Shown here in pieces: positions 1 through 64,000 of a stretch of DNA of 64,000 nucleotides. The position numbers and the translations under genes are program-made. Positions within the stretch are counted from its first letter, which is position 1. The number at the start of each line of letters is the position of its first letter. The notes beneath the pieces are model-generated. The model ran no database searches, was not told where the DNA came from, and worked only from the letters and a program-made list of their open reading frames with translations. Origin of the DNA: an uncultured virus (IMG/VR IMGVR_UViG_3300034157_000062) (lineage: Duplodnaviria > Heunggongvirae > Uroviricota > Caudoviricetes); the IMG/VR virus record IMGVR_UViG_3300034157_000062, one strand, 5' to 3'.

Positions 1-2
1 CG

Positions 3-2321
3 GGAACAGGTAAGTCTACTTTTATTAGAGAACATGGTTTAGATGCTCACAGCTTATCACTTGACGCTATCAGACATATTTATGCTGGTGCCGCTACTGA
101 TATGGATGGCCGTCTTGTGCTGTCTAACAATAGAGAAGATTTAGTCTTTGGTAAATTTATGGAAGCTCTTGAATTGAGACTTCAAATGGGTGGTGTTCTC
201 TTTATTGATAACCTCAACCAAGATCAAAAAGCGATTGATTCCTATATGGAACTTTTGACTAAGTTTGATTATGATTACCGTGTGGTTCAATTCCCATTGC
301 AGCCAGTAGAATTCTATTATGCTCGTAATGAACAACGTGAACCTTATAAAAGATTGCCAAAAGAAGCCATTGATAGAAACTATGTGCTATTCACGAATGC
401 TTCATTTGATGATAGTTCTAAAATCATTAGTCCAGAAGAAGCTATTAAGTTTGTCAAAGCAACACCAGAAGATTTGATAGTTGATTTGAGTGCTTACAAG
501 AAGATACATTATATTGGTGATCTTCAAGGATCTTTCTATCCATTAAAAAGATACTTTGAACTAGAAGGTGGTTTAAAAAAAGATGAATTCTACATTTTTG
601 TAGGTGATTACCTTGATCGTGGCATTGAAAATGATAAGTGCCTTCACTTTGTAAGAAAATATATGGAATATCCGAATGTCTTATTTCTTGCGGGTAACCA
701 TGAGAAGCATTTGTATAACTACAGTCATAACATCTATACACCACCCGATGAATTTATGAAGAATACTTTACCACAACTTGAAAAAGCTGGGTTTACAAAA
801 GATGACATGAAAGAGTTGTATAGAAAAATGCACTTGTTTAGTTTTGTTCAATACAATGGCAAAAAGATTATGACTACACATGCTGGATTGACTGCTGTGC
901 CTGAGTTTCCACGTCTTTTAAACTCTGATGAGTACATGCGTGGTTATGGTCCTTATAGCTATGATGTAGATGGTAAGTTTAATGAGCAGAACAAAGATAA
1001 TGAATGGCATCAAGTTCATGGTCATAGAAATCAACATAAATTAGACTTTAATAGTTATGCTAAAAGCTTTGCTTTGGAAGCTGATGTGGAATACGGTGGT
1101 AGCTTACCCGTATTGAGAGTAAGCCGTGAAGGTTTTAATGGTATCTACATTACTAACAAAGTTTTTAATAAAGAAGAAGTTCTTAAAATTGAAAAAGATT
1201 CTGGTATGTTTGGTGTTGCTGAAACCGAAAGCACAGTAGCTAATTTCTTGAACCGTAAAGTAGATGGTCATAAAACAGGTGTTGCATTGCTTCAGGATCT
1301 TAGAAGTAATCAGTTATTGGTAGAAACGGTTTCTATTTCAAATCCTCACTTGTCCACTTTTAATTTTAAAGATGATGTTGTGGGTCAGCCACTTGATGAA
1401 TCATCTGTGAAAATTCGTGGACTTGTTATTAACAATAAAACAGGAGATATTGTTGCTCGTGGTTTTGATAAGTTTTATGAGCTTGATGAAAAAGGTATTG
1501 CATCTAATACATTAGAAGCTCTTAAATCGAAAACAACGGGTTCATTAAATGTGTTTGAACAAGAAGATGGTCGTTTGGCGATGATTGGTTATGATGTTGA
1601 AAATACAGCGTTGGTATTTACCTCGAAGAATGGCATTGATACACCAGAAACAGAAGCCTTTAAAAAGATGGTATTAAGTAACCTAAAAACAAGTGAACTT
1701 GAGTTTATGAAAGTGTTTGCGAACAAACACAATGTTAACTACATTTTTGAAGTCATTGATCCAGTCAATGATCCAAAGATTATTAAAGCTGATGAACCTT
1801 CAATTGTTTTATTATCTGTTGTGAAGCGTGATGTTGTATTCTCACAATTGACATATGAAAACTTAGAAGCTTTTGCTGGTAATTTTGAAAAGCTTGATGC
1901 GAAAAAGAAATTTGTTAGTTTTAGCACGTTTGAAAGTTTTGAGAAATTTTGTAATGCATTAAGCAATGAGAGTGCATTCAAGACAAAAAGACACATGGAA
2001 GGATTTGTGGTTGAAGGAACAGGTATGTTTATGGTTAAACTGCCTTATTATCAATTTTGGAAGGCGATGAGTGATTCGGTGAGCCAGATTAACGTGGACG
2101 CTTTAAAAGGTGTTAAAACTGATCTGAACTCTTTGGTGAGTGGATTGAATATTAAATCTGATGATAAAATATTTGCTCTTGAATTTTTGGATGGTGTTAA
2201 AAAAATGTCAAAAGAAGACAGAGAACTTGATTTGGTTACATTGAGAGAAAAGTTCCTAGAGACAAGACCTGACCTTTCAGTTGTACTGAAACCAAGAAAA
2301 AACAAAAGCTCACCAACTTAA
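3..2321 (+). CDS. Pnkp-like RNA end-healing protein: P-loop kinase + metallophosphoesterase + Rnl1-like ligase domain (5' truncated by window edge)
   Basis: Frame is open from base 3 and reads GTGKST (Walker A) upstream of the ORF-track ATG at 102. Phosphoesterase motifs GDLQG, GDYLDRG, GNHE, THAG, HGH. Ligase-like ARGFDKFY, FTSK, FEVI, EGFVV, KLPYY; motif I reads EQEDG. Confidence 0.85.
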   Translation, partial: GTGKSTFIREHGLDAHSLSLDAIRHIYAGAATDMDGRLVLSNNREDLVFGKFMEALELRLQMGGVLFIDNLNQDQKAIDSYMELLTKFDYDYRVVQFPLQPVEFYYARNEQREPYKRLPKEAIDRNYVLFTNASFDDSSKIISPEEAIKFVKATPEDLIVDLSAYKKIHYIGDLQGSFYPLKRYFELEGGLKKDEFYIFVGDYLDRGIENDKCLHFVRKYMEYPNVLFLAGNHEKHLYNYSHNIYTPPDEFMKNTLPQLEKAGFTKDDMKELYRKMHLFSFVQYNGKKIMTTHAGLTAVPEFPRLLNSDEYMRGYGPYSYDVDGKFNEQNKDNEWHQVHGHRNQHKLDFNSYAKSFALEADVEYGGSLPVLRVSREGFNGIYITNKVFNKEEVLKIEKDSGMFGVAETESTVANFLNRKVDGHKTGVALLQDLRSNQLLVETVSISNPHLSTFNFKDDVVGQPLDESSVKIRGLVINNKTGDIVARGFDKFYELDEKGIASNTLEALKSKTTGSLNVFEQEDGRLAMIGYDVENTALVFTSKNGIDTPETEAFKKMVLSNLKTSELEFMKVFANKHNVNYIFEVIDPVNDPKIIKADEPSIVLLSVVKRDVVFSQLTYENLEAFAGNFEKLDAKKKFVSFSTFESFEKFCNALSNESAFKTKRHMEGFVVEGTGMFMVKLPYYQFWKAMSDSVSQINVDALKGVKTDLNSLVSGLNIKSDDKIFALEFLDGVKKMSKEDRELDLVTLREKFLETRPDLSVVLKPRKNKSSPT

Positions 2322-2338
2322 AAGGTTACAAAGAAATT

Positions 2339-2365
2339 AAATACTCCTGCGGGGGTATTTTTTTT
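2339..2365 (+). terminator. Intrinsic terminator after the Pnkp-like gene
   Basis: AAATACTCC-tgcg-GGGGTATTT followed by a T run. Confidence 0.8.
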
Positions 2366-2369
2366 GGGC

Positions 2370-2454
2370 AAAAAAAAGCTCATAAGTCGGATTGGGGGAT
2401 AACTTATGAGCCAGTACAGTGGGTATATAACATTATTATTATTATTTGGGGGAC
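2370..2454 (-). ncRNA. Candidate ~85-nt small RNA
   Basis: Bounded by a TTGACC-17-TATAAT promoter and a 10-bp stem GCTCATAAGT/ACTTATGAGC followed by T8. No SD-led ORF. Contains (AAU)5 and two UCCCCCAA motifs. Confidence 0.65.
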
Positions 2455-2458
2455 GGCC

Positions 2459-2487
2459 ATTATAGCTAAATGGTACACAAAGGTCAA
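2459..2487 (-). promoter_or_regulatory. sigma70 promoter of the candidate sRNA
   Basis: Minus strand TTGACC (2487-2482), 17-nt spacer, TATAAT (2464-2459). Confidence 0.8.
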
Positions 2488-2619
2488 GCGTATTTAAATA
2501 TATTTTTTAATGATTTTTCTTGACCATATGGTCCAGTACTAGTAAATACCTCTGGAAGCCTCTATTTATCTAAGGTTATGATTTTATATACATTTTTTTA
2601 AAAAAATGCCCTTTAAAAA

Positions 2620-2648
2620 TTGACAAAATGATAATGTAAATATATAAT
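2620..2648 (+). promoter_or_regulatory. Perfect-consensus sigma70 promoter
   Basis: TTGACA-17 nt-TATAAT, followed by AAGGAG SD and ATG at 2678. Confidence 0.85.
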
Positions 2649-2677
2649 AACAAGTATTATTCATTAAGGAGATAAAA

Positions 2678-3250
2678 ATGAAACAAGAAGTTGCTATTTG
2701 CAATAGCGTAGTAGACTTGGATGGCGTTAAACAAAAATTAGCGAAAACCATTGCAAGACTTATTGCTCATAAGAAACTAAAGCAAAGAGAAGTTGAACAG
2801 CTTTTAAATATCAAACAGCCGCGTGTCAGCGATTTAGTAAATGGTAAAGTTGAAAAATTTTCAATAGATTCTTTGTTGGAGTATCTAAACAAAATTGGCT
2901 ATGTAATTGAGGGTTACCCTGCTGATGATGTTAATTATATCGACACAATTAAAACACGTTTGGTGACTTACATCGGTGAAATTATTGTTGCTAATAAATT
3001 TAAACAACGTCAAGTCCAAGAAATTCTTGATATTAAACAACCACGAGTCAGTGATTTGGTTAATAAGAAGATTGATAAATTTTCAGTCGATTCATTGATT
3101 GAATATTTTACTAAGATTGGTTATGTTTTTGAAGTTACCGTTATGGAGTCAAGTAAAACGCCAGTGTCTATTCAATTTAAGACAGTGTGTAAAGAAATTA
3201 AAAAACCTAGAATGCCTAAAAAGCTTATCAAAGAGCATAAGGTTGCTTAA
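2678..3250 (+). CDS. Tandem-duplicated XRE-type HTH protein (HigA2-like antitoxin/regulator fold)
   Basis: Two copies of KQRxVxxLLxIKQPRVSDLVNxKxxKFSxDSLxEYxxKIGYV. Confidence 0.8.
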   Translation: MKQEVAICNSVVDLDGVKQKLAKTIARLIAHKKLKQREVEQLLNIKQPRVSDLVNGKVEKFSIDSLLEYLNKIGYVIEGYPADDVNYIDTIKTRLVTYIGEIIVANKFKQRQVQEILDIKQPRVSDLVNKKIDKFSVDSLIEYFTKIGYVFEVTVMESSKTPVSIQFKTVCKEIKKPRMPKKLIKEHKVA

Positions 3251-3268
3251 TTTAAAATTGATAGATGT

Positions 3269-3296
3269 AAAAAAAGGTCACTTAGGTGACCTTTTC
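3269..3296. terminator. Bidirectional intrinsic terminator
   Basis: A-run AAAAGGTCAC-tta-GGTGACCTTTT between convergent genes. Confidence 0.75.
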
Positions 3297-3590
3297 TTAT
3301 TCTATGTCCATTTGATTTAATCTAGCAGTTGTTACTTTTGATCCAAGTGTGAATATACCAATATAATTGAGCACTGCCCCCAACAAGAAAACTGAATCAA
3401 TCTGTTCTTTTAAAATAATAATACAAAGACAAGCATTCAATAAACTTAATAAAATGATGACAGCCATTTCAATATCATATACAGTCCCAGTGATAACTAA
3501 GTAGTTGTATCTGAAATATTTGTAACAGACAATCATGAATATGAACAATGAAACACCTGTTAAACCCAAATGTATATCTATCATAGACAC
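3297..3590 (-). CDS. Small membrane protein (about 3 TM segments)
   Basis: Hydrophobic segments; GGAG upstream of the Met at codon 3. Confidence 0.55.
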   Translation of the reverse strand: MSMIDIHLGLTGVSLFIFMIVCYKYFRYNYLVITGTVYDIEMAVIILLSLLNACLCIIILKEQIDSVFLLGAVLNYIGIFTLGSKVTTARLNQMDIE

Positions 3591-3628
3591 CTCCGAAAAA
3601 AGACAAGATCTGAATCTTGCCTTATATT

Positions 3629-4273
3629 TTAACTACATTTTAAGCAATTACACTTTGATGACTTTATTTCGTTTCTCAAATCTTCTATCTGTTTAAGCAA
3701 TATATTGTAAACGTATTCACTTTCAACATTAAGAGTCGGCACATAATAACCATGTATTCGCTCTATTTCGTAAGTGTCAGCAGAAAGCTTGATGACTTGA
3801 ATTTTAGAACGGAAATCGGTCAATAACTCTAATCCATCAGTCAATCTATAATCATTCACATAGAACACTCGTTTCATTCCGCTCTGAATAATTCTTTTTG
3901 AACATTCTATACAAGGAATATGGGTTACGAACAACGAAGCATTTTTAATACTCAGTGTGCTTTGTTCTGCTTTTGACATACCATTCGCTTCACCATGTAA
4001 GGTGATAGGATTAGTCACATCTTGTCCCGGTAATTCACAAACGTTGTCATAACCAGATGGTGTTCCATTATAACCCATTAACATTTCATTGTTAGGTGTC
4101 ACAATTAATGAACCCACTTTCAATCTAGCACAGTAGGACAAATGGCTGGCTTGGAATGCCATTGCCATGTAAGTCTTAATAAACTTTATATCGTGATGTT
4201 TACCTAATTTTTGTATTTCCGCTTCTATTTCGTCTTCATCTAATAACTGGTTAAAATCGCCATATTTTGACAT
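3629..4273 (-). CDS. dCMP deaminase (ComEB/T4 cd-like)
   Basis: SYCARLKVG, GYNGTPSG, HGEAN, PCIEC zinc-deaminase motifs. Confidence 0.92.
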   Translation of the reverse strand: MSKYGDFNQLLDEDEIEAEIQKLGKHHDIKFIKTYMAMAFQASHLSYCARLKVGSLIVTPNNEMLMGYNGTPSGYDNVCELPGQDVTNPITLHGEANGMSKAEQSTLSIKNASLFVTHIPCIECSKRIIQSGMKRVFYVNDYRLTDGLELLTDFRSKIQVIKLSADTYEIERIHGYYVPTLNVESEYVYNILLKQIEDLRNEIKSSKCNCLKCS

Positions 4274-4424
4274 TGAAAAATCCTCTTTTTATAATCTTTA
4301 ACACCAAAACAGTATCATTAATTATTGATAAATCAATAGTTATCGTCTTTTTTTATCATCTTTTTTTTTTGACTTTTGTTTTTTTAATGCTAACTTATTT
4401 CCTATTATTCAAGAGGAAGTATAA

Positions 4425-5171
4425 ATGAACAAACCGTATAAAAATATATCTGACACCAACACAGCTTTCGGCAATCTCTTTGGTTCAAGCGTTACTGGAA
4501 CAACGGTAACTAACTATGAAAAGCTTTATAACCAAGCTAAAAATCTTTATGATGAACTAGACGAATTACGTGATGATGGTTTCGCACTCCTAATCAAAAA
4601 CCCACAAGATAAAGATGGTCGTAAAGAAATGGTTGACGCCGTTGCTGACTTGCTTGTATTCCTTTATGGTCTACCACATTTCTTAAATGTTAACTATGTT
4701 GAAGCAAAAGCCAATCAACACATTGTAGAATTTTTGAGTGAAATCCCAACGCCTGAATTGTATACTACTGTTTATGATGACATAAAGAACCTAATAGATG
4801 CTGTTATTGAAAGCATTCAAGAGAAAGCAACAGCGAATGAAATGATGGAAGAAATCATTAGTTTAGACACCTACCTGATGTCCCTTGCTGCATTCTATAA
4901 GGTTGACGTAACTAAGTTGGTACAGAAAGTAACTGACAGTAATATGAGTAAATTGTGTGAAAATGATGCTGATACTGCAGCTACTTTGAAATTCTACCGT
5001 GATAAAGGTGTGGATGTTTACTCCAAAGACTCACCACTCCTTCAAGATAATGGCAAACCATTCCAAGTTGTTTACTCATCTTCTGAGCAAACGGTTGGCG
5101 GTAAAGTTTACAGAGCACATAAGTTTTTGAAGTGTGTAAACTGGTTTGAACCTGACCTCTACGATATTTAA
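4425..5171 (+). CDS. MazG-like all-alpha NTP pyrophosphohydrolase
   Basis: DELDEL, EMVDAVADLLVFLYG, VTDSNMSK motifs. Confidence 0.75.
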   Translation: MNKPYKNISDTNTAFGNLFGSSVTGTTVTNYEKLYNQAKNLYDELDELRDDGFALLIKNPQDKDGRKEMVDAVADLLVFLYGLPHFLNVNYVEAKANQHIVEFLSEIPTPELYTTVYDDIKNLIDAVIESIQEKATANEMMEEIISLDTYLMSLAAFYKVDVTKLVQKVTDSNMSKLCENDADTAATLKFYRDKGVDVYSKDSPLLQDNGKPFQVVYSSSEQTVGGKVYRAHKFLKCVNWFEPDLYDI

Positions 5172-5325
5172 TCTTTAAATACTAGATAAAAAAAAAGACG
5201 ATTTCACATCGTCTTTTTTATTGCTTATTTTTCCTGTTTTACTGCTTAAAAATAAATGTTTGTTTATATATTGTAATCTACTTTAAACGATCTAAAATAT
5301 AGGTAACGACTAAAAGAGAATTATT

Positions 5326-5649
5326 ATGTTTAATAAAGCGATTATATCACTCTCACTATTTATGTCATCTTCATCCGTTATGGCTGCAGTCAATAGAACC
5401 ATCGAACAAGGTGACTACATCAACCCTGATGTGTTAAAAGCCACCCTCATCACATCATTACTATTCCTGTGTGTTTTTGCTATTCTTATTTTATTAGCCA
5501 TGAAAAGTAAAACAGTCGCGGCTGCTAATATTTTTAGAGTGTCAGCAATTATTGTATTAGTCATACTTTTATCCATGAAGTATTCTACGAATTACCATAA
5601 AATGAATTATTACAGCCCTACTCCAATCGTTCAGCTTCCTACAAAATAA
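5326..5649 (+). CDS. Small membrane protein with signal peptide
   Basis: N-terminal signal ending VMA-A and two hydrophobic segments. Confidence 0.6.
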   Translation: MFNKAIISLSLFMSSSSVMAAVNRTIEQGDYINPDVLKATLITSLLFLCVFAILILLAMKSKTVAAANIFRVSAIIVLVILLSMKYSTNYHKMNYYSPTPIVQLPTK

Positions 5650-5782
5650 ACTATAAACAAATATTTTTAATACCACTTTCGAGTGGTTTTATTATTTTTA
5701 TTTATTCATTATGTTTTGATAAATCAATAAAATTGACAATATATGATGGCATTATATACTATACGTTATTATTGGAGCTATC

Positions 5783-6598
5783 ATGAATTTAAAACATGCA
5801 GACCTTTCCTTATTTGCTGGCGATATTGAACTGGTTACATTGCCGGGTGAATATTTGGATACTCTAAAGTTTCCTTATGTTTACGAAGACTTTAAAGAAA
5901 TCACAATCGTATTTGGTGACACAGGCATGAAGAATGATATTATGATTGAGTTTAAACTTTTTGAGCAATCAAAGCATATTGATTTTATTATTAATGGTAA
6001 TAATATTTGTTATGAACGCTTATTTAATTTTATTGATGAAAGTGCTGATGAGCCTATTACTACGGCTATATTTCAAAATTTTCAACTCACTGAAACCTTT
6101 ATGTTCCAGAAAGGATTTAATGCTTTTGCACGAAGAACACCTAACAAACCAGTAATTAGATGTTACAAAAATGGTGATTTAAAATATTTGAAGTTTATGC
6201 CAATTGACAATTTATATACTTATACCAATTACAGTGGTGTATCTAGATGGAATAAGCCTTATACACTTTGTTTTGATGACAGTGAACAGATTAAAAATTC
6301 GTCTTCAACTTTTTGGTTTCAGGATTATAAGCTTAATACAAAGAGCGAAATCATGAACATCAGTGAATATGTTGATCTTTTATATAACTTAACAGGTCAT
6401 ACGGTTGAGTGGAATCATTACACTTATGAATTTGAGTTTGATGATTATCAATTTACGCACTTAGATAAAATCATGTTTAATGTCTATATTTTTTTTGAAC
6501 ACTATGAAAAAAACTTAGGAAACCTATTTAAAGATAAAAATGCACTATTAAAAGCGACTGATGTAGAAAAGACTTTATTGCATATGCTAATTCTTTAA
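5783..6598 (+). CDS. Hypothetical protein, family A; C-terminal MxxL tag
   Basis: Paralog of 6650..7465 (LKHxDxS, FPYVYED, NKPV); ends HMLIL; GGAG SD. Confidence 0.75.
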   Translation: MNLKHADLSLFAGDIELVTLPGEYLDTLKFPYVYEDFKEITIVFGDTGMKNDIMIEFKLFEQSKHIDFIINGNNICYERLFNFIDESADEPITTAIFQNFQLTETFMFQKGFNAFARRTPNKPVIRCYKNGDLKYLKFMPIDNLYTYTNYSGVSRWNKPYTLCFDDSEQIKNSSSTFWFQDYKLNTKSEIMNISEYVDLLYNLTGHTVEWNHYTYEFEFDDYQFTHLDKIMFNVYIFFEHYEKNLGNLFKDKNALLKATDVEKTLLHMLIL

Positions 6599-6649
6599 AA
6601 TTTGACATTATAATCATAAGAAATTAACATGTTAACATAGGAGTTTTTT

Positions 6650-7465
6650 ATGGAATTAAAACATGTAGACATGTCATTCACTGCAGCAGGCAAAGAGATA
6701 TTAAGTGTCTCTGGTATTACTTTTGACAATACTCCATTCCCCTACGTTTACGAAGATATTGAAAAAGTAGTTATTCTCATTGATGATGACTTTGAAGAAA
6801 CCAAAGTTGTTGGATTAAATATTTACTTGTTGATTGACAATGAAACAAAACTCTTTAGATTTAATATCTTTGATAACGATTTGACAACACTCTTAAAAAC
6901 TATTGATAGCTCAGTAAAACCTCTGGTTATTGGATTCGACCCTTATTTTCAATTAATGAGTGTAAAGTTCATACCAAAAGGTATTTATGGCATGTACAAA
7001 GATAATGTAAACAAACCTGTTAGAACTATCTATGATGAATTAGGCACAATCAAATCTTTGACCTACCTTGATGTTGATCCTAATCAGTCTGACTTAAATT
7101 ATTATAATGCATCCTGTCATACGACACCTAAGTTTATTACTTATAATGAATTTGGTGAATTAGATGAAGAAAACTCTTATTTTTCAATTCATCGTAAGAA
7201 TACAACATTTATTGTAGCCAGCTATAAAGACCATATCGACTTAATATCCAAGATTACAAAAAAACAAGCTTCATTTAATTTAAGTGAACATAAGGTGATG
7301 TTTGATACTGAGTTACTTTCCAGCAATGAACTCATTTTACTTAGATTTTATTATTCTTTTGATTACTACAAGTTAAAGTTTAATCTTGAATACAAATCAA
7401 AAGAAGATATCTTTCATTTGAGTGATAATGAAATATCACTTATTTCTATGTTGTTGTTTCAATGA
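6650..7465 (+). CDS. Hypothetical protein, family A; tag with one extra residue
   Basis: Paralog of 5783..6598, same length (271 aa); ends SMLLFQ. Confidence 0.75.
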   Translation: MELKHVDMSFTAAGKEILSVSGITFDNTPFPYVYEDIEKVVILIDDDFEETKVVGLNIYLLIDNETKLFRFNIFDNDLTTLLKTIDSSVKPLVIGFDPYFQLMSVKFIPKGIYGMYKDNVNKPVRTIYDELGTIKSLTYLDVDPNQSDLNYYNASCHTTPKFITYNEFGELDEENSYFSIHRKNTTFIVASYKDHIDLISKITKKQASFNLSEHKVMFDTELLSSNELILLRFYYSFDYYKLKFNLEYKSKEDIFHLSDNEISLISMLLFQ

Positions 7466-7523
7466 AATATTTTACTTTTATTGAAAATAGGCTATTATTA
7501 TATAACAATTATAGGAGAATCTT

Positions 7524-7715
7524 ATGTCAATATCAGCAACACTTAAAAATGAAATTATAGCAATTGCAGGCGATGAAGGTTTTTGGAAATCTAGTTCAGA
7601 AGATACATTCTTGGAGGCAGGCGAATTGTTGATTAGTAAAGGTTTTTCAGAAGATGAAGTTGTTTAATTTTTATCTGAGTTGTATTATGCAACTTCCGCC
7701 TGTTATGGTGATTAA
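7524..7715 (+). pseudogene. Small ~63-codon gene interrupted by an in-frame TAA
   Basis: AGGAG-ATG; reads MSISATLKNEIIAIAGDEGFWKSSSEDTFLEAGELLISKGFSEDEVV*FLSELYYATSACYGD*; internal TAA at 7665-7667. Confidence 0.55.
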
Positions 7716-7753
7716 TTATTATTTATTATAACTAAAACCGCTTCGGCGGTTTT

Positions 7754-8548
7754 TTAGATTAGCCCCATCTCAATAACTTTAAGATAATCAAGCTTGACTT
7801 CTAGATTCATTTTATTCAGATCTGAATTATTCATATTCAAGTTTTCTATTAATAAACTATCAATATGCTCGTTCATCTTTTCAATACAGCCTTGTGTTAT
7901 ATTTAACAACTCAGACTCATGATTATGTTTGTTATCTGTATGTATATCAAGATACATGTAATATCTCTTTTTAGCAGTGAATGGAAACGCTATCAACAAT
8001 ACTGGATGTATGTCATTATTCTTAATGATGAAAACAACATCGACATTCAGTGTCTTTTCATAAATCATTTTTCCCCAAAAATCATCAAACTCCGCCATAA
8101 CATTTGAAAAAGTAATCGAACCTGCTGGTCTAAATGAACTTTTTTTGTTAATTAGTGTGCTTTTAAATTGTTCTTCTACTGAAAAGTTACCTATTGTAAA
8201 CTCTTTAATAAAACCATATTCAATACATAAATCAGTCACTTCTTTTAACACTCTATTAACAAGTTCATAGTCATAATTTTTTGAACGAAATAATTCATCA
8301 ATGACTGTATTGGTTACATAGTTAAAAGCCATTGTGCAGATGTATTCATACTGTGTATTCGGAATCATTCTATCTGGGGTTTCTTTGGTAAATACACAGG
8401 CCAGCGTACTGGTATTCCTTTGAACACTTTCATCAATGCCTACAATACGGTATTCATGATAGGTGTCTTTGGGATGTAAATACTTTTCAAATGGTGTGTT
8501 ATCAAACATTTTTTTGTACGCTGATAACAATATATCTCTATCTAACAT
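7754..8548 (-). CDS. Family B paralog; C-terminal EMxxI tag
   Basis: NYDYELV, IHP, DIH motifs; ends KLDYLKVIEMGLI. Confidence 0.8.
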   Translation of the reverse strand: MLDRDILLSAYKKMFDNTPFEKYLHPKDTYHEYRIVGIDESVQRNTSTLACVFTKETPDRMIPNTQYEYICTMAFNYVTNTVIDELFRSKNYDYELVNRVLKEVTDLCIEYGFIKEFTIGNFSVEEQFKSTLINKKSSFRPAGSITFSNVMAEFDDFWGKMIYEKTLNVDVVFIIKNNDIHPVLLIAFPFTAKKRYYMYLDIHTDNKHNHESELLNITQGCIEKMNEHIDSLLIENLNMNNSDLNKMNLEVKLDYLKVIEMGLI

Positions 8549-8564
8549 TAGGCCACCTCTTAAC

Positions 8565-9410
8565 TTAAATCATTGTCATCTCAGCGACTTTTAAATAATT
8601 CAATTTATCTTCAAAGGTCAGTGTTTCTAAAAATTTGTTTTTTAATTTTAATTCTTTACGAAGAATCATATCAATCCGCTCTTTTAATGTTTCATCAAGT
8701 TTTTCCAAGCCTTCTATTATCTTCTTTTCGTTAAACTCTTTTGCAGACGGATGAATGTCTAATGTAATCCCTTGTGTATGATTAATAGATACTGGAATTG
8801 AAACCAACGCAAATGGATGTATTTCACCATCTTTTACTACAAATTTGTAATAGACAGAAAGTCTTCTACTTTTCAGTTTACCTTTAAGAGCATTCTTCTT
8901 TGTTTTAAAGAAGTCGGTAAAGTTAATTTCGGATACTTTTATTCCAGTAGAAGTTAACTTGTTTGATTTTCCATTGGCTTGATAAGGAGCTTTAAAGAAA
9001 TTTTGTAGGCGTAAATCACCTATTGTGTCCATTGAGTCAAATAGTCCATAACCATGACCTATTTTATAAAAAGCATGGATAGCTTCATGAATAACATCAT
9101 AATTGTAATTGACGTTTTCAAAAAAAGAAGCGACCATTTTTTTATTCATATTAGCAAATTGAAATAAGCAATTGAAATCATAGTCATGATCTTTATACAT
9201 ATAATTATTGTTTTTTCCAAATCCCATCTGGATTGTTTGTTTAACATTTTCATCTTGTATTGATATGTCAGCATTTTGGATTTTATTTATGGCGATAATA
9301 GAACCAATGCTAGTCTGTCCACTTGCATCATAGAAGGATGGTTTATCAAAAAGAGTTCCATTGAATATTTTCAAGTAGGCTTCTAAACAAGTGATTTGAT
9401 CTTGATTCAT
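8565..9410 (-). CDS. Family B paralog; C-terminal EMxxI tag
   Basis: NYNYD, IHP, DIHP; ends KLNYLKVAEMTMI; start set at the GGAG-led ATG at 9410. Confidence 0.8.
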   Translation of the reverse strand: MNQDQITCLEAYLKIFNGTLFDKPSFYDASGQTSIGSIIAINKIQNADISIQDENVKQTIQMGFGKNNNYMYKDHDYDFNCLFQFANMNKKMVASFFENVNYNYDVIHEAIHAFYKIGHGYGLFDSMDTIGDLRLQNFFKAPYQANGKSNKLTSTGIKVSEINFTDFFKTKKNALKGKLKSRRLSVYYKFVVKDGEIHPFALVSIPVSINHTQGITLDIHPSAKEFNEKKIIEGLEKLDETLKERIDMILRKELKLKNKFLETLTFEDKLNYLKVAEMTMI

Positions 9411-9441
9411 TATTGACTCCATGAGTTTATCGACAATTTTA

Positions 9442-10272
9442 TCATATTTCTGACATTTCAGCAATTGTTAAATAATCTAGCTTCTCATCTATTGATAATT
9501 TTGATATTACCTTTGATTCCAAACCAAGTTCTTTTTTGAGCACCTTATTTATTCTATTTTGTAGTAATATATCCAACTCAACATAACGAGTCTTAATTTT
9601 TTGCTCTGAATCTTCGTCATTATCAGGATGTATATCTACAATTGTTCTTATGCTGACGTTAGGTGATATTGGAAACTCGATTATCGCTAATGGGTGTAAC
9701 TTGCTATTTATTAACATCATGTCGTAATGAACAGTAAGGTTTTTACCTTTTAATTTTTTTCGTGAACCCGGAGTCTTGTGAAGATCAGTTTTATAAAAGT
9801 TAGAAAACTGTATATTCGAAACGGTTCGAGAAGCAGATGTCGCCATTCTCTCACCATTTGACATGATAGAGCGTGTGGTAAGACCGTCTTCTATCTTAAA
9901 GTTTTTGATAGGTTTCATTGATTTAAATAGTTTATAACGTTCGCCTAATTTATAAAACTCTTTAATTGTTTTAATGATAAGATCATAATTATAACGATTA
10001 GCATCCAATAATTCGGATATCATCTGGTCGTTCATATTGATAAAGCCAACTGTGCATTCACAATCAACGTTTTTTAGATCAAATCTAAATCTGTTACTGA
10101 ACCCACAAAATATTTTGCTCACATTGTTAGACGTATTCATGTTATTTAGAAAACTAGCAACAATCGTAGAGGTAAACCATCGTTCATCATCACTAAAAAC
10201 AAGGTCAATAGTTTCTACAGTTTTAAAAGTATCTGAATAGGCGGTTAAAAATAGATCTTTATGCTCTGTCAT
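9442..10272 (-). CDS. Family B paralog; C-terminal EMxxI tag
   Basis: YNYD, LHP, DIHP; ends KLDYLTIAEMSEI; GGAG-led ATG at 10272. Confidence 0.8.
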   Translation of the reverse strand: MTEHKDLFLTAYSDTFKTVETIDLVFSDDERWFTSTIVASFLNNMNTSNNVSKIFCGFSNRFRFDLKNVDCECTVGFINMNDQMISELLDANRYNYDLIIKTIKEFYKLGERYKLFKSMKPIKNFKIEDGLTTRSIMSNGERMATSASRTVSNIQFSNFYKTDLHKTPGSRKKLKGKNLTVHYDMMLINSKLHPLAIIEFPISPNVSIRTIVDIHPDNDEDSEQKIKTRYVELDILLQNRINKVLKKELGLESKVISKLSIDEKLDYLTIAEMSEI

Positions 10273-10343
10273 TCTTATCTCCATAATCTACTAATTATAT
10301 CAAATTTCAGCTACTTAATCAATAATTACGTGTATTTTTTGAA

Positions 10344-11141
10344 TTAGATTTTGTTCATTTCAAGTACAGGGATATAACTTATTTTATCGTTTAATGACAT
10401 GTTAACGATTTCATCTTTTTTAATTTTAAGACTTCTATTTAATAAACCATCTAAGTGTTGCTCAAATTTTATAGTAACTTCATTTTTCAATTCTTCTAGA
10501 ACTTTTAATTGATTTTCTTTTTGAGATGGGTGTAGATTTATAGTTGTCATAAAATTATATGATGCACAATATGGAACAAATAAATACATTATTGGATGAA
10601 GTTCATTATCTTCGTTTATAAGAAATTGAATATTGTAATATATGAATTTGTTTAATGTTTTAATGCTTGAACCTTTTTCTTTTAAAAATGTTGATAGTTT
10701 TACCTTTGCTATATTTTTTAGACTTGTATAACGTTCATCACCGTTATTGGTAAAAGCTTCACTGATTTTAATGTTTTTTATTGTTGATATCTCTTGATAG
10801 AATTCAAAACGTTTACCAATATTAAAAATTTCTTTGATAATCTCATTAACTAACAAGTAGTTATAATTTTGAGCATCAATCATTTCATCGAAATATCTAT
10901 CTGGCATATTGGTGAACCTAATATCACAGGTATCCGTATATTCTATATTGTGAACTTTTACAGCATTTTGAGAAAAGGTTAAAGTTGTATAGTAGTTAGA
11001 TATAGTCTTATTTGGATTATTGTAAATACCGATAATTTGAGAAAGTGATTCATTGTTTTTTTGCACAATTTTAGTATCAATTGCTTTATCTTTTAAAAAG
11101 TTATTAAAAACTATTAAATATTGATCAGCTTTACTACTCAT
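10344..11141 (-). CDS. Family B paralog; C-terminal EMxxI tag
   Basis: NYNY, ELHP, INLHPS; ends KISYIPVLEMNKI. Confidence 0.8.
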   Translation of the reverse strand: MSSKADQYLIVFNNFLKDKAIDTKIVQKNNESLSQIIGIYNNPNKTISNYYTTLTFSQNAVKVHNIEYTDTCDIRFTNMPDRYFDEMIDAQNYNYLLVNEIIKEIFNIGKRFEFYQEISTIKNIKISEAFTNNGDERYTSLKNIAKVKLSTFLKEKGSSIKTLNKFIYYNIQFLINEDNELHPIMYLFVPYCASYNFMTTINLHPSQKENQLKVLEELKNEVTIKFEQHLDGLLNRSLKIKKDEIVNMSLNDKISYIPVLEMNKI

Positions 11142-11168
11142 ATATTTCACCTTTTATCCATTTAAATA

Positions 11169-11945
11169 TTATATTTTTGACATTTCTATAACAGGTATGT
11201 AATTTAATTTTTCATCTAATGCCATTTGAGATACATCAATATCGTCTACATTTAAATGACGATGAATATTGCTATCCAGTTGTTTTTCTAAAATATCTCT
11301 AAATTTTTCTTTTTCAATAACCATTTGATTAATTTGATCAGCCTTTTTTGAAGGATGCAAATTGATAGTAACTTTTACAAATGTTCTGTTAGCATATGGA
11401 AATTTCAATTCTATGATGGGATGAATTTCATTACTTTCTTTATTTTCCATCTTGAAATTAACATTAGAGATGATTTGTTCTACTGAACAATAGTCATTAT
11501 CAAACATGGCATCTGGTGTTATGTTCGCTATATTAACTGCCTTTTTTATAGACAATTCAAAAAAACTAGATACTTTTATTTTTTTATTTATTTTCATTTT
11601 TTTATAAATCTTAAAATCTTGTCCTATTTTAAAAAAATCATTAACAACTTCATATATTAAATCATAACTATAATCTGACTGATCTAGTATTTCTGTTATT
11701 TTATCTTGCATTATCCGTGAAAAATTTAAGGTACAATCACAGTTATAAGTAGTAGAAGCTATTTTAACACCTGTTCGATAGTTTTGAAAAATGCATTCAA
11801 TATATCCATTATACACATCTAGATTATGATCTATTCCAAATGAATTTTTAATAACATACACATCACCATCTTGTTCAGTGGTATTGTTTGGATTAATAAA
11901 ATTACCAAACATTTCATTGTAAGCATTTAAGTAATTGTTAGTCAT
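11169..11945 (-). CDS. Family B paralog; C-terminal EMxxI tag
   Basis: DYSYD, EIHP, INLHPS; ends KLNYIPVIEMSKI. Confidence 0.8.
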   Translation of the reverse strand: MTNNYLNAYNEMFGNFINPNNTTEQDGDVYVIKNSFGIDHNLDVYNGYIECIFQNYRTGVKIASTTYNCDCTLNFSRIMQDKITEILDQSDYSYDLIYEVVNDFFKIGQDFKIYKKMKINKKIKVSSFFELSIKKAVNIANITPDAMFDNDYCSVEQIISNVNFKMENKESNEIHPIIELKFPYANRTFVKVTINLHPSKKADQINQMVIEKEKFRDILEKQLDSNIHRHLNVDDIDVSQMALDEKLNYIPVIEMSKI

Positions 11946-12006
11946 CTTCACTCCTGATATATGTTTCAAATTTTTTTTGTTATATATTAAAATAAATATT
12001 TCAATT

Positions 12007-12783
12007 CTATATTCTTGCCATTTCTATAACAGGAATATAATTTAATTTTTCTTGCGTTGTCATTGTTATTAAATCTTCTTTTTTTAATTTAAGTTTTCTT
12101 TTTAAAACAGTATTAAGTTGTTCTTCCAATTCAGCAGTAAAATCTTTCTTTATTTGAATTAAATTTTTTATTTGTAATTCTCGCTGTGATGGATGCAAGT
12201 TAATAAAGCAAATAAAGTCGGCAGTTGAAGAGTAAGGGAAAAACAATGTAATGATTGGAAAGATTTCATTATTTTCAGACAAATAAAAATTTAAGTGTTG
12301 TTTCGATATCTTTTTCAAAGGATTATCATCTGTATATTTATCTGTTAAAAACCCTGATAATGTTAATTTTGTCAAGTTTTTAGAGCTGTTTCCTCTAGGA
12401 TAGCCGTTCTTCATGAAAGAGTCTTCTAATCTATTATTTTTAATAGGTGTCATACCTTTATAAAAATTATATGATTTACCTATTTTAAAGAGTTCATTGA
12501 TGGTTTTATCAATTAGGTCGTAATTATAGTTTTTAGCGTCAAATAGTTCTTTAACAGGTTGTTTAGATAAATTTTTAAAAGAAATATTACAAGTACAACT
12601 ATAAGGCTTTGACATAATATTAACATTGACTTTATGAAATCTACAAGACACAAATAGGCTCATTATATCGTAACCATAAATGGTTTTTGTTTCTGTCTTA
12701 TCAATATGATCTTCAGTAGAAAAAGGTTTTTGTCCAAAGAAATCATTAAATATTTCTACATAATTTGGTTCTTTATTGTTCAT
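12007..12783 (-). CDS. Family B paralog; C-terminal EMxxI tag (TAG stop)
   Basis: NYNYD, EIFP, INLHPS; ends KLNYIPVIEMARI-TAG. Confidence 0.8.
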   Translation of the reverse strand: MNNKEPNYVEIFNDFFGQKPFSTEDHIDKTETKTIYGYDIMSLFVSCRFHKVNVNIMSKPYSCTCNISFKNLSKQPVKELFDAKNYNYDLIDKTINELFKIGKSYNFYKGMTPIKNNRLEDSFMKNGYPRGNSSKNLTKLTLSGFLTDKYTDDNPLKKISKQHLNFYLSENNEIFPIITLFFPYSSTADFICFINLHPSQRELQIKNLIQIKKDFTAELEEQLNTVLKRKLKLKKEDLITMTTQEKLNYIPVIEMARI

Positions 12784-12811
12784 TTTTTACACCTTCTTAA
12801 TGTCGTTAAAT

Positions 12812-13600
12812 TTAAATTCTAGCCATCTGGACAACGGGAAGATAATTCTTTTTCTCTTCTAGCGTCATCTTAGACAATTCATTTTTCTTAATTTTTAAAA
12901 ATTTTGTTAGAACAAAATCTAAATGTGTAATCAGCAAACTTTCAAATTCTTTCAAAATAACAGGAATATGCTTAATTTGTTCATCTCTTTTGGATGGATG
13001 AAGATTAATTGACATTCTAGTAAATTTTGAGACTGAATAGGGGATTGCTAAGTTTAATACAGGATGAATTTCATTATCATCCGATATCATAAAAGCCAGA
13101 TGAACGATTGCAGTTTTCTTTGTCGGCTTCCCACTGGCGTTTTTGTCGGCTAATACTGTTGAAAGTGCTAACTTTGTCACTGTAGGGACAAATACGGCCT
13201 TTTGTATTCCATTCTTATTGAAGTTATTTTCCAACTTAATATTTTGAATAGGTGACATTTCAGTATAGAAGCTAAAATCTTTACCTAATTTAAATAGCTC
13301 ATTGATGATTTGTTCAACTACATCATAATTATAATCGTTGTCTCTAAAAAGGTAGGCGACATCACCCTCACTCATATTCGTTAAATGAAAGCTACAATCA
13401 TTCTTATAGATAGTGTCTGCGATAGTGACAGGAAATGCACACTTTTTAAAATGACAACGAAGTATTTTATTATCAAAAGGTGAATTGTTCATGACATTGT
13501 AATCACCACGTTCATTTCTTATAGTAGTGTATTCAGGTCTAATAGACTTTCCAAAAAAATCACTGAAAGCTTCAATGTGTTTTAGTTCTTGTTCTTTCAT
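12812..13600 (-). CDS. Family B paralog; C-terminal QMxxI tag
   Basis: DYNYD, EIHP, INLHPS; ends KKNYLPVVQMARI. Confidence 0.8.
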   Translation of the reverse strand: MKEQELKHIEAFSDFFGKSIRPEYTTIRNERGDYNVMNNSPFDNKILRCHFKKCAFPVTIADTIYKNDCSFHLTNMSEGDVAYLFRDNDYNYDVVEQIINELFKLGKDFSFYTEMSPIQNIKLENNFNKNGIQKAVFVPTVTKLALSTVLADKNASGKPTKKTAIVHLAFMISDDNEIHPVLNLAIPYSVSKFTRMSINLHPSKRDEQIKHIPVILKEFESLLITHLDFVLTKFLKIKKNELSKMTLEEKKNYLPVVQMARI

Positions 13601-13612
13601 TGTAGTTATTCC

Positions 13613-14188
13613 TTAAATTTTAATCATGTGGAACAGTTCCAACTCTTCTTTTGAATACTTATTTAGTGGCTTTTCCAAAAAGAATTGAAACAGTTGCTGA
13701 TAAAAATCTTCATAAATTTTATCAACAGCAATATTTATTTTTGTCAACTGACTTGGATACAAATAAAACGAGAAGGAAGCCGCAATAGTTTGTACTTTTA
13801 TCGTTGGAACTGCATACAATTTTTTAGAACGCTTGTTGTAATAAAAATAAGGTTCTTCTAGGTAAATACGCACATTTCTATCATTTTTTATAAGGGATTC
13901 ATATTTTTTAAAGAAAGCCATGTTTTCTTCATAGACTTCAATAATTTTATCGTATACCTCTTTATTTGACGCTTCAAAAATTTTATCATAGTTTTCTGGT
14001 GATTCTCTTTTTCTGATAGAAGCTATGTTCCCGTTACTTAAATTTGCAAAAGGATAGGGATAAGAACCATCGTTAGCTTCATCACTGTAAAGCCAAATCT
14101 CTGAATCTGTTTTGTTGTCAGGTTCAGGTATTCTGACTTCTTTTTTATCTTTGTTAATAATCTCTAAAATTTTTTCTTCAAGTGTCAT
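13613..14188 (-). CDS. Hypothetical protein with C-terminal MxxI tag
   Basis: GAGG SD; ends YSKEELELFHMIKI. Confidence 0.7.
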   Translation of the reverse strand: MTLEEKILEIINKDKKEVRIPEPDNKTDSEIWLYSDEANDGSYPYPFANLSNGNIASIRKRESPENYDKIFEASNKEVYDKIIEVYEENMAFFKKYESLIKNDRNVRIYLEEPYFYYNKRSKKLYAVPTIKVQTIAASFSFYLYPSQLTKINIAVDKIYEDFYQQLFQFFLEKPLNKYSKEELELFHMIKI

Positions 14189-14253
14189 CGCCAGATACCT
14201 CTATATAAGTGAGTGCAAGTATACATTAAAAGATTGTTTTTATCAAGTTTTTG

Positions 14254-14445
14254 TTGACTTTTTTTTATATTTTATCTATACTTGGTTGAATGCTTTATTG
14301 AGAGCGTGCTAAATAGGCTAGATGGCGAAACCGAACTGGTATCAATGATTAAACTTTAATTAATCAAACACCCAACTTAATTGATCCTTAAAATAAGTTG
14401 ATTCCTATTTATCGAATTATAAAACTATTTTAATGGAGAGTAATT
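14254..14445 (+). promoter_or_regulatory. sigma70 promoter plus long structured 5' leader
   Basis: TTGACT-17-TATACT (14254-14282). The ~155-nt leader has a closing helix TAAATAGG/CCTATTTA and internal stems TGATTAA/TTAATCA and CAACTTA/TAAGTTG. Confidence 0.55.
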
Positions 14446-15447
14446 ATGTCAAACATTAGTATCAATTCGAAAAATTTTAACCGTTACACCAAAAGACTAC
14501 AAAAAAATGCAGAAAAATATGGTCTAAAAATGACACTAGCACAAGCTCAGGAACTGTTTTCTGAAACATTGGGTGCTGCTAACTATTTTGAAATGCAAAC
14601 AATCCTTGAAAAAGAATCAACATTGCCAGTCAGTTCATTGAATGATCCGTTGTTAGTTGCTGACAAGATGTTGCCATTAACACGACCATCACATGAGTGG
14701 GAAGATGGAACTGTTCTCTATCGAACACTCGATGGAAACTTAATTCCATACACACCATTGGAAACTGTTCAAAAATCCAGAGAGGCTGTATTTATTCAAA
14801 AATACAAAGAAATCATTAATAATGAAACCGCTATTGCGAAGTCTTGCATCTATGTAGATTTTGGTAATATGATTATTGATATTATAGGTTGGAATGAAGG
14901 GCAATGTTACTCAATTTATTTTGGGAGTGAGCACATTGAAAACTTGGATGACTTTAAACAATTAGGAATCCCGCTTGAAACATCACAAAAGTTGGTTAAA
15001 TTGTTCAATGAGTATAATCCAGTCGAAAAATACGCTGGTTTGTTATTTGGTTCTAATGTTCGTAAACTAATGCAGGAAGAATCTGGTGGTCATGATAATG
15101 TTTATTTCAAAAATAAGTTGTTTACTTATGAAAAAATGATTAATGGTTCTGTTTATTCAAAACGCTATATGGTTGTCACTGATCAAGGTTTCAAATCTAT
15201 TGTAAAGAAACTCCATCCGTCAGGCGAATACTGCATTATGCGTAGTGAACGATATCCCGGTTTCTGCGAGGCTGATAAAGAAATAGCATTAGAACAAATA
15301 AAGAAAAATGATTCTATCGTTATTGAATATTACTCAGAGACTGGCGTAGACCTTCCAAAGTGTTTACTTACACGTTTTTGGACATCTATTGATGGCGTAA
15401 TACAAGAATATAAACCAGAAGATTATAAGCTTGATTTGCATAGTTAA
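14446..15447 (+). CDS. Hypothetical protein with N-terminal small helical domain (glyoxalase-superfamily-like KRL...LAQAQEL)
   Basis: N-terminus FNRYTKRLQK...MTLAQAQELFSETLGAANY; GGAG SD. Confidence 0.65.
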   Translation: MSNISINSKNFNRYTKRLQKNAEKYGLKMTLAQAQELFSETLGAANYFEMQTILEKESTLPVSSLNDPLLVADKMLPLTRPSHEWEDGTVLYRTLDGNLIPYTPLETVQKSREAVFIQKYKEIINNETAIAKSCIYVDFGNMIIDIIGWNEGQCYSIYFGSEHIENLDDFKQLGIPLETSQKLVKLFNEYNPVEKYAGLLFGSNVRKLMQEESGGHDNVYFKNKLFTYEKMINGSVYSKRYMVVTDQGFKSIVKKLHPSGEYCIMRSERYPGFCEADKEIALEQIKKNDSIVIEYYSETGVDLPKCLLTRFWTSIDGVIQEYKPEDYKLDLHS

Positions 15448-15562
15448 TTGAGTTATTTCAACTCTATTTGTAAGAGATAGACCATATATCCAACTAAGAC
15501 AACCTTCAGGTTGTTTTATTTTACTTTCCGGTTATGATAAGAACAATAATAATAAGAATAAT

Positions 15563-16336
15563 ATGACTAATTTAAAAAAAGTATGCTATATTACAGGATT
15601 AATACTAATTTTTTCGAAATCTTTTGCAAGCTTTAGTGTTAGTTATCCATTAGGTGATAATATAACATTTAAAAATGTAACTTGGAATGAAATAGAACCA
15701 TTATATACAGCTTGGTCAAATGTTGGTGAATTAACAAACTGTGCAAATTTTAGACCATTGGCTTCGACTGTTGATTTAGGTTCAGTTTTTTTTCAAACGC
15801 TTGATTGTCAGCAAGAACAGGTTAGATCACGACAAAATAGAGAGCAAGAAAATGGCTCATTAGTTATTAGAAATATTGGATCACCAATAAAAGAAGAAAA
15901 AAATATCACTATTTCAACTACATTAGAATCTATTGGGACAAAGGAAAATTGGGTAACCACTGGTCCATTATATGGTGATTTTGTTAATATCAAGAGATTA
16001 TACAATTGCACTAACTGGTTACCACAACCACCTGTGGGTGCTGAGACATCTTTATTCAGTCAAAGCTCTACAAATTGTATGACTGACGTATCACAATCTG
16101 TTCAAGATAGAGAACAAGAAACTCATACATTAGAATATAGAAATATAGGCGACCCTTACACTATTTATAAGACATTAACAAACCAAACAGTAACTAGAAG
16201 ATATTTTATAGATGTTGGGCCTTGGGTTCCAGCAGGCGGTGGTAATTTGTTTAGAGCACGTTTTGAAGGTTATGATGATCATCTAACTAATGAAAGAATT
16301 TATCTTATTATCACTAATGATTACAAACCAATGTAA
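15563..16336 (+). CDS. Secreted Cys-containing repeat protein
   Basis: Signal peptide ending SFA; two repeats PLYxxxxNxxxLxNCxNxxP...Q...C...Q(N/D)REQE...RNIGxP. Confidence 0.7.
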   Translation: MTNLKKVCYITGLILIFSKSFASFSVSYPLGDNITFKNVTWNEIEPLYTAWSNVGELTNCANFRPLASTVDLGSVFFQTLDCQQEQVRSRQNREQENGSLVIRNIGSPIKEEKNITISTTLESIGTKENWVTTGPLYGDFVNIKRLYNCTNWLPQPPVGAETSLFSQSSTNCMTDVSQSVQDREQETHTLEYRNIGDPYTIYKTLTNQTVTRRYFIDVGPWVPAGGGNLFRARFEGYDDHLTNERIYLIITNDYKPM

Positions 16337-16367
16337 TATTAAAATTGTTTTTTAAAAATTTGGTGAT

Positions 16368-16907
16368 ATGATAACATCAACTAAACCATCGAGAAAAATT
16401 ATGAAAACGCTCACTTATTTTTTGGAAGACAGTTTAAACTTGGATAACATCCTTATCGCCATCAATTCAGACAATCAAGTTGTTTTTGTAAGTCTTGATA
16501 ATACAAAAGAAGACAACATTTATAATCTAAAAAAAGAGTATCCTAATTTCAAAATAGAAGAAGGTATTCTTAATGATAATATCAGAGAGATATTTAACCA
16601 TGTTAAAAATCCAGTTGTTCCCCATTCAGTTCAAATACATATGGATGGTTCAGACTTCCAAATGAACGTATGGAAAGCTATTATGAAAATCCCTACTGGT
16701 AAAACAGCTAGTTACACTGAGATAGCCGAAACAATTGGTAAACCACAATCAGTTAGAGCGGTGGCAACAGCCTGCAGCAAGAATAAAATAGCGGTATTAG
16801 TGCCTTGTCATAGAGTAGTCAGCAAAAGTGATAAGAATACTGGATATAGATGGGATGTGTTTAGGAAGAAGAGATTATTAGATATTGAAAAGGAAAAGCA
16901 ATTCTGA
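16368..16907 (+). CDS. ogt: O6-methylguanine-DNA methyltransferase (start may be the ATG at 16401)
   Basis: GSDFQxxVW, IPxGKTASY, VRAVA, active-site PCHRV. Confidence 0.92.
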   Translation: MITSTKPSRKIMKTLTYFLEDSLNLDNILIAINSDNQVVFVSLDNTKEDNIYNLKKEYPNFKIEEGILNDNIREIFNHVKNPVVPHSVQIHMDGSDFQMNVWKAIMKIPTGKTASYTEIAETIGKPQSVRAVATACSKNKIAVLVPCHRVVSKSDKNTGYRWDVFRKKRLLDIEKEKQF

Positions 16908-16926
16908 GCATTACAACAGCGGGATT

Positions 16927-17124
16927 TTAGAGAGTAACAGATCGTGAGGCTTCCGAAGAATCTTTTCTCAAAGAAGCCTTATTGAATGAATTTTTACCTT
17001 CACCACGTTTTGATTTAGCTTTTTTGTCTTCTACAATGCGTAGACCACAGTTGCCGTTTTCGTGCATATACTTAGCCACAAAATTTCTTGACTCTTGAGG
17101 CTGTTGACTCTTTTTCTTTTTCAT
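16927..17124 (-). CDS. arfA: ArfA-like alternative ribosome rescue factor
   Basis: 65 aa, basic; GEGKNSF resembles the ArfA KGKGSY motif and is followed by ...SEAS; hairpin inside the 3' coding region (16947-16979); AGGAG SD. Confidence 0.6.
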   Translation of the reverse strand: MKKKKSQQPQESRNFVAKYMHENGNCGLRIVEDKKAKSKRGEGKNSFNKASLRKDSSEASRSVTL

Positions 17125-17258
17125 TTCAGTACTCTCCTAGTTATTTCCCTATAATATCATAGTATTTTAGTAAAATAAAGACTTTTTTCGAAATTTTATA
17201 TAAAAAAAATGTTGCTAAAAACTACGTCTATGTATATACTGTTTTTTCTAAAAAAGGT

Positions 17259-17990
17259 TTGACAATGAATATAAAATCATTTTTTCAATCGTTCTACATA
17301 AAAAACTATTATACTCTTAGTATGTTGATTAGTACAATATTTATTACACTTGGATTATTTATTCCAAAGACAGTGAGTGATTTTCAAAATAATGAATTAT
17401 TTTTTAAATTAACAGAATATTTTTTTATTATTATTTTTAGTATTATATTTATTTTTAGCCTATTCATGTATATAAAAAGCTTTTTTATACATTTATTTGT
17501 TGTTCGAAATAGTAAAGATACTGCAAAATTTCAAAAAATCCTTTTTTTTGCAATTGTTTTTTTAAAACTATATCTTTATGCTAATATATTTAAACTCAAT
17601 AAAAACGATGGTCAAATTTATTCTGATGACTATTTGTATTCGTGTATTTATTTTGTTCATACATTATATATAGCGAGTCTTTTATTATTTATTTCTTTTT
17701 ATATTTATGATTTTACAATATTTTTAAAAAAAGAGTTGGATTCGTGTCATTGGATAGATAAATATCTGGCGTACAACCAGATAAGAAACAAGAAAAACAT
17801 TAAAATAGACGGTAAAATTGTCTCTATTCATTTTAATGGGTTTTCATTGAATGAGTTATCAAATACGCTTACATTCATGAATAATGATTTAAAAATATCT
17901 TCATTTAGAGCGTATATGGATGAAAATAAATATAAATTAAATGATTTAACATATGAAGAAGTATTAATAATAAAAATGATAGGAATTTGA
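17259..17990 (+). CDS. Family C 4-TM membrane protein; C-terminal MxxI tag
   Basis: Four hydrophobic segments; HWI..YL..xQ, FRxY; ends NDLTYEEVLIIKMIGI. Confidence 0.78.
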   Translation: MTMNIKSFFQSFYIKNYYTLSMLISTIFITLGLFIPKTVSDFQNNELFFKLTEYFFIIIFSIIFIFSLFMYIKSFFIHLFVVRNSKDTAKFQKILFFAIVFLKLYLYANIFKLNKNDGQIYSDDYLYSCIYFVHTLYIASLLLFISFYIYDFTIFLKKELDSCHWIDKYLAYNQIRNKKNIKIDGKIVSIHFNGFSLNELSNTLTFMNNDLKISSFRAYMDENKYKLNDLTYEEVLIIKMIGI

Positions 17991-18724
17991 CCATTATGAA
18001 AATGAAATCAATATTACCAGAATTCTACTTTAAGAACTACCATTCTTTTGTATTGTTCAATGCTGCCCTTTTTCTTATTATGGCTTTGCCTTTTCCTGAA
18101 CAAGACGACTGGTCACTCAATGGTATGCGATATTTCTTAGAATTCCCCATTATGTTCATTCTGGCCGCACTTATTATTTGGAACTTATGTTTGTATTCAA
18201 AAAGTTTTATTTCAAAGTCTTATTCTTCAATACAACATAATATGTCGGACTCTTTGACGGTTTATTCAGTGTATGGAGTTGTCCTCTTAAAATCAATGTT
18301 TCATGTCTTGTGCCTTTCTTCTTATGTTAATGAAACCAATGTGATCAAGTTTCCATCGCAAGACTGGATGTTAGGAACCATGTGTTTATTTTATTTTATG
18401 TACATTGTGGCAATAGGCCATTTTGTTTTTCTTTCAATTAAGGGGACTTATATTCGATATATGTCACCTGTGACGAATAACCACTGGATTATGGATTTCT
18501 TAAATCCTAAACAGTTACGCAAAGTTAAGAATGTTTCAGCTAACGGACAAATCGTATCTGTTTATTTTAAAGGATTTCTTCTTGATGAAACGGATAACAG
18601 TGTGATCATTAGAAAACATAAACTTAAATTGAATGCATTTCGAGACTACATAACCATGAATAATTTTAAAGTTGATGATTTAAGTGATGAAGAACTTACA
18701 GTTATCGAAATGTTAGGTATATAG
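17987..18724 (+). CDS. Family C 4-TM membrane protein; C-terminal MxxI tag (TAG stop)
   Basis: HWI, KQ, FRDY; ends DDLSDEELTVIEMLGI-TAG. Confidence 0.78.
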   Translation: MTIMKMKSILPEFYFKNYHSFVLFNAALFLIMALPFPEQDDWSLNGMRYFLEFPIMFILAALIIWNLCLYSKSFISKSYSSIQHNMSDSLTVYSVYGVVLLKSMFHVLCLSSYVNETNVIKFPSQDWMLGTMCLFYFMYIVAIGHFVFLSIKGTYIRYMSPVTNNHWIMDFLNPKQLRKVKNVSANGQIVSVYFKGFLLDETDNSVIIRKHKLKLNAFRDYITMNNFKVDDLSDEELTVIEMLGI

Positions 18725-18740
18725 CAAAGGAGTTTCATAG

Positions 18741-19454
18741 ATGAAAGAACTGTTCACAAAAAAACATTTCAAAGATAATGCTTTGTTTGTTTTATTCGCT
18801 TCTACTTTTATTTTTGGATGTACGTTTTTTTTGATGAATATAAGAAATGTTATTTTTGATAAAGATAGTGCTAATTTTGATCAACCTACCGCTTTTTTTT
18901 ACAGTTACTTATTATTTAATTCTTTAATAGGCATTGTATTTAATTTATTTGTGTTAGTTCGCAATATTTTATCGGGTAGTTCATCCATTATCTCAGGTGG
19001 TGAATTTTATATAAAATTAAGAAAATATTTCCTTATTATAATTTTTTTAAATGTAGTGACTATATTCTACACTTGTGCAAGTGAAAATTTAAATCAAATA
19101 GTCTATATTATTTTATTTGGGATAACTAGCTTGTCAAATATTATATTTTTAGTGCGAACCATTCCTTTTTGTGAATTAGATGGTCTTGCTAAACAAGCTC
19201 ATTCAGTTGACCATTGGGTGTATCCATATCTAAACGATAAGCAATTGAAACAGCTTAGGATCGTCAATGAAACCAATAATCAATTTATGATTGCATTACC
19301 TAATATTGTATTATCCGATGGTGGTAACTGGTTAAGGTATTATGAAAACGAATACAATCTTTCATCATTTAGAAGTTATATTGAAACCAAATCTTGTAAA
19401 TTAAATGATTTAAATAAAGACGATTTTATAATTATATCTATGTTAGGTATATAA
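18741..19454 (+). CDS. Family C 4-TM membrane protein; C-terminal MxxI tag
   Basis: HWV..YL.DKQ, FRSY; ends NDLNKDDFIIISMLGI. Confidence 0.78.
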   Translation: MKELFTKKHFKDNALFVLFASTFIFGCTFFLMNIRNVIFDKDSANFDQPTAFFYSYLLFNSLIGIVFNLFVLVRNILSGSSSIISGGEFYIKLRKYFLIIIFLNVVTIFYTCASENLNQIVYIILFGITSLSNIIFLVRTIPFCELDGLAKQAHSVDHWVYPYLNDKQLKQLRIVNETNNQFMIALPNIVLSDGGNWLRYYENEYNLSSFRSYIETKSCKLNDLNKDDFIIISMLGI

Positions 19455-19456
19455 AA

Positions 19457-20167
19457 ATGTTAAATAAAATTAGTATACCGAGTTTCTACCTGTATAATTA
19501 TCACTCTCTCAATATTGTAGCGTGTTTACTTGTGATTGCTTTCAGGTTTATTGTGGGTGATAACTATTTTTCATCAATGCCCTACATTGATAGTTTTATC
19601 CATTATTCATTAATAGTAATGATTGTTATCAATACAGTGATGCTCATTAAATCATTTATGATGAAAACTTACACAAGTATTAATGAGACACCAAAAGATA
19701 CTTATCTCATTATGGCTTTTATTATCCTTATGTCTTTTAAGTCATGTATAATGATGCTTACATTATTTAGTTGGATTATTAATTTTAAAAATGATTATAT
19801 GAATGGAACAATTGATGTTATAATAGGTTGTTTTTTTATCATGTATTTTATTTTATATCTATTCTTTTTATATTTTGGATTCCTAGGTATTAGAACTAGA
19901 ATTAAACACGTTAAGATTAATAATCACTGGGTCTTTCAGTATTTGAGTGACAAACAAATCAGAAGTGTTAAAACTTATCAGGAAGAAGGTAAAGTGATCG
20001 GCCTTTACTTTAAAGGCTTCTTTATGGATGAAGATAAGAATAGCTTAGTCATTAAAGATAAAAAAATAACACTCAGCGATTTTAAAATGTATATTAAAGA
20101 AAAAGATTGTAAAATTGATGACTTGACCCAAGAAGATATTGCAATCATGGAAATGTTAAGTATTTAA
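19457..20167 (+). CDS. Family C 4-TM membrane protein; C-terminal MxxI tag
   Basis: HWV..YLSDKQ; ends DDLTQEDIAIMEMLSI. Confidence 0.78.
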   Translation: MLNKISIPSFYLYNYHSLNIVACLLVIAFRFIVGDNYFSSMPYIDSFIHYSLIVMIVINTVMLIKSFMMKTYTSINETPKDTYLIMAFIILMSFKSCIMMLTLFSWIINFKNDYMNGTIDVIIGCFFIMYFILYLFFLYFGFLGIRTRIKHVKINNHWVFQYLSDKQIRSVKTYQEEGKVIGLYFKGFFMDEDKNSLVIKDKKITLSDFKMYIKEKDCKIDDLTQEDIAIMEMLSI

Positions 20168-20198
20168 ATGTGTCATAATAATTTATTGGAGATATTAA

Positions 20199-21437
20199 AT
20201 GAAGGATATTGTAGACAGGTTAGAAAAAAGAACAAAATATTTGTGGCGTGCTGCTTTCTTTGGATCTGCACTATTCTTTCGTATTACCTTTGAAGGTGAT
20301 TATAAAGAATATCTTACTTGGTCAGTTTTTTTTGTGTTTTTTGTTATTGACCATTTGATAGGCTATGCTATTAGATGGATGTATAAAATAGAACCATCCG
20401 CTATTATTGATATTGTAAAATCAATGGGAATTACAGGAATACATAAAGGTATTGATACTTATGGATACAGTGAAGATTACATTAGGTCATACTGGTTTTT
20501 CCCAGAAGAGTCGAAAGCGTACACTTATTATAAGCGTGATCGATATGGTTTTAACACTCCTGATGACTATAAATTTATGTATATTTCTTTATATGACAAG
20601 AAAAAAAGAAATAATGATAAAATTGAAGTCTATAAAATGTTGACCCGAAGCCGATACATAAAGAAGACAACAGACAATTTAAAAACAATGGAACTTAGTA
20701 TTAAATTAGAGCTATCATACATCAATGATCAATTTGTCTTAAAAAATCATTACAATAGGGATGATGTTGCGTCTTTGCATGTTGATGAAGCCTTTTCCTA
20801 TTTTCATAAATTTGTAGAAGATATTAAAGTATTATTTGACCCAGATGATTTTTACCATTTTATGAAAGATAGCTCTTTTGAACTTGAAATTTCAACTAAA
20901 ATAAAAAGAAATTTACTAGTCAGCTCAAAGACAGATGGCATTAAAAAATATCGTTTAAATGTCAAATGGGCTGATAATATAGGATCTCTGAAACTAGGTA
21001 AATTTAGATGGTGTTTTAAAGATGGTTCCGCAATAGAATTTCATGATTACAGTGAACTTATTTCCGATTACAAAAAGAAAAATAAACCGTTACCTGAATG
21101 GCTTGTCATCGAAAAATACTACGTTTCAATAATGTTTAATAGACTTATAAGCATATATAGTGATAAATTAGATGAATACGCCGTATACAGTGATTCAGAA
21201 GTTGTTGAGAAATGGAAGAAAATAGTGATTAAAGAAAAATTAAAAATGAAAAAACGAATAGAGGTTCTTAAAAATAAAGTAAAACAACGAACCTATAAAA
21301 AGGTTAAACCAGAAGATATTAAATTTTGGGAAAATCGATCATTAAAAAAGCAGTTAAATAGTACGAAAAGAATTATCAATCTCAAAAAAAAGATAAATAA
21401 AAGAACTTACAAAGTTAAAGTATCAATTAATAAATAG
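20199..21437 (+). CDS. Membrane-anchored hypothetical protein (paralog of 21440..22660)
   Basis: Two N-terminal TM segments; shared YSEDY, NDKIEVYK, LELSYIN, PDDF, LNVKW; Lys-rich tail. Confidence 0.75.
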   Translation: MKDIVDRLEKRTKYLWRAAFFGSALFFRITFEGDYKEYLTWSVFFVFFVIDHLIGYAIRWMYKIEPSAIIDIVKSMGITGIHKGIDTYGYSEDYIRSYWFFPEESKAYTYYKRDRYGFNTPDDYKFMYISLYDKKKRNNDKIEVYKMLTRSRYIKKTTDNLKTMELSIKLELSYINDQFVLKNHYNRDDVASLHVDEAFSYFHKFVEDIKVLFDPDDFYHFMKDSSFELEISTKIKRNLLVSSKTDGIKKYRLNVKWADNIGSLKLGKFRWCFKDGSAIEFHDYSELISDYKKKNKPLPEWLVIEKYYVSIMFNRLISIYSDKLDEYAVYSDSEVVEKWKKIVIKEKLKMKKRIEVLKNKVKQRTYKKVKPEDIKFWENRSLKKQLNSTKRIINLKKKINKRTYKVKVSINK

Positions 21438-21439
21438 TA

Positions 21440-22660
21440 GTGGAGTTTCGAATGATAGACATTATAGAAAAATTCAGTAAACTAGCTCGATATTCATGGC
21501 GAATAGTAGCGATACTATATCTAAATTTTAGTGATTTTAAATTGGAAGGGTGGGCTGGAATGCTTAATCTTTTCCTTTTTATTGTTGGTTGTGTTGTCAT
21601 TGATTTCTCAATTGGGTTCTTTATTCGATGGGTTTACAAGTTTAAACCAACATCATTAAAAAAGATACTTAAATCAATAAATATAGAGGGTATACAAAAT
21701 AAGATGAGTGAGTGTAGTTATAGTGAAGACTACTTACTTTCACGATGGTTCATACAGTTTTCTTCAGACGAATATAGAAGTTACATGAATGATAAAGATA
21801 GACATCCTTTTAAAAATTATAAATTTAACTATATCACACTATATAATAAGAATAATAACGATAAAATTGAAGTTTATAAAACACTTCCTAATTATAAAAC
21901 AACGTCAACGTCAAGTTTAAAAAATATGTCAATAGATGTCGTATTAGAATTGTCTTATATTAATGAGACTTTTGTTATTAAAAATGAATATCCATCTGAT
22001 CTACTAGGTTCTTTAATTACAGCAGATACCTTTTTTCAATTTGACAATTTTATAAACAATCTAAAAATTTTGTTTAATCCTGATGATTTTTCTAATTTAA
22101 TGAAAGAAAGCTCTTTTGAAATTGTAGTCAGCAACGACTTTCAAAGAAACTTAATAACGCCTAATACATACGAAGGCATTAGAAGTTATAGTTTAAATGT
22201 TAAATGGTCAACTAATATAACATTTATGAATATTTCGCAATATAAACCATGTTTTGCTTCAGGTGAAATCTTTCGTTTTGTTGACTACACACAGTATATT
22301 GCTTACTGCAAAAACAATAATATAAATATCAAACGAGAAATAAAAGAGCGTTATGTTTATTCAATGTTTGAAAAAATATTTGATCAATATGAAAGCAACA
22401 GAATTAAAAAATTAATTAATTATGAGAAATCATATGATGATGAAGATGATGAAACAGTAGTTGAATATGAAACAGAAGATAAAACACTCAATTATGAAAA
22501 TTCAGATGATATTGAATTTTTTAAAAAGACAGTTATTAAAAATAAAAATCTATTAAAAAGAAAGATTATTTTCAAAGACCATGTAAATAATAGTAAATAT
22601 ATTAATAAGTTTAAACTGATTGCATTATTCATGGCAAATAATCAAAATAAATTAAAATAA
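21440..22660 (+). CDS. Membrane-anchored hypothetical protein (paralog of 20199..21437)
   Basis: Same shared motifs; acidic patch near the C-terminus. Confidence 0.75.
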   Translation: MEFRMIDIIEKFSKLARYSWRIVAILYLNFSDFKLEGWAGMLNLFLFIVGCVVIDFSIGFFIRWVYKFKPTSLKKILKSINIEGIQNKMSECSYSEDYLLSRWFIQFSSDEYRSYMNDKDRHPFKNYKFNYITLYNKNNNDKIEVYKTLPNYKTTSTSSLKNMSIDVVLELSYINETFVIKNEYPSDLLGSLITADTFFQFDNFINNLKILFNPDDFSNLMKESSFEIVVSNDFQRNLITPNTYEGIRSYSLNVKWSTNITFMNISQYKPCFASGEIFRFVDYTQYIAYCKNNNINIKREIKERYVYSMFEKIFDQYESNRIKKLINYEKSYDDEDDETVVEYETEDKTLNYENSDDIEFFKKTVIKNKNLLKRKIIFKDHVNNSKYINKFKLIALFMANNQNKLK

Positions 22661-22687
22661 CATATAATAAAACCGCATCTAAGCGGT

Positions 22688-23593
22688 TTATTTCTTTTTC
22701 TTGTGTATGAAATGATCAATTGAGTTGCCATAACCCATGTGTTCTAATATATCAGGACATAAGAATGGAAGCACAAAACCCTCAACAGTATGCATTAATG
22801 CTGTTCTGATTACTTTGAAATCCTTTTTTAGCCGCTCACTCGCTAAATGAAAATATTGACCATCTTTTTCCAAAATATAGAGGATAATGTCTTTGTTGTC
22901 TCGGGCTTCATCAGACATGTAATACACTGCAGCACACTCATTCTTAATAGCTGATTTTACAATTTTCTTGTCACTTTTAAGTCTTAACGAGGCGAACTCT
23001 AAGGCTTTACCATCATTTTTAACAGCAGCGACTACCACTTCATAATCATCTTGTAGTTCTTTACTGGCATATTTAAGATTGGTGCCGTGACATTTGACTG
23101 TCATTAACACAACCTCACGATCATTGCGTAATCTATCTGAATAGCCTTCTAATTTAGACACTTTTAACGATAACAGTAAATTTTTGTTATCCGAATATTT
23201 TTCAGTTAAGTGTATTAAGCATTCTGGGCAGTGTTTTAATGCCATATGGACAAGTTCATCATCGTTCTTTAAGGCAGTAGATATTTTTTCAAAAATATGA
23301 CTACAACGCCCACTCGTTTTTTTCATGGCAATAAGCACCATTTCTTTATCAGCTAGAAATTTTTTGTTGGCAAATAAAATATTGTCACCATTTTTTGAGA
23401 TAGCTTTTAAAACAACGTCACGATCATTCTTTAATCGATCACTCACATCATTCAATGAAATGTAATTTTTATCAATCAATTTTAAAACATCTTCTTTAAT
23501 GTCTAAATGCAGTGAGATCTTTTTCTTGAATAGATTGAAATCAATGATTTTATCTCTCCAATCTCTGATAATGCTTTCGATACTTTCCATCAT
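22688..23593 (-). CDS. DUF4116-type helical repeat protein
   Basis: Repeats such as S(D/E)RLKNDR(D/E)VVLxA and L(K/E)(Y/F)AS. Confidence 0.75.
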   Translation of the reverse strand: MMESIESIIRDWRDKIIDFNLFKKKISLHLDIKEDVLKLIDKNYISLNDVSDRLKNDRDVVLKAISKNGDNILFANKKFLADKEMVLIAMKKTSGRCSHIFEKISTALKNDDELVHMALKHCPECLIHLTEKYSDNKNLLLSLKVSKLEGYSDRLRNDREVVLMTVKCHGTNLKYASKELQDDYEVVVAAVKNDGKALEFASLRLKSDKKIVKSAIKNECAAVYYMSDEARDNKDIILYILEKDGQYFHLASERLKKDFKVIRTALMHTVEGFVLPFLCPDILEHMGYGNSIDHFIHKKKK

Positions 23594-23685
23594 TAAATAC
23601 CTATATGATTTTTCAGTATATCAATAATGAAATATTTTATCAATATTGAAACATCAAAAAAGCCACCCGTAGGTGGCGTTTCGTC

Positions 23686-26211
23686 TTATTGTTGCTCGAC
23701 ATCATGACAATTAACACATAAGTCATCAGTGCAAAGATGTTTGAAGTAATTCCAACAACGATCACACTTCTTGAAATCATGCTTGAATAGCTCTGTATTA
23801 TCATTTTTAACCACATGCACATTACCCAGCAACAAAGATAGGACATTCTGTTCATCAAGGCTTAAAACGCTGTTTAAATGAAGTGTCATCTCATTGTTCT
23901 TTGACATCACTTTACTTGCTCGACCTTCTTCAAACAGTTTATTTGCCACATCTCTCAGTTCCAACACTGTGTCAAAACGTGTTTTATCCAATTCAACAAC
24001 AACATCATCAAGAAGCTGTTCCATAAATACAGATAATCCAGAATAGCTTTCAAGACTTCTATAATATTCTTCTGTGGAATATGGAAGATAGGTAGACAAC
24101 AATACCATTAAGTTATGCTGCAAGTGATTTAACACTGATTGTGTCAACCTTCTTCTTGGTGCATCAGGAGCTAAACAATATAATCTATCTTTGTTAGCTT
24201 CAAAATAAAGCACACTTAATTTATCACAGAAACCATACAATAAAGTTAAGGCTTCATTAAACTTGTATTCATCGCCTAGCTTTAATACAGTCTTTTTAAG
24301 ATCATTCATTTCATTCAGCACATACTTATCTAATACATCCATATCCTTTGTATTTAATGTCTTCTCTGGTGTATAGTCATACAAGTTCTGCAACATAAAT
24401 CTGTACGTGTTTCTAAACTTCTTATACATTTCAGTCGCAGCTTGTAAGGTGCTTTCAGAATAAGTCAATTCTTTATGATAGTCTTGGTTAAGACACCACA
24501 ATCTTAATACATCAGGACTGTGTTGTTTCAACAAGTCTTGTAAGGCTACATAGTTACCTAATGACTTAGAAAACTTCATCCCTTTTGAATCCACAACAAA
24601 GCCATGAGTAAACACTTGCTTGTAAGGTGCTTGATTATTTAAAGCCGTTGAAGTCAATAGAGATGATTGAAACCAGCCACGGTGTTGATCAGAACCTTCT
24701 AAATATAAATCAGATTGAGTGGTGCCGTAGTTTCTTTTCATTACGGTGGTGTGTGTCATTCCACTGTCAAACCAGACATCTAATGTTTGGGCTGAAAAAT
24801 CTTCGGTATACAAGGCAGCCAAACCTTTATTTTTCACAACATCTACCCATCCTCTATATTCAGCAAGAGCTTCTGGTGTTTTGTTTCTTGGTAGTGGAAC
24901 TCCCCATAGTCTATTTCTAGATACACACCAGCTATTACGAGTAGCCAGCATAGAGGTCAGTCTATTCTTGCCATTGCTTGGGAAGAACGTAACATCTTCG
25001 ACTTCTTCAAGAGCTTTTTCTTTTACATTAGACAGATCCATAAACCATTCTTTGGAAGCTTTTGAAAATAATGGAGACTTATGACGCCAGCAGTGTGGAT
25101 ACTCATGTTCAAGTTTAGTTAAGTTGAAAACAAGATTGTCTTCTTGCAATTTAGCCAAGACAGCCGCCGCAGAATCTTTTAAATTCATGCTTTGAAGTTC
25201 TGGACACTCTTCGGCGTCGTATTTACCATAATTATCTACATAGCTTTTAACATCCAGATTATGAGATTCACCTAAATAGAAGTCATCAAGACCAAAAGAT
25301 GGAGCCACATGCACAAGTCCAGTGCCTGAATTTTCTACGAAATCAGCTTGTAATAAAGGCACCATCTTTTTGCTGTATGGACTTTGAACAGAAAGGTTAT
25401 CCAAGTTAACGTCTTCAACATAATCGAGTTGGTTATCCACTTCATCATTTTTCAATGACACATAGAACTTGTTTCTTTCCTTACTGTAATATTTGGCATA
25501 AGTAAATCTTTTATTATACGCAACAGCTTGGTTTGCGGGTAACGTATAGGGTGTTGTTGTCCAGACCAGTAGATAAGTATCATCATTGAGTTTAAATTCA
25601 ACGGTTACGCTGTCAGATGTTTTCATTTTGTATTCAACCTCAGCTTCTGCTAATGAAGACTGGCAGTCTTTACACCAGTGAACAGGTCTGAATTTTTGAT
25701 GGAGATAATTTTTATCTAACAAACTAAGCACAGCTTCCATTTCTTCGGCTTCACGAAAGAATTCATTTGTTTTATAGGACTTATCAAAATCGGCCAACAT
25801 CCCAAACTCTTTTAACTGGGATAATTGATTGGCGACTTGTTCATTAGAGTATTGATAGCAATGATTCAAGAACTCTTGTTTATTACCTTTTCCACTGTGT
25901 AGTTTTTCAACCGCTAATTCGACAGGTAATCCATGACAGTCAAAACCATTGTTGAAAGGAGCGTAATAGCCATTGAGACGTTTAAATTTTAAGACAGTAT
26001 CTTTCAATACCTTGTTGGTGAAGTGTCCAAGATGAAGATCACCGTTCGCGTAAGGCGGGCCATCATGCAGAAGGAATAAAGGTTTTTGATTTTGTTGTTC
26101 TAAAAAGTCTTTCATTTCCTGACTGTTCCAACAATCAAGATAACTCGATTTATCAAGAAACTTCTCGTTAAGATTGAAAGTGACCTTTTTCATGTTTAGA
26201 TTGTATTTCAT
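23686..26211 (-). CDS. ileS: Isoleucine--tRNA ligase, type 1 (compact, 841 aa)
   Basis: HDGPPYANGDLHLGH, WTTTPYTLPAN, GTGLVHVAP, WCVSRNRLWG, EGSDQHRGWFQSS, KFSKSLGN, C-terminal CDRC...CVNC zinc site. Confidence 0.96.
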   Translation of the reverse strand: MKYNLNMKKVTFNLNEKFLDKSSYLDCWNSQEMKDFLEQQNQKPLFLLHDGPPYANGDLHLGHFTNKVLKDTVLKFKRLNGYYAPFNNGFDCHGLPVELAVEKLHSGKGNKQEFLNHCYQYSNEQVANQLSQLKEFGMLADFDKSYKTNEFFREAEEMEAVLSLLDKNYLHQKFRPVHWCKDCQSSLAEAEVEYKMKTSDSVTVEFKLNDDTYLLVWTTTPYTLPANQAVAYNKRFTYAKYYSKERNKFYVSLKNDEVDNQLDYVEDVNLDNLSVQSPYSKKMVPLLQADFVENSGTGLVHVAPSFGLDDFYLGESHNLDVKSYVDNYGKYDAEECPELQSMNLKDSAAAVLAKLQEDNLVFNLTKLEHEYPHCWRHKSPLFSKASKEWFMDLSNVKEKALEEVEDVTFFPSNGKNRLTSMLATRNSWCVSRNRLWGVPLPRNKTPEALAEYRGWVDVVKNKGLAALYTEDFSAQTLDVWFDSGMTHTTVMKRNYGTTQSDLYLEGSDQHRGWFQSSLLTSTALNNQAPYKQVFTHGFVVDSKGMKFSKSLGNYVALQDLLKQHSPDVLRLWCLNQDYHKELTYSESTLQAATEMYKKFRNTYRFMLQNLYDYTPEKTLNTKDMDVLDKYVLNEMNDLKKTVLKLGDEYKFNEALTLLYGFCDKLSVLYFEANKDRLYCLAPDAPRRRLTQSVLNHLQHNLMVLLSTYLPYSTEEYYRSLESYSGLSVFMEQLLDDVVVELDKTRFDTVLELRDVANKLFEEGRASKVMSKNNEMTLHLNSVLSLDEQNVLSLLLGNVHVVKNDNTELFKHDFKKCDRCWNYFKHLCTDDLCVNCHDVEQQ

Positions 26212-26255
26212 TTTGACATCTCCTAATTTGGGTAATTTAATTTATTTTCGGCAAT

Positions 26256-26289
26256 AAAAAAAGGCACTTGGTTTTGACCGAGTGCCTTT
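26256..26289 (-). terminator. Attenuator terminator in the ileS leader
   Basis: AAAGGCACTCGG-tcaaaa-CCAAGTGCCTTT followed by TTTT, 45 nt before the ileS ATG. Confidence 0.85.
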
Positions 26290-26311
26290 GAATTAACAAC
26301 AACTTATCCTG

Positions 26312-26374
26312 TTAGCTCATTGGCAACTTATGGATAATAATAATGCTGTTTACGAATGTATTTAAGGTTTTCAT
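26312..26374 (-). CDS. ileS leader peptide MKTLNTFVNSIIIIHKLPMS
   Basis: 20-aa ORF with four tandem Ile codons ATT ATT ATT ATC, between the promoter and the terminator. Confidence 0.88.
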   Translation of the reverse strand: MKTLNTFVNSIIIIHKLPMS

Positions 26375-26404
26375 GGTATATTTAATCTCTTTTAATTAAT
26401 TACA

Positions 26405-26433
26405 ATCATATAACAATTGACCCGTAAAGTCAA
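26405..26433 (-). promoter_or_regulatory. sigma70 promoter of the ileS leader
   Basis: TTGACT-17-TATGAT; overlapped by the inverted repeat AATTGAC-N7-GTCAATT. Confidence 0.75.
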
Positions 26434-26434
26434 T

Positions 26435-27427
26435 TTATATTTTAGCTGCCTTAAACAATTTAACATTGTTCTTCAAGTCTACTTTAAACTGATCCTTTAC
26501 AATATTAAAAAGCTGTCTCACTCGTTCTTTTGTCAAACCACACATTCCTGCGATTTCAGTTTGATTTTTTGAATCAAGAATATTAATCATCATTTTAAAG
26601 TGATTATTGTTAGTTCTTTCAAAGACTGTATCCACTGACAGTTGGTAGACTTGACGCAAAGCTGGTTCAATAGATTGCATAACAAATGGCTTTTGAATTT
26701 CATCTTTAATAATCTCTTTGATAACTTTTTGAGAAGAAGTCATTTTCAAGTCGAACTTGTCAAACAAAGACAGCACTTTAATTTTTTTATCCGTCAACTC
26801 GTTGTTATCTCGCTTCACTATCTCTCTTTTCAAGAATGAAAGGATGTCGAATGTAACTTCGCTGACTTCCATTGATTCATCATCAATTTCATTGTTGAAT
26901 TTATAGAGTTCAATATCATCACAGGAACGATAGAACTCTTTCAATAGTTCATACGTCAACATGTCTTCAACAATAAGATATTCATAGTCAGCTTCAACTA
27001 AAACACTACGTTTGGTTTCATCAATGTTTTCATCATGCCAACGTCTTTTTAAATCGCGTGCCCACTCTTGGAATTTTTTGTCAGTGGCATAACGTAAAGG
27101 AATCTTGGTGCTTAGATGTTCTTGAAGCATAGGGAAATAAGTATCCCAATGATCACGAGGGGATAGCACACCGGATTCAGCCAAGATTTTTTTTACTTTG
27201 TTTCGTTTTTCTTCATTTTTCTGGTTAGTTGATGAATGTGATCGAATCCAATTAATCAGTGTGACGCCATTAACTTGATAATCAGTAGGCGGAAGTTTAC
27301 CTTCCTTATTAATGAAACCTTCAGCAGCTTCATACATTTTATCCCAACGAGCATCGGGCGTTAATGCTTTATATGCTTTTATAGTTTCTTCTGTATTAAG
27401 TTCCATTAACTTATCCTCTATTATCAA
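26435..27427 (-). CDS. Putative DNA-binding protein: Trp-patterned helical repeats plus C-terminal sigma70 region-4-like HTH
   Basis: RWDKMY...F...GKLP...LINWI pattern; C-terminal QTEIAGMCGLTKERVRQL. Confidence 0.6.
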   Translation of the reverse strand: MIIEDKLMELNTEETIKAYKALTPDARWDKMYEAAEGFINKEGKLPPTDYQVNGVTLINWIRSHSSTNQKNEEKRNKVKKILAESGVLSPRDHWDTYFPMLQEHLSTKIPLRYATDKKFQEWARDLKRRWHDENIDETKRSVLVEADYEYLIVEDMLTYELLKEFYRSCDDIELYKFNNEIDDESMEVSEVTFDILSFLKREIVKRDNNELTDKKIKVLSLFDKFDLKMTSSQKVIKEIIKDEIQKPFVMQSIEPALRQVYQLSVDTVFERTNNNHFKMMINILDSKNQTEIAGMCGLTKERVRQLFNIVKDQFKVDLKNNVKLFKAAKI

Positions 27428-27606
27428 AAGTAGACCTGATTATACTACAAAAGACAATAAATGGCAATATCTCAATGAAACATTATAATAATATTGATTT
27501 TTGAGATGCACTTTTCATAAATATAAATGTTATTATATTTTAAAATGTTTGAAAGGATTATAAAGCAATGGTAAATTGTAAATATAAAACAATAGGAGAT
27601 TGTTGA

Positions 27607-29475
27607 ATGGAAGGCCACACGGCATCACTTTTGAAAAATAGGAAATTTCTACCCTTATTTTTAACCCAATTCTTTGGGGCTTTTAATGATAACGTTTTTA
27701 AAAATGCGTTAATCATGCTGATAGTGTTTAAATTACAAACAGACACCAATTTATACGTTAACTTGGCTGCAGCTTTATTCATTTTACCTTTTTTCTTATT
27801 TTCTGCCGTTGCTGGTCAGATAGCCGACAAGTATGAAAAGTCTTTCGTGATAAAGATGAATAAATTATCTGAAATTTTCATTATGGTGTTAGCTGCACTG
27901 TTTTTTTACATGAATACAATTAATGGTTTGATTGCTGTATTATTTCTAATGGGCACGCAATCAGCCTTCTTTGGTCCTTTAAAATACAGTATTTTACCAC
28001 AACACTTACATGAAAAAGAAATCATGGCAGCCAACGGTTTTATTGAGATGGGCACCTTCTTAGCTATCTTACTGGGTACCATGTTAGGTGTGGCTTTAAT
28101 TTCACAACAAAATGGTGAAGCGTTAGTTTCAGTGATTATCTTAGCAATTTCAGTTATGGGTTTTGTTACCAGTTTGTTTATACCTAAAGCTCAATCACTG
28201 AATACAGCTACTAAAATAAACTTCAATATATTTACAGCTACTTCTGATGTGTTTAAAATAATGAGGCAACAGAAAAAATCCGTAGTTATGTCAATATTTG
28301 CTGTTTCTTGGTTTTGGTTTTTAGGGGCGGTTTATCTTACGCAACTTCCACAGTTTGTAAAAAGTGAACTGGGTTATTCCGAATCCGTTGTGACACTATT
28401 CCTTGTTGTGTTCTCTATCGGTATTGGTTTAGGGTCCATGTTATGCGAACGTATCTCAAAAGACTACATTGAAGTAGGATTAGTCGCCTTTGGTTCATTT
28501 GGTATTACCTTGTTTGGTATTCTAATGTTTTTTGAAGTTCAAAGCTTCGATTCATTATCCTTGGTGGTCAACAACACGTTGCTAACGTTTGATCAATTTA
28601 AAGAAGACCCAAGAAGCATTTACCTTTGCACTTATTTATTCTGTATCGGTTTGTTTGGTGGATTTTATACAGTTCCTTTGTATGCGATGATTCAAACACG
28701 AACCATCAAAGAACACATGTCACGTATTATTGCGGCTAACAACATATTGAACTCTATCTTTATGGTTGCTTCGGCTATTGTTGCAATCATCTTGCTTAAA
28801 TTCCTAAGCATAAGTCAATTGTTCTTAGCCTTGTCTTTGTTTAACTGGGTTGTGGCGTATTACATTTACAAAACCATTCCTGAGTTTTACTTACGTTTTA
28901 TGACGTGGTTTGTCTTAACGTTCATGTATAGAATAAAGACAAACAATCTTTCACATATTCCAAGTGAAGGAGCGGCTGTTATTGCAGTGAACCATGTTAG
29001 TTTTGTGGACGCCTTAATTATCACCAGTGAAATAAAAAGACCGATGAGATTTATCATGTATTACAAAATATTTAACATTCCTGTATTGAACTGGTTGTTT
29101 AGACAAATGGGTGGTATCCCTATTGCCGGTATTAAGGAAGATCCTAAAATCTTGGAACAATGTTATGCCAAGATAAAAGAAGCCTTGGAAAACGGTGAAT
29201 TAGTGTGCATATTCCCAGAAGGTGCGATTACTCATGATGGTGAACTCAAGATGTTTAAGAGTGGTATTGAGAAAATCATTGAATCAACACCTGTTCCAGT
29301 TATTCCAGTAGCAATTAAAGGTATCTATGGCAGTATGTTTAGCCGAAAATACAAATTGAGAATGCCTCGTAAATTTTTCAGAAGAATTACGATAGAGATC
29401 GGTGAGCCTATCCCCGCAGAGAATGCTAACAGAAACGTGTTGTATGAAAAAGTAAAAGAGTTAATTGAGAAATAA
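27607..29475 (+). CDS. MFS transporter fused to PlsC-type acyltransferase (LplT/Aas-like)
   Basis: FLTQFFGAFNDN, AGQIADKYEK, FGPLKYSILP; acyltransferase motifs NHVSFVD and IFPEG. Confidence 0.92.
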   Translation: MEGHTASLLKNRKFLPLFLTQFFGAFNDNVFKNALIMLIVFKLQTDTNLYVNLAAALFILPFFLFSAVAGQIADKYEKSFVIKMNKLSEIFIMVLAALFFYMNTINGLIAVLFLMGTQSAFFGPLKYSILPQHLHEKEIMAANGFIEMGTFLAILLGTMLGVALISQQNGEALVSVIILAISVMGFVTSLFIPKAQSLNTATKINFNIFTATSDVFKIMRQQKKSVVMSIFAVSWFWFLGAVYLTQLPQFVKSELGYSESVVTLFLVVFSIGIGLGSMLCERISKDYIEVGLVAFGSFGITLFGILMFFEVQSFDSLSLVVNNTLLTFDQFKEDPRSIYLCTYLFCIGLFGGFYTVPLYAMIQTRTIKEHMSRIIAANNILNSIFMVASAIVAIILLKFLSISQLFLALSLFNWVVAYYIYKTIPEFYLRFMTWFVLTFMYRIKTNNLSHIPSEGAAVIAVNHVSFVDALIITSEIKRPMRFIMYYKIFNIPVLNWLFRQMGGIPIAGIKEDPKILEQCYAKIKEALENGELVCIFPEGAITHDGELKMFKSGIEKIIESTPVPVIPVAIKGIYGSMFSRKYKLRMPRKFFRRITIEIGEPIPAENANRNVLYEKVKELIEK

Positions 29476-29513
29476 AAAAAAGAACCTTCGGGTTCTTTTT
29501 TGTAATCTTAATT

Positions 29514-29948
29514 TTAATAATAAACACCATTAAAACCTAATACACATTTAACATTGGGATTTTTATCCAAATAGTCTTGATTATGTGCAGACGCTGGAAT
29601 ATACCTGCCCATTCGGTGTATCTTGGTCTTTGACTCACCTACTCTACCAGAAAGCTTTATCTTTTGATTGAAGTGGTTAAATGCATACAAAATGTTGGGA
29701 TAGTGACCTTCATTAGTGTAAAAAAGATAACTTTGATATTTTTCAGGAATATCGGTTAATGTGAAGGAGTGATTCTCAAAAAACGTTCCCAAGTATTTAT
29801 CTAACTGTTCTAAACTTGAATACGATATTTCAAGTAATTCAACACCATTTTCTGTATACCCTACATTCGTTTCTAGTTCTGGGTAGTGTTTCTTAAATAA
29901 GTATTGTGAACTCCAAAAACAGCCCATGCCTAAATATAATTTATCCAT
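29514..29948 (-). CDS. msrA: Minimal peptide methionine sulfoxide reductase A-like protein
   Basis: GMGCFWS (MsrA GCFWG), KYQS, HNQDYLDKNP...C; start reassigned to MDKLY. Confidence 0.7.
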   Translation of the reverse strand: MDKLYLGMGCFWSSQYLFKKHYPELETNVGYTENGVELLEISYSSLEQLDKYLGTFFENHSFTLTDIPEKYQSYLFYTNEGHYPNILYAFNHFNQKIKLSGRVGESKTKIHRMGRYIPASAHNQDYLDKNPNVKCVLGFNGVYY

Positions 29949-30054
29949 TGCAAGCCCCATTATGGTTTTAATACTATTATACTGGATATAAATTTCTTTA
30001 CAAACGACCACGAATACTGTATTGTAAGAAATTAATTCAAATAAGGAGGATATC

Positions 30055-30495
30055 ATGACATTAAAAGATGAAATATCACAAGCACGAATCAAAGCATTGA
30101 GAGAAAAAGATAACCTTACTAAAACAGCAGTAGGTTATATTCTTTCCGCTATCAAACAACAAGAAGTGGATACAAAAAAAGAAGTGACTGATGTGGATGT
30201 CATTGCTATTTTGAAGACGTTGATTCGTCAACGTAAAGACTCCATTGAAAAATATCCTGATATTAAAGAATTGGTAGAAAGAGACTCCGCAGAAATTGCT
30301 CTATTGTCTAAATACATGCCAGTTCAATTATCGGAAGATGAAGTAATGTTGATTATTCGAGACGGTATTGTTGCAGCTAGAGCTGTTAAACCTATTGTTG
30401 CATCGGGTGAAGTCATGAAGCTGATTAAAGATAAGTTACATGGTAAGACAGACATGAGTAAAGTAAAAGGGTTGGTCGAAAAAGAACTTGGTTAA
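30055..30495 (+). CDS. yqeY: GatB/YqeY domain protein
   Basis: MTLKDEI..ALREKD..SAIKQQEVD..RQRKDSIE..YMPVQLSEDEV..GKTDMS. Confidence 0.88.
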   Translation: MTLKDEISQARIKALREKDNLTKTAVGYILSAIKQQEVDTKKEVTDVDVIAILKTLIRQRKDSIEKYPDIKELVERDSAEIALLSKYMPVQLSEDEVMLIIRDGIVAARAVKPIVASGEVMKLIKDKLHGKTDMSKVKGLVEKELG

Positions 30496-30528
30496 CAAGT
30501 TCTTTTTTTTTATCTTCATTTTATATCG

Positions 30529-31371
30529 TTATTTTTTGAAGGTTATCGGTATATACTCAGCAACATCACAAGACTTCACAAGATGATAGTCCTTTATTTG
30601 ACTAATATTTTCAAATGTATCATTTCCGACCTTAACAGAAGTCCATCCAGTTTCTTTTTGTTTCTTAACAAACATTATACAAGTTTCACGATTTTTAACA
30701 TGTGTGTAGGTGACTTCAAAGTTATTTACGCCTGAGCCTAGTAGAGTAACTTCACCATCCCAGCGATTCATTAATTTATTATTAACAATAGGTAAGGTTT
30801 CAGGGATCGCTCTATCTTTAAAAGCAATCACTGTGTTCAACTTGAAATCACCTTTCTCTTGATACAAATTAGTTACATTTTTATAAAGGGTGGTGACATT
30901 CTCTGTTTCATATTGAACGTTAACTCTGTCTTTTGTTACCCCATATAAAGTGATTATAATCGCTATAAGACCTAAGAAAAGACCAAAAATCATTAATATT
31001 GGTAATAAATGTGTTTCAGGGCTGACCAAAAATTTTCCAGCTTCTTCTGGTGTATTGCACCACTTGATTATATCAATAGCCGCATCGCTGGGTGTTAAGC
31101 CTTTATTATAGGACTCTTCTAATTTTTTTAGATCCTCTTCAACCAACTGAAATGTATGTTTTCTGTTTTTTTCGAAATCTTCATAACTATCTAAGGCTTC
31201 TTGACCCATATCTGGAATGTCTTTGTACATCATTTTAATAATGAGTGTTGGTCGCTTTAAAAATGCATTAAGTGTCTTTCCATCTGGCACAAGGAAATGT
31301 TCTTCAAATTCTAATAATAACGCTAATTTATAAGAGGCATCTTTCAACCATTCTTCTTTTTTATCAATCAT
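30529..31371 (-). CDS. Membrane-anchored protein with PilS-like type IVb pilin domain
   Basis: One central TM segment, then NRWDGEVTL...FEVTYTHV...C...C pattern. Confidence 0.55.
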   Translation of the reverse strand: MIDKKEEWLKDASYKLALLLEFEEHFLVPDGKTLNAFLKRPTLIIKMMYKDIPDMGQEALDSYEDFEKNRKHTFQLVEEDLKKLEESYNKGLTPSDAAIDIIKWCNTPEEAGKFLVSPETHLLPILMIFGLFLGLIAIIITLYGVTKDRVNVQYETENVTTLYKNVTNLYQEKGDFKLNTVIAFKDRAIPETLPIVNNKLMNRWDGEVTLLGSGVNNFEVTYTHVKNRETCIMFVKKQKETGWTSVKVGNDTFENISQIKDYHLVKSCDVAEYIPITFKK

Positions 31372-31484
31372 TTATTTTCACCTACTTCATATTATTTAAT
31401 CATTATTACAAATACTGTCAATTAAATATTGTGGACAAAAAAAAGAGCCATCACTGGCTCTTTCTTATATTGCTTTACTATTGA

Positions 31485-33761
31485 TTACTCAGTAGTTGCT
31501 GCTTTTGCTCTTGAACGGCGAGCAGCAGGCTTTTTAGCTACATCACAACCGATCACAAACTCAACTTTACCCTCTTTCATCACAGCTTGAATAACAGATT
31601 TCTCTGGCAACTGTGTGAAGGTAACAAGCTTGGCAAGTGGTAGAGCAATAAGCTCTCTCACAACACGAGCGACTGGACGGGCACCCATTGCTGGCTCATA
31701 ACCCTTCGCTGACAACTCATCCAACACTGCTTTTTCAACTTCAAGTGTAAATCCTTTCTTAGCCGCTTCTGCATAGATTGGAGCAAGGTTTTTGTTCACG
31801 ATGTTCAAGATCATCTCTTTGTCAATCGCTTTAAACTCTACCATGCCATCAAGACGGTTACGGAATTCAGGAGCAAAGATTTTATTCACTTGTTCCCAGT
31901 TTACCAAACTACTTACAGCTTGTTCGTTCTTAACAAAACCGATACCGTTTTTCTCTTGTGCAGACAACTTGATACCAGCGTTTGATGTCATGATGATAAC
32001 AGTGTTACGGAAGTCGATTTTGCGACCTTCTGAGTCAGTCATGAAACCATAATCAAGCACTTGCAAGAAAGCGTTAAATACATCAGGGTTCGCCTTCTCA
32101 AATTCGTCCAAGAGGATTACAGAGTAAGGGTTCTTGTTGACTTGCTCAGTAAGCAAACCACCTTTACCATGACCCACATAACCAGCCGGGGCACCGATCA
32201 ACTTAGAAACAGTATGAGATTCCATGTATTCTGACATGTCAAAACGTAGCAAGCTCATGTTCATTTCTTTGGCAAGTTGTTTAGCCAACTCAGTTTTACC
32301 AACACCAGTAGGACCGATGAACAAGTAAGAACCGATAGGCTTCTCAGCAGAGCCGAAACCACTTTTGTTCAATACGATTGCGTCAACAATCTTTTCAACA
32401 GCACCATCTTGACCGAAAATTTGTTTCTTGATATTTGAGTCAAGGTTTTTCAATTGTTCGCTGATGACACCTTCAACTTCTTTAACAGGTTGTTTAGCCA
32501 TTTTAGAAATAACTTCTTCTACAAGGGCAACAGTAACCACTTTTTCAGTCATACGAAGTTTAGCGTAAGCACCGGTTTCATCGAGAACGTCGATTGCCTT
32601 GTCAGGGAACTTCTTGTTGTGCAAGAAACGAGCTGAAAGGTTAACAATGCTAGCGATAGCGGCATCTTCATACGTTACACCATGACCTTTTTCGTATTGA
32701 CTTTTGATTTGCTTCAACACATGCAATGTTGCTTCTGGTGACAGTTCATCCAAGTCAACCTTGTTGAAACGGCGAGAAAGTGCAGAGTTTTTTTCGAAAA
32801 TCTGACGATATTCCTCAGTCGTTGTAGCACCGATGCAACGGATTTTACCAGAAGACAAGTAAGGCTTCAATGTGTTACCAATGTCCATGCCACCTTCTGA
32901 TTTACCAGAACTGATAATGCTATGGATTTCGTCAATGAAAAGAATAGTGTTGTTGTTTGACACAGCATCAATAATCTTTTTAACACGATCTTCCAAATCA
33001 CCACGGAACTTAGTACCTGCAACCATTCCGTTAACATCAAGAGAAAGAACTTTAAAACCTTTCAATGATTCATGGATGTTACCAGAAGCGATTTTTTGAG
33101 CCAAACCTTCAACCACAGCAGTTTTACCAACACCAGCATCACCAACGATGATCGGGTTGTTTTTCTTACGGCGAGAAAGGATTTCCTCAATGCGGTCAAC
33201 TTCTTCAACACGACCGATCATTGGTTCAAGTTTACCTTGTGCTGCTTGTTCAGTAAGGTCAGTCACGAATGAACGTACCAACTGACTTACGTTAGTGTTG
33301 TTACCATGACGTTCTTCTTCCATTACGGCTTTGTTACGTTGGTTATCGTATTCTACAAGTTGTTCAATTTTCAAATTGCTCTTAGTCAACGCTTCTTGTG
33401 CTGGCAAGTGTGAGGTTTCGAGGATAGTAATCAACAAGTCAATTTCATCAAGTTCAGTGCGACTCACACTCAAAATTTTCATAATGGTACGTTGCATCAC
33501 TTTTTCCATTGTTGCGGAATGTTTTAGATCTTTACTTAGAGTGCGAGGTTTGTTAACCTCAACAGTTGTCTTCAAATTATTTTGAAGTTCATGTACGTTA
33601 ATTTTGTTGATATTAAGTATATTTTGGAACTCAACACTGAAGTCAACCATTTTCAGTAAGAGATATTCAGGAGAAAGTAGACCGTTATTCTCATCGAACA
33701 CTTTGCCACGGATTGCTGCAAAAATTTTAATTAGGCTTTCAGACATATTAGCATTGCTCAT
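31485..33761 (-). CDS. clpA: ATP-dependent Clp protease ATPase subunit, ClpA-type
   Basis: Two AAA modules ([25 protein letters not shown]), GTKFRG and GYVG pore loops, IGF ClpP-docking loop, no ClpB middle domain; GGAG-led ATG at 33761. Confidence 0.93.
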
Positions 33762-34007
33762 AGAATCTCCTTTTGTTTTCAATTCTTTCCGCTATTATAT
33801 GATAGAAAAATCACATATGTCAATCTTTTTTTTCAATTCATTTAATATAGTTCCATGCTATATATAGAAGAAAAAGATCAGGTGCTAGACAGATCCTCTT
33901 GTTTTTCCTATTTATAAAATATTTTTAAAAATTAAGCATTAAAGTATTGTCTTAGTGTAACTGTTGTGATAGAATAGCCTCACTAAATTGAAATCAGGAG
34001 TATTAGT

Positions 34008-34391
34008 ATGAACACAGAGAATAACACCATTGACATCGAAGAACTAGAAGAAGCCCAAGCAGAATTTGAAACTGGCATTAAAGATGATCGTGGTCCAACC
34101 CGTAAACAACTTGCTAAAATTGAAGAAGATTACTCTGATGTATTAAAAGTTGAAGTAGAAACAGGCGAAGGCTTAGAAGAATTAAGTGACATTGATAAAG
34201 CACTTATGAAGCGTATCACAAAGTACATTGAAAACGTAAGGCTTGGCAACAAATTAACTTCATCTGAATATGTTAGTGTTCGCAAGTCCCGCGATGATGA
34301 TGAAGACGATGGTGAAGTAAGAGAACTTGATTGCAACTTTGATCGTAATGCTGGTCGTCACTTCTCACGAATGGGCCGTTTTGATGACTAA
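34008..34391 (+). CDS. Acidic hypothetical protein
   Basis: AGGAG SD, D/E-rich sequence, downstream terminator AGAGGC-ttcg-GCCTCT. Confidence 0.75.
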   Translation: MNTENNTIDIEELEEAQAEFETGIKDDRGPTRKQLAKIEEDYSDVLKVEVETGEGLEELSDIDKALMKRITKYIENVRLGNKLTSSEYVSVRKSRDDDEDDGEVRELDCNFDRNAGRHFSRMGRFDD

Positions 34392-34436
34392 ATACTCCTG
34401 AAAATTTTAAAGAGGCTTCGGCCTCTTTTTTTTATT

Positions 34437-35153
34437 TTAAATTTTGCAACTGTCTAAATCATTTATTGTTAAATCTTTAAATGATTTGTTATTCCTTTCA
34501 ATATAGTCATTCATCAGTGATACATTGTACTTATTATTTCGATAATCGAGAATAAAAATCTCAGGTTTAAATTTATGATAACTCACGGGACTAGGATCTG
34601 TTATTTTAGAAAATGTTAGATCGCCATCAATAATATTTTTTGGATTGCTAGCAAAATCACTGCCAAAATCTTCAATGATTAATCGGTTACACGTCAAATA
34701 ATTTTTTAATTCAACAGGTATTCTTATATTTTCAAGATAAAGATGACATTCATCTCTTAATTTTATAGCAATATAAGTTAACGTTAATAGTATTCTTATC
34801 ATGGCAAACACTAATACAGCCATACTGAGCAAGAATAATGCTCCTTCCACCTTATACATATAATAAGCTGCTTTTAAATAGACCGTTAATTCTATTAATT
34901 TGATTACATTTTTAAAGGTTCTGGTAAATAGTGCGGTATACACGTCTGGCATTATTCGATGTTTTATTGATATGTATGCATTGTGTAATGAAGCTATGAA
35001 AATAGTTCCATACAAGACTATCAAAATTGAGTCGAATACAGGTGAAACGTTTGCTTGTAAGAAAGCAATCGTTAGTATTAAAAAAGATAAATTAATGAAA
35101 ACATCATACACATACCAATTTTTAAAATATAAAGAGCTAGTTTCTTTTGTCAT
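34437..35153 (-). CDS. Family C-like 4-TM membrane protein lacking the terminal tag
   Basis: YFKNW N-terminus, four TM segments; ends YIERNNKSFKDLTINDLDSCKI. Confidence 0.65.
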   Translation of the reverse strand: MTKETSSLYFKNWYVYDVFINLSFLILTIAFLQANVSPVFDSILIVLYGTIFIASLHNAYISIKHRIMPDVYTALFTRTFKNVIKLIELTVYLKAAYYMYKVEGALFLLSMAVLVFAMIRILLTLTYIAIKLRDECHLYLENIRIPVELKNYLTCNRLIIEDFGSDFASNPKNIIDGDLTFSKITDPSPVSYHKFKPEIFILDYRNNKYNVSLMNDYIERNNKSFKDLTINDLDSCKI

Positions 35154-35262
35154 TATCCATCGTTCCTATAGTAGTCTTTCTTGTCTAATATAGTAACTTT
35201 AGTAATGCCTAAGTCAATAATGAAAAAAGCCTACGAATAGGCTTTTATTTCATTTTATTATT

Positions 35263-35556
35263 TCAATCGACTTCTTTCTTAATGACATCACCTGTTGCAG
35301 CGTTAATTTTTACATTGAAGTCAGCCTTGTTGGCATCGACTAGATCAACATCATAAACATAAATACCATTATCAAGATCGAGTTCAGTTGATTCTACTGT
35401 TGTACCGGGATATTGTTTAATGGCAATATCATTTAATACTTTGACATCTTTGATGGTACCACTTTCTCTTAGTTTGATAGCTTCGGAATCACTGACATCT
35501 GCAAATGCTACACCTGTTGTTAAAATTGCGGCTAGGGCTAATATGCTTTTTTTCAT
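35263..35556 (-). CDS. Secreted PepSY domain protein
   Basis: Signal peptide ending AFA; EAIKLRESGTI, YPG..ETELD..YVYDVDL..INAATGDVI. Confidence 0.85.
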   Translation of the reverse strand: MKKSILALAAILTTGVAFADVSDSEAIKLRESGTIKDVKVLNDIAIKQYPGTTVESTELDLDNGIYVYDVDLVDANKADFNVKINAATGDVIKKEVD

Positions 35557-35759
35557 AATCTATCCTCCGGTTGTTTGTTAGTTATAATACATTAAAAAAT
35601 GAAAAAATCAAGTTTTTGAATTGAAATTTAAGTTATGGTTAAGGTTTGATATTACGTTTTTCGATTAATCTATGAATAAAATCATTTGAAATTAATTTGG
35701 CTTTTCTTTTGTGTTCTGTATGCTATCCTGAAAATAAAGCCAACTATATTTAAGAAAAT

Positions 35760-35969
35760 ATGCACACACTCTATATAGAAAAAAATCTTCAACAACAAAA
35801 CATTTGTGAAAAGTTCCTGACTTCCGTCAATCAAAATCATCCTGAATTAAAACTTGTTTATTCTTGTGAACAATCTACTGACCTTTCAGTTATCTTTGAA
35901 ATCAACTTCTCTCTGGAACATCGAGCATTAGCAGAAGAGTTGGTGAAAAAACTATACAGCATAAATTGA
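35760..35969 (+). CDS. Small hypothetical protein
   Basis: 69-aa ORF filling an intergenic gap; weak SD. Confidence 0.4.
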   Translation: MHTLYIEKNLQQQNICEKFLTSVNQNHPELKLVYSCEQSTDLSVIFEINFSLEHRALAEELVKKLYSIN

Positions 35970-36019
35970 CTTTTATTCTTTATAAATTACACTAATAAAA
36001 TATATTTCAGGAGAATTTT

Positions 36020-37096
36020 ATGAGAAAAACAATTTTGGCACTCGCAATATTGAGTGGTATCTCTTTTCAGGCGAATGCACAATTGTCTGGTGATGATTTA
36101 ATGGATATCTCGGATATTCTTAATGATACACCAACAGCACCAGCAAAAACACCAGAAAAAGAAAAAACGAAACCCGTTGAAACAAAAAAAACAGAAACGG
36201 TTAAAGTAGAAAAGAAAGCTTCCACACCTGTTAAAGAAACCAAAGGTTCAAAACCAGAAGTGATTGTTGTTCCTACTGATACTGATAAGCCTGTTGTTGA
36301 TGTTCCAGTCGTTGAGAAGTCAAAAACTATTCCGACGCTTGTTGTTCCAGTCTCTGGCACTAACTTTGTGTTGAATGTCAAAAGGCTTAACAAAAGTATC
36401 ATTACTAAAACATTAAGCAAAGATGAAATTGCAATGGGTATTATGACGGGTGTTGCTGATGATCACAAAACAGATAAAGAAGTCGTCGCTTTTGTTGATG
36501 AAGCTAACAAGAATAAAATTGTCAGTTTTTCAAACTACGTTGAAGAGCCAAATGTTTATGTCGGTAAGAAAGCAACCATTGATAAAGTGACGGGTAAAGA
36601 AACAGTTAAAGAAGAATTAGGTACTTTGGTGTATGGTTACGGCTATATTATTCAAATAAAAGAGTATGATAAAAAGAATAATAGAGTTTCTGTCAGATTA
36701 GACTACACCAACAAAGCAATTTCTTCGTATGAAGAAGCTGAAGTCACAACAACAGAAGGTGTTCTTACTAAGGTTAAGATTCCAACCATTAAAACATCTG
36801 TTACCTCAAACGTATTTTGGGTGAAATTGGAAACGGATTCAAAACAATCAATCAAAGTTGATGATAAGCATTACTTAGAAATTGTAATGGGACGTGTATT
36901 ACCGTATGTTCAACCAGTTATCGCTGTTGACTTTAAGAAGATAGCCGCCGATGAAAAAGCCGCTAAGGAAGCTGTCATTAAAGCAGAGCAAGATAAGATT
37001 AAAGCTGCAGCCGCTGCCAAAGAAGCTGAAAAGTTAAATGCAATCAAGGCTGAAAACAACTTGTATGAAGATTTAGAAAGTGATTTAAAGAAATAA
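36020..37096 (+). CDS. Secreted/periplasmic protein
   Basis: Signal peptide ending ANA; K/P/T/E-rich linker; Ala/Lys coiled-coil tail. Confidence 0.75.
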   Translation: MRKTILALAILSGISFQANAQLSGDDLMDISDILNDTPTAPAKTPEKEKTKPVETKKTETVKVEKKASTPVKETKGSKPEVIVVPTDTDKPVVDVPVVEKSKTIPTLVVPVSGTNFVLNVKRLNKSIITKTLSKDEIAMGIMTGVADDHKTDKEVVAFVDEANKNKIVSFSNYVEEPNVYVGKKATIDKVTGKETVKEELGTLVYGYGYIIQIKEYDKKNNRVSVRLDYTNKAISSYEEAEVTTTEGVLTKVKIPTIKTSVTSNVFWVKLETDSKQSIKVDDKHYLEIVMGRVLPYVQPVIAVDFKKIAADEKAAKEAVIKAEQDKIKAAAAAKEAEKLNAIKAENNLYEDLESDLKK

Positions 37097-37150
37097 GTAA
37101 GTATCAATACGAAAAATAAGCCTGATGGCTTATTTTTTTTTGATTATTTT

Positions 37151-37855
37151 TTAGTAACTTAATTTTAACTGAAAGTTTAGTCCGCTTGTTTTAAGTCCAG
37201 CACCATTAACAGCACTGTAATCATCAGCGAAAGATAAATTGGATAAGGCGTAAGTAGCAATGAAGCTTAAGTTGTCAACTTTATTGATATTGTTTTTATA
37301 GTAAAGTCCTGACTCTTGGATTTTCTCAGTCGCTAGTTGTGATTCTTTTGTATATAATCCTATATATTCGTTCTTATCAATACTGTAGAACATATCAACA
37401 TAGCTTAATGGAATGGTTGCATTCAGTGATTCTTTACCAGCTTGTGATGATTCTATATCACCCATGTATTGTCTTAATCCACCGCCTAAGTTCATGCCTA
37501 AGTTATAGTCATTTGCAAAGAGTGTGTAATAACTTACTACGTCACCGTATTGAAGGTTAACGTCTACAAAGTTTGCTTGGTTGTTAATATAGGATTTATT
37601 GACTTCGCCGTAATTACTAGAATAGGCATTGTTAGTGTATTCTAGTTTGAAATTAGGAACCCCCATTTCTGTCTTGAGGTCTAAGTAAAATGATTGAGCA
37701 ATTGTGTTGTAATTTAGTTTACCCGCACCTTGTGTTGTGACATTGCTTAATTTAGATGCAGCCCCACCCTCTACTGTGATAGAGTCGTCAGCCATTGCGA
37801 CTGTTGATAATAAACCAGCCATTACTGCTGGTAACATTAACTTGAGGCTTAACAT
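37151..37855 (-). CDS. Outer-membrane beta-barrel-like protein
   Basis: Signal peptide ending AMA; alternating amphipathic strands; C-terminal FQLKLSY (BAM-type aromatic end). Confidence 0.65.
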   Translation of the reverse strand: MLSLKLMLPAVMAGLLSTVAMADDSITVEGGAASKLSNVTTQGAGKLNYNTIAQSFYLDLKTEMGVPNFKLEYTNNAYSSNYGEVNKSYINNQANFVDVNLQYGDVVSYYTLFANDYNLGMNLGGGLRQYMGDIESSQAGKESLNATIPLSYVDMFYSIDKNEYIGLYTKESQLATEKIQESGLYYKNNINKVDNLSFIATYALSNLSFADDYSAVNGAGLKTSGLNFQLKLSY

Positions 37856-37931
37856 TACTTACTCGATTGTTTTGTTTTTACATGTTAGACTAAAAAAAGT
37901 GATAAATCAACATTATATTGTAACTATTTTA

Positions 37932-38594
37932 TTAAATTTTTAATCTTGTTGATCGTTTCGTTGAATGATCTTCGCTAAGATCTGTAATTATTTTATTATT
38001 TTTTTTTAATTCCATTTCCTTCATTTCTTCAATCCAATTAAGTATTCTTAATTTATGTTCAGGTCTTCTAAGGTTGAATATTGGCACTTGAAAATGGCAA
38101 GCTAATCGCATGGCTGTTCGGGTGCCACCTGTGCTTCTACTCATTTCAGATAAGTCAATGGCTCCATCATTGGTATAGCACACTAAAAATTTTGAAGGAT
38201 TTTTTAAATTATCACCTAACACTTGAAACACATTTCTGGTGTGAAGCTTGACGGTCATTAGTCCACCATCACCCCTACTGTTCAATAAGTTATCCCAGTC
38301 TTCATGTAAATCATATTTGGACACAATATACATCGCATCTCTAACTAATTCAGTGTCATCTATAAATCTTCCCACAATACCATCATCTTTTCGCCAATTT
38401 AAGCGAGGTAAAAAGATATTTGAATAGTTAGACACACCTTTTTGAAAAGCTTCGTCAGCTCCCCATGATCCGCCACTTCTTAATGTCCAACCTGTTTTAT
38501 TGAGATACGTTGCCAGTTCAGTCATTATGGCTAAATATTCAGCAGGTGTTTCTCGTGAACCAATCCCTGTATAAAACTTTTCTAATATTGTCAT
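37932..38594 (-). CDS. SLOG/DprA-Smf-like Rossmann-fold protein
   Basis: YTGIGSRETP, LRSGGxxGADEAF, RNVFQVLG, GGTRTA, IFNL. Confidence 0.8.
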   Translation of the reverse strand: MTILEKFYTGIGSRETPAEYLAIMTELATYLNKTGWTLRSGGSWGADEAFQKGVSNYSNIFLPRLNWRKDDGIVGRFIDDTELVRDAMYIVSKYDLHEDWDNLLNSRGDGGLMTVKLHTRNVFQVLGDNLKNPSKFLVCYTNDGAIDLSEMSRSTGGTRTAMRLACHFQVPIFNLRRPEHKLRILNWIEEMKEMELKKNNKIITDLSEDHSTKRSTRLKI

Positions 38595-38764
38595 CTTATC
38601 TCAATTTGTCTATTATTATATTGTAACACAACGAAATATAATTACATCTTTTTAGACTAAATAATTGGTTATTATTAACATTAAATTTTATTAAAAACCA
38701 TTGTTAAATGTGCAAAAAAAATGGCCTACTGATTAAAGTAAGCCATGTTATTTAGAACTCTTAT

Positions 38765-39277
38765 TTAAATGTAAGCCGATTTCTCTTTGATGTAATAATC
38801 TTTAACAAGCAAATACAGATTTTTACCATTTGTTTCAATCGTCACATCTGCTTTATCTTTATTGCCATTAACTATTACAACAGGACTGTCTTTAACAACT
38901 CTTATCGTTCTGCCTAACTTCAATTCTTGACCATCAGCAAATAATACTTTGTCACCATCAAGCACGCCATCACCCAAAATTGATTTAGCTACAGACAACT
39001 GACGAAAGAAATCACGTTCTGTTGGTTTCTTTTCTTTGACTTCAAATTTCATGTCAAAGACATCTTCCAAATCAATCGGATCAGGAATGACATAAATACT
39101 TTTTGAAGGTGTCTTCACCACAATGTATTTGGCAGTCATTAATTCTTCGATTTGCACTTGGCCTATTTTATTGAATGCTTTAACAACACCCTTGTAAACA
39201 ACACCATTGTCGCCTATAAAGATAGCTTCTTTTTCTTTTTCAATAACTTTACCAACAATATCGACTATTTCATTCAT
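38765..39277 (-). CDS. Hypothetical protein
   Basis: GGAG-led ATG at 39277; the ORF-track start runs through a terminator. Confidence 0.7.
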   Translation of the reverse strand: MNEIVDIVGKVIEKEKEAIFIGDNGVVYKGVVKAFNKIGQVQIEELMTAKYIVVKTPSKSIYVIPDPIDLEDVFDMKFEVKEKKPTERDFFRQLSVAKSILGDGVLDGDKVLFADGQELKLGRTIRVVKDSPVVIVNGNKDKADVTIETNGKNLYLLVKDYYIKEKSAYI

Positions 39278-39382
39278 AAATATCTCCATTTCATTTTGTA
39301 AAATTTTAACTTGACAAGCCACAAATGTCAAATTATCGGCACCTAACAAAAAACCCGCATGGGCGGGTCTTTGTATCACACG

Positions 39383-39619
39383 TTAAGCAGCACGTTTTTT
39401 GACTCTTGCGTAGTAACCTTTTGAAACAAGATAAACTTGTTTGTCAGATTCTTTAATCGTAAGCTCTCTTTTGTTGCCTTTACCAATTACTTTCAATGAA
39501 CCATCTTCGGTTATCTCCAACACTCGGCCTATTTGTAACGTGCCGTGAGTAGTAGCATATAAGATCTGGTCATCTTTTAATAATTCCTTACCTTTGATGT
39601 CTTTAATTTCTGTATTCAT
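39383..39619 (-). CDS. Small SH3/KOW-like hypothetical protein
   Basis: KDIKGKELLKDDQILYA...IGRVLEIT; GAGG SD. Confidence 0.7.
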   Translation of the reverse strand: MNTEIKDIKGKELLKDDQILYATTHGTLQIGRVLEITEDGSLKVIGKGNKRELTIKESDKQVYLVSKGYYARVKKRAA

Positions 39620-39717
39620 AACATATACCTCTATTTGTTAATTGTCTAAATATTAGCATAGAATAATGATATTGTCAACATTATGAACCATACCGTTCAT
39701 CGCACGGTAATCCTTAA

Positions 39718-40599
39718 TTATTTATTTTTTCCTACAAACATACCACAAGAAGCCTTTACATCAAAGCCTACTTTGGGTACTACCCTATATTGAGAAGGTT
39801 TTAAAAGATCGACCAATATAGCTACGTTTCTGTCAATTACAGCTTCATCAGACTCTACACCGTATTTATCAGAAAAAGGGTTGTATCTTACAATATTCAA
39901 GTTGACTTTCAAGTCAATTTTATTAATGGCTTCTGCCATGTTAACCATGTCTTGTTCAGAATCATTTTCACCTTTAATGAAAGCAAAGTGAATTTTTGGT
40001 GTCTTACCATTGTAATCTTGCCACTCTTTTAGAAGCTCTAAACTTTTTTGATAAGGTAATGCTCTGGCTAACCATTTCTTTCTAAATTTTTCATTAGTGC
40101 TGTAAATGGAGTAGTAGATCTCTGGTAAGGTATTAGGGAAAATATCAACCAATGTACGGTCACCCATACTGTCAGGCATAATAGTTGAAATAAGATATTT
40201 TGCATCCAATCCGCGAATGCGGGCCATCTCACCATAAGTACCCAGTAAGCGTTCGTTGTCATTAAGAACAACTGGGTTATTTAATGCTTCGCCGCGTGCC
40301 ATGAAGTTGTAATGAACAAGTTTTGCTTTCTTTTCTTGAATATCATAATGTTCATAAACAAGAGCAGCTTGTTTGACCAATTCTTCATAAGAAGCATTTT
40401 CAAGTTTATTTTGACCAGTGGCTGTCAAGTGACACATTCTGCAGGCTTGATCACAACCTGATTGAGAGGACACGTAAATGATGAAGTAATCATCTTCACG
40501 ACGAACGAAGCGAGCTTCGTATTGACCGATTTGAGAGGCTGGATAGATGATGTTTAAGGATTGGTCTATTTGACTTTGTTTTCTAATAATATCGCTCAT
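39718..40599 (-). CDS. RlmN/Cfr-related radical SAM protein (short, divergent)
   Basis: VSSQSGCDQACRMCHLT (CxxxCxxC), FMARGEAL, GEND, VRYNP, DVKASCGMF. Confidence 0.85.
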   Translation of the reverse strand: MSDIIRKQSQIDQSLNIIYPASQIGQYEARFVRREDDYFIIYVSSQSGCDQACRMCHLTATGQNKLENASYEELVKQAALVYEHYDIQEKKAKLVHYNFMARGEALNNPVVLNDNERLLGTYGEMARIRGLDAKYLISTIMPDSMGDRTLVDIFPNTLPEIYYSIYSTNEKFRKKWLARALPYQKSLELLKEWQDYNGKTPKIHFAFIKGENDSEQDMVNMAEAINKIDLKVNLNIVRYNPFSDKYGVESDEAVIDRNVAILVDLLKPSQYRVVPKVGFDVKASCGMFVGKNK

Positions 40600-40677
40600 T
40601 GGATGGCTCCTAGTTATCTATAAATTATAACACTTTGTTTATATTTTATCAAACTAGATTTTCGATATGACCGATTA

Positions 40678-41271
40678 TTATTGTTCTTTTATTTTCTCAT
40701 CATAATAAGTGTATGGTAGCAATCTGGCAATGTTCTTCGCGTCATCAATGCCACGGTGTGGTGTGCCAATAAATTGTAGCCCACTTTTAGTTAACGCTCT
40801 ACCTAATCCAATTTCTCTACCAATTTTTTGTTTCTTAGCAAACAAGTTTTTCAAGTTTACACCGGCATCAAAGTGAAACTTTTGACCGTTTCTTTCACAA
40901 AACTTTTTTAGCTCACGAAAATCATAGCGTCCCCAAGAACAGAACTCAGGGTTAGGATATTGTATGAACCAGTCTTCAAAAGATTGATAGGCTTCCTTGT
41001 ATAATGGAGCATTGTCCACATCTGATTGTTTGATTTTAGTGAGCCACATACAAAAAGGTGTTAATTCTGTATTGTAGTTGAGTGGCTTTACAAAGGTTTG
41101 GAACTCACCCAGTATTTCAAGTTTTTCATTAACTGCAACTGCACCAATTTCTATCGGTTCAGATAAATCTCTGTTAAAGGTTGATTGAGGGTTGTCTTGG
41201 TCATCACAAGTGGCTTCGATGTCAGTAATGATGAATGTTTTTTGAGGTGTTTCTATTATAGTATTTTTCAT
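40678..41271 (-). CDS. DEDDh 3'-5' exonuclease (ERI-1/KapD-like)
   Basis: DIEATC, IEIGAV, SWGRYD, HRGIDDAKN. Confidence 0.9.
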   Translation of the reverse strand: MKNTIIETPQKTFIITDIEATCDDQDNPQSTFNRDLSEPIEIGAVAVNEKLEILGEFQTFVKPLNYNTELTPFCMWLTKIKQSDVDNAPLYKEAYQSFEDWFIQYPNPEFCSWGRYDFRELKKFCERNGQKFHFDAGVNLKNLFAKKQKIGREIGLGRALTKSGLQFIGTPHRGIDDAKNIARLLPYTYYDEKIKEQ

Positions 41272-41402
41272 GTCCGCAATTATAACAGTGAACGTTTAAT
41301 AAATCAAGCAATTTCTTTTTATTCAATATTTTTTTTGACAAATGGTTGTTCTCTATTATTATATAAGAGATTTTTATATTTTTACTAAAAAAGGAGAATA
41401 AT

Positions 41403-42149
41403 ATGGAAAAATCATCTAATAAAAGTTCTGATTTAATACCTATGATTATAGCATCTTGTCTGGGTATTTTAGGGGCAGTCATTCTTGCTTATTCACTTTC
41501 GATCAATTATGATGTTTTCAATCTTTATAACATTCAACAAGATGGATTTAATTTTTCAGCTCATTCAAGAACAGTAGCCGACCCCTTCTTCGTAGGTATG
41601 TTTGGACTATTTTCTCTTGTAATTGGAATATTTATTTGTTCTTTTATGGGTTTTATTTATTATGATGACTTCAAAAAACATTTTAATAAATTTGTAGTTT
41701 CTATTCCATTAGTCTTTGCGGTATTTGCCGTATTTGTCGTTAACTTTGATACAAAAGAAACGACATTAGTGAGAGCAAGCAATGAAATTTATAATCAAAT
41801 CGCTAACAGATATGAAGATAAAACAGTATTTACTAATTCTATTCCAGCAAAAGAGTTTCAATTAGCATTGGAAACAAAAAACTTTGAAGCATTAAAAGTT
41901 TTTATAAACAATCCGAATAAAATTAAAGGTTTGGATGAATCTGATATGTTTAATAAATTGTTAACAGTTCAAAATATTTCTAATAAATCAGTTCGTGATG
42001 ATTTTAATCAAATATACAGTGATCGATTCATTACACGAGAAGAATACAAATCATTTAAAGATAACGCGATGAACAGTATCCTGCAAACGTTGGCTGCTGA
42101 TGTTCCGACTAATGTTGGTAACGATAAGCTGTTAATTACTAATCTTTAA
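41403..42149 (+). CDS. Membrane protein (3 TM segments plus soluble C-terminal domain)
   Basis: Hydrophobic segments; AGGAG SD; downstream terminator. Confidence 0.75.
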   Translation: MEKSSNKSSDLIPMIIASCLGILGAVILAYSLSINYDVFNLYNIQQDGFNFSAHSRTVADPFFVGMFGLFSLVIGIFICSFMGFIYYDDFKKHFNKFVVSIPLVFAVFAVFVVNFDTKETTLVRASNEIYNQIANRYEDKTVFTNSIPAKEFQLALETKNFEALKVFINNPNKIKGLDESDMFNKLLTVQNISNKSVRDDFNQIYSDRFITREEYKSFKDNAMNSILQTLAADVPTNVGNDKLLITNL

Positions 42150-42200
42150 CAATTATATGCATAAAAAAACCCACTTCCCAGTGGGCTTTTTTTTGTCTCT

Positions 42201-43328
42201 TTATTCGTTGTATTCAGTTTTGAGCTGTTCATACAATTTAGCAATGTCATCAAGATTGCTTTCTGTGTTATCAAATTTTACAATCTTACCAAATTGAACA
42301 CTGGCAATTGCTGCTTTGATTTGTGCTTTTTTAGCCCCATTACTTTTCATGTGTTTAATACGATTTTCAGCAACAACTGGATCAATGTTTCTAAATTCTA
42401 CCAATCTAGAATGTCGTACTGATTGTTCAGCGTCTACTAGAATGACATGGTTATTGCAAAGGTTGAGCATATTGCTTTCTACCAACAAGGCAGAGTTAAT
42501 CAACACAATGCCTTTTTTACCACGAAGTTCTTTACGAAGCAAAACCATAACAGGTTCTCTGAAGATTTCATTCAAGAAGTCAACATGTTCTTTACTGTCT
42601 TCGTTTCCAAAAGCAATTTGTCCAATTTTTGCACGATCAAGTGTACCGAAACGTTTACGAATAAGCTCACGGATTTCTTTATAGCGTGGTTTGTCAGAGC
42701 TGTAGACTTGATGAGCCAGTTTATCCAGTTCAATGTTGTAGACCAAAGGGTTACCTTCTGATTCAGCATGTTGTTTCTCAGAATAGAGAGCGAGTTGGTC
42801 AGCTACATACGACTTACCAGAACCCATGACACCAGTTACACCATATACCAGTTGACTTGAAATTTTACGTTCAAGCAGCTTTTTAACTGGCAGTGGAACA
42901 TACTCATGAATTAGACCATTCTCAGCTTGAATTGCTTTGACGTTGCTAGAACTTACATGAGCGAGTTTAGAGCGTGAAAACATAAAGAAAGTATCAATAT
43001 CCATTTGAGAACCGTTGATCTGGTCAAGGGCTTGTTCATCAACAGCATCAGAAGCATTTCGAATACCTCGAACAATAATGCTAGCTCCTTGTTCAAAGGC
43101 GAAGTCAACCAACAGACCTTCAAAGAACATCACAGTGACGTTGCTAAGGTGTGAGAGTGATTGCTTGGCAACCTTTAAACGCTCATCAGGGGTCAACATA
43201 TATTTTTTGTTAGGGTTTACACCAAGACCAACAATAAGCTTATCAAAGCCTGCAGCAGCACGGTTAATGATGTCAATATGACCGAAGGTAATAGGGTCGC
43301 CAGATAGTGCGTAAACAGCAGTAGTCAT
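42201..43328 (-). CDS. coaD: Bifunctional phosphopantetheine adenylyltransferase / dephospho-CoA kinase (CoaD-CoaE fusion)
   Basis: SGDPITFGH, VRGIR, HVSSSNVK, then GVTGVMGSGKS, LDRAKIGQIAF, SALLVE. Confidence 0.9.
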   Translation of the reverse strand: MTTAVYALSGDPITFGHIDIINRAAAGFDKLIVGLGVNPNKKYMLTPDERLKVAKQSLSHLSNVTVMFFEGLLVDFAFEQGASIIVRGIRNASDAVDEQALDQINGSQMDIDTFFMFSRSKLAHVSSSNVKAIQAENGLIHEYVPLPVKKLLERKISSQLVYGVTGVMGSGKSYVADQLALYSEKQHAESEGNPLVYNIELDKLAHQVYSSDKPRYKEIRELIRKRFGTLDRAKIGQIAFGNEDSKEHVDFLNEIFREPVMVLLRKELRGKKGIVLINSALLVESNMLNLCNNHVILVDAEQSVRHSRLVEFRNIDPVVAENRIKHMKSNGAKKAQIKAAIASVQFGKIVKFDNTESNLDDIAKLYEQLKTEYNE

Positions 43329-43402
43329 GATGTATATCTCCAATTTGTGTTATTAAAAAATGCTCTCTGACGAGTGCATTAATTTATTGATTAAAACGGG
43401 GG

Positions 43403-43573
43403 TTATTGAGATTTAATTTTTCTTGGGCTTTGTTTTTTGTGTCTCCCATTGTCCTTTAACTCTTCAAGTGCCCTTTGCCCTTTTACGACTCTTTCTTTTG
43501 AGTGGAAATAATCATCTTCGGCAAGTTCATCTAATTTGTCAAGATCAATAGCCTTCACATCAATTTTGCTCAT
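43403..43573 (-). CDS. Small charged hypothetical protein (56 aa; not in ORF track)
   Basis: GAGG-led ATG; MSKIDVKAIDLDKLDELAEDDYF...RKIKSQ. Confidence 0.6.
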   Translation of the reverse strand: MSKIDVKAIDLDKLDELAEDDYFHSKERVVKGQRALEELKDNGRHKKQSPRKIKSQ

Positions 43574-43668
43574 AGGTTTTCCTCATTTATAGCCTTTAAA
43601 AAGGCTACGAAATGATTCGCCACCTTTTATATTATATTACACTACTTAGATATTTAATTCAATACCTT

Positions 43669-44046
43669 TTAATGGAATATCTTACTAATTATGCTTGCAA
43701 AACCTAAACGTCTATTTTGACTTAAAGCTAATTTTATCTCACTCAAAATATCTTCATATTCTTTGTATTTTGGCTCTTTATCTGTCTTTATTATAGCACA
43801 CATTATACCTAATATGCCACTAATAATTTCAGAATCTGAAAAACCTTGTAATAAAGTGCCGTCATCTGTCTTAGTCACTAAGACGTGAACAATACTCATA
43901 CAGCCCGATATTTTGTTTGTTGGATTTCGATCTTCTTCTGGTAAAAGGTTAAGATCTCTTTTTCTGGACAATATGTAATCATACAACAACTCGTCATCAC
44001 TGTTGTATAGTTTTAATTCGTTTAATATTTTTTCTTTGGGTGTCAT
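43669..44046 (-). CDS. sufE: SufE/CsdE family sulfur-acceptor protein
   Basis: NKISGCMSxV, SDSEIISG, LSQNRRLG. Confidence 0.85.
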   Translation of the reverse strand: MTPKEKILNELKLYNSDDELLYDYILSRKRDLNLLPEEDRNPTNKISGCMSIVHVLVTKTDDGTLLQGFSDSEIISGILGIMCAIIKTDKEPKYKEYEDILSEIKLALSQNRRLGFASIISKIFH

Positions 44047-44129
44047 AGTTCAGTTCCTATTAGAATGCTCTAATTTTACTGCTTAAAAAAAAATAATCAA
44101 TTGTAAAAAAAATAAAGCACCTAAGTGCC

Positions 44130-44279
44130 TTATCGTTGATCCATTTTGTAGTAACGTTCTTTTTTACGTTTGTTTTCTTTTGATTCCATAATATTATATG
44201 GCTCAGCAGGAAAGAATGATTCAAATATTTTACTTATAAAGTCGCAAACATAGTTTGTTTCTTTTTCTTGGCGTTTCAT
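44130..44279 (-). CDS. Small hypothetical protein (49 aa; not in ORF track)
   Basis: AGGAG-led ATG; MKRQEKETNYVCDF...KMDQR; terminator downstream. Confidence 0.5.
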   Translation of the reverse strand: MKRQEKETNYVCDFISKIFESFFPAEPYNIMESKENKRKKERYYKMDQR

Positions 44280-44362
44280 TTTAAAGCTCCTAATTGGCTA
44301 TCTATTTACCACCGATATTACCATTACGGCAAAAAACTGTCAAGTATATTGAACATATATAT

Positions 44363-44977
44363 TTAATTGAGCTTTAAATCTACGTTTGCTTTTTTGATTT
44401 TATATTGCCTGTATTCTTCATTAATTTGATCTTCGATAAGCTTATCATTGTAATAAATTTTTACTTTGTTGCGAGTATCAAACATATCGTTTGCACAGGC
44501 AACATAAATTGAACGGTTGTCTTTAGTAATTGACCTCATATTGAATATTGCATCCATTACATTGTAAGTACCAATACCATATTGATTTCTTAATTTAGTG
44601 ATTGCGGTATCTGCCATCTCACAGTTATTTTCAATATAATTTTTATAGATTATTTCATAAATTTTACCACTGTCTTTTGTGGCGTAGATAATTAATTGAT
44701 TATTTTGCCCGTTACTTCCACTGATTGTCGCTGTAACATAATCGTATTTAGTCTCACTTTCACTAGTTTTATCAATAGCAAAGAGGTTTGGATTTTTAAA
44801 TAGTGTTTCAATATTATCACCAAGATTTACGCCATACATTCCACCAATAGGTTCATTTTTAGTTTCTAAATCTTTTAAATCCGCTAATTTTATGAAGCCA
44901 TAATACATTGTGATAACGATTAGAACAACCGAAATTAGTATGCTACCGATTATAACGTCTTTTTTGTTTAACTCCAT
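44363..44977 (-). CDS. Membrane-anchored hypothetical protein
   Basis: N-terminal TM segment; GGMYGVNLG. Confidence 0.7.
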   Translation of the reverse strand: MELNKKDVIIGSILISVVLIVITMYYGFIKLADLKDLETKNEPIGGMYGVNLGDNIETLFKNPNLFAIDKTSESETKYDYVTATISGSNGQNNQLIIYATKDSGKIYEIIYKNYIENNCEMADTAITKLRNQYGIGTYNVMDAIFNMRSITKDNRSIYVACANDMFDTRNKVKIYYNDKLIEDQINEEYRQYKIKKANVDLKLN

Positions 44978-45054
44978 GAGAAAACTCCTGTAAAGTTATA
45001 ATATTAGTATTTATATGATTTTTGTCAAGTAAACAAAAAAGAGCCAGAAGGCTC

Positions 45055-45657
45055 TTATGGTATACGATACGAACTGTAAAAACTGTTATAGGTGTCAAGA
45101 GCTTTCACATCACACGAACTTATATAAATTTCTTTATCCACTTTGATAGGTGTTGCTATTTCATAGACTAAGTAGCCATTGTTAATATTGAAGACTTGCT
45201 CATATTCATAACCCTCTCTGTGAGAAATGTTAAATACATAATCTGCATTACTGCCTTTAACGATATCTCTATGTATCCATTTATCAACGTAGTTACTATT
45301 TCTGTCATTAGTTTTCTTGCCATTCATGCTGAATATTTTATTCTCAGACTCGTTGTAATATTTAATATCAGTGAATTGTGGATCTTTACACATAAAAAGT
45401 TTGCAGGTGGTGCAGGGATACTTTTCACATTTTTCAATACCATCTATCTTACCCATCAAAAAGACAGATTTGTTTTGATGGCTTTTAAATTTTAAAATTT
45501 CTACTTCATCATATTTGAAATGTTTAACAAAACTTGTTCCGCAGGATAACTTTGTAAAGTCAAAGGTTGTCGTCTTACTAGCAGTGGAACACCCAGTTAT
45601 TGTTAAAAGTGCAAAGGTGACCAGTAAGGGATTAAGAAACCCTTTAACTATTTTCAT
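45055..45657 (-). CDS. Putative lipoprotein
   Basis: Lipobox ITGC; Cys cluster CEKYPCTTC. Confidence 0.65.
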   Translation of the reverse strand: MKIVKGFLNPLLVTFALLTITGCSTASKTTTFDFTKLSCGTSFVKHFKYDEVEILKFKSHQNKSVFLMGKIDGIEKCEKYPCTTCKLFMCKDPQFTDIKYYNESENKIFSMNGKKTNDRNSNYVDKWIHRDIVKGSNADYVFNISHREGYEYEQVFNINNGYLVYEIATPIKVDKEIYISSCDVKALDTYNSFYSSYRIP

Positions 45658-45740
45658 TTTACGACTCTCATTGTTTTCAGTTATTATACAATAAACTGAA
45701 ATTATATCAATCTAGCTAATTGATTATTTTGCAAAATAAT

Positions 45741-46031
45741 TTAAGAAAAATTTAAATAATCATCATACCGTATCCAAACCGTGCCTTTCTTATAGATTTT
45801 ATTCTGAATAACCATGTGCATTTTAGGTATGTTTGATAAAATGAATTTCAAATCATTTTCAGTTAAGTCATCAACATGAATGAATTCAGCACATTGCATG
45901 AAATAGCTGTCAATGCCATCTTCTATGCATTTATTATAAAGTTCTTCTTTACTGTTTACTGTTGATAATACATAGTAATTTCGAGCACCTTCCCCTGTTG
46001 CTGCATATTGTAATTTCATAAAATAAGCCAT
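45741..46031 (-). CDS. Small hypothetical protein
   Basis: GAGG-led ATG at 46031 (MAYFMKLQYAATGEG). Confidence 0.65.
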   Translation of the reverse strand: MAYFMKLQYAATGEGARNYYVLSTVNSKEELYNKCIEDGIDSYFMQCAEFIHVDDLTENDLKFILSNIPKMHMVIQNKIYKKGTVWIRYDDYLNFS

Positions 46032-46150
46032 ATTATTTACCTCTAATGATCTGGTAACTATATAACAACTTATATTTATTGTCAATTCGGTATAATTGAC
46101 TTTAATGTCTAAAAGATGTATAATACAAAAATATAAAAAAAGGATGAGCA

Positions 46151-46960
46151 ATGTTTAGTAAAATATTAGGTATTAAGAAAAAATACGAGCAAACCCTAGA
46201 AGAAAATATCAGCATCGAAGACTATAAGCCCAAAATAACCATTTTTACAGGGGCTGGAATTTCTCGTGAAAGTGGCCTTGAAACATTCAGGGACAGTGAT
46301 GGTTTGTGGAATAACCATTCTATTGACGAAATCGCCACCGCCAGTGCTATTCGCAATAATTTTCCGAAGGTTAATAACTTTTACAACATGAGACGCCGTG
46401 AAATTGTCTCGGCAGAACCTAATGAAGCTCATCTATTACTTAAAAAGCTTGAAGACCATTTTGATGTCGTTATTGTCACTCAAAACGTTGATAACTTGCA
46501 TGAAAAAGCAGGAAGCTCTAAAGTATTACATCTTCATGGTGAAATCATGAAATCAAGACCTATTGCTAATACAAAGATATTCTATGATCAATTAGAAGAT
46601 ATTAATGTAGGTGACAGATGCCCAGCGACTAATTCACAATTAAGACCTCATGTTGTTTTGTTTAATGAAAAGCTTGATGAAGAAATATTTTATGAATCCA
46701 GAAGACATATTAGAGAATCTGATTTATTTATTGTTATAGGTAGCAGCTTACAAGTAAACCCAGCCGCTTCGTTGGTTGCCGAAGGTAATGGAATGAGAGA
46801 GTTTTATCTGGTTGACCCTAATGATATTGAAACCATGTATCGTCACAAATTTAATCATGTTAAAGAGACAGCTATTAATGGGCTGAATACCTTATATCCT
46901 ACACTTATCGAGCAAGCAGCAGAAATGGTTGAAAAATTTAAAGAGAAAAAAGGAGCTTGA
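46151..46960 (+). CDS. cobB: Sir2/CobB-family NAD-dependent deacylase (no zinc-finger cysteines)
   Basis: TGAGISRESG, TFR, TQNVDNLHEKAG, HLHG, RPHVV, GSSLQVNPAA. Confidence 0.92.
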   Translation: MFSKILGIKKKYEQTLEENISIEDYKPKITIFTGAGISRESGLETFRDSDGLWNNHSIDEIATASAIRNNFPKVNNFYNMRRREIVSAEPNEAHLLLKKLEDHFDVVIVTQNVDNLHEKAGSSKVLHLHGEIMKSRPIANTKIFYDQLEDINVGDRCPATNSQLRPHVVLFNEKLDEEIFYESRRHIRESDLFIVIGSSLQVNPAASLVAEGNGMREFYLVDPNDIETMYRHKFNHVKETAINGLNTLYPTLIEQAAEMVEKFKEKKGA

Positions 46961-46968
46961 TAGCTCCT

Positions 46969-47838
46969 TTATAATTTTATTCCACTGTCTTTTAATCGTT
47001 TTTTCGTTATTAATTCAACATCCATAGCATAATTACTCACTTCTGCCTCTTTTTCTTTGTATTTTTTTGTATGTTTTTCATTTAGGTTTTTAACCAGTTT
47101 GTAACTAGCATGAATGACTGCCAAGGTATTATTCACTATCGGTATGTACTTATTAGATGATGACATATTTTCTTGAAGAACAATATTTTCTGAGTTATCA
47201 TCATTGATGATGTTGATTAAAGGCTCATAAAAACTGGTATCAATCTTAGGATCATAATTCAACATTTGGTCTTTACTATATTTTACGGCTTTCTTAAATC
47301 TTGATACGGTCGCAATCGCTTCACCAAAATTCTTATTGATCCCAACCATGTAGACATTATAGTCTTGTTCATACAAACCTTTATGATAAGCAACGTTGAG
47401 TTCATTTAATAATCTAATACCATTTTCAAGAGCGTTTATTGCCATAATACAAATGTCTTCAATTTCCTTGGTCACACGATTAATTTCAAAACACGCTTCT
47501 TTTTCAGCCATAAGCCTTCTATTTTTTTCACCGTTTTCATCATTACCGGCGATAATAGCGTTCTTACCATATTCAATAAGGAAAACCTTTCGTTCTTCTA
47601 TTTCTTTTTTTGTTTTTTCTATTGTATGGGTAGACGACTGAATGGCTTCAATGATTTCATTAACTTTTGTATGTTCATTTTTATCAAAAAACTTTTTAAG
47701 AAACGAACGTTTGACTTGTTCGGCTTTTTTAACCAACAAAATCTGTTCATATTCGACTATTTTGTATTGTTCATTACTTATAATTTCTGTTTTTATTTCA
47801 AGAAATTCCTTGTAATTTTCTATATGCAATTCTAACAT
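46969..47838 (-). CDS. Coiled-coil hypothetical protein
   Basis: 289-aa ORF with helical heptad character. Confidence 0.65.
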   Translation of the reverse strand: MLELHIENYKEFLEIKTEIISNEQYKIVEYEQILLVKKAEQVKRSFLKKFFDKNEHTKVNEIIEAIQSSTHTIEKTKKEIEERKVFLIEYGKNAIIAGNDENGEKNRRLMAEKEACFEINRVTKEIEDICIMAINALENGIRLLNELNVAYHKGLYEQDYNVYMVGINKNFGEAIATVSRFKKAVKYSKDQMLNYDPKIDTSFYEPLINIINDDNSENIVLQENMSSSNKYIPIVNNTLAVIHASYKLVKNLNEKHTKKYKEKEAEVSNYAMDVELITKKRLKDSGIKL

Positions 47839-47954
47839 TATTATAGCCCCTAAAAAAGTCCTTTAAGCTTAACACAAAGTAAAACACAATTCAACAAAAA
47901 CAGTCTATTTTTTAGACATTGTTTATAAATAAAAAAAGAGCCTCGCACTCTTTT

Positions 47955-48464
47955 TTATTCTTCTTTGAAATATTCTTCCATTATATACCAGAGGTAATCA
48001 TGAGCACTATTTAAGACATTCTGGTAAATCTCTCTTTGAATCTCTTTACGAGTATGTTCATCTTTTGCTTTTTCATAGATTTTGATAACAGGTAGATGAC
48101 AGTTATAGGATTCAATTTTTACATAGTTTTCTTTAGCGTGTAAAGAATGACGACCATCAGGTACCGAAGAGTGTTCCGATTGTTCTTGATACACGGCAAT
48201 ATGTCTATATTCAGGTAATGTATCACTTTCATGATAACCATAAATTTCAGAGTTTAATTCTTTAAATTTATCTCTATTTCCTATGACGAAGAATATATTT
48301 CTGATTTTTATTAGAAGTTCTGGATCAACAGGCAATTCAGTATGAGCATAGGCAACTGTATCCATTCTCTTTATTTCTTCAGTAATATCATCATAAACTG
48401 ATAACAATAATAGTTTAACTTCAAGATTGTTATTGATAGCTAACAAATAATTATTTTTTATCAT
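47955..48464 (-). CDS. Hypothetical protein
   Basis: 169-aa ORF with terminator downstream. Confidence 0.65.
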   Translation of the reverse strand: MIKNNYLLAINNNLEVKLLLLSVYDDITEEIKRMDTVAYAHTELPVDPELLIKIRNIFFVIGNRDKFKELNSEIYGYHESDTLPEYRHIAVYQEQSEHSSVPDGRHSLHAKENYVKIESYNCHLPVIKIYEKAKDEHTRKEIQREIYQNVLNSAHDYLWYIMEEYFKEE

Positions 48465-48588
48465 TTTAGTAATCCAAGTTTATTACTATTATACTAGAAG
48501 ATTTACAATAAATGTCAATTTAACAGTTTTAATTAAAAAAACATTGAAAAATATAACAGAGAATGATATTATCCCAGAAGAACTATAA

Positions 48589-49857
48589 TTGGAGGCTTTA
48601 AAATTGAATGATAACAATGTAGGAAACCCCATTGCAGGATTTTTAAATGTAATAAACAGTGATAATTATCCAAAAAAAATACTTAATATTTTTCAAGATT
48701 TCATTCAAGAATATGGCGTAAGAGGTACCTACGAAACATTAAGGGATACTTTAAATGATTTTAAAGCAAGTAATAATATTGATAATGATTCAATAACTTT
48801 GAACGAACTCGTTACTTATGTTCAAAACAGTAAATTTAAAGATATTTTTGTGAATGTTGACATGGAAAAAGCTGTTGACGTTTTTTTAATGGATTCTACG
48901 GACACGAGTGTTCTAAAAAATGCTTTTAAAACTATGGCTCTTGATATAAATGATAATCCTGACAATATTTATTCTCATAATCATTGTCCACGAATTCCTT
49001 ACGATGAAGAACTTTGTGATGTCACTAATTTAATGAATACAATTTCTCATATAAAAAACATGGAAATGGTTGTGAATCTTGCAAACTTTGTTGAAATTTA
49101 TTATCAAACTTCAGAAGGTAAAGCATTCATTGATAAATTTTCAACTATATTGAGTAATGACACACAGGCTATGATTTCATTTGCTAAGGTTATGCAACCA
49201 GACTTGATTGTTGAATTAAGTGAAGTCGATTTAGAAGATACTCATGATTATTTTAATGAATTATTTACAACAATGAACAACTATTCAGTTCGTCCTCTAT
49301 TTATTACAGATAACAATGGTTTTATGTATTATAAATTTGATAAGAAAATCACAATTAATGGTATGTTCTTCTCATTCCAAAATAATAAAATTGTTTTAAG
49401 TGCTGGTTTAACTACTGACTCTCATCATTTAGCTGAAGGTGTTTCCCCTTTTGAATATGGTATTGTCTCTAAATTGATTGCAGAAGCTATTGTTAATGAA
49501 TTAGAAGATAAATGTTCTGGTAACCGTTCAATATCAGCAATGCATGAGTATTGGAATTCAATAGATTTATTGTCTCGTAATGCATTTATGACCGATGCAC
49601 TTATTAATATTTTTCTAAAGTATAACATTATTCAGGATAAAGATATATTTTCCAAACACTTAAGTAATCAAGAAACCATTAGAAGTGGATTCTTAATTGC
49701 TAGTTTAAAAGAAGTTCTACTTAGACTTAAATCGGCAATGTTAGTCAATAAAAGACTTGGTACCACTGGTGTCATCACAGCAGAAAAGCTGGAACAATTT
49801 TTTGAAACCAAAGAAACATTTGACTTCCGTATAAATTACACAAGCATTGTAGAATAA
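48589..49857 (+). CDS. Hypothetical protein (paralog of 49886..51118)
   Basis: Shared FVExYYxTxEGK, NGxF, AEG, YW, NAF, YNII. Confidence 0.75.
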   Translation: MEALKLNDNNVGNPIAGFLNVINSDNYPKKILNIFQDFIQEYGVRGTYETLRDTLNDFKASNNIDNDSITLNELVTYVQNSKFKDIFVNVDMEKAVDVFLMDSTDTSVLKNAFKTMALDINDNPDNIYSHNHCPRIPYDEELCDVTNLMNTISHIKNMEMVVNLANFVEIYYQTSEGKAFIDKFSTILSNDTQAMISFAKVMQPDLIVELSEVDLEDTHDYFNELFTTMNNYSVRPLFITDNNGFMYYKFDKKITINGMFFSFQNNKIVLSAGLTTDSHHLAEGVSPFEYGIVSKLIAEAIVNELEDKCSGNRSISAMHEYWNSIDLLSRNAFMTDALINIFLKYNIIQDKDIFSKHLSNQETIRSGFLIASLKEVLLRLKSAMLVNKRLGTTGVITAEKLEQFFETKETFDFRINYTSIVE

Positions 49858-49885
49858 AGACTCATTTTAACAGGAGATTTTAAAA

Positions 49886-51118
49886 TTGAACAATAACGTA
49901 TCGAATGAAAAAAAGAAACATATGACTGAATTATTAACTGTTTTTATAACAACCGTTACGCGGCTAAATGGTAACGAAGCAGTTTGTCTACAGTTAAGAA
50001 ATAAACTAGACCAATTCAAATTTGATTTAGATATTAGTGATGATTATTTCACTGTTGATGAACTTGTTAATCACATTGATAACACTGATTTTAAAGGTTT
50101 GTTTGGAAATGACACACAAAAAGGTGTTGAAATTTTCTTTAACAATCATATGAAAACATCACGATTAGAAGATCTCTTTACTAATATGGCAGCAGGTATT
50201 AATGAAACTAACTATTCACATCAAATTTACTCCAAGATACATGAACCATTTCCAGAAGAATCTTCAAAATTGACCATTATAGGTAATTTAATGAATAAGT
50301 TTTTACATTTTAAAAGAATGGAAATGAACTATGCACTGGCAAAATTTGTTGAAATGTATTATTTAACAAAAGAAGGTAAAATATTTATCGAAAGTTTCAA
50401 CGACTGTATGGCAGCAGACTTTAAAGCAATTTTTGAGAATAGACTTAAACCAAGGGAACAACAACTCGTTATTATTCCACAAAAAAAAGCTTATTTTAAG
50501 AAATTATTTAAAAAAATGAATGAATCATCATTTTGTCCTGTCATCTTTACAGATGCTAATGATAACACATTTTATAGATTTCAAAAAAAATCAACACTCA
50601 ATGGTATATTTATTGGATTTGAAGATAATCAGGTGAGATTTAGTGTTGGCTTAAAATTAGATGAAAAAGATTCCGCAGAAGGTATTGAACCTATGCATCA
50701 TGGGGTTCTTGCTCGAACTTTTGCTGATGCTGTTTATAAATCTTTAAAGCAAAAGGTTAATTCAAATGGAACCGATCAAATATATTTAATGAGAAAATAT
50801 TGGGAACATGTAGTGAATAAGGACGATGCCAGCAAAAATGCTTTCTTATCCAAAGCTATCTATAATTTATTGACAGAATACAATATTATAAAAAATGGCA
50901 TTGATGCAGCAGAAGCCTTTAAATCGGCTACAAAAACATTAGAAAATGGTAAGGCCAATGGTCAACTTAAAGAGATGGTATTAACGCTGCACCCAGCCCT
51001 ATTTATGAGTAGAAAATTAGGTTTTGATGTAGATGTTAATAATGAAGTAATCATGCTTAAATTTTTTGCAGGAACACCAGATTGTGGCTTTAAACTAAAT
51101 TATCTTCAATCAACATAA
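49886..51118 (+). CDS. Hypothetical protein (paralog of 48589..49857)
   Basis: Same motifs; AGGAG-led TTG start. Confidence 0.75.
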   Translation: MNNNVSNEKKKHMTELLTVFITTVTRLNGNEAVCLQLRNKLDQFKFDLDISDDYFTVDELVNHIDNTDFKGLFGNDTQKGVEIFFNNHMKTSRLEDLFTNMAAGINETNYSHQIYSKIHEPFPEESSKLTIIGNLMNKFLHFKRMEMNYALAKFVEMYYLTKEGKIFIESFNDCMAADFKAIFENRLKPREQQLVIIPQKKAYFKKLFKKMNESSFCPVIFTDANDNTFYRFQKKSTLNGIFIGFEDNQVRFSVGLKLDEKDSAEGIEPMHHGVLARTFADAVYKSLKQKVNSNGTDQIYLMRKYWEHVVNKDDASKNAFLSKAIYNLLTEYNIIKNGIDAAEAFKSATKTLENGKANGQLKEMVLTLHPALFMSRKLGFDVDVNNEVIMLKFFAGTPDCGFKLNYLQST

Positions 51119-51165
51119 TTCTAAAAATTATTATTTAAAAGACCTTTTGAGGTCTTTTTTTTTGC

Positions 51166-51825
51166 TTATATATTTAACATCTCGATCAGTTTATTATAAC
51201 TGCCTATATTTTTCAAAAATATTTCATTATTTTCATCAATAATATCGAGCATTAAGATTTCAGATAACAATATTTTTAATGAATTAATGTTATCTTGTGA
51301 TAACTGGGTCTTTGATTTGTCTATATACGCCAAGAGTATTTTTGTTATTAAAGTCCACTCATTCGTTTTCGTGTATCGGTTAAACCTTAATTCAACATCT
51401 CCACCATAAGGCACTGCACCTTGAGCATAAGATTTATATTCTAATTCACCAAAATAAGGAATTGTTAATTTTTTGGTGTTGTTATAATTGTTAAAGTTGT
51501 CGAATCCAGTTTCTGTTATTAATAAGTCACTTATCGTTTTTATTTCACCGGGTTCAAACATCACTTCATCAGCTATAATAATTGTTTCACCACTTGACAT
51601 ATATTCAAGAACAGCCACCTCATTCAGTCTGCCATTTATTCGTGTTCTTATTGGGATGGTTTTTTTATTTCTAAATTCAAGTGTTAAATTAAATGGATAA
51701 TATTTTGAAAACATATAGAAAAGAAACTTTTCTGGAAAAATATTGGTTTGGTCCATCGCCATGTTTTGAGCAATGAGCAATAAGTTAGAGTGTGCTTCGC
51801 TTTCAGCTAGAGTTTTAAAAATCAT
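51166..51825 (-). CDS. Hypothetical protein with C-terminal EMxxI tag
   Basis: Ends SYNKLIEMLNI. Confidence 0.7.
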   Translation of the reverse strand: MIFKTLAESEAHSNLLLIAQNMAMDQTNIFPEKFLFYMFSKYYPFNLTLEFRNKKTIPIRTRINGRLNEVAVLEYMSSGETIIIADEVMFEPGEIKTISDLLITETGFDNFNNYNNTKKLTIPYFGELEYKSYAQGAVPYGGDVELRFNRYTKTNEWTLITKILLAYIDKSKTQLSQDNINSLKILLSEILMLDIIDENNEIFLKNIGSYNKLIEMLNI

Positions 51826-51975
51826 AATTCATCACCTTTTTTTAAATTATCATTTAGAGATCCTTTCATTTTCAAGTTTAACACCTTATAATAGAATAAC
51901 AATAAATCATTAAATCTAATTTTGACTTTTTAGTATTATAGTGTAATATTTTATATAAACACACATAGAAAAATA

Positions 51976-52710
51976 ATGTTAAAACGCATATTACTTACTA
52001 GCTTATTTTTAATTACTACAACTTCATTTGCACAAACAGAAAATAGACACCAACGAATAACATCTCAGGCAGAGCTTGATGAAGAGATAGTCTATCTCAT
52101 GAAAAAATTTAATTACGAAAAACCTGACACCTTAATAAGATTAGTTGATTACGTGAATCGAAACTCAGAAGTAAGAGGTTATGTCATTAATAAGTTTTCT
52201 ATGAGTGCTACTAAGAATGATAAAAAGGGAAAAAATGTACGCTTTATTGTTGATTATATAAGTCAAAATATTGTTGAGTTAGAAACGCACAACATTCCTA
52301 AAAATGGAGAATGGCAAGGTCAATCTGGACATTCCCTTTTCTTTATTAACAGTAATACTAAGTCATACTCCGTAGAAGAAATGAGGCAGGCAGCACCCTA
52401 TGGCATTCCATTTGAATATGGATATCCAAACTTTACGAGTTTTAGAGTGGGTGACTTAATTCCTATTAGCAAGCCAACTGCATCTTACCCACATGACTAC
52501 GAACAAGTTCTTAATCAAATAATCTATGAGAAAAAATCAGTGAATGGGATTGTTTTCAATGATGTTGCTGAATTCAAAGAATACATTCAAGCGAACTTTA
52601 TTAATCTTCATTATGCACACGATGAAAATGCGTTTGAATTCTTACCAAATACCATTGTTTCTGTTATAGATTATGAGTTACCTCACGTATCAAAAAGAAA
52701 GCCTCATTAA
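51976..52710 (+). CDS. Secreted hypothetical protein
   Basis: Signal peptide ending SFA. Confidence 0.7.
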   Translation: MLKRILLTSLFLITTTSFAQTENRHQRITSQAELDEEIVYLMKKFNYEKPDTLIRLVDYVNRNSEVRGYVINKFSMSATKNDKKGKNVRFIVDYISQNIVELETHNIPKNGEWQGQSGHSLFFINSNTKSYSVEEMRQAAPYGIPFEYGYPNFTSFRVGDLIPISKPTASYPHDYEQVLNQIIYEKKSVNGIVFNDVAEFKEYIQANFINLHYAHDENAFEFLPNTIVSVIDYELPHVSKRKPH

Positions 52711-53135
52711 GAGGCTTTTCTTTCTTCTACATATTGATTGAGCAAGAACTCAAATTCCAATGGTGTTAACCCGAAGAAGTATTTAACTTTTTCATTGACT
52801 GAGTTAACCACATAATTACTCTTCGAAATAATTCTGACTGCACCTTGTCCATACTCTACCAAAATACCCGCATTGATGTTTGATACTTTTTCAATGTTAT
52901 ATTTGAAGACTGGGTGGTGATCAAATGGATTGCAGCCTTCTTTGTAATGATTATCCCTAATGGTTACATCAACATGTTTTCCCTTAATAATTGCATACAA
53001 CATAAAGACTTCTAAGGTGCAAACATGTTTATTCTCTTTATAGCCTTCACGGAAGGTGACAACCGCTTTTTTAATTAAGTCTCTTTTGTTCATTTCAGTT
53101 GTTTCTATAGTTTCATTTTTTTCAATAGCGTTCAT
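52707..53135 (-). CDS. Hypothetical protein, last gene of the pth2 operon
   Basis: Coupled to the HD gene stop (GGAGAATAATCATG); motif FMLYAIIKGK. Confidence 0.7.
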   Translation of the reverse strand: MNAIEKNETIETTEMNKRDLIKKAVVTFREGYKENKHVCTLEVFMLYAIIKGKHVDVTIRDNHYKEGCNPFDHHPVFKYNIEKVSNINAGILVEYGQGAVRIISKSNYVVNSVNEKVKYFFGLTPLEFEFLLNQYVEERKAS

Positions 53136-53137
53136 GA

Positions 53138-53737
53138 TTATTCTCCTAATAGTTTATCATTAAATTTTTTGCCGATTTTGTTAATCTTTTTCCACTTGAT
53201 TTTAAAGCTGGTTGATTCAATACCACCAAACATAGCAGCATTGCTGTGAATCTCACAGAAACCAGTAATCAATAGGGTTGCAGCGAACGGAAGTGCATAG
53301 AAATCTTCAAAGTCATCCATTTTAAGTAAATGAATGTCCATGTCATGCTCCATCAATTGAGCTTGAAGTTCAGTGCCACCGATTTTACGCCAGATTAGAC
53401 CAGATGCTTGTGCATGGTCAGGGAAGTGACGGTTACCATTTTCATCAATCGTTAAACAGAATGGCTTACCACAGTCGTGATAAATCTGATACGTTTTGAT
53501 GTCTTTGTCGTCTGCCAAGTTGTTCCAGATAGATTTGTTGTAAATCCAATCAGGAAGTCTCCATTCGAGAGCTAATGGTTTTCCATCAATAATGTGATCT
53601 TTCAAATCTTGAAAGTATTTATTGACTGACAATCCATGTTGAAGAACATTCATGCCTTGTGTTTGTTCACAAGCTTTCATCTCTTTAACAAGATCGTTGA
53701 AGCTAAGGTTTTCAATTTTATCAATCTACATAGTCAT
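53138..53737 (-). CDS. HD-domain protein whose SD-led start is followed by an in-frame TAG (predicted readthrough)
   Basis: YHDCGKP, HFPDHA, HDMDIH. Start reads TAGGAG-N7-ATG ACT ATG TAG ATT GAT AAA, in frame with the ORF-track CDS (TAG at 53728-53726). Confidence 0.75.
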
Positions 53738-53765
53738 GGTCATTCTCCTAATGGTTAGTTTTTTA

Positions 53766-54128
53766 TTACTTTTCAACATTTAGTGTATCTATTTGCTTCT
53801 TTATTGCGTGCTCTAATTGTACCAAATCTTCGACAGTGAAGTCAATACCTATTTTATATTTTAATGCTTTTAAATCCCACGATTCTAAGTTATTAAGTTC
53901 TAGTTGTTTTCTGGATCTTTCGACAGCACTTAACCAGTCGAGAGCAATCGAAATAGCTTGTGATTTATCAGCAGCACAGTTAGTAAAGTCCTTTTTTTCT
54001 CTTAATAATGCATACAATACATAGTCTTTTAAGAATAATACTTTAACTTTGTGTCCATCACCGTCACGATGAGGTCTTTCTGTTTTTAAAAAAGTTTTCA
54101 TGGTGTTTATCATTGCTAATCTGCTCAT
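53766..54128 (-). CDS. Hypothetical protein in the pth2 operon
   Basis: ATGA overlap with the upstream gene; motif YVLYALLREK. Confidence 0.7.
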   Translation of the reverse strand: MSRLAMINTMKTFLKTERPHRDGDGHKVKVLFLKDYVLYALLREKKDFTNCAADKSQAISIALDWLSAVERSRKQLELNNLESWDLKALKYKIGIDFTVEDLVQLEHAIKKQIDTLNVEK

Positions 54129-54892
54129 TTTGTTTCTCCTGTTAGAAAATCATTAATATCTTTATATTGGTTAAAATTGTTTTTGTTGACTTCAGTCATG
54201 TCATATTCTGGGGCTAGGAAAAAAAGTAGCCCTTCTGGTGTAAATTCTATTTCGTGACGCGGATCATAATCCATCAACACGACTTCTAAGAATCCTTCGT
54301 GGGTTAAAAAAATAATTACTTTTTCCGGTAACACCTCTAAGTTATCTATAAAATGAACAAATGAATGTAAAGCGTCAGTATTCATTTCTAATTCGTCACC
54401 ATGTTCGCCCCAACCATAGTCATAAGCAATCACTTCAACTAAATTTTTAGCTGTATCTTGTTTCAATTTATATAACATCCGAGAAACCATCTCTAATTTT
54501 GTTTTATAGCTGATAAAGCAGCTTTCTGGAGCGGTGTATTTGAAATGTTTAAACACTGACCTAGGGAGTGCAATACCATCGTCATAACCTGTCATATAGA
54601 TGTAAGTGGCTTCTGGTTCGAAGCAAACGTCCACTAATCTTTCACCTAACATCCAGTTGATGCTCATCATTCCTTCATGATTAAAGAAGAATCCAATGTC
54701 ACTCGGTATTGGTTCTTTGACAGTGCTTAGAAAATGACACATCTCTCTGCAGGAATTTTCGTCCATAGGTTCAGCATCACGACCATCCCAGTTGGCTGTA
54801 ACTTCAGCCAACTCTATTAATCGTTGAATGGATGATTCAGTTAACGTGAGATTATGTTCACGAATTATAGTCAATAGTAATTCTTTGTTCAT
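54125..54892 (-). CDS. Hypothetical protein with internal two-fold repeat (NWDG.../YGWG...)
   Basis: GGAGG-led ATG at 54892; both halves share W..G...M(D/N)..HF...P...F..HEG...F.PE...YD. Confidence 0.72.
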   Translation of the reverse strand: MNKELLLTIIREHNLTLTESSIQRLIELAEVTANWDGRDAEPMDENSCREMCHFLSTVKEPIPSDIGFFFNHEGMMSINWMLGERLVDVCFEPEATYIYMTGYDDGIALPRSVFKHFKYTAPESCFISYKTKLEMVSRMLYKLKQDTAKNLVEVIAYDYGWGEHGDELEMNTDALHSFVHFIDNLEVLPEKVIIFLTHEGFLEVVLMDYDPRHEIEFTPEGLLFFLAPEYDMTEVNKNNFNQYKDINDFLTGETK

Positions 54893-54902
54893 AAGTCCTC
54901 CC

Positions 54903-55364
54903 TTATACACACTGAAATTTCTTGGTGATTTGTTTTACTTGTTCTTTGGTGCAAGGCCCAATACCCAAAGCGGTAATGATTGGCGATCCATCAAAGTGTG
55001 GTGGTAAAACGTGACCTTGATCGACAATAATTGAACATGGCAATCCAGCAGCAATAGCTTGGTTATATGCTTTGATTAAGTGATCTTCGTTTTTGGCTTT
55101 TAACGTAACCTTAGATCCGCCTGATTGACGATTTCTATAATGTTTGACGTTATCTGGGTGTGATTCTTGTGCGTTTGTTAATGCATCTGTATAAGCATGA
55201 CCAGCTTGAGCTGCGAGCTTACCCGTTGGCATGTTTAAATCGCCGCGAATGATTGAATAGATATAGTAATGTGAGTCTTTGTCCGAAGGAACAAATTGAG
55301 TGTATTGGCTAAGAATAGCCTCTTTGGTGATGAAGTCGAATTCAGTATTATCAATCTACAACAT
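54903..55364 (-). CDS. pth2: Peptidyl-tRNA hydrolase type 2, with an in-frame TAG at codon 3 (predicted readthrough)
   Basis: YIYSIIRGDLNMPTGKLAAQAGHA, KVTLKA, IVDQG, TALGIGP. The conserved first strand lies upstream of the ORF-track ATG. Start reads AAGGAG-N8-ATG TTG TAG ATT GAT AAT (TAG at 55358-55356). Confidence 0.88.
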
Positions 55365-55397
55365 GATGTAATCTCCTTTGTTTGATTTACAGTTATA

Positions 55398-55426
55398 ATT
55401 CTACGCTGTATTTTTATCAAAGTCAA
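55398..55426 (-). promoter_or_regulatory. sigma70 promoter of the pth2 operon
   Basis: TTGACT-17-TAGAAT, ~35 nt upstream of the ATG at 55364. Confidence 0.8.
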
Positions 55427-55581
55427 CACTTTTTTTGACCTATTATTAAAATATTGAAATAAAATATTTTTACAAAAAAAATGATAACAAATGAAGAATA
55501 CCTTTAAAAATAGGTAATAAGGTATTGAAAAGGTAATTACAATCTGCTATCATTTCATTCATCTGTTTTTAACTGGGACAG

Positions 55582-56226
55582 ATGGATCTAGGAGATAAAA
55601 AATTGATCAGTATGCTCGAAGTTTTTATTATGCTTGCTATTGCAGTCGGATTTATGATTGGAGCAGGAGCTATGGTACAAAATAAACATGAATCTCAGCC
55701 AGAAGCTTCTTATAAGTGTGTGGATAGTTCATGCTATAAAAAAGAACTCGACACTAGTAAAGAGTTTGATGAAAAATCTATTGTAGCTATTAACAAAAAA
55801 CCAGTAGAAATAGTTAAACAAAAACCTGATCCTGTTCCTGTTGTTATGAAAGAAGAAATAATTGAAAATCATTATCATTTTAAAGAATTGAATGCTGGAT
55901 TGATGGCGTTTGCTGGCTTAGGTGGTGCTGCCATGATGTTCTTCATTCTTTATAAAATTATTGGATTTGGTAGAACATCACTCGTTTTATCCAAAGCCAA
56001 AAAGAAAAGCAATCAACTTTTGGCTGAATTTGATAACGTGGTTGATGATGTTAAACGTTCTATTGAGTATAATAAGAAAATCGTTGAACAAGTGGCTTTT
56101 AATAACTTATTACTTCAAATTAATAAAAACAATCCATCAGTTAGCCCTCTTATTGTCAGTAACCAGATGATGAAAGATAAACTCATTTTTATTGAAAGGA
56201 AAATATTGAATGATTTCAAGAACTAA
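55582..56226 (+). CDS. Family E two-TM protein with pilin-like N-terminus
   Basis: ISMLEVFIMLAI; ENHYHFKELNAG followed by a TM segment and a helical C-terminal domain. Confidence 0.72.
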   Translation: MDLGDKKLISMLEVFIMLAIAVGFMIGAGAMVQNKHESQPEASYKCVDSSCYKKELDTSKEFDEKSIVAINKKPVEIVKQKPDPVPVVMKEEIIENHYHFKELNAGLMAFAGLGGAAMMFFILYKIIGFGRTSLVLSKAKKKSNQLLAEFDNVVDDVKRSIEYNKKIVEQVAFNNLLLQINKNNPSVSPLIVSNQMMKDKLIFIERKILNDFKN

Positions 56227-56899
56227 ACAAGCAGGTTTTTCATTACTCGATATGATGGTATTTCTGTCGGTTTTTGCTATTGTATTTTCGGTTGCTCTTG
56301 GAGTTCTTAGTAAATCACCTGAAACTGATGTGAAACCGCAAGAGGCTGTAGCAGTTAAACATGAACTATTGCAACCAGTGGTGACTGAGTTGAAGGATTA
56401 TAAGGGTATGTCCAGTAATGCGACTGGATCTTTAAAACTCACACCCGTGACTATACCAGAAATGAGAAAAGACCCTATTCAGCCCGTAGCTTCTGCACCT
56501 GTTGTAGTTCAAGCTCCACAACCGATTATTGAAAAAAATGAAAACCACTATCATTTTGAAGACTTAAATTCAGGTATTACTTATTTAGCCAGTATTTTGC
56601 TCGTTATTTTTGTATTGTTCTGTTCATTTAAAGGTATCGGCAAAGTCGCTAAAAACGTATCAGTCAAAAAAGCAATCAAAAAAAGTCAACATATTTTGAC
56701 GGCTTTTGAAACGGATATTAATAACTCCACGACATATCTTGATTACAGTAAAATAATTACGGATCAGTTACGCTTTAACAATGCAGTCATTGATCAAAAT
56801 AAAAATAGCTACCATGTTCCAGAATTAAGTGTCGTGAATGATAAATTACAAGCTAGCCTTACTTTTACAGAACGTAGCCTTGTGCATAATTTAAGTTAA
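56210..56899 (+). CDS. Family E two-TM protein with class III (prepilin-like) signal
   Basis: KQAG/FSLLDMMVFL; ENHYHFEDLNSG followed by a TM segment. Confidence 0.72.
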   Translation: MISRTKQAGFSLLDMMVFLSVFAIVFSVALGVLSKSPETDVKPQEAVAVKHELLQPVVTELKDYKGMSSNATGSLKLTPVTIPEMRKDPIQPVASAPVVVQAPQPIIEKNENHYHFEDLNSGITYLASILLVIFVLFCSFKGIGKVAKNVSVKKAIKKSQHILTAFETDINNSTTYLDYSKIITDQLRFNNAVIDQNKNSYHVPELSVVNDKLQASLTFTERSLVHNLS

Positions 56900-56924
56900 G
56901 AACAATGAAAATAATAGGTGTACA

Positions 56925-58019
56925 ATGAATATGAGTGAATTTGATAAATATATTGAAGAAAATTACAAGGTAGGCGATATTGGCCCACAAGGTGATAGTG
57001 GGCTTAAAACGAGTCATGACACTCACGATTTTGATTATGAATTTGAATCCTCAGATAGTCCATCAGATGATGCAGTTTCATTTCATTATGAAGATGATGT
57101 AACTTCTGATGATTTTGAATATCTTACAGACTATGAAATGCATAATAATCGTAAACAATATGACAAACAGTATGAACGTCTATTCGCTACTTACAAAAAG
57201 ACAGCTAAGAAGTCAAATATTAAATCAAAATCAACATTTAGTGACGACCAAATTGCTGGATTTGATTATGTAAAAAGTTATTATATAGCCAATATGGAAG
57301 CTAAACAGCAAGCAAAAGCAGAAAAAGTTAAACTCGCTACATTTATGGGGTTTGCTTTCTTTGCTGGATTTCTTATTGTCGTATATTCAACTTTTTATAA
57401 TATGGGTATTGATTCAGTAAATAATTCATCTGTTTATGTCATTCAAACTGAGGCAATAAAAGCTAGTGAAATACAATTGAGTGAAATGCAATTAAAAAAG
57501 GATGACTTTTCAGAATTGAGAAGACGCATTCAAGAAAAAAAGCAGGTAGATATAGCTAGTGAAATCTCAAATGTAAAAAAACAAACACAGCAAGAAATTA
57601 AACCAGTAATAATTCAAGCAGAACAACCTGTTATTAAACCTGTTCCATCCGTGGTGAATAACTATAATTTTGATAAATTGAACAGTGGTTTAGCGACTTT
57701 GGGTTATTCTTTATTGGCTTGTTTTGCGGCTTTTGTTTCTTTCAAAGGTTTGTCATCTTTTAGTAAATCATTCAAACTGAAAAGAGAAATCAAAAAAAGC
57801 AAACAGCTTATTGATAGTTTTAAGCTAGCTATCAGTAATCAAGATGACCAACTGTCTATCAGTCAGCATATTAATGATCAAATTGTTATTAATAATATTT
57901 TGATACAGAGATTACAAAACAATAATAATGTGGTTGAATTGATGGCTGTGAATGAGAAAATGAAAGATACTAGTCAATTTATCAATAACAATTTAATTAG
58001 CAATTTTAAGGGGGTTTAA
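56925..58019 (+). CDS. Family E two-TM protein with acidic N-terminal extension
   Basis: NNYNFDKLNSG followed by a TM segment; KKSKQL...Q..INN. Confidence 0.72.
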   Translation: MNMSEFDKYIEENYKVGDIGPQGDSGLKTSHDTHDFDYEFESSDSPSDDAVSFHYEDDVTSDDFEYLTDYEMHNNRKQYDKQYERLFATYKKTAKKSNIKSKSTFSDDQIAGFDYVKSYYIANMEAKQQAKAEKVKLATFMGFAFFAGFLIVVYSTFYNMGIDSVNNSSVYVIQTEAIKASEIQLSEMQLKKDDFSELRRRIQEKKQVDIASEISNVKKQTQQEIKPVIIQAEQPVIKPVPSVVNNYNFDKLNSGLATLGYSLLACFAAFVSFKGLSSFSKSFKLKREIKKSKQLIDSFKLAISNQDDQLSISQHINDQIVINNILIQRLQNNNNVVELMAVNEKMKDTSQFINNNLISNFKGV

Positions 58020-58020
58020 T

Positions 58021-58614
58021 ATGATTATTTTTATTGTAATAGTCATGTCATTGATGATGGTTCTAGCCGTTGCTCTAGCACCCCATGCAGTAGACGAAAA
58101 TCGTAAACAAGTTGATCAACCTAATTCACCAATTGAAATGCATATTGAAAGACAAACAGTACAAAATGTAACCACATTACCTAAAAAAGTGATTGCTGAG
58201 CCGGTGGTGAAGGCTGAACCTGTTAAAGTCGTTGTTAAAGAAGTGACACCACAAATTAACAATTATAATTTTGAGAGTTTAAGCAAGGTTTTAATGTATG
58301 TTTTAGCAATGGTTGGTTCATTCTTTTCTTTGAAATGGTTAATTAAACTTTTTAAATATTATAAAATGAATCGTAAGTTTAAAATAAATGCAAAGAAAAC
58401 GAATAAATTAGTAGATAGTTTGAGAAAAACGATTGATAATCAAAAAGAATTCTTAGAAATAGCTGATATGATTGAACATCAATTAAATATCAATGATATT
58501 TTATTGAGAAGTGAAGAATCAAAAACATATGGACTCGACCTAGAATTAGCAGATGGATATCTTGATAAAGAATATAAGTTCATTAATAGTAAGTTAATTA
58601 ATATTTTGAATTAA
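58021..58614 (+). CDS. Family E two-TM protein
   Basis: NNYNFESLSK followed by a TM segment; KKTNKL...QLNIN. Confidence 0.72.
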   Translation: MIIFIVIVMSLMMVLAVALAPHAVDENRKQVDQPNSPIEMHIERQTVQNVTTLPKKVIAEPVVKAEPVKVVVKEVTPQINNYNFESLSKVLMYVLAMVGSFFSLKWLIKLFKYYKMNRKFKINAKKTNKLVDSLRKTIDNQKEFLEIADMIEHQLNINDILLRSEESKTYGLDLELADGYLDKEYKFINSKLINILN

Positions 58615-58634
58615 AAAAAAGCCCTTATCAGGGC

Positions 58635-59252
58635 TTATTTTTTTCCTTTTGCTACATAGATATATTTACATAAGTTAGGATGTGTTTCACAGAATTCTAA
58701 TGACCTAAGCTTACCTTTTCTATCAATCAAGCTCCATTTGTAGTTAAGTAATGATGGCTCACCTTCATGAAAGTCAATAAAAAACCTATACTCAGAAACG
58801 GTTGTTAGCGTATTAGAATATTGATCATTATTAGTACGTTGAGGAATAAACACACTGACGTGCTTACCCAGTGGATCTTGACTTATTCTGGTTATCTCTT
58901 GGCAATCTATAAATGATGTATTCTTATCTTCTTCTTTTAACGTTAATTGAGTTTTTTGATTACAGAGTTGACTCTCCGTGACCAAATAGTTCCATGCATA
59001 CTCTGTTAAGGGAATATCCACTTTTTGTTCTGGGTGGCTGTAGCCATAGGCCGTCTTCAATTCTAATGATTGTAGATAGCCTTTTAATATGGTTTGATTA
59101 ATACTTTGTTTGTAGTTAATAACATCTCGTGTAATTAATATAGAAGCTAATATTAATATGAGTGCAAGCAGTATGGCTAACTTTACAATTGTGGCTGCAC
59201 TTATATTTTCTAATAAACTTTTTTTCTTAATCTTGTAATGCTCGTAAATCAT
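58635..59252 (-). CDS. Membrane-anchored hypothetical protein
   Basis: N-terminal TM segment; C-terminal FCETHPNLC. Confidence 0.68.
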   Translation of the reverse strand: MIYEHYKIKKKSLLENISAATIVKLAILLALILILASILITRDVINYKQSINQTILKGYLQSLELKTAYGYSHPEQKVDIPLTEYAWNYLVTESQLCNQKTQLTLKEEDKNTSFIDCQEITRISQDPLGKHVSVFIPQRTNNDQYSNTLTTVSEYRFFIDFHEGEPSLLNYKWSLIDRKGKLRSLEFCETHPNLCKYIYVAKGKK

Positions 59253-59433
59253 AAAAAAAATCTTTGTTTGATAGTATTATTATACTATAAAAAAACCAAA
59301 ACAAAATATTAAAATACTATTTAAATAATGATATTTAAGACTTTTCATTGAACTTTTAAAAATACAAAATATAAGTACTTGTTTAAATTATAGCAAGCTT
59401 ACAAAGCAATAATCCCTCTACTGAGGGATTATC

Positions 59434-60192
59434 TTAAACCATGTACATTTTCAACACATCAAACATACTTATATCTTTTATAACTTCTTTTATATCAAAA
59501 ATTTCTTTTAATTTTTTATATTGCGGTGCATCTAGATACATATACATGATCGTTTCTTCCATTGTCTCACACCACTCTGGAATTTCTCTTCTTTTCATAT
59601 TCTTATAAAAAAATGAAATCGTAGAGAACATGATGTTCGTATGTTTCTCATAATATACATTAAATTTATACATGGAATTACGACCAATACCATATAAATC
59701 ACCTTCATCATCATTGAAAGGATTCATAACCGCTATATCTATACTTCTGATTTTTGTTAAATCGAAATCTTTATAACTGACCATTGCATATAATTCTAAA
59801 TTATATTTATTACCTTCATCAAAAAACTCTGCAAAAAATTCTGAATTATAACCTTCTATCAAATCTTTTGCTTTAACTTTAAGATAAACAGTCAATGCGT
59901 CGATTTCTGCAGATTGTTTCGCTTTTACGTCATCTAAGAAATCTTTTGTGAAAACAGTTTTCAAACTTGAAATGTTCTCGTAAAACAAATGACTTCTTTT
60001 TTCCATATACTCATACGACCATTCATATTGCTCATCACTTAAATAGTCGTCATCATCATAACAACAACAAAATGAATCACAACATGAATCGTCACCCCAT
60101 ATTTCAAGGGCGATCTTATTTGTAAATTTTTTATTAAATTCTTTGCATTTGGAATTACTGAGGTGTCTTACTGCGTTGCTATATGTGACCAT
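59434..60192 (-). CDS. Hypothetical protein with Cys/Asp cluster and C-terminal MxxV tag
   Basis: SCCDSFCCCYDDDDY; ends FDVLKMYMV; AGGAGA SD. Confidence 0.75.
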   Translation of the reverse strand: MVTYSNAVRHLSNSKCKEFNKKFTNKIALEIWGDDSCCDSFCCCYDDDDYLSDEQYEWSYEYMEKRSHLFYENISSLKTVFTKDFLDDVKAKQSAEIDALTVYLKVKAKDLIEGYNSEFFAEFFDEGNKYNLELYAMVSYKDFDLTKIRSIDIAVMNPFNDDEGDLYGIGRNSMYKFNVYYEKHTNIMFSTISFFYKNMKRREIPEWCETMEETIMYMYLDAPQYKKLKEIFDIKEVIKDISMFDVLKMYMV

Positions 60193-60340
60193 GTGAAATC
60201 TCCTAATTATTAAGCAATAAACGACTTTTTTATGTCATAAGATAACTTCCATTGAAATGGATTTATAGTTATGCTATATGTTTAGTTATGCATTCGTCAT
60301 TTATTAGCGTGATATAATTAGTTACATGAGATTTCTCCAT
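60193..60340 (-). promoter_or_regulatory. Long hairpin 5' leader with bulged SD-led AUG-UAA start-stop, sequestering the downstream SD
   Basis: GAAAUCUC-[AUGUAA]-CUAAUUAU (60335-60314) pairs with AUAAUUAG-GAGAUUUC (60210-60195); further inner stems. Confidence 0.72.
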
Positions 60341-60360
60341 TAATGTGTGAATATTCTTCT

Positions 60361-60389
60361 ATCTTAAAGCAATTTAAACAAAAAATCAA
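60361..60389 (-). promoter_or_regulatory. sigma70 promoter feeding the start-stop leader
   Basis: TTGATT-17-TAAGAT. Confidence 0.6.
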
Positions 60390-60390
60390 G

Positions 60391-61422
60391 TTAAAAATTC
60401 AACATTGCTACTAAATCAAAGAAGGCTTGCGGATTGTCTTCTAATTCATCTAATTCCAACTCAATTTCGTATTTTTCAAAATACTTTTTAAACTGATAAT
60501 GGAAGATAATCTTTTTGAAGAATTCTTTTGAGTAAGATTTTTTCAAACGAAGATAACCATGTGGTGTCATTGATATAGCATAGTAAGCAGGTTTCTTTAA
60601 AAATTCAAAGTTTCTGATTTCAATCGTGAAATGTTTATAACCCGATTGTTTTATGTAACGCTCGTTAAATTTTTTAAGAACAATGGTACCATCTTTCTCT
60701 TTTACCTTCTTTTCATAAACGTCAGACTGTTGTAAACGAACTTCAAGTTTTAAATTAGGTATCAACTCTCCATTTGAACCAATTTTGAATTCTTCTTTCT
60801 GAGCAATTTCAACGATAAAATTGATAGAATTTTTAATAAAATAGTTTAATGTTCGACTGTTTTGTTTTCTGGGTGGCGATAATTCAACCTCACCATATTG
60901 AGAAAAGACATCAATGATTTCTTTAATACAGTGATCCGCAATCGGTTTTATTTGTTCATCAAATATTTTTCTATGTTCATTAGCTTTATTGTGTTTGTAT
61001 TTGGTCATATAATCGAGTGTTATATTATAATTATATTCAGGAATTAAATCAGAACGGTAAGTAGACTTGAATACGTCCTTAGCTAACAAAATATTTGGAC
61101 TTGATGCTAGTTGTTCTTTTAATCCATAAATTCTAGACGTTGGAAATTTACTGTGGTTTTTATTAACAATGAAAGAATGACTTATATATTCTTTCTTTTC
61201 GTCTTCAGCGGTAGGATTAAATGTAACCATATTTTTGTTGGCTGATGTCACAAATAAGAAATCTTCTGTTATTTGAACAGAGGCTTTGGGAATAAGAAAG
61301 TCACGATTTTTACTTGTTTCATACAAGCTTTTAAATATGCTTAATGCATTAACTCCAACAGGTGAATTCTTCCAATCACTGGGTGTTAGCTTGCTTAATT
61401 TTTCAAATTCAATAAAATACAT
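60391..61422 (-). CDS. Hypothetical protein with C-terminal MxxF tag
   Basis: Ends FFDLVAMLNF. Confidence 0.72.
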   Translation of the reverse strand: MYFIEFEKLSKLTPSDWKNSPVGVNALSIFKSLYETSKNRDFLIPKASVQITEDFLFVTSANKNMVTFNPTAEDEKKEYISHSFIVNKNHSKFPTSRIYGLKEQLASSPNILLAKDVFKSTYRSDLIPEYNYNITLDYMTKYKHNKANEHRKIFDEQIKPIADHCIKEIIDVFSQYGEVELSPPRKQNSRTLNYFIKNSINFIVEIAQKEEFKIGSNGELIPNLKLEVRLQQSDVYEKKVKEKDGTIVLKKFNERYIKQSGYKHFTIEIRNFEFLKKPAYYAISMTPHGYLRLKKSYSKEFFKKIIFHYQFKKYFEKYEIELELDELEDNPQAFFDLVAMLNF

Positions 61423-61425
61423 AAG

Positions 61426-62187
61426 TTAAACTCTCCACATGTCGTATACCATTTTGTATCTGTCGAAGTTGTTCTGAAAATCTTCCAGACTTACCTCTAT
61501 ACCTATTTTTTTAGTCATTTTTTTGTACAATCTTGTATAAATACAGTTTTCTACAAATTTATCCCTATTTTCTTCTGTTGACGCCACTTCAATTTGTTTT
61601 AATGGGTTTAATAATTCTAAACCTTCCACATCACTTGTTAAAAAAAACATTCTTGCATTGTAAACATACAGTTCACTGTACATAAACTCTATTAATCTGT
61701 CTGTCTCAACATGATAATAGAAACGCGATTCAGTTAAGTTTGTATAGGTTATTCTTTTACCATCAATATTAAAAGGAACATACATGTTCACTCTGGTTAA
61801 GTAAGCTGTATCTTTTTTATCTTTTAACCGAACCTTTGATGTATTTAGACTTCTCACATCTTCAAGATTAAAACAACCTAATTCTACCAATTTGTTAACA
61901 TAGACTTCACGTAGCTCTCTACATTTTTTAGCATAGTCTTTAATTTGTAAAAAATTATTGGGTGCCCATTTTTCAGCACTCTCTCTTTTGAAATCTTCAT
62001 TATCCAGTTCTAATAGACAACTTCCATCTGGTAAATATTTTTGTGTATTAACATAGGCAATTCTATCGCCGTTGTTGTTATTAAGAACCAAAATTAAATC
62101 ACTACTGTTTGCTTTTTTAACATACATTGAATGATTAGGCGTAGGATCTTTTTTCAGTATAAATTTACTCATTATTAGACCTTCCAC
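61426..62187 (-). CDS. Family D paralog; C-terminal DMxxV tag
   Basis: LPxGxCLLEL, YTNLT, KKIGI; ends YDMWRV. Confidence 0.78.
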   Translation of the reverse strand: MEGLIMSKFILKKDPTPNHSMYVKKANSSDLILVLNNNNGDRIAYVNTQKYLPDGSCLLELDNEDFKRESAEKWAPNNFLQIKDYAKKCRELREVYVNKLVELGCFNLEDVRSLNTSKVRLKDKKDTAYLTRVNMYVPFNIDGKRITYTNLTESRFYYHVETDRLIEFMYSELYVYNARMFFLTSDVEGLELLNPLKQIEVASTEENRDKFVENCIYTRLYKKMTKKIGIEVSLEDFQNNFDRYKMVYDMWRV

Positions 62188-62897
62188 ATGTCATAAATAG
62201 CTTTATAACTATCGAAGTTCTTTTGAAAATCATTCATATCAACGTCTATTCCTATTTTTTTAGTGATTCTTTTATGTAGTCTTTCGTTAATGCATGTATG
62301 TAACATCTCATCTTGCGTTTCTTTTGGATAAGCGACTTCTACACTTTTTAATAGCTTACAGAACTCTAATCCTTCAAAGTCACTACTGAGAAAAGTCATC
62401 TTGGCGTTGTAAACAAATAATTCAACACATACAAACTCTATAATCAGATCTAACTGAATGTGGTAAAACATTTTATTCAGTGTAAGGTTTGTATATATCT
62501 TTTTAACGCCATTGAAGTCAAATGGCACTCTCATTACTGTTTTTTCTAAATATTCTTCTTCTGTAATACTGTCAGCGTGATACAGTTTGGATATTTCACC
62601 CATATCAATACAACCCATTTCAATGAGTTTATTCAAATAAACTTTTCTAATTTTTTTATTCTTTTCATATTTACCTTGAACCAATGAGACATATTTTTTT
62701 CCTAATTGTCTAGTTTGCTTTGCTTGGGGAATATCCATTTCTAATTCAAGTAGACAATTTCCATTAGGCAACCATTTTTCAGAAATCGTTCTAGCAATTT
62801 GCACAGATTGTTTATCATCAGTCGCATGGTTAAGGTATAAGCCACCTACGCTGCTACTGTATGGAAATTTATCCTCTCTAAAACTAAATCTATTCAT
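62175..62897 (-). CDS. Family D paralog; C-terminal DMxxV tag
   Basis: Same motifs; ends YDMWKV. Confidence 0.78.
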   Translation of the reverse strand: MNRFSFREDKFPYSSSVGGLYLNHATDDKQSVQIARTISEKWLPNGNCLLELEMDIPQAKQTRQLGKKYVSLVQGKYEKNKKIRKVYLNKLIEMGCIDMGEISKLYHADSITEEEYLEKTVMRVPFDFNGVKKIYTNLTLNKMFYHIQLDLIIEFVCVELFVYNAKMTFLSSDFEGLEFCKLLKSVEVAYPKETQDEMLHTCINERLHKRITKKIGIDVDMNDFQKNFDSYKAIYDMWKV

Positions 62898-63024
62898 TAA
62901 GCAAACTCCTTAAATGTCCATTATTATACATTAATGTAGAAGGCAAGTCAAACTAATAGGTTTTCTTGTTTGACTTTTTTTATATTTGTAGTAAATTATT
63001 TTCATTAATAATGGTATATATTAC

Positions 63025-63618
63025 ATGAAAAAAATACAAGACTATTTGAAACAATCTTATGAGAATTCCGTTAATAAAGGTTGGTATGAAAGACCCACTA
63101 CATCTATTGAACGATTTGCTTTAATGTTATCAGAAATTTCAGAAGCGACTGAGGAAGTTCGCTCATCGAAAGAAGATTTCTATCTCGTAGATGGCAAACC
63201 AGAAGGCCAGTCAGTTGAGCTAGTGGATGTCTTAATTCGTATATTTGACTACTCAGGTTATGCGAATGTCAACTTCTCTAAGTTCTTAGAGACTCAATTT
63301 TTTGTATCCTTCAATCCGATTAATACGATTAATGATTTAATGGTTGAAGTTGCTCAGTTGAATAACATACGTTGTTATGAAGAATTGCAAGATTTACACA
63401 GTGACTTAGAATTTCATATATCAGTGGCTATCTCCATTTGTGACGCTGCAAAATCACACATGAAAAAAACTGAGAAAGAGTTCTTGTTTTTAGCTGAAAC
63501 AGTGGTTAAAATAGCTTACTTCTTCCGTAAGAAAGGTTGGAATATGACAGAAATTCTTGATATTAAACATGAATATAATGTGAGCCGCCCACATAAACAT
63601 GGTGGAAAAGTTTGTTAG
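63025..63618 (+). CDS. MazG-like nucleotide pyrophosphohydrolase
   Basis: SEISEATEE, VELVDVLIRIFD, KHEYNVSRPHKHGGK. Confidence 0.8.
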   Translation: MKKIQDYLKQSYENSVNKGWYERPTTSIERFALMLSEISEATEEVRSSKEDFYLVDGKPEGQSVELVDVLIRIFDYSGYANVNFSKFLETQFFVSFNPINTINDLMVEVAQLNNIRCYEELQDLHSDLEFHISVAISICDAAKSHMKKTEKEFLFLAETVVKIAYFFRKKGWNMTEILDIKHEYNVSRPHKHGGKVC

Positions 63619-63631
63619 GAGTAAATAAAAA

Positions 63632-64000
63632 ATGAATAAAATGATAATAGGTGCTGTGTTGTGTAGTTCTTTACTATTAGGAGCTTGTTCTAGTCATCAA
63701 GCCACTACACCACCTGCTTTTCTGCTTGAAGATAATGTGACGATGAGTGTTGTGACAGATTATCAAGAGAAAGAATTGACCCAACGATTAAGTAATAAGT
63801 GGGAAATCGCTAAAAACTCAACGAGTTTGGTATTAACGGTGAGTGATTTAGATGTTTTTGAAAGTGATAATGAAACCATAAAACCATCCATAATAAAAGA
63901 CTTGGATGTTATTGCTGACATGGTTGTGATTTCTCCACATAGCCAGTTGAAAATTGTATCGCATACTGATAATCAACTTGAATTCTATGCTGGATTAGTT
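63632..64000 (+). CDS. OmpA-family lipoprotein (3' truncated by window edge)
   Basis: AGGAG SD; lipobox LLGAC; VFESDNETIKP...LDVIA...LKIVSHTDN. Confidence 0.7.
   Translation, partial: MNKMIIGAVLCSSLLLGACSSHQATTPPAFLLEDNVTMSVVTDYQEKELTQRLSNKWEIAKNSTSLVLTVSDLDVFESDNETIKPSIIKDLDVIADMVVISPHSQLKIVSHTDNQLEFYAGLV

Follow-up and report, generated by a model that had tools for sequence, protein, structure and literature searches.

The window, a 64,000-nucleotide stretch of DNA, raises the question of why proteins from about eight unrelated families should end alike, with methionine in the fourth position from the C-terminus and a hydrophobic residue last. An initial annotation had listed 19 such termini, and every one of them was found at its gene. 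The carriers of this tail are as follows.

5783..6598, + strand: family A carrier, 271 aa, ends LLHMLIL
6650..7465, + strand: family A carrier, 271 aa, ends LISMLLFQ, one residue beyond the tail; orthologs MLLF
7754..8548, − strand: family B carrier, 264 aa, ends VIEMGLI
8565..9464, − strand: family B carrier, 299 aa, ends VAEMTMI
9442..10284, − strand: family B carrier, 280 aa, ends IAEMSEI
10344..11150, − strand: family B carrier, 268 aa, ends VLEMNKI; AlphaFold2 model (first row), pLDDT 88.8
11169..11969, − strand: family B carrier, 266 aa, ends VIEMSKI
12007..12783, − strand: family B carrier, 258 aa, ends VIEMARI; M..[IF] kept in 10 of 10 database homologs
12812..13600, − strand: family B carrier, 262 aa, ends VVQMARI
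13613..14188, − strand: family E carrier, 191 aa, ends LFHMIKI
17259..17990, + strand: family C carrier, 243 aa, ends IIKMIGI; four membrane helices and a C-terminal soluble domain
17987..18724, + strand: family C carrier, 245 aa, ends VIEMLGI; AlphaFold2 model (first row), pLDDT 75.3
18741..19454, + strand: family C carrier, 237 aa, ends IISMLGI
19457..20167, + strand: family C carrier, 236 aa, ends IMEMLSI
51166..51825, − strand: family F carrier, 219 aa, ends LIEMLNI; N-terminal domain with remote similarity to a carrier in the 181-kb relative described below (E 4e-5, 264-protein set)
59434..60192, − strand: family G carrier, 252 aa, ends VLKMYMV
60391..61422, − strand: family H carrier, 343 aa, ends LVAMLNF
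61426..62187, − strand: family D carrier, 253 aa, ends VYDMWRV
62175..62897, − strand: family D carrier, 240 aa, ends IYDMWKV

The pattern was in excess. Among 70 non-overlapping window ORFs of at least 90 aa, 18 ended in M-x-x-[ILVF]-stop. The pattern M..[ILVF] occurred at 154 of 18,209 internal positions of the window (0.0085). Stop codons, counted in any frame, were preceded by it in 56 of 6,283 cases (0.0089). At such rates 0.59 carriers were expected among the 70 ORFs. The binomial P was 7e-22 per gene, with paralogs not being independent, and 1.9e-8 per family (8 of 54 BLAST families carry the tail). The nineteenth carrier, at 6650, does end in MLLFQ, as had been noted, and its orthologs lack the extra residue. 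The tail frequency in the window is far above chance and the observation is genuine. Carriers make up about one in four window proteins and are mostly mutually unrelated and without known function.

The window is AT-rich (28-35% GC), which makes Ile, Lys and Asn common, and the pattern could in principle have come from chance, from composition or from a DNA-level signal at gene ends. We consider this to have practically no likelihood, since stops in any frame showed only the background rate and orthologs conserved the tail pattern down to less than 25% identity. Among the carriers each of the three stop codons occurs, along with several synonymous codons, which indicates that the tail is conserved at the protein level. 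This explanation is thus refuted by the background counts, the ortholog conservation and the codon variety.

The initial annotation was right about the methionine at −4 and the hydrophobic end, but the shared piece is really about 14-16 residues long and not four. Its consensus is a helix of about 14 residues, hydrophobic-[T/S]-x-x-[D/E]-hydrophobic-x-hydrophobic-hydrophobic-x-M-x-x-hydrophobic-COOH. Met occupied −4 in every one of the 19 window tails, as it did in all 27 carrier clusters of the window and its relative. In the window tails positions −7 and −6 were hydrophobic in all 19, −5 was mostly acidic, and an acidic/N-cap block spanned −15 to −10. Among 31 full-length cluster representatives of family B with at most 50% mutual identity, Met was kept in 30 and M..[ILVF] in 27. 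Tails were also scored with a C-terminus-anchored matrix that ignored −1 and −4, every family being left out in turn. Carriers scored +4.2 bits, other C-termini −9.7 and internal M..hydrophobic sites −11.3, and 24 of the 27 left-out families lay above the 95th percentile of the internal sites. For 15 ortholog pairs identity was 0.73 in the last 14 residues versus 0.53 in the body (Wilcoxon P = 0.0017); position −4 was kept in 15 of 15 pairs, −6 in 14, −3 in 9 and −2 in 8.

The eight families had been called unrelated, and they stayed unconnected: BLAST gave no cross-family match in the window, and HHalign gave a probability of at most 2.8% for all 28 family pairs, the best alignments often being just the 15-17-residue tails. 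An exhaustive search with the family B profile among 1.84 billion representatives retrieved 39 clusters. All were proteins of like size or fragments, and none belonged to another carrier family. No relationship between the bodies is detectable by these sequence methods. A 492-aa carrier contains a central domain common to jumbo-phage proteins, which cover 31% of it and do not include the tail-bearing part. In the relative, one ORF resembling family B stops short of the profile's end by ~36 positions. The fusion and the shortened ORF are evidence of modularity. These comparisons have shown a motif with a fixed C-terminal place, its spread over families that these methods could not connect, and purifying selection on the tail.

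Enzymes that can be recognised were said to lack the tail, and the domain searches bore this out. Pfam matches above the curated cut-off were found in 0 of 19 carriers and 19 of 51 other window ORFs (Fisher P = 0.0016), and in a larger set in 0 of 43 carriers and 49 of 158 others (P = 1.4e-6). Carriers had a median length of 257 aa (interquartile range 234-272, versus 178-312 for other ORFs). A set of orphans, most of them 234-272 aa long, would also suit one class of common origin.

We propose that the tail is a conserved C-terminal docking helix on a large, fast-evolving, lineage-specific protein repertoire of a megabase-sized AT-rich replicon. Its hydrophobic face (Met −4 and residues −1, −6, −7 and −9) would be gripped by one shared partner, and residues −2, −3, −5 and −8 would remain exposed and free to vary. 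A positive-inside reading and the model would place every tail on the cytoplasmic side, those of the four-helix membrane proteins included. We put at roughly 0.55 the probability that the tail is a common handle with a single shared reader, whatever its kind. The most likely class of partner, in our view, would be a receptor that takes up substrates for a type IVB transfer machine (Dot/Icm or I-type conjugation), and in that case the carriers would be cargo delivered into a recipient or target cell. Taken as a whole, the statement, in both its shown and its proposed layers, falls somewhat short of even odds, and a role specifically in export or transfer is rather doubtful.

The portable label read by one receptor, as first annotated, was upheld in part. 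The invariant Met, a tail conserved above the bodies, the fixed terminus and the phage-domain fusion agree with it. Against it, no receptor that would read the tail was identified in the window and relative stretches examined. The structured last helix, the narrow sizes and the fact that all carriers are orphans make a built-in terminal element possible and a loose tag less secure.

AlphaFold2 models of two families bear on this point. The family B model has strands at 167-205, a helix at 208-241, two short helices and the tail helix at 260-267 (pLDDT 86-95, and 86 at the final residues). The family C model has strands at 181-214, a helix at 215-225 and the tail helix at 234-244 (pLDDT 68-83, and 68-79 at the final residues). 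Because both models end in an ordered tail helix, a rival in which the tail is built in, for capping or oligomerisation, deserves serious weight. The tail would then have no external reader. All carriers would end in one small C-terminal subdomain, built of sheet, helix, linker and tail helix, and the tail would close it, capping the fold or self-associating. The subdomain would be shared through common descent from one huge fast-evolving class or through repeated capture, with bodies diverged beyond recognition. The order sheet, helix, tail helix is the same in both models. In B and C, alignment of the last 60 residues seems to need no indels, which leaves no sign of a flexible linker. The narrow range of carrier lengths and the lack of Pfam domains fit as well, as do HMM links between a few BLAST-separate carrier clusters. 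Family F, for example, is linked to a 332-aa carrier (E 4e-5), and the tail-proximal ~65 residues join a pair of clusters (E 8e-4). However, a self-contained hydrophobic core should accept Leu, Ile or Phe, whereas Met is invariant over 27 clusters. As had been claimed, the carriers comprise both membrane proteins (family C) and soluble alpha+beta proteins, without detectable homology, and one carrier is clearly a domain fusion. The likeness of the two subdomains is one of secondary-structure order only. We regard this explanation as unlikely, though it is the strongest competitor of the docking handle.

Promoters, Shine-Dalgarno sites and terminators of bacterial type are present in the window, and a 1.9-Mb contig encodes proteins identical to those of the window. 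It is not a small phage but comes from a giant AT-rich plasmid- or phage-like bacterial replicon. In a 181-kb relative, classed as a provirus by IMG/VR, 39 of 194 ORFs carry the tail, and in the window and relative together 27 of 165 BLAST clusters do. The relative has tRNA arrays, and several non-carrier genes have jumbo-phage homologs. These features would suit a virion packaging or ejection signal of a giant phage, which had been among the first candidates. The 245 kb of the window and relative yielded no family of capsid, portal, terminase or tail proteins, and the replicon of about 1.9 Mb encodes outer-membrane and OmpA-like proteins, pilins and transporters. Similar published elements are classed as plasmids, with phage proteins not reported in what that account describes (10.1101/2025.09.30.679422). 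The candidate has no support and we judge it very improbable.

A secretion signal was the best fit of the candidates first listed, by analogy alone. Window genes include one for a PilS-domain pilin and four for pilin-like paralogs. Scans of the 64-kb window and of 126 kb of the relative showed no component of type IV secretion. The most effector-like proteins of the relative are without the tail: a eukaryote-type kinase, an ART-PolyVal protein, an NIF phosphatase, a HipA-like kinase and a 2309-aa protein.

A degron was another candidate, with the element's own ClpA as reader. A ClpA-like protein is indeed present, although it is divergent and falls below the NCBIfam equivalog cut-off.

31485-33782: ClpA-like unfoldase, 765 aa, with an IGF loop at the ClpP-docking position and a strongly divergent N-domain

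The tail might be a degron that times removal of the carriers, or the constant handle of an adaptor library that brings targets to ClpA-ClpP. The retained IGF loop, the divergent N-domain and 93% identity of the protein in the relative are in favour of this, and N-domains of the Clp family can take helical peptides as ligands, the binding of VipB by ClpV being an example. ClpA tags known so far are accessible and unstructured, however, and the tail is modelled as a packed helix. The idea has no support, neither ClpP nor ClpS was seen in the window and relative stretches read, and Clp proteases are ordinary cargo of such megaplasmids as that preprint describes them (10.1101/2025.09.30.679422). 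We consider reading by ClpA improbable.

It is possible, with about the same low likelihood as reading by ClpA, that the tail docks carriers on another hub, such as a sliding-clamp-like ring, a scaffold or a compartment shell. In phage T4 the acidic-hydrophobic C-termini of gp43, gp55 and gp33 dock on gp45. Their consensus LDFLF(G) is not matched by the tail and lies on a variable flexible linker in just a few proteins, which serve replication and transcription. The present tail is found on about one ORF in five, membrane proteins included, which is too many for a replication toolbelt; no linker was seen, and no clamp, shell or scaffold family was seen in the 245 kb. Poxvirus ankyrin proteins, with a PRANC/F-box end of ~40-50 residues and a known host partner, likewise join a variable body to a constant C-terminal element and are tandemly expanded and fast-evolving. 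Their bodies are recognisable repeats of one family, unlike the unrelated carrier bodies.

No published description of a Met-x-x-Ile tail was found in the literature, and the word "C-terminal" has no occurrence in the main text of the preprint on pMEGA megaplasmids of Enterobacteriaceae (10.1101/2025.09.30.679422). The tail looks like a previously undescribed common docking or export handle. The Dot/Icm systems of Legionella and Coxiella, so far as the cited reports describe them, also place a terminal signal on many (there hundreds) otherwise unrelated, mostly orphan and often paralogous proteins. Those signals lie at the extreme C-terminus, with a hydrophobic residue at −3 or −4 and acidic residues upstream (PMC3052360, PMC9302130), as in the tail, and membrane-spanning type IVB effectors are known (PMC11602083). 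They are diverse, without strict consensus (PMC3052360), and taken as exposed. The tail differs in its invariant Met, its fixed spacing and the packing of its helix in the models. For the present replicon the likeness is one of tail features, and a type IVB machine is putative. The pMEGA plasmids encode and express Dot/Icm parts and pilins, and by that preprint's description, rather than by sequence, they resemble our replicon as the closest known kind. Both are megabase-sized and of very low GC, with ~80% hypothetical genes, single-amino-acid tRNA blocks, tRNA synthetases, Clp proteases, pilins, phosphatases, NAD/deacetylase genes and runs of sequential paralogs (10.1101/2025.09.30.679422). 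Unlike pMEGA as described there, the present lineage is larger, with contigs spanning 1.84-1.92 Mb.

All of the termini listed in the initial annotation were found in the sequence. The M-x-x-[ILVF] end was located on 18 of the 70 window ORFs. A 19th carrier, as we call the proteins ending in this way (6650-7465), ends in MLLFQ, and its orthologs in three relatives end in MLLF. The tail, meaning the C-terminal M-x-x-hydrophobic end and the helix before it, is flush with the stop codon in 18 of the 19 window carriers and lies one residue before it in the 19th. The pattern was present at 154 of 18,209 internal positions and before 56 of 6,283 stops taken in any frame. By chance 0.59 carriers are expected in the window, and the 18 observed place the tail far above background (P = 7e-22 per gene, paralogs not being independent; P = 1.9e-8 per family, for 8 of 54 families). 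A chance origin of the pattern is excluded by this excess and by the background rate before any-frame stops. The window carriers were sorted by BLAST into eight families.

Window carrier genes per BLAST family
Family A: 2 genes
Family B: 7 genes
Family C (four-helix membrane proteins): 4 genes
Family D: 2 genes
Family E: 1 gene
Family F: 1 gene
Family G: 1 gene
Family H: 1 gene

All 28 family pairs remained unlinked by HHalign, at a probability of 2.8% or less, and the best alignments often comprised the tails alone. The carrier bodies, which had been described as looking unrelated, were thus kept apart by both methods. An exhaustive profile search with family B (1.84 billion representatives) yielded 39 clusters, all of same-sized proteins or fragments, with no other carrier family among them. 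In the relative (G001), a 181,270 bp IMG/VR record classed as 'provirus', the tail was found on 39 of 194 ORFs of at least 80 aa, which brings the window and the relative together to 57 of 264 ORFs and 27 of 165 BLAST clusters. HMM comparison linked F with a 332-aa carrier (E 4e-5 in the 264-protein set) and joined two carrier clusters through their last ~65 residues (E 8e-4); the majority of carrier clusters remained unlinked. A 237-aa ORF of the relative (L097:19-729; G001 79968-80681, +) matched positions 6-232 of the 268 in the family B profile (E 0.006 in the same set). It has neither the C-terminal helices nor the tail and adjoins a Leu-tRNA array.

The tail is restricted in the kind of protein that bears it. 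A Pfam domain above cut-off was detected in 0 of 43 carriers and in 49 of 158 other ORFs of the window and the relative (P = 1.4e-6), in agreement with the initial remark that recognisable enzymes are without it. Carriers are 124-492 aa long (median 257, IQR 234-272) and often lie in tandem arrays. The 492-aa carrier contains a central domain, phrog_21276, common to jumbo-phage proteins, which match just 31% of it, without the tail-bearing part. The tail is absent from the effector-like proteins of the relative (a kinase, an ART-PolyVal protein, a NIF phosphatase, a HipA-like kinase and a 2309-aa protein). NCBIfam, PADLOC and PHROGs gave no match for any window carrier except one far-sub-threshold NCBIfam row, Shiga toxin A-subunit for 10344-11150 (−). 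With 19 bits against a cut-off of 730 it was taken as noise; the row is missing in the other six family B members and no such fold appeared in the fold search. ESM Atlas had no usable match for family B. The entries closest to family H (60391-61422, −), with a score of 0.90 and 172 shared features, were unnamed giant-virus (Nucleocytoviricota) clusters in which mRNA_triPase is present in a few members; this is a weak lead only. Two further pairs of ~410-aa tandem paralogs, 35-37% identical, have no tail and no family match.

20199-22660 (+), first pair, downstream of the family C array and co-directional with it
48589-51118 (+), second pair

Features of the tail were compared after anchoring all sequences at the C-terminus. 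All 19 window tails and all 27 carrier clusters have Met at −4, as in the tag first proposed, and the shared piece is longer than four residues. Each of the 19 window tails is hydrophobic at −7 and −6, −5 is acidic in 11 of 19, and −9/−10 is hydrophobic or aromatic. A [T/S]-x-x-[D/E] helix-cap box is located near −13; in the initial annotation the helix before the Met was noted as often L(S/T)xx(E/D). An excess of acidic residues was seen at −15 (14 of 27 clusters), −12, −11 and −5, and the family B tail contains a four-residue insert. A position matrix was built from the carrier families, ignoring −1 and −4 and leaving each family out in turn. Left-out families scored +4.2 bits on average, whereas 138 other clusters scored −9.7 bits at their C-termini and 521 internal M..hydrophobic sites −11.3 bits, and 24 of 27 left-out families exceeded the 95th percentile of the internal sites. 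The top non-carriers were decayed versions of the tail (..EMSKY, ..RMYEY, ..DMCHT, ..EALKY), and some copies in paralog groups showed Met replaced by Ile or a changed last residue. Local HMMER searches leaving one family out gave scores that were very low for so short a motif; their best non-carrier matches were the C-terminal near-variants ..MLIE, ..MSKY and MLLFQ.

The tail is conserved beyond the bodies of its carriers. In 15 ortholog pairs identity was 0.73 in the last 14 residues and 0.53 in the body (P = 0.0017), with position −4 conserved in 15 of 15, −6 in 14, −3 in 9 and −2 in 8. All ten homologs of 12007-12783 keep M..[IF] with variable −3 and −2, and among 31 full-length cluster representatives of family B the full pattern is kept in 27 and the Met in 30. 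Synonymous codons and stop codons vary at the tail, which indicates that selection acts on the protein. A DNA-level signal or an overlapping start codon was rejected because synonymous sites vary, and read-through into a longer domain because the next genes begin within a few bases. A Glu-specific prohead-protease site before the Met was also dropped, −5 being Glu in just 9 of 27 clusters, as was a CaaX-like box with Met for Cys, since −2 and −3 are not aliphatic; we know of no chemistry for such a box. A membrane-targeting amphipathic helix was set aside since the tail is acidic, not basic, and is also present on integral membrane proteins. A search of 5.8 billion proteins with a profile of the tail, within the limits of its word index, gave orthologs of window families A-E and nothing else. 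No family B relatives were found by a profile scan of the genome collection, or by tblastn in phages or plasmids.

AlphaFold2 models were built for families B and C from 25 sequences each. The family B model (pLDDT 88.8, pTM 0.85) has two alpha+beta halves followed by a 34-residue helix, a pair of short helices and, at 260-267, the tail helix, with a pLDDT of 95 in the two preceding ten-residue blocks and 86 at the last residues. It gave no convincing match in PDB (Foldseek best E 0.028; best VIA Z 4.2) or in BFVD (best E 0.004). In the family C model (pLDDT 75.3) four membrane helices are followed by a small beta-meander, a helix at 215-225 and the tail helix at 234-244. A search with the whole model returned generic helical-bundle rows only, over the membrane part (best Z 8.8); by the positive-inside rule the soluble domain probably faces the cytoplasm. 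The order of elements is the same in both models: sheet, helix, linker, tail helix. The tail region lies within pLDDT 68-86 in the two families, and the tail is modelled as structured, not floppy, in both. A tail that is structured in the models, together with the narrow size range of the carriers and its restriction to orphans, is what a built-in element would give, that is, the capping or self-association end of a C-terminal subdomain common to a huge, fast-evolving protein class. We consider this reading somewhat unlikely.

We favour, at roughly 55%, the reading that one shared partner grips the hydrophobic face of the tail. The Met is invariant and the hydrophobic face is fixed, with −2, −3, −5 and −8 free, and unrelated folds would not each require a Met in one and the same position in order to pack; both points argue for a common partner.

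A ClpA-like ATPase is encoded in the window at 31485-33782 (−), and the tail could be a degron or an adaptor handle for it. The best NCBIfam match of the protein is ClpA, at 785 bits against an equivalog cut-off of 993, and an IGF loop at the ClpP-docking site aligns to the IGL/IGF loop of ClpAs. Its N-domain is very divergent and barely alignable to other ClpAs; among the matches listed from the genome collection, identity was ~40-49%. Neither clpS nor clpP adjoins the gene. An ssrA-like tag should be accessible and unstructured, whereas the tail is modelled in a packed helical end, and nothing connects the ClpA-like protein to the tail. The initial annotation had singled out this gene as the element's own ClpA. 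The gene is present, but it is just one among many borrowed housekeeping-type genes, and we regard a role for it in reading the tail as improbable.

A clamp-like or other hub is about equally improbable. In T4 the interchangeable acidic-hydrophobic C-termini of gp43, gp55 and gp33 are reported to be read by gp45 (PMC2988020, PMC6212786), and the tail shares the acidic-hydrophobic C-terminal character of such epitopes (PMC2988020). However, LDFLF(G), given as the epitope consensus of the T4 family (PMC6212786), occurs in no window tail, and no clamp family was among the Pfam matches of the window and relative ORFs scanned. A divergent flexible linker is also missing: the ~50 residues before the tail in families B and C are conserved, apparently indel-free and modelled as structured.

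The 'element' of the initial annotation is a megabase replicon and not a small phage, as indicated by its gene content, the size of the replicon and its likeness in kind to pMEGA, the published AT-rich megaplasmids of Enterobacteriaceae. A contig of 1,917,244 bp encodes proteins identical to those of the window, and relatives of window proteins lie on contigs of 1.84-1.86 Mb. The window has 28-35% GC and the relative 31%; synteny between the two covers 95.9-150.4 kb of the relative. Expression signals in the window are bacterial, with AGGAG-type Shine-Dalgarno sites, TTGACA-17-TATAAT promoters and hairpin-plus-T-run terminators. Only 19 of the 70 window ORFs reached a Pfam cut-off.

Among the Pfam-matched ORFs of the window
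class I tRNA synthetase (IleS by NCBIfam), ClpA-like ATPase, PTH2
LplT-Aas fusion, YqeY, SufE, PPAT-DPCK fusion, Sir2, MGMT, dCMP deaminase
RNA-ligase/phosphoesterase fusion, PilS-domain pilin, PepSY protein

The relative also encodes further tRNA synthetases, RtcB, UvdE, Fpg, GAPDH, asparagine synthase, a eukaryote-type kinase, a NIF phosphatase, an ART-PolyVal protein and OmpA. No tRNA was found in the window. The relative has two dense arrays, one of 13 tRNAs in 2 kb, 11 of them Leu with several anticodons (L087:17614-19500; G001 77.6-79.5 kb), and one of 12 in 2.2 kb with 6 Ala, 3 Arg and 2 Met (L091:16104-18247; G001 156.1-158.2 kb); two calls in these arrays have odd anticodon loops. In the 245 kb of window and relative we saw no relaxase, Rep or type IV secretion genes, which belong to the pMEGA type of megaplasmid, and no rRNA or ribosomal proteins, which that type lacks. 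Terminase was absent from the relative, and no structural phage families were found among the 131 relative ORFs and 58 window ORFs scanned. The lack of structural genes in this set makes a virion packaging signal the least probable of the partner classes, and highly improbable. Other genes noted in the window and the relative were as follows.

102-2321 (+), 739-aa calcineurin-like phosphoesterase/T4-type RNA ligase fusion (phrog_8238 full length, E 7e-113)
42201-43343 (−), 380-aa pantetheine-phosphate adenylyltransferase/dephospho-CoA kinase fusion
53138-53680 (−), 180-aa protein, phrog_14850 (function unknown), with 41-52% identical jumbo-phage homologs from Ralstonia, Xanthomonas, Stenotrophomonas, Tenacibaculum and Cronobacter hosts
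L087:7179-14105 (G001 67179-74108, +), 2309-aa protein whose sole match is an N-terminal Mbeg1-like domain
G001 161.5-171 kb, ART-PolyVal protein (636 aa) and HipA-like kinase with a weak LepB_N match

The two enzymes fused at 42201-43343 are usually encoded by separate genes in bacteria. Taken with RtcB, HAD_SAK_2 and the additional RNA-ligase/phosphoesterase ORFs that the relative encodes, the fusion at 102-2321 suggests a large set of RNA-repair genes.

pMEGA are described in a preprint as replicons of up to 1.58 Mb with ~26% GC, in which ~80% of the genes are hypothetical, as many as 208 tRNAs lie in blocks and sequential paralogs form runs; they encode Dot/Icm and Vir parts, pilins and Clp proteases, and their Dot/Icm parts are expressed (10.1101/2025.09.30.679422). 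Megabase size, very low GC and the one-amino-acid tRNA blocks of the relative are shared, a likeness in kind and by description only. No close match was found in PLSDB or complete E. coli genomes.

Among the candidate partners, export or transfer is ranked first by analogy, on account of the Dot/Icm-like marks of the tail, the pilin genes of the window and the Dot/Icm parts of pMEGA; as an explanation it is tentative and, by our estimate, rather unlikely. The pilin genes are type IVB-style. No T4SS Pfam families were detected in 70 window ORFs and 131 relative ORFs. The pilin-like genes are located as follows.

55582-58614 (+), four tandem pilin-like paralogs, one with a weak N-terminal methylation-motif match, sharing a C-terminal pattern of their own (F-I/T-E-R-x-hydrophobic...)
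30529-31371 (−), 280-aa protein whose C-terminal half contains a PilS domain

The literature searched yielded no account of a tail of this kind, and the word 'C-terminal' is absent from the main text of the pMEGA preprint (10.1101/2025.09.30.679422). C-terminal docking and export tags are already known as a kind. What is new is that the consensus is strict with an invariant Met, that the tail covers ~1/5 of the proteome and that it is confined to orphans encoded by giant AT-rich replicons. With ~70-80% orphan genes the biology of these replicons is almost unreadable, and a strict tail of fixed position, borne by about one protein in five, offers a means of sorting orphan genes into one functional class by sequence. 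It also offers a short peptide bait for finding its reader. Should this reader be a transfer system, the tail would be a rare secretion signal of sharp consensus, useful for cargo prediction and reporter building. As a built-in terminal element, the tail would instead be the mark of a protein class that is very large, fast-evolving and undescribed.

A bolder and quite unlikely extension of the shared-partner reading is that the tail acts as a universal plug, linking hundreds of fast-evolving, target-binding orphans per replicon to one element-encoded machine. That machine might be a type IVB apparatus injecting the carriers into recipient or rival cells, or a divergent ClpA-ClpP protease for which the carriers would serve as adaptors. 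If true, bacteria would have an equivalent of the F-box/PRANC logic seen in eukaryotes and poxviruses, and the tail would be the first export or docking signal of its type whose consensus is strict and readable.

The closest comparison for a shared partner in export is with Dot/Icm substrates. Their signal is reported at the extreme C-terminus with acidic residues upstream (PMC3052360, PMC9302130) and a hydrophobic residue at −3 or −4 (PMC3052360), and membrane proteins are described among type IVB substrates (PMC11602083). The tail likewise lies at the extreme C-terminus, its Met at −4 is a hydrophobic residue in the −3/−4 region in 19 of 19 tails and 27 of 27 clusters, acidic residues lie upstream, and its carriers are orphan and paralogous, with membrane proteins among them. 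Dot/Icm signals also have a Glu-rich E-block slightly before the end, to which the acidic positions of the tail (−15, −12, −11 and −5) may correspond. In the account of PMC3052360, Dot/Icm signals are diverse, with no strict consensus. Such signals are also taken to be exposed, whereas the tail is strict, with an invariant Met, and is modelled as a helix (pLDDT 68-86). Its consensus is far stricter than that of any Dot/Icm signal.

Follow-up and report, generated by a model that had tools for sequence, protein, structure and literature searches.

In this report, we found that an isoleucyl-tRNA synthetase (IleRS) gene on IMG/VR virus record IMGVR_UViG_3300034157_000062 encodes a protein without a single isoleucine, and that the leader in front of it is probably a ribosome-mediated (leader-peptide) transcription attenuator. 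Judged from its sequence, this leader would sense charged tRNA-Ile and control the isoleucine-free enzyme. Within the reading frames of the leader ORF and of ileS, the leader's four Ile codons are the only ones. The anatomy of the leader, its computed folds, its conservation, the composition of the enzyme and the recurrence of the arrangement in relatives are all observed in the DNA studied here, that is, in the window (the whole stretch of 64,000 nucleotides analysed) and in related loci. A preliminary description of this DNA had proposed attenuation of the trp/his/ilv/pheST type, and the anatomy, the geometry and the comparative data support that proposal. It had also supposed that ileS is a standby copy, induced when charged tRNA-Ile falls; strong support for such induction, of a kind that it did not foresee, comes from the regulated gene itself, the predicted product of which is an IleRS without isoleucine. 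In this light the putative standby role, until then a guess, makes sense as a coherent design.

Anatomy, folding and conservation of the ileS leader

The order promoter, Ile-run leader peptide, terminator, ileS, as described earlier, is present in full on the minus strand (Table 1). The leader ORF has a weak Shine-Dalgarno sequence, AAGAG, 11 nt 5' of its ATG. The palindrome upstream is a possible operator, or possibly a hairpin that ends the upstream gene. Altogether the region contains the parts by which an attenuator is recognized: a leader ORF with cognate codons, an intrinsic terminator, an antiterminator that excludes it, an upstream helix that covers the codons, and a suitably placed leader stop.

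Table 1. Features of the ileS locus, in window coordinates
Feature	Position	Strand	Remark
330-aa upstream gene	26435-27427	-	Stop at 26435; same strand as ileS
Perfect palindrome AATTGAC-N7-GTCAATT	26415-26435	.	Overlaps the -35 hexamer; sole exact match in the window
Promoter-like site TTGACT-17-TATGAT	26405-26433	-	10/12 consensus positions; putative
Leader ORF MKTLNTFVNSIIIIHKLPMS, 20 codons + stop	26374-26312	-	ORF predicted from sequence
Ile codons ATT ATT ATT ATC within leader ORF	26344-26333	-	Four consecutive
Leader stop codon UAA	26314-26312	-	Inside the antiterminator 5' arm
Protector (1:2-like) helix	26350-26344 + 26337-26332 with 26309-26304 + 26301-26295	-	Over the Ile codons
Antiterminator	26328-26310 with 26298-26281	-	Captures GGCA(CU) of the terminator 5' arm
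Intrinsic terminator, predicted	Hairpin 26288-26261, U7 26262-26256	-	Ends 44 nt before the ileS ATG
ileS Shine-Dalgarno AGGAG	26224-26220	-	Read from sequence
ileS, 841-aa type-1 IleRS without isoleucine codon	26211-23686	-	TIGR00392 and codon count
Terminator after ileS, GCCACC-TACG-GGTGGC + T6	23677-23656	-	-12.9 kcal/mol; U-run end 30 nt past stop

We propose that the promoter-like site is where transcription would begin. If the leader carries no ribosome, or if a ribosome has run through to the leader stop, the terminator would form and the polymerase would halt at about 26256, 44 nt before ileS. Were Ile-tRNA(Ile) scarce, a ribosome would stall at the first Ile codons and cover the 5' arm of the protector, thereby freeing 26328-26310; this segment would pair with 26298-26281 while the terminator still lacks its 3' arm, and transcription would read through into ileS. 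The ileS mRNA should be translatable even with Ile-tRNA nearly absent, because ileS has no Ile codon. Translation of the leader, the choice between termination and readthrough, and the response to tRNA charging are the elements of this scheme that we infer.

The three helices drawn in the preliminary description, protector, antiterminator and terminator, consist of canonical pairs only. The protector (-9.6 kcal/mol) belongs to the MFE fold, and 83 of 2000 shuffled sequences reach the same energy. As first drawn (UGCC/UGAG/UAACA with UGUUA/UUCA/GGCA), the antiterminator has an energy of -10.6 kcal/mol, which 13 of 2000 shuffles match; three of the 2000 also pair the GGCA. The terminator hairpin, at -14.8 to -15.2 kcal/mol, carries a C.A mismatch; it is absent from a simple terminator scan and present in the MFE fold. 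The leader as a whole folds with z = -2.69 (2/200 shuffles equally stable).

The computed folds follow the position of the ribosome. For the full leader with no ribosome, the MFE structure is the protector plus the terminator. If the ribosome is held up at either of the first two Ile codons and the RNA extends up to the terminator 5' arm, the MFE structure is the antiterminator (-13.0 to -14.0 kcal/mol), which occupies 4-6 of the arm's 12 bases. When the whole terminator 5' arm is included, -14.0 kcal/mol is reached by 67 of 3000 shuffles, 53 of which also pair at least six bases of the arm. A stall at codon 3 or 4 would place the ribosome partly over the antiterminator 5' arm, and with the ribosome at the leader stop the terminator alone folds. 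The protector and the antiterminator are mutually exclusive, since they share 26298-26295. Once the 3' arm is present, the terminator coexists at equilibrium with the inner portion of the antiterminator (-22.9 kcal/mol); thus, antitermination would have to be kinetic. When the leader segment of the window is paired straight with the terminator arm, the duplex (-6.9 kcal/mol) is at the level of chance, with 344 of 1000 shuffles as good.

The single close relative compared at the DNA level, L001, is an IMG/VR record whose IleRS is 87% identical to that of the window, a similarity too great for the comparison to yield covariation for the window-type helices. The intergenic leader is identical at 211 of 223 positions (94.6%), the part that begins with the Ile codons and reaches the U-run at 94 of 95, and 26311-26256, between the leader stop and the last base of the U-run, at all 56. 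The corresponding figures are 2066/2526 (81.8%) for ileS, 514/842 (61%) for its third codon positions and 710/993 for the upstream gene. Only two changes fall within the 63 nt of the leader ORF, one of them synonymous and the other replacing His with Pro. Both promoter hexamers are unchanged, and the palindrome retains its arms, with three spacer bases altered. This pattern indicates that the leader RNA is under strong purifying selection, for it is far better kept than the flanking coding DNA.

An isoleucyl-tRNA synthetase without isoleucine

The product of the window's ileS matches TIGR00392 with 656.3 bits against a cut-off of 621.4, which assigns it to the type-1 IleRSs. Its best solved relatives are bacterial IleRSs (8c9e, 8wnf and 1ffy). 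It contains HLGH (60-63), KFSKS (546-550), WTTTPYT (217-223) and GTGLVHVAP (296-304), which we take to be the class I signature and editing-domain motifs and which are conserved across its clade. On these matches, the 841-aa ORF is a bona fide type-1 IleRS, and it is predicted to charge tRNA-Ile.

The gene has no ATT, ATC or ATA codon, and its 841 residues accordingly include no isoleucine. The other 68 ORFs of the window have 1525 isoleucines among 17901 residues (8.52%), and the lowest content of any of them is 4.2%. The chance of finding no isoleucine in 841 residues is about 3e-33, or about 1.5e-17 at the frequency of housekeeping IleRSs (4.5%). Nor is the window's enzyme alone in this. 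A protein search gathered a clade of proteins of about 840 aa in 88 clusters, 74 of which have no isoleucine, 13 have one to three, and one has 20; that is, 87 of the 88 have 0-3. The 32 longer, housekeeping-type matches of the same search have 37-59 isoleucines each.

Named members of the ~840-aa clade come from Achromobacter and Variovorax, where they are annotated as "class I tRNA ligase family protein" or "isoleucine--tRNA ligase", some of them being second copies, either in Achromobacter or on megaplasmids of Variovorax. The paralogue on plasmid 2 of Variovorax sp. WDL1 has no isoleucine in 847 aa, against 1.9-8.8% in its neighbours. On its 5' side lie a terminator (-15.9 kcal/mol) and a 7-bp antiterminator that copies the terminator 3' arm. 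The candidate leader there is uncertain; it has a GTG start, Ile-Ile and one further Ile. In the 396 genomes scored from a single betaproteobacterial family, a protein search found no second copy of the Achromobacter type at E <= 1e-180.

The carrier of the window's gene deserves description in its own right. The contig that encodes the IleRS measures 1,917,244 bp, and that of a relative in the same 90% cluster 1,859,102 bp; this replicon of about 1.9 Mb is unclassified. Genes of the window have Shine-Dalgarno sites and intrinsic terminators, and 38 of its 69 ORFs have no Pfam match at E <= 1e-5. Near full-length PHROG matches were obtained for an RNA ligase/phosphoesterase fusion (7e-113), a ClpA-like protein (4e-232) and phrog_27142 (1e-102). 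Among named proteins, matches to the ClpA-like protein start at 44% identity. The label "phage-like" derives only from such non-structural PHROG matches and is provisional. No structural phage gene was seen in the 64 kb of the window, and four hallmark Pfam families (two terminase, capsid and sheath) were not found in the 181-kb record of the relative, which IMG/VR classes as a provirus, 58% complete. We considered calling the element a phage; given that the window has no structural genes and that the relative's record lacks the four hallmark families, we do not.

Synthetase leaders at other loci

Small ORFs with Ile runs were sought in the 450 nt 5' of ileS at 196 of 200 loci. The search upstream of homologous ileS genes, which the preliminary description had suggested, turned up ORFs of 18-21 codons with four consecutive isoleucines at ten of the 37 IMG/VR loci: L001/L164 and L170, L171, L173, L175, L179, L185, L191, L192 and L200. 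All ten loci encode an IleRS with no or one isoleucine. The same arrangement precedes the gene for a 735-aa IleRS with no isoleucine on a GenBank sequence of an uncultured phage of 634,780 bp (LR745206.1; leader MNFNTIIIIRYSIPWSIPIG). Leader-peptide control by Ile codons had been thought unusual on phage-like elements. With ten of the 37 IMG/VR ileS loci and one GenBank huge phage carrying it, this view does not stand.

The 27 IMG/VR loci without an IIII leader are of two kinds. Twenty-five have 7-93 isoleucines in the IleRS, two of these ORFs being cut by the end of the locus. The remaining two, L167 and L168, have one isoleucine; their leader, MKTLNLIKNIRIIKAR, also contains Ile but is of another kind, and it begins with the same five residues, MKTLN, as that of the window. 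The hairpin that follows this leader lacks a canonical U-run, and the 5' part of the leader can pair with the ileS Shine-Dalgarno sequence. L190 and L196 were entertained as IIII-leader loci and set aside as unconvincing: the ORF has a TTG start, there is no clear terminator, and the IleRS, of 1092 aa, has 69 isoleucines.

No IIII leader occurs among the 160 loci from metagenomes and genome collections. These loci were retrieved with patterns common to all IleRSs; they comprise only housekeeping ileS genes (~33% identity) and serve as a negative set. Three ORFs among them have runs of three isoleucines, and these look like C-termini of the upstream gene. Each of 143 bacterial or metagenomic ileS ORFs encodes at least 15 isoleucines.

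Nine of the ten IIII-leader loci are on phage-type contigs. Their IleRSs, of 735-742 aa with no or one isoleucine, form one tight clade; the ORF of L170 is cut by the end of its contig. The nine leaders fold with their parts in the same order as in the window. In the consensus structure, 94.1% of cells are paired and ten pairs have compensatory changes, a result that none of 500 shuffles reaches; in slid controls pairing drops to 29-53%. The antiterminator of this clade is a 6-9-bp copy of the terminator 3' arm and takes 6-10 bases of the arm. At all ten loci the leader stop and the terminator lie 21-30 nt apart (23 nt in the window). A scan of IMG/VR for the pattern of the phage-type switch gave 100 stretches; of the 80 examined, three were real, all on contigs already known, and the rest were chance matches in coding sequence without a U-run. 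A search with Rfam at 20 of the 37 viral ileS loci found nothing except tRNAs.

How the leaders of the window and of the phages are related is less plain. A quick tree groups L169 with the phage clade and makes the window clade their sister (SH-aLRT 90, not starred); the shared lack of isoleucine may bias such a placement of Ile-free clades next to each other. A covariance model built from the phage leaders finds the window's leader at the correct place and on the correct strand, with a weak score of 28.1 bits (E = 0.033) that reverse-strand terminator matches in the training loci equal. The hexamer UAUUGC comes after the U-run of the terminator both in the window and in five of eight distinct phage leaders. 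Common descent of the two sets of leaders is possible.

The same phages offer counterparts for other amino acids. The records behind L179, L173 and L185 contain ValRS-like genes of 442-509 aa, the best NCBIfam match of which is valS, all of them below full-length cut-offs and with a Pfam tRNA-synt_1 match that skips model positions 245-294. These genes encode no valine, and they are preceded by leaders with VVV or VVVV (MKHINSNNVVVVNRNPVC, MNINLNIVVVSTSVRCW and MNNKSENNLVVVTDIVKMLV). The hairpin 3' of the Val leader is a terminator with a U-run in L311 and L312; in L313 it is strong and lacks a clean U-run. One LeuRS-like gene (4.8% Leu) is preceded by the leader MNTNLLLLADS and a terminator; no such leader was seen at two other LeuRS-like genes. 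For three codon runs, each matched to its own type of synthetase, there is hardly another explanation than that the cognate charged tRNA is sensed.

Competing explanations and known systems

Could the terminator be constitutive, or controlled by a factor, such as a phage antitermination protein that serves temporal control, with the Ile-run ORF incidental? We think this improbable. Phage-like elements commonly pair terminators with antitermination factors; the overlap of antiterminator and terminator in the window is weak, the terminator wins at equilibrium, and the conserved palindrome at the promoter suggests additional control by a protein. However, a start-to-stop ORF with four Ile codons at this very place is rare, there being only 12 runs of at least four Ile codons in all six frames of the 64-kb window, and the leader is conserved base for base over those codons. 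An incidental ORF also fits poorly with the recurrence of IIII before Ile-free ileS in a second clade and with the Val and Leu runs before ValRS-like and LeuRS-like genes. Least probable of all, in our estimation, is that the hairpin merely ends the upstream gene (26435-27427) and that ileS is expressed separately. That gene is on the same strand and has no other terminator after it; yet the U-run ends 179 nt past its stop, whereas most other same-strand terminators of the window lie at 15-71 nt. A conserved promoter-like site intervenes between the gene and the hairpin, and a promoter scan found no such site in the 44 nt between the terminator and ileS. A mechanism in which tRNA-Ile or IleRS binds the leader directly, as in T-box or thrS-like control, or in which ileS is controlled at translation, is hardly more credible. 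In its favor, ileS is under T-box control in Firmicutes and Actinobacteria (PMC1262725), and at L167 and L168 pairing is possible between the region of the ileS Shine-Dalgarno sequence and the first part of the leader ORF. Against this, an Rfam scan of the window gave no family at the gathering threshold and, between 26100 and 26500, no T-box among the matches at E up to 10; the ileS Shine-Dalgarno sequence of the window is unpaired in the computed folds; and a regulatory-codon logic is common to three types of synthetase.

Ribosome-mediated attenuation by charged tRNA-Ile is therefore the mechanism that we retain, and a further question is what selected for it. The trigger could be the same and the benefit immunity or backup against IleRS inhibitors, isoleucine analogues, or attack on charging by a host or competitor, instead of relief from starvation; we regard this as possible, on balance doubtful. 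An Ile-free enzyme would also be immune to mistranslation at Ile codons, and members of its clade occur on DNA that is mobile or accessory: on a Variovorax megaplasmid, in huge phages and on a record that IMG/VR classes as a provirus. Among the genes of the window are one for a T4-type RNA ligase/phosphoesterase fusion and one for a PTH2 peptidyl-tRNA hydrolase, and the second IleRS copies known so far serve antibiotic resistance (PMC9437257). The other side of the ledger holds two observations: no genes for inhibitor biosynthesis are among the window's Pfam matches, and the best structural matches of the enzyme are ordinary type-1 IleRSs, not the type-2 resistance enzymes.

Attenuation itself is textbook knowledge; what this analysis adds is a probable attenuator of a synthetase purged of isoleucine. 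Full-text literature searches, with most subscription journals outside their reach, returned no paper on a leader-peptide attenuator of ileS, none on a leader-peptide attenuator in a phage and none on an isoleucine-free IleRS. For IleRS, a review on duplicated synthetases names no others than IleRS2 and SbzA (PMC9437257). The absence of the cognate amino acid resolves a paradox: ribosomes stalled for lack of isoleucine could not otherwise make IleRS, which normally has 37-59 isoleucines. The combination of a leader with a cognate-free synthetase is a design principle and not a single oddity, as witnessed by the 87 of 88 clusters with 0-3 isoleucines, by a second clade, in phages, with a shared layout, and by ValRS-like genes under the same rule. 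These facts raise the wider proposition, which in our judgment has about an even chance of being right, that synthetases without their own amino acid behind leaders of their own codons are undescribed and widespread self-bootstrapping emergency modules on mobile or accessory DNA, the unclassified replicon of the window included, which would restart translation after starvation, inhibitors or host defence had brought down the charging of one tRNA. The finding also bears on the role of the synthetases that huge phages encode for themselves.

Among known systems, the leaders of ilvGMEDA/ilvBN, trp, his, leu and thr in enterobacteria control biosynthetic operons. The window shares with them the logic of protector, antiterminator and terminator, and a stop placed such that a finishing ribosome favors termination. 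In the trp leader, region 3 is wholly common to the antiterminator and the terminator, whereas only 4-6 nt are shared in the window, where the antiterminator 5' arm lies inside the protector loop. Closer in its target is pheM-pheST of E. coli, in which a synthetase gene lies behind a short leader ORF of cognate codons with alternative antiterminator and terminator hairpins. The window's ileS is likewise preceded by a leader ORF with its own cognate codons and by alternative hairpins. It differs from pheM-pheST in the amino acid and the enzyme, in its phage-like or unclassified carrier and in the complete removal of the cognate residue, and there is no sequence or Rfam relationship between the two. 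The example named for synthetase attenuators in proteobacteria is pheST (PMC1262725). As in the T-box control of ileS (PMC1262725), ileS expression in the window is proposed to be coupled to tRNA-Ile charging through a 5' RNA switch; the T-box binds uncharged tRNA directly, and the window has no T-box.

Paralogues of hisS in Bacillus are preceded by a His leader peptide (PMC2965389). They resemble the window in having a leader-peptide attenuator before a synthetase copy outside the classical proteobacterial operons; the amino acid differs, and cognate depletion is not mentioned in the passages on these leaders (PMC2965389). As an accessory IleRS on mobile DNA, the window's enzyme is also akin to IleRS2 and to MupA/MupB (PMC9437257). 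It is distinct from MupA/MupB in being a type-1 IleRS, scoring 284 and 267 bits against NCBIfam cut-offs of 1900. The nearest likeness is to the attenuators of the huge phages (L170-L200 and LR745206.1). The phage IleRSs are only 33-36% identical to that of the window and lack its C-terminal ~100 aa; their antiterminator copies the terminator 3' arm (CCUUGG); and their leaders are almost without a 5' UTR, with an A-rich leader and no Shine-Dalgarno sequence before ileS. Unlike as they are in these respects, the window and the phages share the parts of the switch, the order of those parts, a similar spacing and an Ile-free enzyme.

Valine and leucine counterparts of the isoleucine leader

Leaders that carry runs of the cognate codon are also found before other synthetase-like genes. 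Three phage records that also carry ileS loci each contain a valine-free ValRS-like gene (L311, L312 and L313), preceded by a leader ORF with three to four Val codons and then by a hairpin. The products have 442-509 aa, and positions 245-294 of the Pfam tRNA-synt_1 model are missing from their matches. The LeuRS-like products of L314, L315 and L316 are of 421-426 aa, with a Leu content of 4.8-5.7%. A Leu-run leader lies before the gene of L315; no leader of this type was found before the LeuRS-like genes of L314 and L316.

Features of the window and of related loci
Feature	Locus	Coordinates	Strand	Remarks
T4-type RNA ligase fused to metallophosphoesterase	window	102-2321	+	phrog_8238, E 7e-113
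Run of eight neighbouring similar-size ORFs	window	7754-14188	-	~190-300 aa
Run of six neighbouring similar-size ORFs	window	17259-22660	+	236-412 aa
Perfect palindrome AATTGAC-N7-GTCAATT	window	26415-26435		overlaps -35 hexamer of predicted leader promoter
YqeY-like protein	window	30055-30495	+	
PTH2-type peptidyl-tRNA hydrolase	window	54903-55232	-	
Region of leader MKTLNLIKNIRIIKAR	L167/L168	2390-2495		5' of ileS for 851-aa IleRS with 1 Ile
tRNA, anticodon CTA	L181	1851-1924		ARAGORN call tRNA-Pyl; amber suppressor
Region of 5' terminator and matching 7-bp antiterminator of ileS paralogue	L305	2847-3001		Variovorax sp. WDL1 plasmid 2, NZ_LR594690.1
ValRS-like gene	L311 (record behind L179)	1315-2991		0 valine; Val-codon leader; hairpin is U-run terminator
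ValRS-like gene	L312 (record behind L185)	1364-2838		0 valine; Val-codon leader; hairpin is U-run terminator
ValRS-like gene	L313 (record behind L173)	1380-2856		0 valine; Val-codon leader; hairpin downstream
LeuRS-like gene	L315	1388-2772		leader MNTNLLLLADS and terminator precede

Elements flanking the leader, and a possible variant form

In an alignment of the leaders, UAUUGC stands 3' of the terminator U-run in the window (region 26212-26255) and in five of the eight distinct phage leaders. An A-rich stretch, present in the window and in all of the aligned phage leaders, comes next, and the U-run is able to pair with this downstream A-run. At the other end of the leader, the palindrome occurs as a single exact copy within the window; in the close relative L001 its arms are unchanged, and its spacer differs at three bases. 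It may be an operator or else a hairpin that ends the upstream gene.

The leader of L167 and L168 shares its first five residues with that of the window and is followed by a strong hairpin with no adjacent U-run. Its start is able to pair with the Shine-Dalgarno region of ileS, and thus this leader may represent a translational variant.

Replicon and gene content

The window IleRS is encoded on a contig of ~1.9 Mb, and that of a relative on one of 1.86 Mb. GC content in the window is ~31%, and its gene signals are of bacterial type. A Pfam match is absent for 38 of the 69 ORFs. The members of the two ORF runs have neither a Pfam nor a PHROG match; these runs may be tandem paralogue arrays. The RNA ligase/metallophosphoesterase fusion, PTH2 and the YqeY-like protein are translation-related accessory genes of the window. 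On L181, an IMG/VR contig of 253 kb, the CTA tRNA lies ~600 nt upstream of ileS.

A paralogue in a cultured bacterium

The IleRS paralogue on plasmid 2 of Variovorax sp. WDL1, a cultured soil bacterium, has 847 aa and is likewise Ile-free. This plasmid-borne paralogue offers an experimentally tractable system.

Follow-up and report, generated by a model that had tools for sequence, protein, structure and literature searches.

Introduction

In classical translation attenuation, as in the erm, cat and cmlA systems, a ribosome that stalls on the leader releases an SD from base-pairing, and both a nascent peptide and a drug are required. A related arrangement has been described in the Escherichia coli toiL-topAI system, where a hairpin links the uORF with the ribosome-binding site of the main gene and blocks translation, and is disrupted by ribosomes that are held on the uORF, its start codon included (PMC12121999). 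Another example is the vmlR leader of Bacillus subtilis, in which uORF(MIN) occupies a bulge of SL-1, its SD lies in the single-stranded region that precedes the stem, and the leader is remodelled by ribosomes that are arrested at initiation (PMC9226507).

The smallest possible ORF, a start codon followed directly by a stop codon, has been detected in bacteria by Ribo-RET, both in E. coli (10.1101/520783) and in Campylobacter jejuni (PMC11955535). In E. coli, such start-stops bind ribosomes in vitro, ribosomes are trapped on them by retapamulin and Api137, and the one that was tested, in yecJ, lowered expression of its host gene by about 16% (10.1101/520783). In plants, an AUGUAA start-stop in the 5' leader of Arabidopsis NIP5;1 is described as a site of regulatory ribosome stalling (PMC11915504).

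Here we describe an AUG-UAA start-stop in a 5' leader from an uncultured bacterium with AT-rich DNA, bulged from a long-range helix that covers the SD of the downstream gene. The window referred to throughout is the whole stretch of DNA analysed, 64,000 nucleotides in length, and the leader and its two flanking genes lie on its minus strand.

Architecture of the leader

An initial annotation of this DNA had proposed a TTGATT-17-TAAGAT promoter followed by GGAG-AAAUCUC-AUG-UAA, and these statements about the sequence hold on the minus strand. The putative sigma-70-type promoter spans 60361..60389, with TTGATT at 60389..60384, a 17-nt spacer and TAAGAT at 60366..60361; it agrees with the consensus at 8 of 12 positions and is missing from the promoter-scan list, for which the threshold was 9. 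In the relatives the boxes read TTGATA and TAAGAT (L201/L202) or TTGATT and TAAAAT (L186), and the spacer is variable. A candidate antisense promoter, TGATATAAT, on the opposite strand within the region of the 5' arm, was rejected, its box being altered in L186.

Downstream of the promoter, the GGAG of the start-stop (SD1, 60335..60338) stands 7 nt (AAAUCUC) ahead of AUG1, a spacing that is modal in real genes (8 of the 20 gene starts with GGAG 3-12 nt upstream). The start-stop itself occupies 60322..60327, with AUG at 60327..60325 and UAA at 60324..60322, and is intergenic, lying in the 5' leader and not inside a gene. Its ORF consists of the start codon alone, and because zero sense codons follow the AUG a nascent peptide is impossible there. 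Beyond this UAA, the next stops in the same frame are a UAA UAA pair at a distance of six codons. The stop is found in a UAAC context, C being the base least often seen to follow UAA in real genes (6/58), the difference being small.

The two 8-mers that flank AUGUAA had been said to pair perfectly with the region around the AGGAGA SD of the downstream gene, and this proved correct for both helices. In H1, the 5' arm GAAAUCUC (60335..60328) is 100% complementary to GAGAUUUC (60202..60195), forming 8/8 pairs, and in H2 the 5' arm CUAAUUAU (60321..60314) is likewise complementary at 8/8 positions to AUAAUUAG (60210..60203), leaving AUGUAA as an exact 6-nt bulge between the two. The joined 3' arms, AUAAUUAG-GAGAUUUC (60195..60210), hold the SD of the gene (SD2, AGGAGA, 60204..60199), which straddles the H1/H2 junction; the AUG-UAA bulge lies exactly opposite the middle of SD2. 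The 5' arm of H1 doubles as the spacer of the start-stop ribosome-binding site, and because this spacer sits inside H1 the miniature ribosome-binding site is itself partly occluded. Stacked above H1 and H2 is an inner helix, H3, formed by AAUAAAUGAC and GUCGUUUAUU; its 5' arm (60296..60308) consists of GC, a bulged U and AAUAAAUGAC, and its 3' arm (60214..60225) of GUCGUUUAUU plus GC. The remaining, apical part of the leader (60226..60295) is variable and folds differently in each relative.

Folding and accessibility within the window

The long-range helix over SD2 is real, conserved and far beyond chance. Its formation, proposed in the initial annotation, is upheld by in silico folding: the MFE structure of the leader is a single rod with AUGUAA as the precise bulge (-33.5 kcal/mol, z -3.29), 1 of 200 shuffles folds as well, and the same basal helices recur in L186 (z -3.93, 0/200 shuffles as good) and in L202 (z -2.57, 1/200). 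The further interior pairing that had been listed is confirmed for H3, which is conserved. The apical helices AUGCAUAA/UUAUGaCAU, AUAACU/AGUUAU and UCCAUU/AAUGGA are present in the MFE fold of the window leader but only partly in the centroid, and they are not conserved.

Complementarity to the SD region was scored for every gene start of the window by a search for two Watson-Crick 8-mers, separated by a gap of 0-10, against positions -18..-3. Among the 68 gene starts this gene alone reaches 16/16, and the other 67 score 9-13. When the 33 upstream regions that measure 120 nt or more are ranked by folding z, the leader comes third; of the top three it alone has a long-range rod together with 12/12 paired bases in the SD region, the other two being an intrinsic terminator and a local hairpin. 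Across the three leaders, the predicted unpaired probability is 0.002-0.006 for SD2, at least 0.99 for AUG1 and UAA, and about 0.5 for SD1. When a ribosome footprint is forced open on the start-stop in silico, the value for SD2 rises from 0.002-0.006 to 0.35-0.64.

No Rfam family reaches its gathering score anywhere in the window, and between positions 58000 and 64000 there are 9 matches at E <=10, all far under the gathering score, none of which covers the leader in sense. The leader occurs once in the window and once in L202, on which ground a repeat or mobile element was rejected.

Conservation in homologous leaders

The comparison comprises three leaders, that of the window and those of L186 and L201/L202, whose encoded proteins are about 69% and 79% identical, respectively, to the window protein. 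L186 was found with a DNA pattern taken from the 3' end of the leader, which matched at least 120 loci, among them one true homologue by tblastn and blastn. Scans with protein patterns returned no related locus in viral contigs (single protein) or in genome contigs, and none among the matches listed for metagenome contigs; in the phage and plasmid collections there was no DNA match. The ClpA-like protein was matched in many Proteobacteria, at only 39-49% identity, and so pointed to no close genome.

The conservation of AUGUAA, on which the initial annotation made its proposal depend, holds, as GGAG-7 nt-AUG-UAA is identical in 3/3 leaders and AUG-UAA is bulged in all three MFE folds; in L186 the context of SD1 is improved to AAGGAG. 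Over the 31 basal pairs of the three leaders, 96.8% of cells are paired, compared with 37-43% when the partner is slid. All 8 pairs of H1 are invariant in the three sequences, and the last pair of H2 (48/153) varies in a compensatory way, with U-A in the window and in L202 but A-U in L186. In H3 the 5' strand is invariant, and its 3' partner has one mismatch per relative plus a U-G to U-A change. There are two one-sided changes that preserve pairing among the three leaders. The covariation that was to be sought in homologous leaders includes the one compensatory pair of H2, and with three sequences it is not significant, 155 of 500 shuffles reaching the same measures.

From GGAG through AUGUAA and the 5' arm, 25/25 positions are identical in L201 and 24/25 in L186, whereas the central apical stretch of 54 nt matches the window at 31/54 and 27/54 positions, with indels. 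The conserved unit is smaller than the single rod of ~145 nt originally envisaged, only the three basal helices being shared with the relatives. In the flanking genes, codons for identical residues agree at 57-74% of their third positions, and agreement at fourfold sites is 19/38, 26/63 and 6/13. In the internal loop between H2 and H3 of L186, 4/8 bases are changed and one is inserted, as against 0/6 changed in the bulge. Along its entire length the 5' strand is invariant; this extends to the loop's unpaired CAC and to the H3 5' arm with its varying partner, and because of this the invariance is not specific to AUGUAA. High conservation between the window and L202 is seen in further intergenic regions as well (122/127, with long identical blocks), so that conservation alone does not single out the leader element.

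As a separate observation, three homologues with N-terminal extensions (P0015, P0005 and P0051) have reading frames that reach into the leader's 3' part, a hint of a conserved 3' arm.

The downstream gene and its surroundings

The gene downstream of the leader (59434..60192, minus strand) encodes a 252-aa protein with a conserved Cys/Asp cluster near its N-terminus. Its relatives form 6 clusters at 62-96% identity, with 66 member sequences altogether (P0001-P0053 among them), and across these relatives the CC and DD columns do not vary, in agreement with the Cys/Asp cluster noted at the outset. Neither this protein nor its operon neighbours matched a family in Pfam, PHROGs, NCBIfam or PADLOC, a protein atlas gave no usable match for it, and its AlphaFold model is poor (mean pLDDT 42). 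Located 3' of the gene on the same strand is a terminator-like hairpin (59401..59430), AAUCCCUC-AGUA-GAGGGAUU followed by AUUGCUUUGU, which is kept in L202 and absent from the terminator-scan list. The upstream gene on the same strand (60391..61422) encodes 343 aa and has an L202 homologue that is 80% identical. The terminator scan gave none between this gene and the leader, so that read-through transcripts would also carry the leader.

Proposed mechanism and its alternatives

We tentatively favour a reading in which the leader may act as a cis-acting translation attenuator of the toiL-topAI or vmlR-uORF kind, with its uORF shrunk to a start-stop. In this model, a 30S or 70S ribosome initiating on the start-stop would draw roughly positions -15 to +15 of the 5' strand into the mRNA channel, and this capture would unwind both halves of the helix and leave SD2 single-stranded behind a still-folded upper hairpin, a condition resembling the induced state of the erm, cat and toiL attenuators. 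Output of the 252-aa protein would then follow the frequency and duration of ribosome occupancy on the start-stop. Because there is no elongation step, the dwell would depend only on initiation, on release-factor action on fMet-tRNA at UAA, on recycling, or on ribosome-trapping drugs or stresses that act at start or stop codons. In addition, since about 130 nt of transcription separate the 5' arm from the later 3' arm, a co-transcriptionally loaded ribosome could decide whether the helix forms at all.

It is possible, if on the doubtful side, that this is the first bacterial 5'-leader start-stop to act as an elongation-free sensor, in which the time a ribosome spends across initiation, fMet-tRNA hydrolysis at UAA and recycling decides whether the 16-bp helix closes over the SD, so that the gene would read initiation, termination or recycling capacity, or trapping agents, its timing being set against the time that the 130-nt spacer takes to be transcribed. 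In the literature searched, outside subscription journals, no description was found of a start-stop in a bacterial leader that is paired with a downstream SD. The initial annotation had spoken of a "second" termination sensor; no first one was found for comparison. Bacterial start-stops have been mapped inside genes and their purpose is unsettled; the conserved structure seen here suggests that the job of this one is to hold open an SD-hiding helix. If true, the leader would show how far a sensory uORF can shrink, and it would offer a portable test object for sensing by a ribosome on AUG-stop in the absence of elongation or a nascent peptide. Candidate signals would be the supply of release factor, RRF or initiation factors, and inhibitors of initiation or termination. 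It would also flag a clade-restricted Cys/Asp-cluster protein as something that the cell keeps tightly shut.

The same SD-hiding helix might instead be opened or cut in trans, by a small RNA, a protein, or RNase III acting on the long duplex, with the start-stop incidental or a decoy, and we regard this as unlikely though a serious contender. There is precedent in the rpoS leader, where DsrA, RprA and ArcZ bind the 5' strand of the helix. An invariant 5' strand leaves room for such an opener: from GGAG to GCAUA the strand is almost invariant (52/53 against L201, 49/53 against L186), and in H3 it stays fixed while the 3' partner takes mismatches, an asymmetry of the kind that a second partner for the 5' strand would produce. 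The SD plus start-stop motif, moreover, is not enriched in the window (5 occurrences of SD, ATG and stop observed, 3.8 +/- 2.1 expected). However, the 64-kb window and the 6.7-kb L202, a small part of a ~1.9-Mb genome, hold no complement above chance (the best being 12-15 nt, E at least 0.01), and an opener in trans leaves unexplained both the full SD at modal spacing before the bulged AUG and the change that strengthens SD1 in L186. A constitutive structure that never switches, the rod keeping translation low or else protecting or processing a polycistronic mRNA, is distinctly improbable. It would fit with the predicted accessibility of SD2, below about 1% at the temperatures tested, and with the missing terminator between upstream gene and leader, but a permanently closed SD means a near-silent gene, and yet this gene is under purifying selection; a passive helix, moreover, needs neither the exact bulge sequence nor SD1 to be conserved.

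Melting on warming, as in RNA thermometers of the prfA or fourU types, is suggested by the AU-rich helix that holds the SD and by the extended hairpin with internal loops, but it is very improbable, as across the three leaders the predicted unpaired probability of SD2 moves from 0.000-0.001 at 20 C to only 0.003-0.014 at 42 C, and 16 perfect pairs together with H3 exceed known RNA thermometers in stability by a wide margin. That a 23-codon leader peptide, MEKSHVTNYITLINDECITKHIA (AUG at 60340), opens the rod by being translated across the 5' arm is hardly credible: the ORF is present in the window and L202 and spans the whole 5' half of the rod, but it has no SD and was rejected once its AUG was seen to be AAG in L186, the very change that makes SD1 AAGGAG. 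AT-rich sequence folds easily, the window has 30% G+C, and the rod could in principle be a palindrome that arose there by chance, a repeat or a mobile element. Such an origin is scarcely tenable, given 16/16 pairs where the 67 other genes reach at most 13, and given that the leader is conserved in three lineages.

Comparison with known systems

The attenuator reading that we favour can be set beside the described systems feature by feature. As in uORF attenuators generally, the short leader ORF has a ribosome-binding site of its own (GGAG, 7 nt, AUG; 3/3 leaders), and the uORF region pairs with the main ribosome-binding site (H1 and H2, 16/16; kept in the relatives). Stalling by the nascent peptide or by uORF codons, which marks the classical erm and cat leaders, is excluded by the lack of any sense codon after the AUG; unlike erm, cat and cmlA, the start-stop makes no peptide. 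NIP5;1 shares the hexamer AUGUAA with this leader, whereas its mode of action involves scanning ribosomes, is boron-dependent and proceeds via mRNA decay, with no SD and no helix to open (PMC11915504). The start-stops of E. coli and C. jejuni lie inside genes and out of frame, while the one described here is intergenic and in a 5' leader, and the available parts of those reports describe none as paired with a downstream SD (10.1101/520783; PMC11955535).

The vmlR leader resembles this one in having a tiny uORF in the bulge of a stem-loop, although that uORF has three codons as opposed to one here. The vmlR uORF controls an anti-antiterminator, and hence transcription attenuation, with a separate hairpin sequestering the SD (PMC9226507). 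The vmlR leader regulates an ABCF resistance factor, whereas the target here is a 252-aa protein with no family match. In toiL-topAI, the uORF is a multi-codon ORF with sequence-specific stall sites that also acts via Rho termination (PMC12121999), as opposed to a leader with no sense codon after the AUG, a long-range rod helix and no known link to Rho; in both systems, uORF sequence is paired with the ribosome-binding site of the main gene.

Architecture and predicted fold of the leader

All of the features described here lie on the minus strand, in the 198-nt spacer between genes 60391..61422 and 59434..60192, the latter of which encodes a 252-aa protein. A putative promoter was read from the sequence (TTGATT at 60389..60384 and TAAGAT at 60366..60361, separated by 17 nt), followed by a GGAG (SD1, 60338..60335), AAAUCUC, and a start-stop, in which an AUG (AUG1, 60327..60325) is joined to UAA (60324..60322) with CUAAUUAU directly after it. 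The initial annotation had described this order of elements, with the 8-mers that flank AUGUAA pairing perfectly with the Shine-Dalgarno (SD) region of the next gene, and both were recovered: a repeat finder returned two pairs of 8-nt arms, each 100% complementary, namely GAAAUCUC/GAGAUUUC (helix H1, 60328-60335 with 60195-60202) and CUAAUUAU/AUAAUUAG (helix H2, 60314-60321 with 60203-60210), as well as the arms of an inner helix (H3), AAUAAAUGAC/GUCGUUUAUU, which are 90% complementary. The AGGAGA of the main gene (SD2, 60204..60199) straddles the H1/H2 junction.

The start-stop is part of a well-spaced, conserved mini ribosome-binding site with its AUG-UAA exposed, on the strand opposite the main SD. 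Its GGAG-to-AUG spacing of 7 nt is the same as that of the main gene and is the modal one (8/20) among the window gene starts with GGAG 3-12 nt upstream, which number 20 of 68. The base following the UAA is C, the least used post-UAA context among window genes (6/58), which at best hints weakly at slow termination.

When the RNA of 60360..60185 was folded, a single rod was predicted (MFE -33.5 kcal/mol, z -3.29; 1/200 dinucleotide shuffles folding equally well), where AUGUAA forms the exact 6-nt bulge that had been proposed. Partition-function folding of about 198 nt of each of three leaders, that of the window and the homologues L186 and L202, gave predicted unpaired probabilities of 0.002-0.006 for SD2, at least 0.99 for AUG1 and UAA, and 0.50-0.58 for SD1; when positions -15..+15 relative to AUG1 were constrained to stay unpaired, in imitation of a ribosome footprint, the predicted value for SD2 rose to 0.35-0.64.

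A chance origin of this structure was rejected. At each of the 68 window gene starts, two 8-mers (gap 0-10 nt) in the upstream 220 nt were compared with positions -18..-3, and the pairing score was 16/16 for gene 59434..60192 and 9-13 for the remaining 67. When the 33 upstream regions that measure 120 nt or more were ranked by z in a separate folding run (100 shuffles), the leader came third (z -3.09), and of the three top regions it alone has a long-range stem (span 149 nt) with 12/12 bases of the SD region paired; the other two are an intrinsic terminator located in a gap of 866 nt and a local hairpin that overlies a start codon of doubtful validity. Bare SD + ATG + stop combinations are not enriched in the window (5 on both strands vs 3.8 +/- 2.1 in Markov simulations), and the start-stop of the leader is the only intergenic one of these. 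The leader occurs once in the window and once in L202, and no Rfam family was matched over the whole window.

Homologous leaders and their conservation

Relatives of the 252-aa protein were overlooked by protein-pattern scans, and homologous leaders came from DNA searches. A pattern from the 3' end of the leader matched at least 120 metagenome loci, and among the matches listed L186 was the one true homologue (79% identical over 216 nt, both flanking genes matched by tblastn). Searching with 24 nt of the 5' arm gave one contig of a viral collection (L201), and the family alignment recovered the same contig as L202. The proteins are 79% (L202) and 69% (L186, first 98 codons) identical to that of the window.

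In the three-way alignment GGAGAAAUCUCAUGUAACUAAUUA is identical in 3/3, and AUGUAA is the same in every leader. Identity to the window in L201 and L186, respectively, is 23/29 and 25/29 for the promoter, 25/25 and 24/25 from GGAG through the 5' arm, 27/28 and 25/28 for the loop plus inner 5' arm, 31/54 and 27/54 for the apical part (with indels), 14/18 and 15/18 for the inner 3' arm, and 24/24 and 20/25 for the 3' arm with SD2 to the AUG. As a yardstick, third codon positions of identical residues agree at 74% and 57% (two genes, vs L202) and 62% (vs L186), and fourfold sites at 19/38 and 26/63 (vs L202) and 6/13 (vs L186). These data show functional constraint on the basal leader and not its uniqueness, since other regulatory spacers are likewise well kept between the window and L202 (122/127 identical in the divergent region 62898..63024, long identical blocks in another).

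L186 and L202 fold independently to the same predicted base, consisting of 8 bp, the AUGUAA bulge, 8 bp, an internal loop and a GC-plus-10-bp helix (z -3.93 with 0/200 shuffles as good, and z -2.57 with 1/200). Their apical parts fold differently, and therefore the single rod of ~145 nt, as initially proposed, is predicted for the window but is not conserved. When the 31 basal pairs of the window structure were placed on the alignment, 96.8% of cells were standard pairs vs only 37-43% with the 3' partner shifted by 1-3 columns. Across these pairs in 3 sequences there is one two-sided change (in L186, where the top pair of H2 is A-U instead of U-A), two one-sided changes that keep pairing, and three broken cells; covariation among the 3 sequences has no statistical support, because 155/500 shuffles reach its measures.

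The internal loop that separates H2 from H3 is altered in L186 at 4/8 positions and has gained one base there, while the bulge is altered at 0/6 (one-sided Fisher p ~0.07 by our own arithmetic, with too few positions for much weight). Near-invariance extends over the entire 5' strand as far as GCAUA, taking in an unpaired CAC as well as the H3 5' arm, which has a variable 3' partner; this speaks against a constraint specific to the start-stop. The H3 5' strand with the preceding CAC (60296..60313, minus strand), invariant in three lineages where the 3' strand takes mismatches, may be bound by a second partner.

A 23-codon ORF overlapping the start-stop (AUG at 60340) was rejected as a leader peptide, its AUG being AAG in L186, a change that also turns SD1 into AAGGAG. 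The start-stop AUG precedes the main AUG by 135 nt in the window (60190..60327, minus strand), 135 nt in L186 (301..438, minus strand) and 132 nt in L202 (2863..2997, plus strand), a multiple of three in all three despite several apical indels. In L186 a frame from an AUG within the H3 5' arm stays open into the gene, and a gene caller has annotated the product as P0051, a 291-aa protein with an N-terminal extension.

The 252-aa protein and its genomic context

The host is uncultured and divergent, a bacterium of about 1.9 Mb genome size and not a phage, because the 252-aa protein is recorded from a contig of 1,917,244 bases. The window has a G+C content of 28-35% and AGGAG-type SDs at the majority of its ORFs, many of which are without a Pfam family; bacterial housekeeping genes are found by Pfam (ClpA-like, class I tRNA synthetase, SufE, YqeY, CoaE, MFS-acyltransferase), the ClpA-like protein sharing only 39-49% identity with its counterparts from diverse Proteobacteria. 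The L201/L202 contig (181 kb) comes from a viral-contig collection, yet carries the same operon of bacterial style, and contigs of 1.8-1.9 Mb have the family as well; the viral label of the 181-kb contig is doubtful.

No family was found for the 252-aa protein in Pfam, PHROGs, NCBIfam or PADLOC, and among 5.8 billion clusters its relatives form only six (62-96% identity). A conserved Cys-rich, Asp-rich stretch near the N-terminus bears out its earlier description as a Cys/Asp-cluster protein; the AlphaFold model is unreliable (mean pLDDT 42).

Genes for translation and RNA repair share the window with the putative translation-sensing leader: a PTH2-type peptidyl-tRNA hydrolase (54903..55232, minus strand), a fusion of an RNA ligase with a metallophosphatase (102..2321, plus strand) and the class I tRNA synthetase (23686..26211, minus strand). 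Tandem arrays of similar-sized ORFs without a Pfam family (7754..13600, minus; 17259..22660, plus; 61426..62897, minus), one comprising some seven ORFs of approximately 260-300 aa, and 240-aa and 253-aa operon neighbours that resemble paralogues were also observed; the arrays are compatible with lineage-specific gene family expansion.

Other sites have a regulatory appearance. The divergent promoter region 62898..63024, flanked on one side by the operon 62175..62897 (minus) and on the other by a gene for a MazG-like pyrophosphatase (63025..63618, plus; PHROGs match), has an operator-like 9-bp inverted repeat, AAGTCAAAC...GTTTGACTT. The spacer past the 252-aa gene (59253..59433, minus) keeps a terminator-like hairpin and a ~60-nt block almost identical to L202 immediately upstream of gene 58635..59252, probably the promoter or leader of that gene. 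At 55412..55587 (plus) the AUG annotated for ORF 55582..56226, an ORF lacking an SD, falls within a 13-bp hairpin; the start may have been called wrongly, or else the site is a further structured start. The gap at 35154..36019 is free of long ORFs and holds the strong intrinsic terminator AAAAGCCUAUUCGUAGGCUUUUUU.

Proposed mechanism and alternatives

An SD-hiding helix that carries a bulged, conserved start-stop is well supported, and its opening by a ribosome, coupled to termination sensing, is plausible by analogy with precedents. A ribosome initiating on the start-stop would unwind H1 and H2 and free SD2 behind a persisting upper hairpin, and output would track start-stop occupancy, that is, initiation frequency multiplied by dwell until release and recycling. 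The 5' arm would be transcribed ~130 nt ahead of the 3' arm, and therefore co-transcriptional ribosome loading could pre-empt helix formation.

This start-stop model does not explain the 5'/3' asymmetry of conservation, which fits a trans-acting opener, or RNase III, acting on the conserved 5' strand; no partner for such an activity was detected within the 64 kb searched, and we consider it a rather unlikely alternative. Constitutive damping of translation, or processing, as the sole role of the helix is improbable. An RNA thermometer is very hard to credit, as from 20 to 42 C the predicted unpaired probability of SD2 climbs only to 0.003-0.014 in the three leaders, which, within the limits of prediction, counts against a simple thermometer.

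Comparison with known systems

The closest known class is that of the ribosome-sensing uORF attenuators. In Bacillus subtilis vmlR, a three-codon uORF is described as lying "in a bulge region within SL-1", its SD being in single-stranded RNA ahead of the stem, and the leader is reported to respond to drugs causing arrest of initiating ribosomes (PMC9226507). Start-stops inside genes have been reported at 14 sites in Escherichia coli, with toeprints in the presence of retapamulin and Api137, and mutating the yecJ start-stop at its start codon is reported to raise reporter expression by ~16% (10.1101/520783); start-stops have likewise been proposed in Campylobacter jejuni (PMC11955535). The eukaryotic NIP5;1 has the AUGUAA hexamer in common with the present leader, but is described as acting via scanning and decay (PMC11915504). 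The literature searched, which takes in few subscription journals, yielded no account of a bacterial element with the present architecture. The leader brings together features of uORF attenuators and of start-stops, in that the uORF is here shrunk to a start-stop and bulged from the same helix in which the main SD is hidden.
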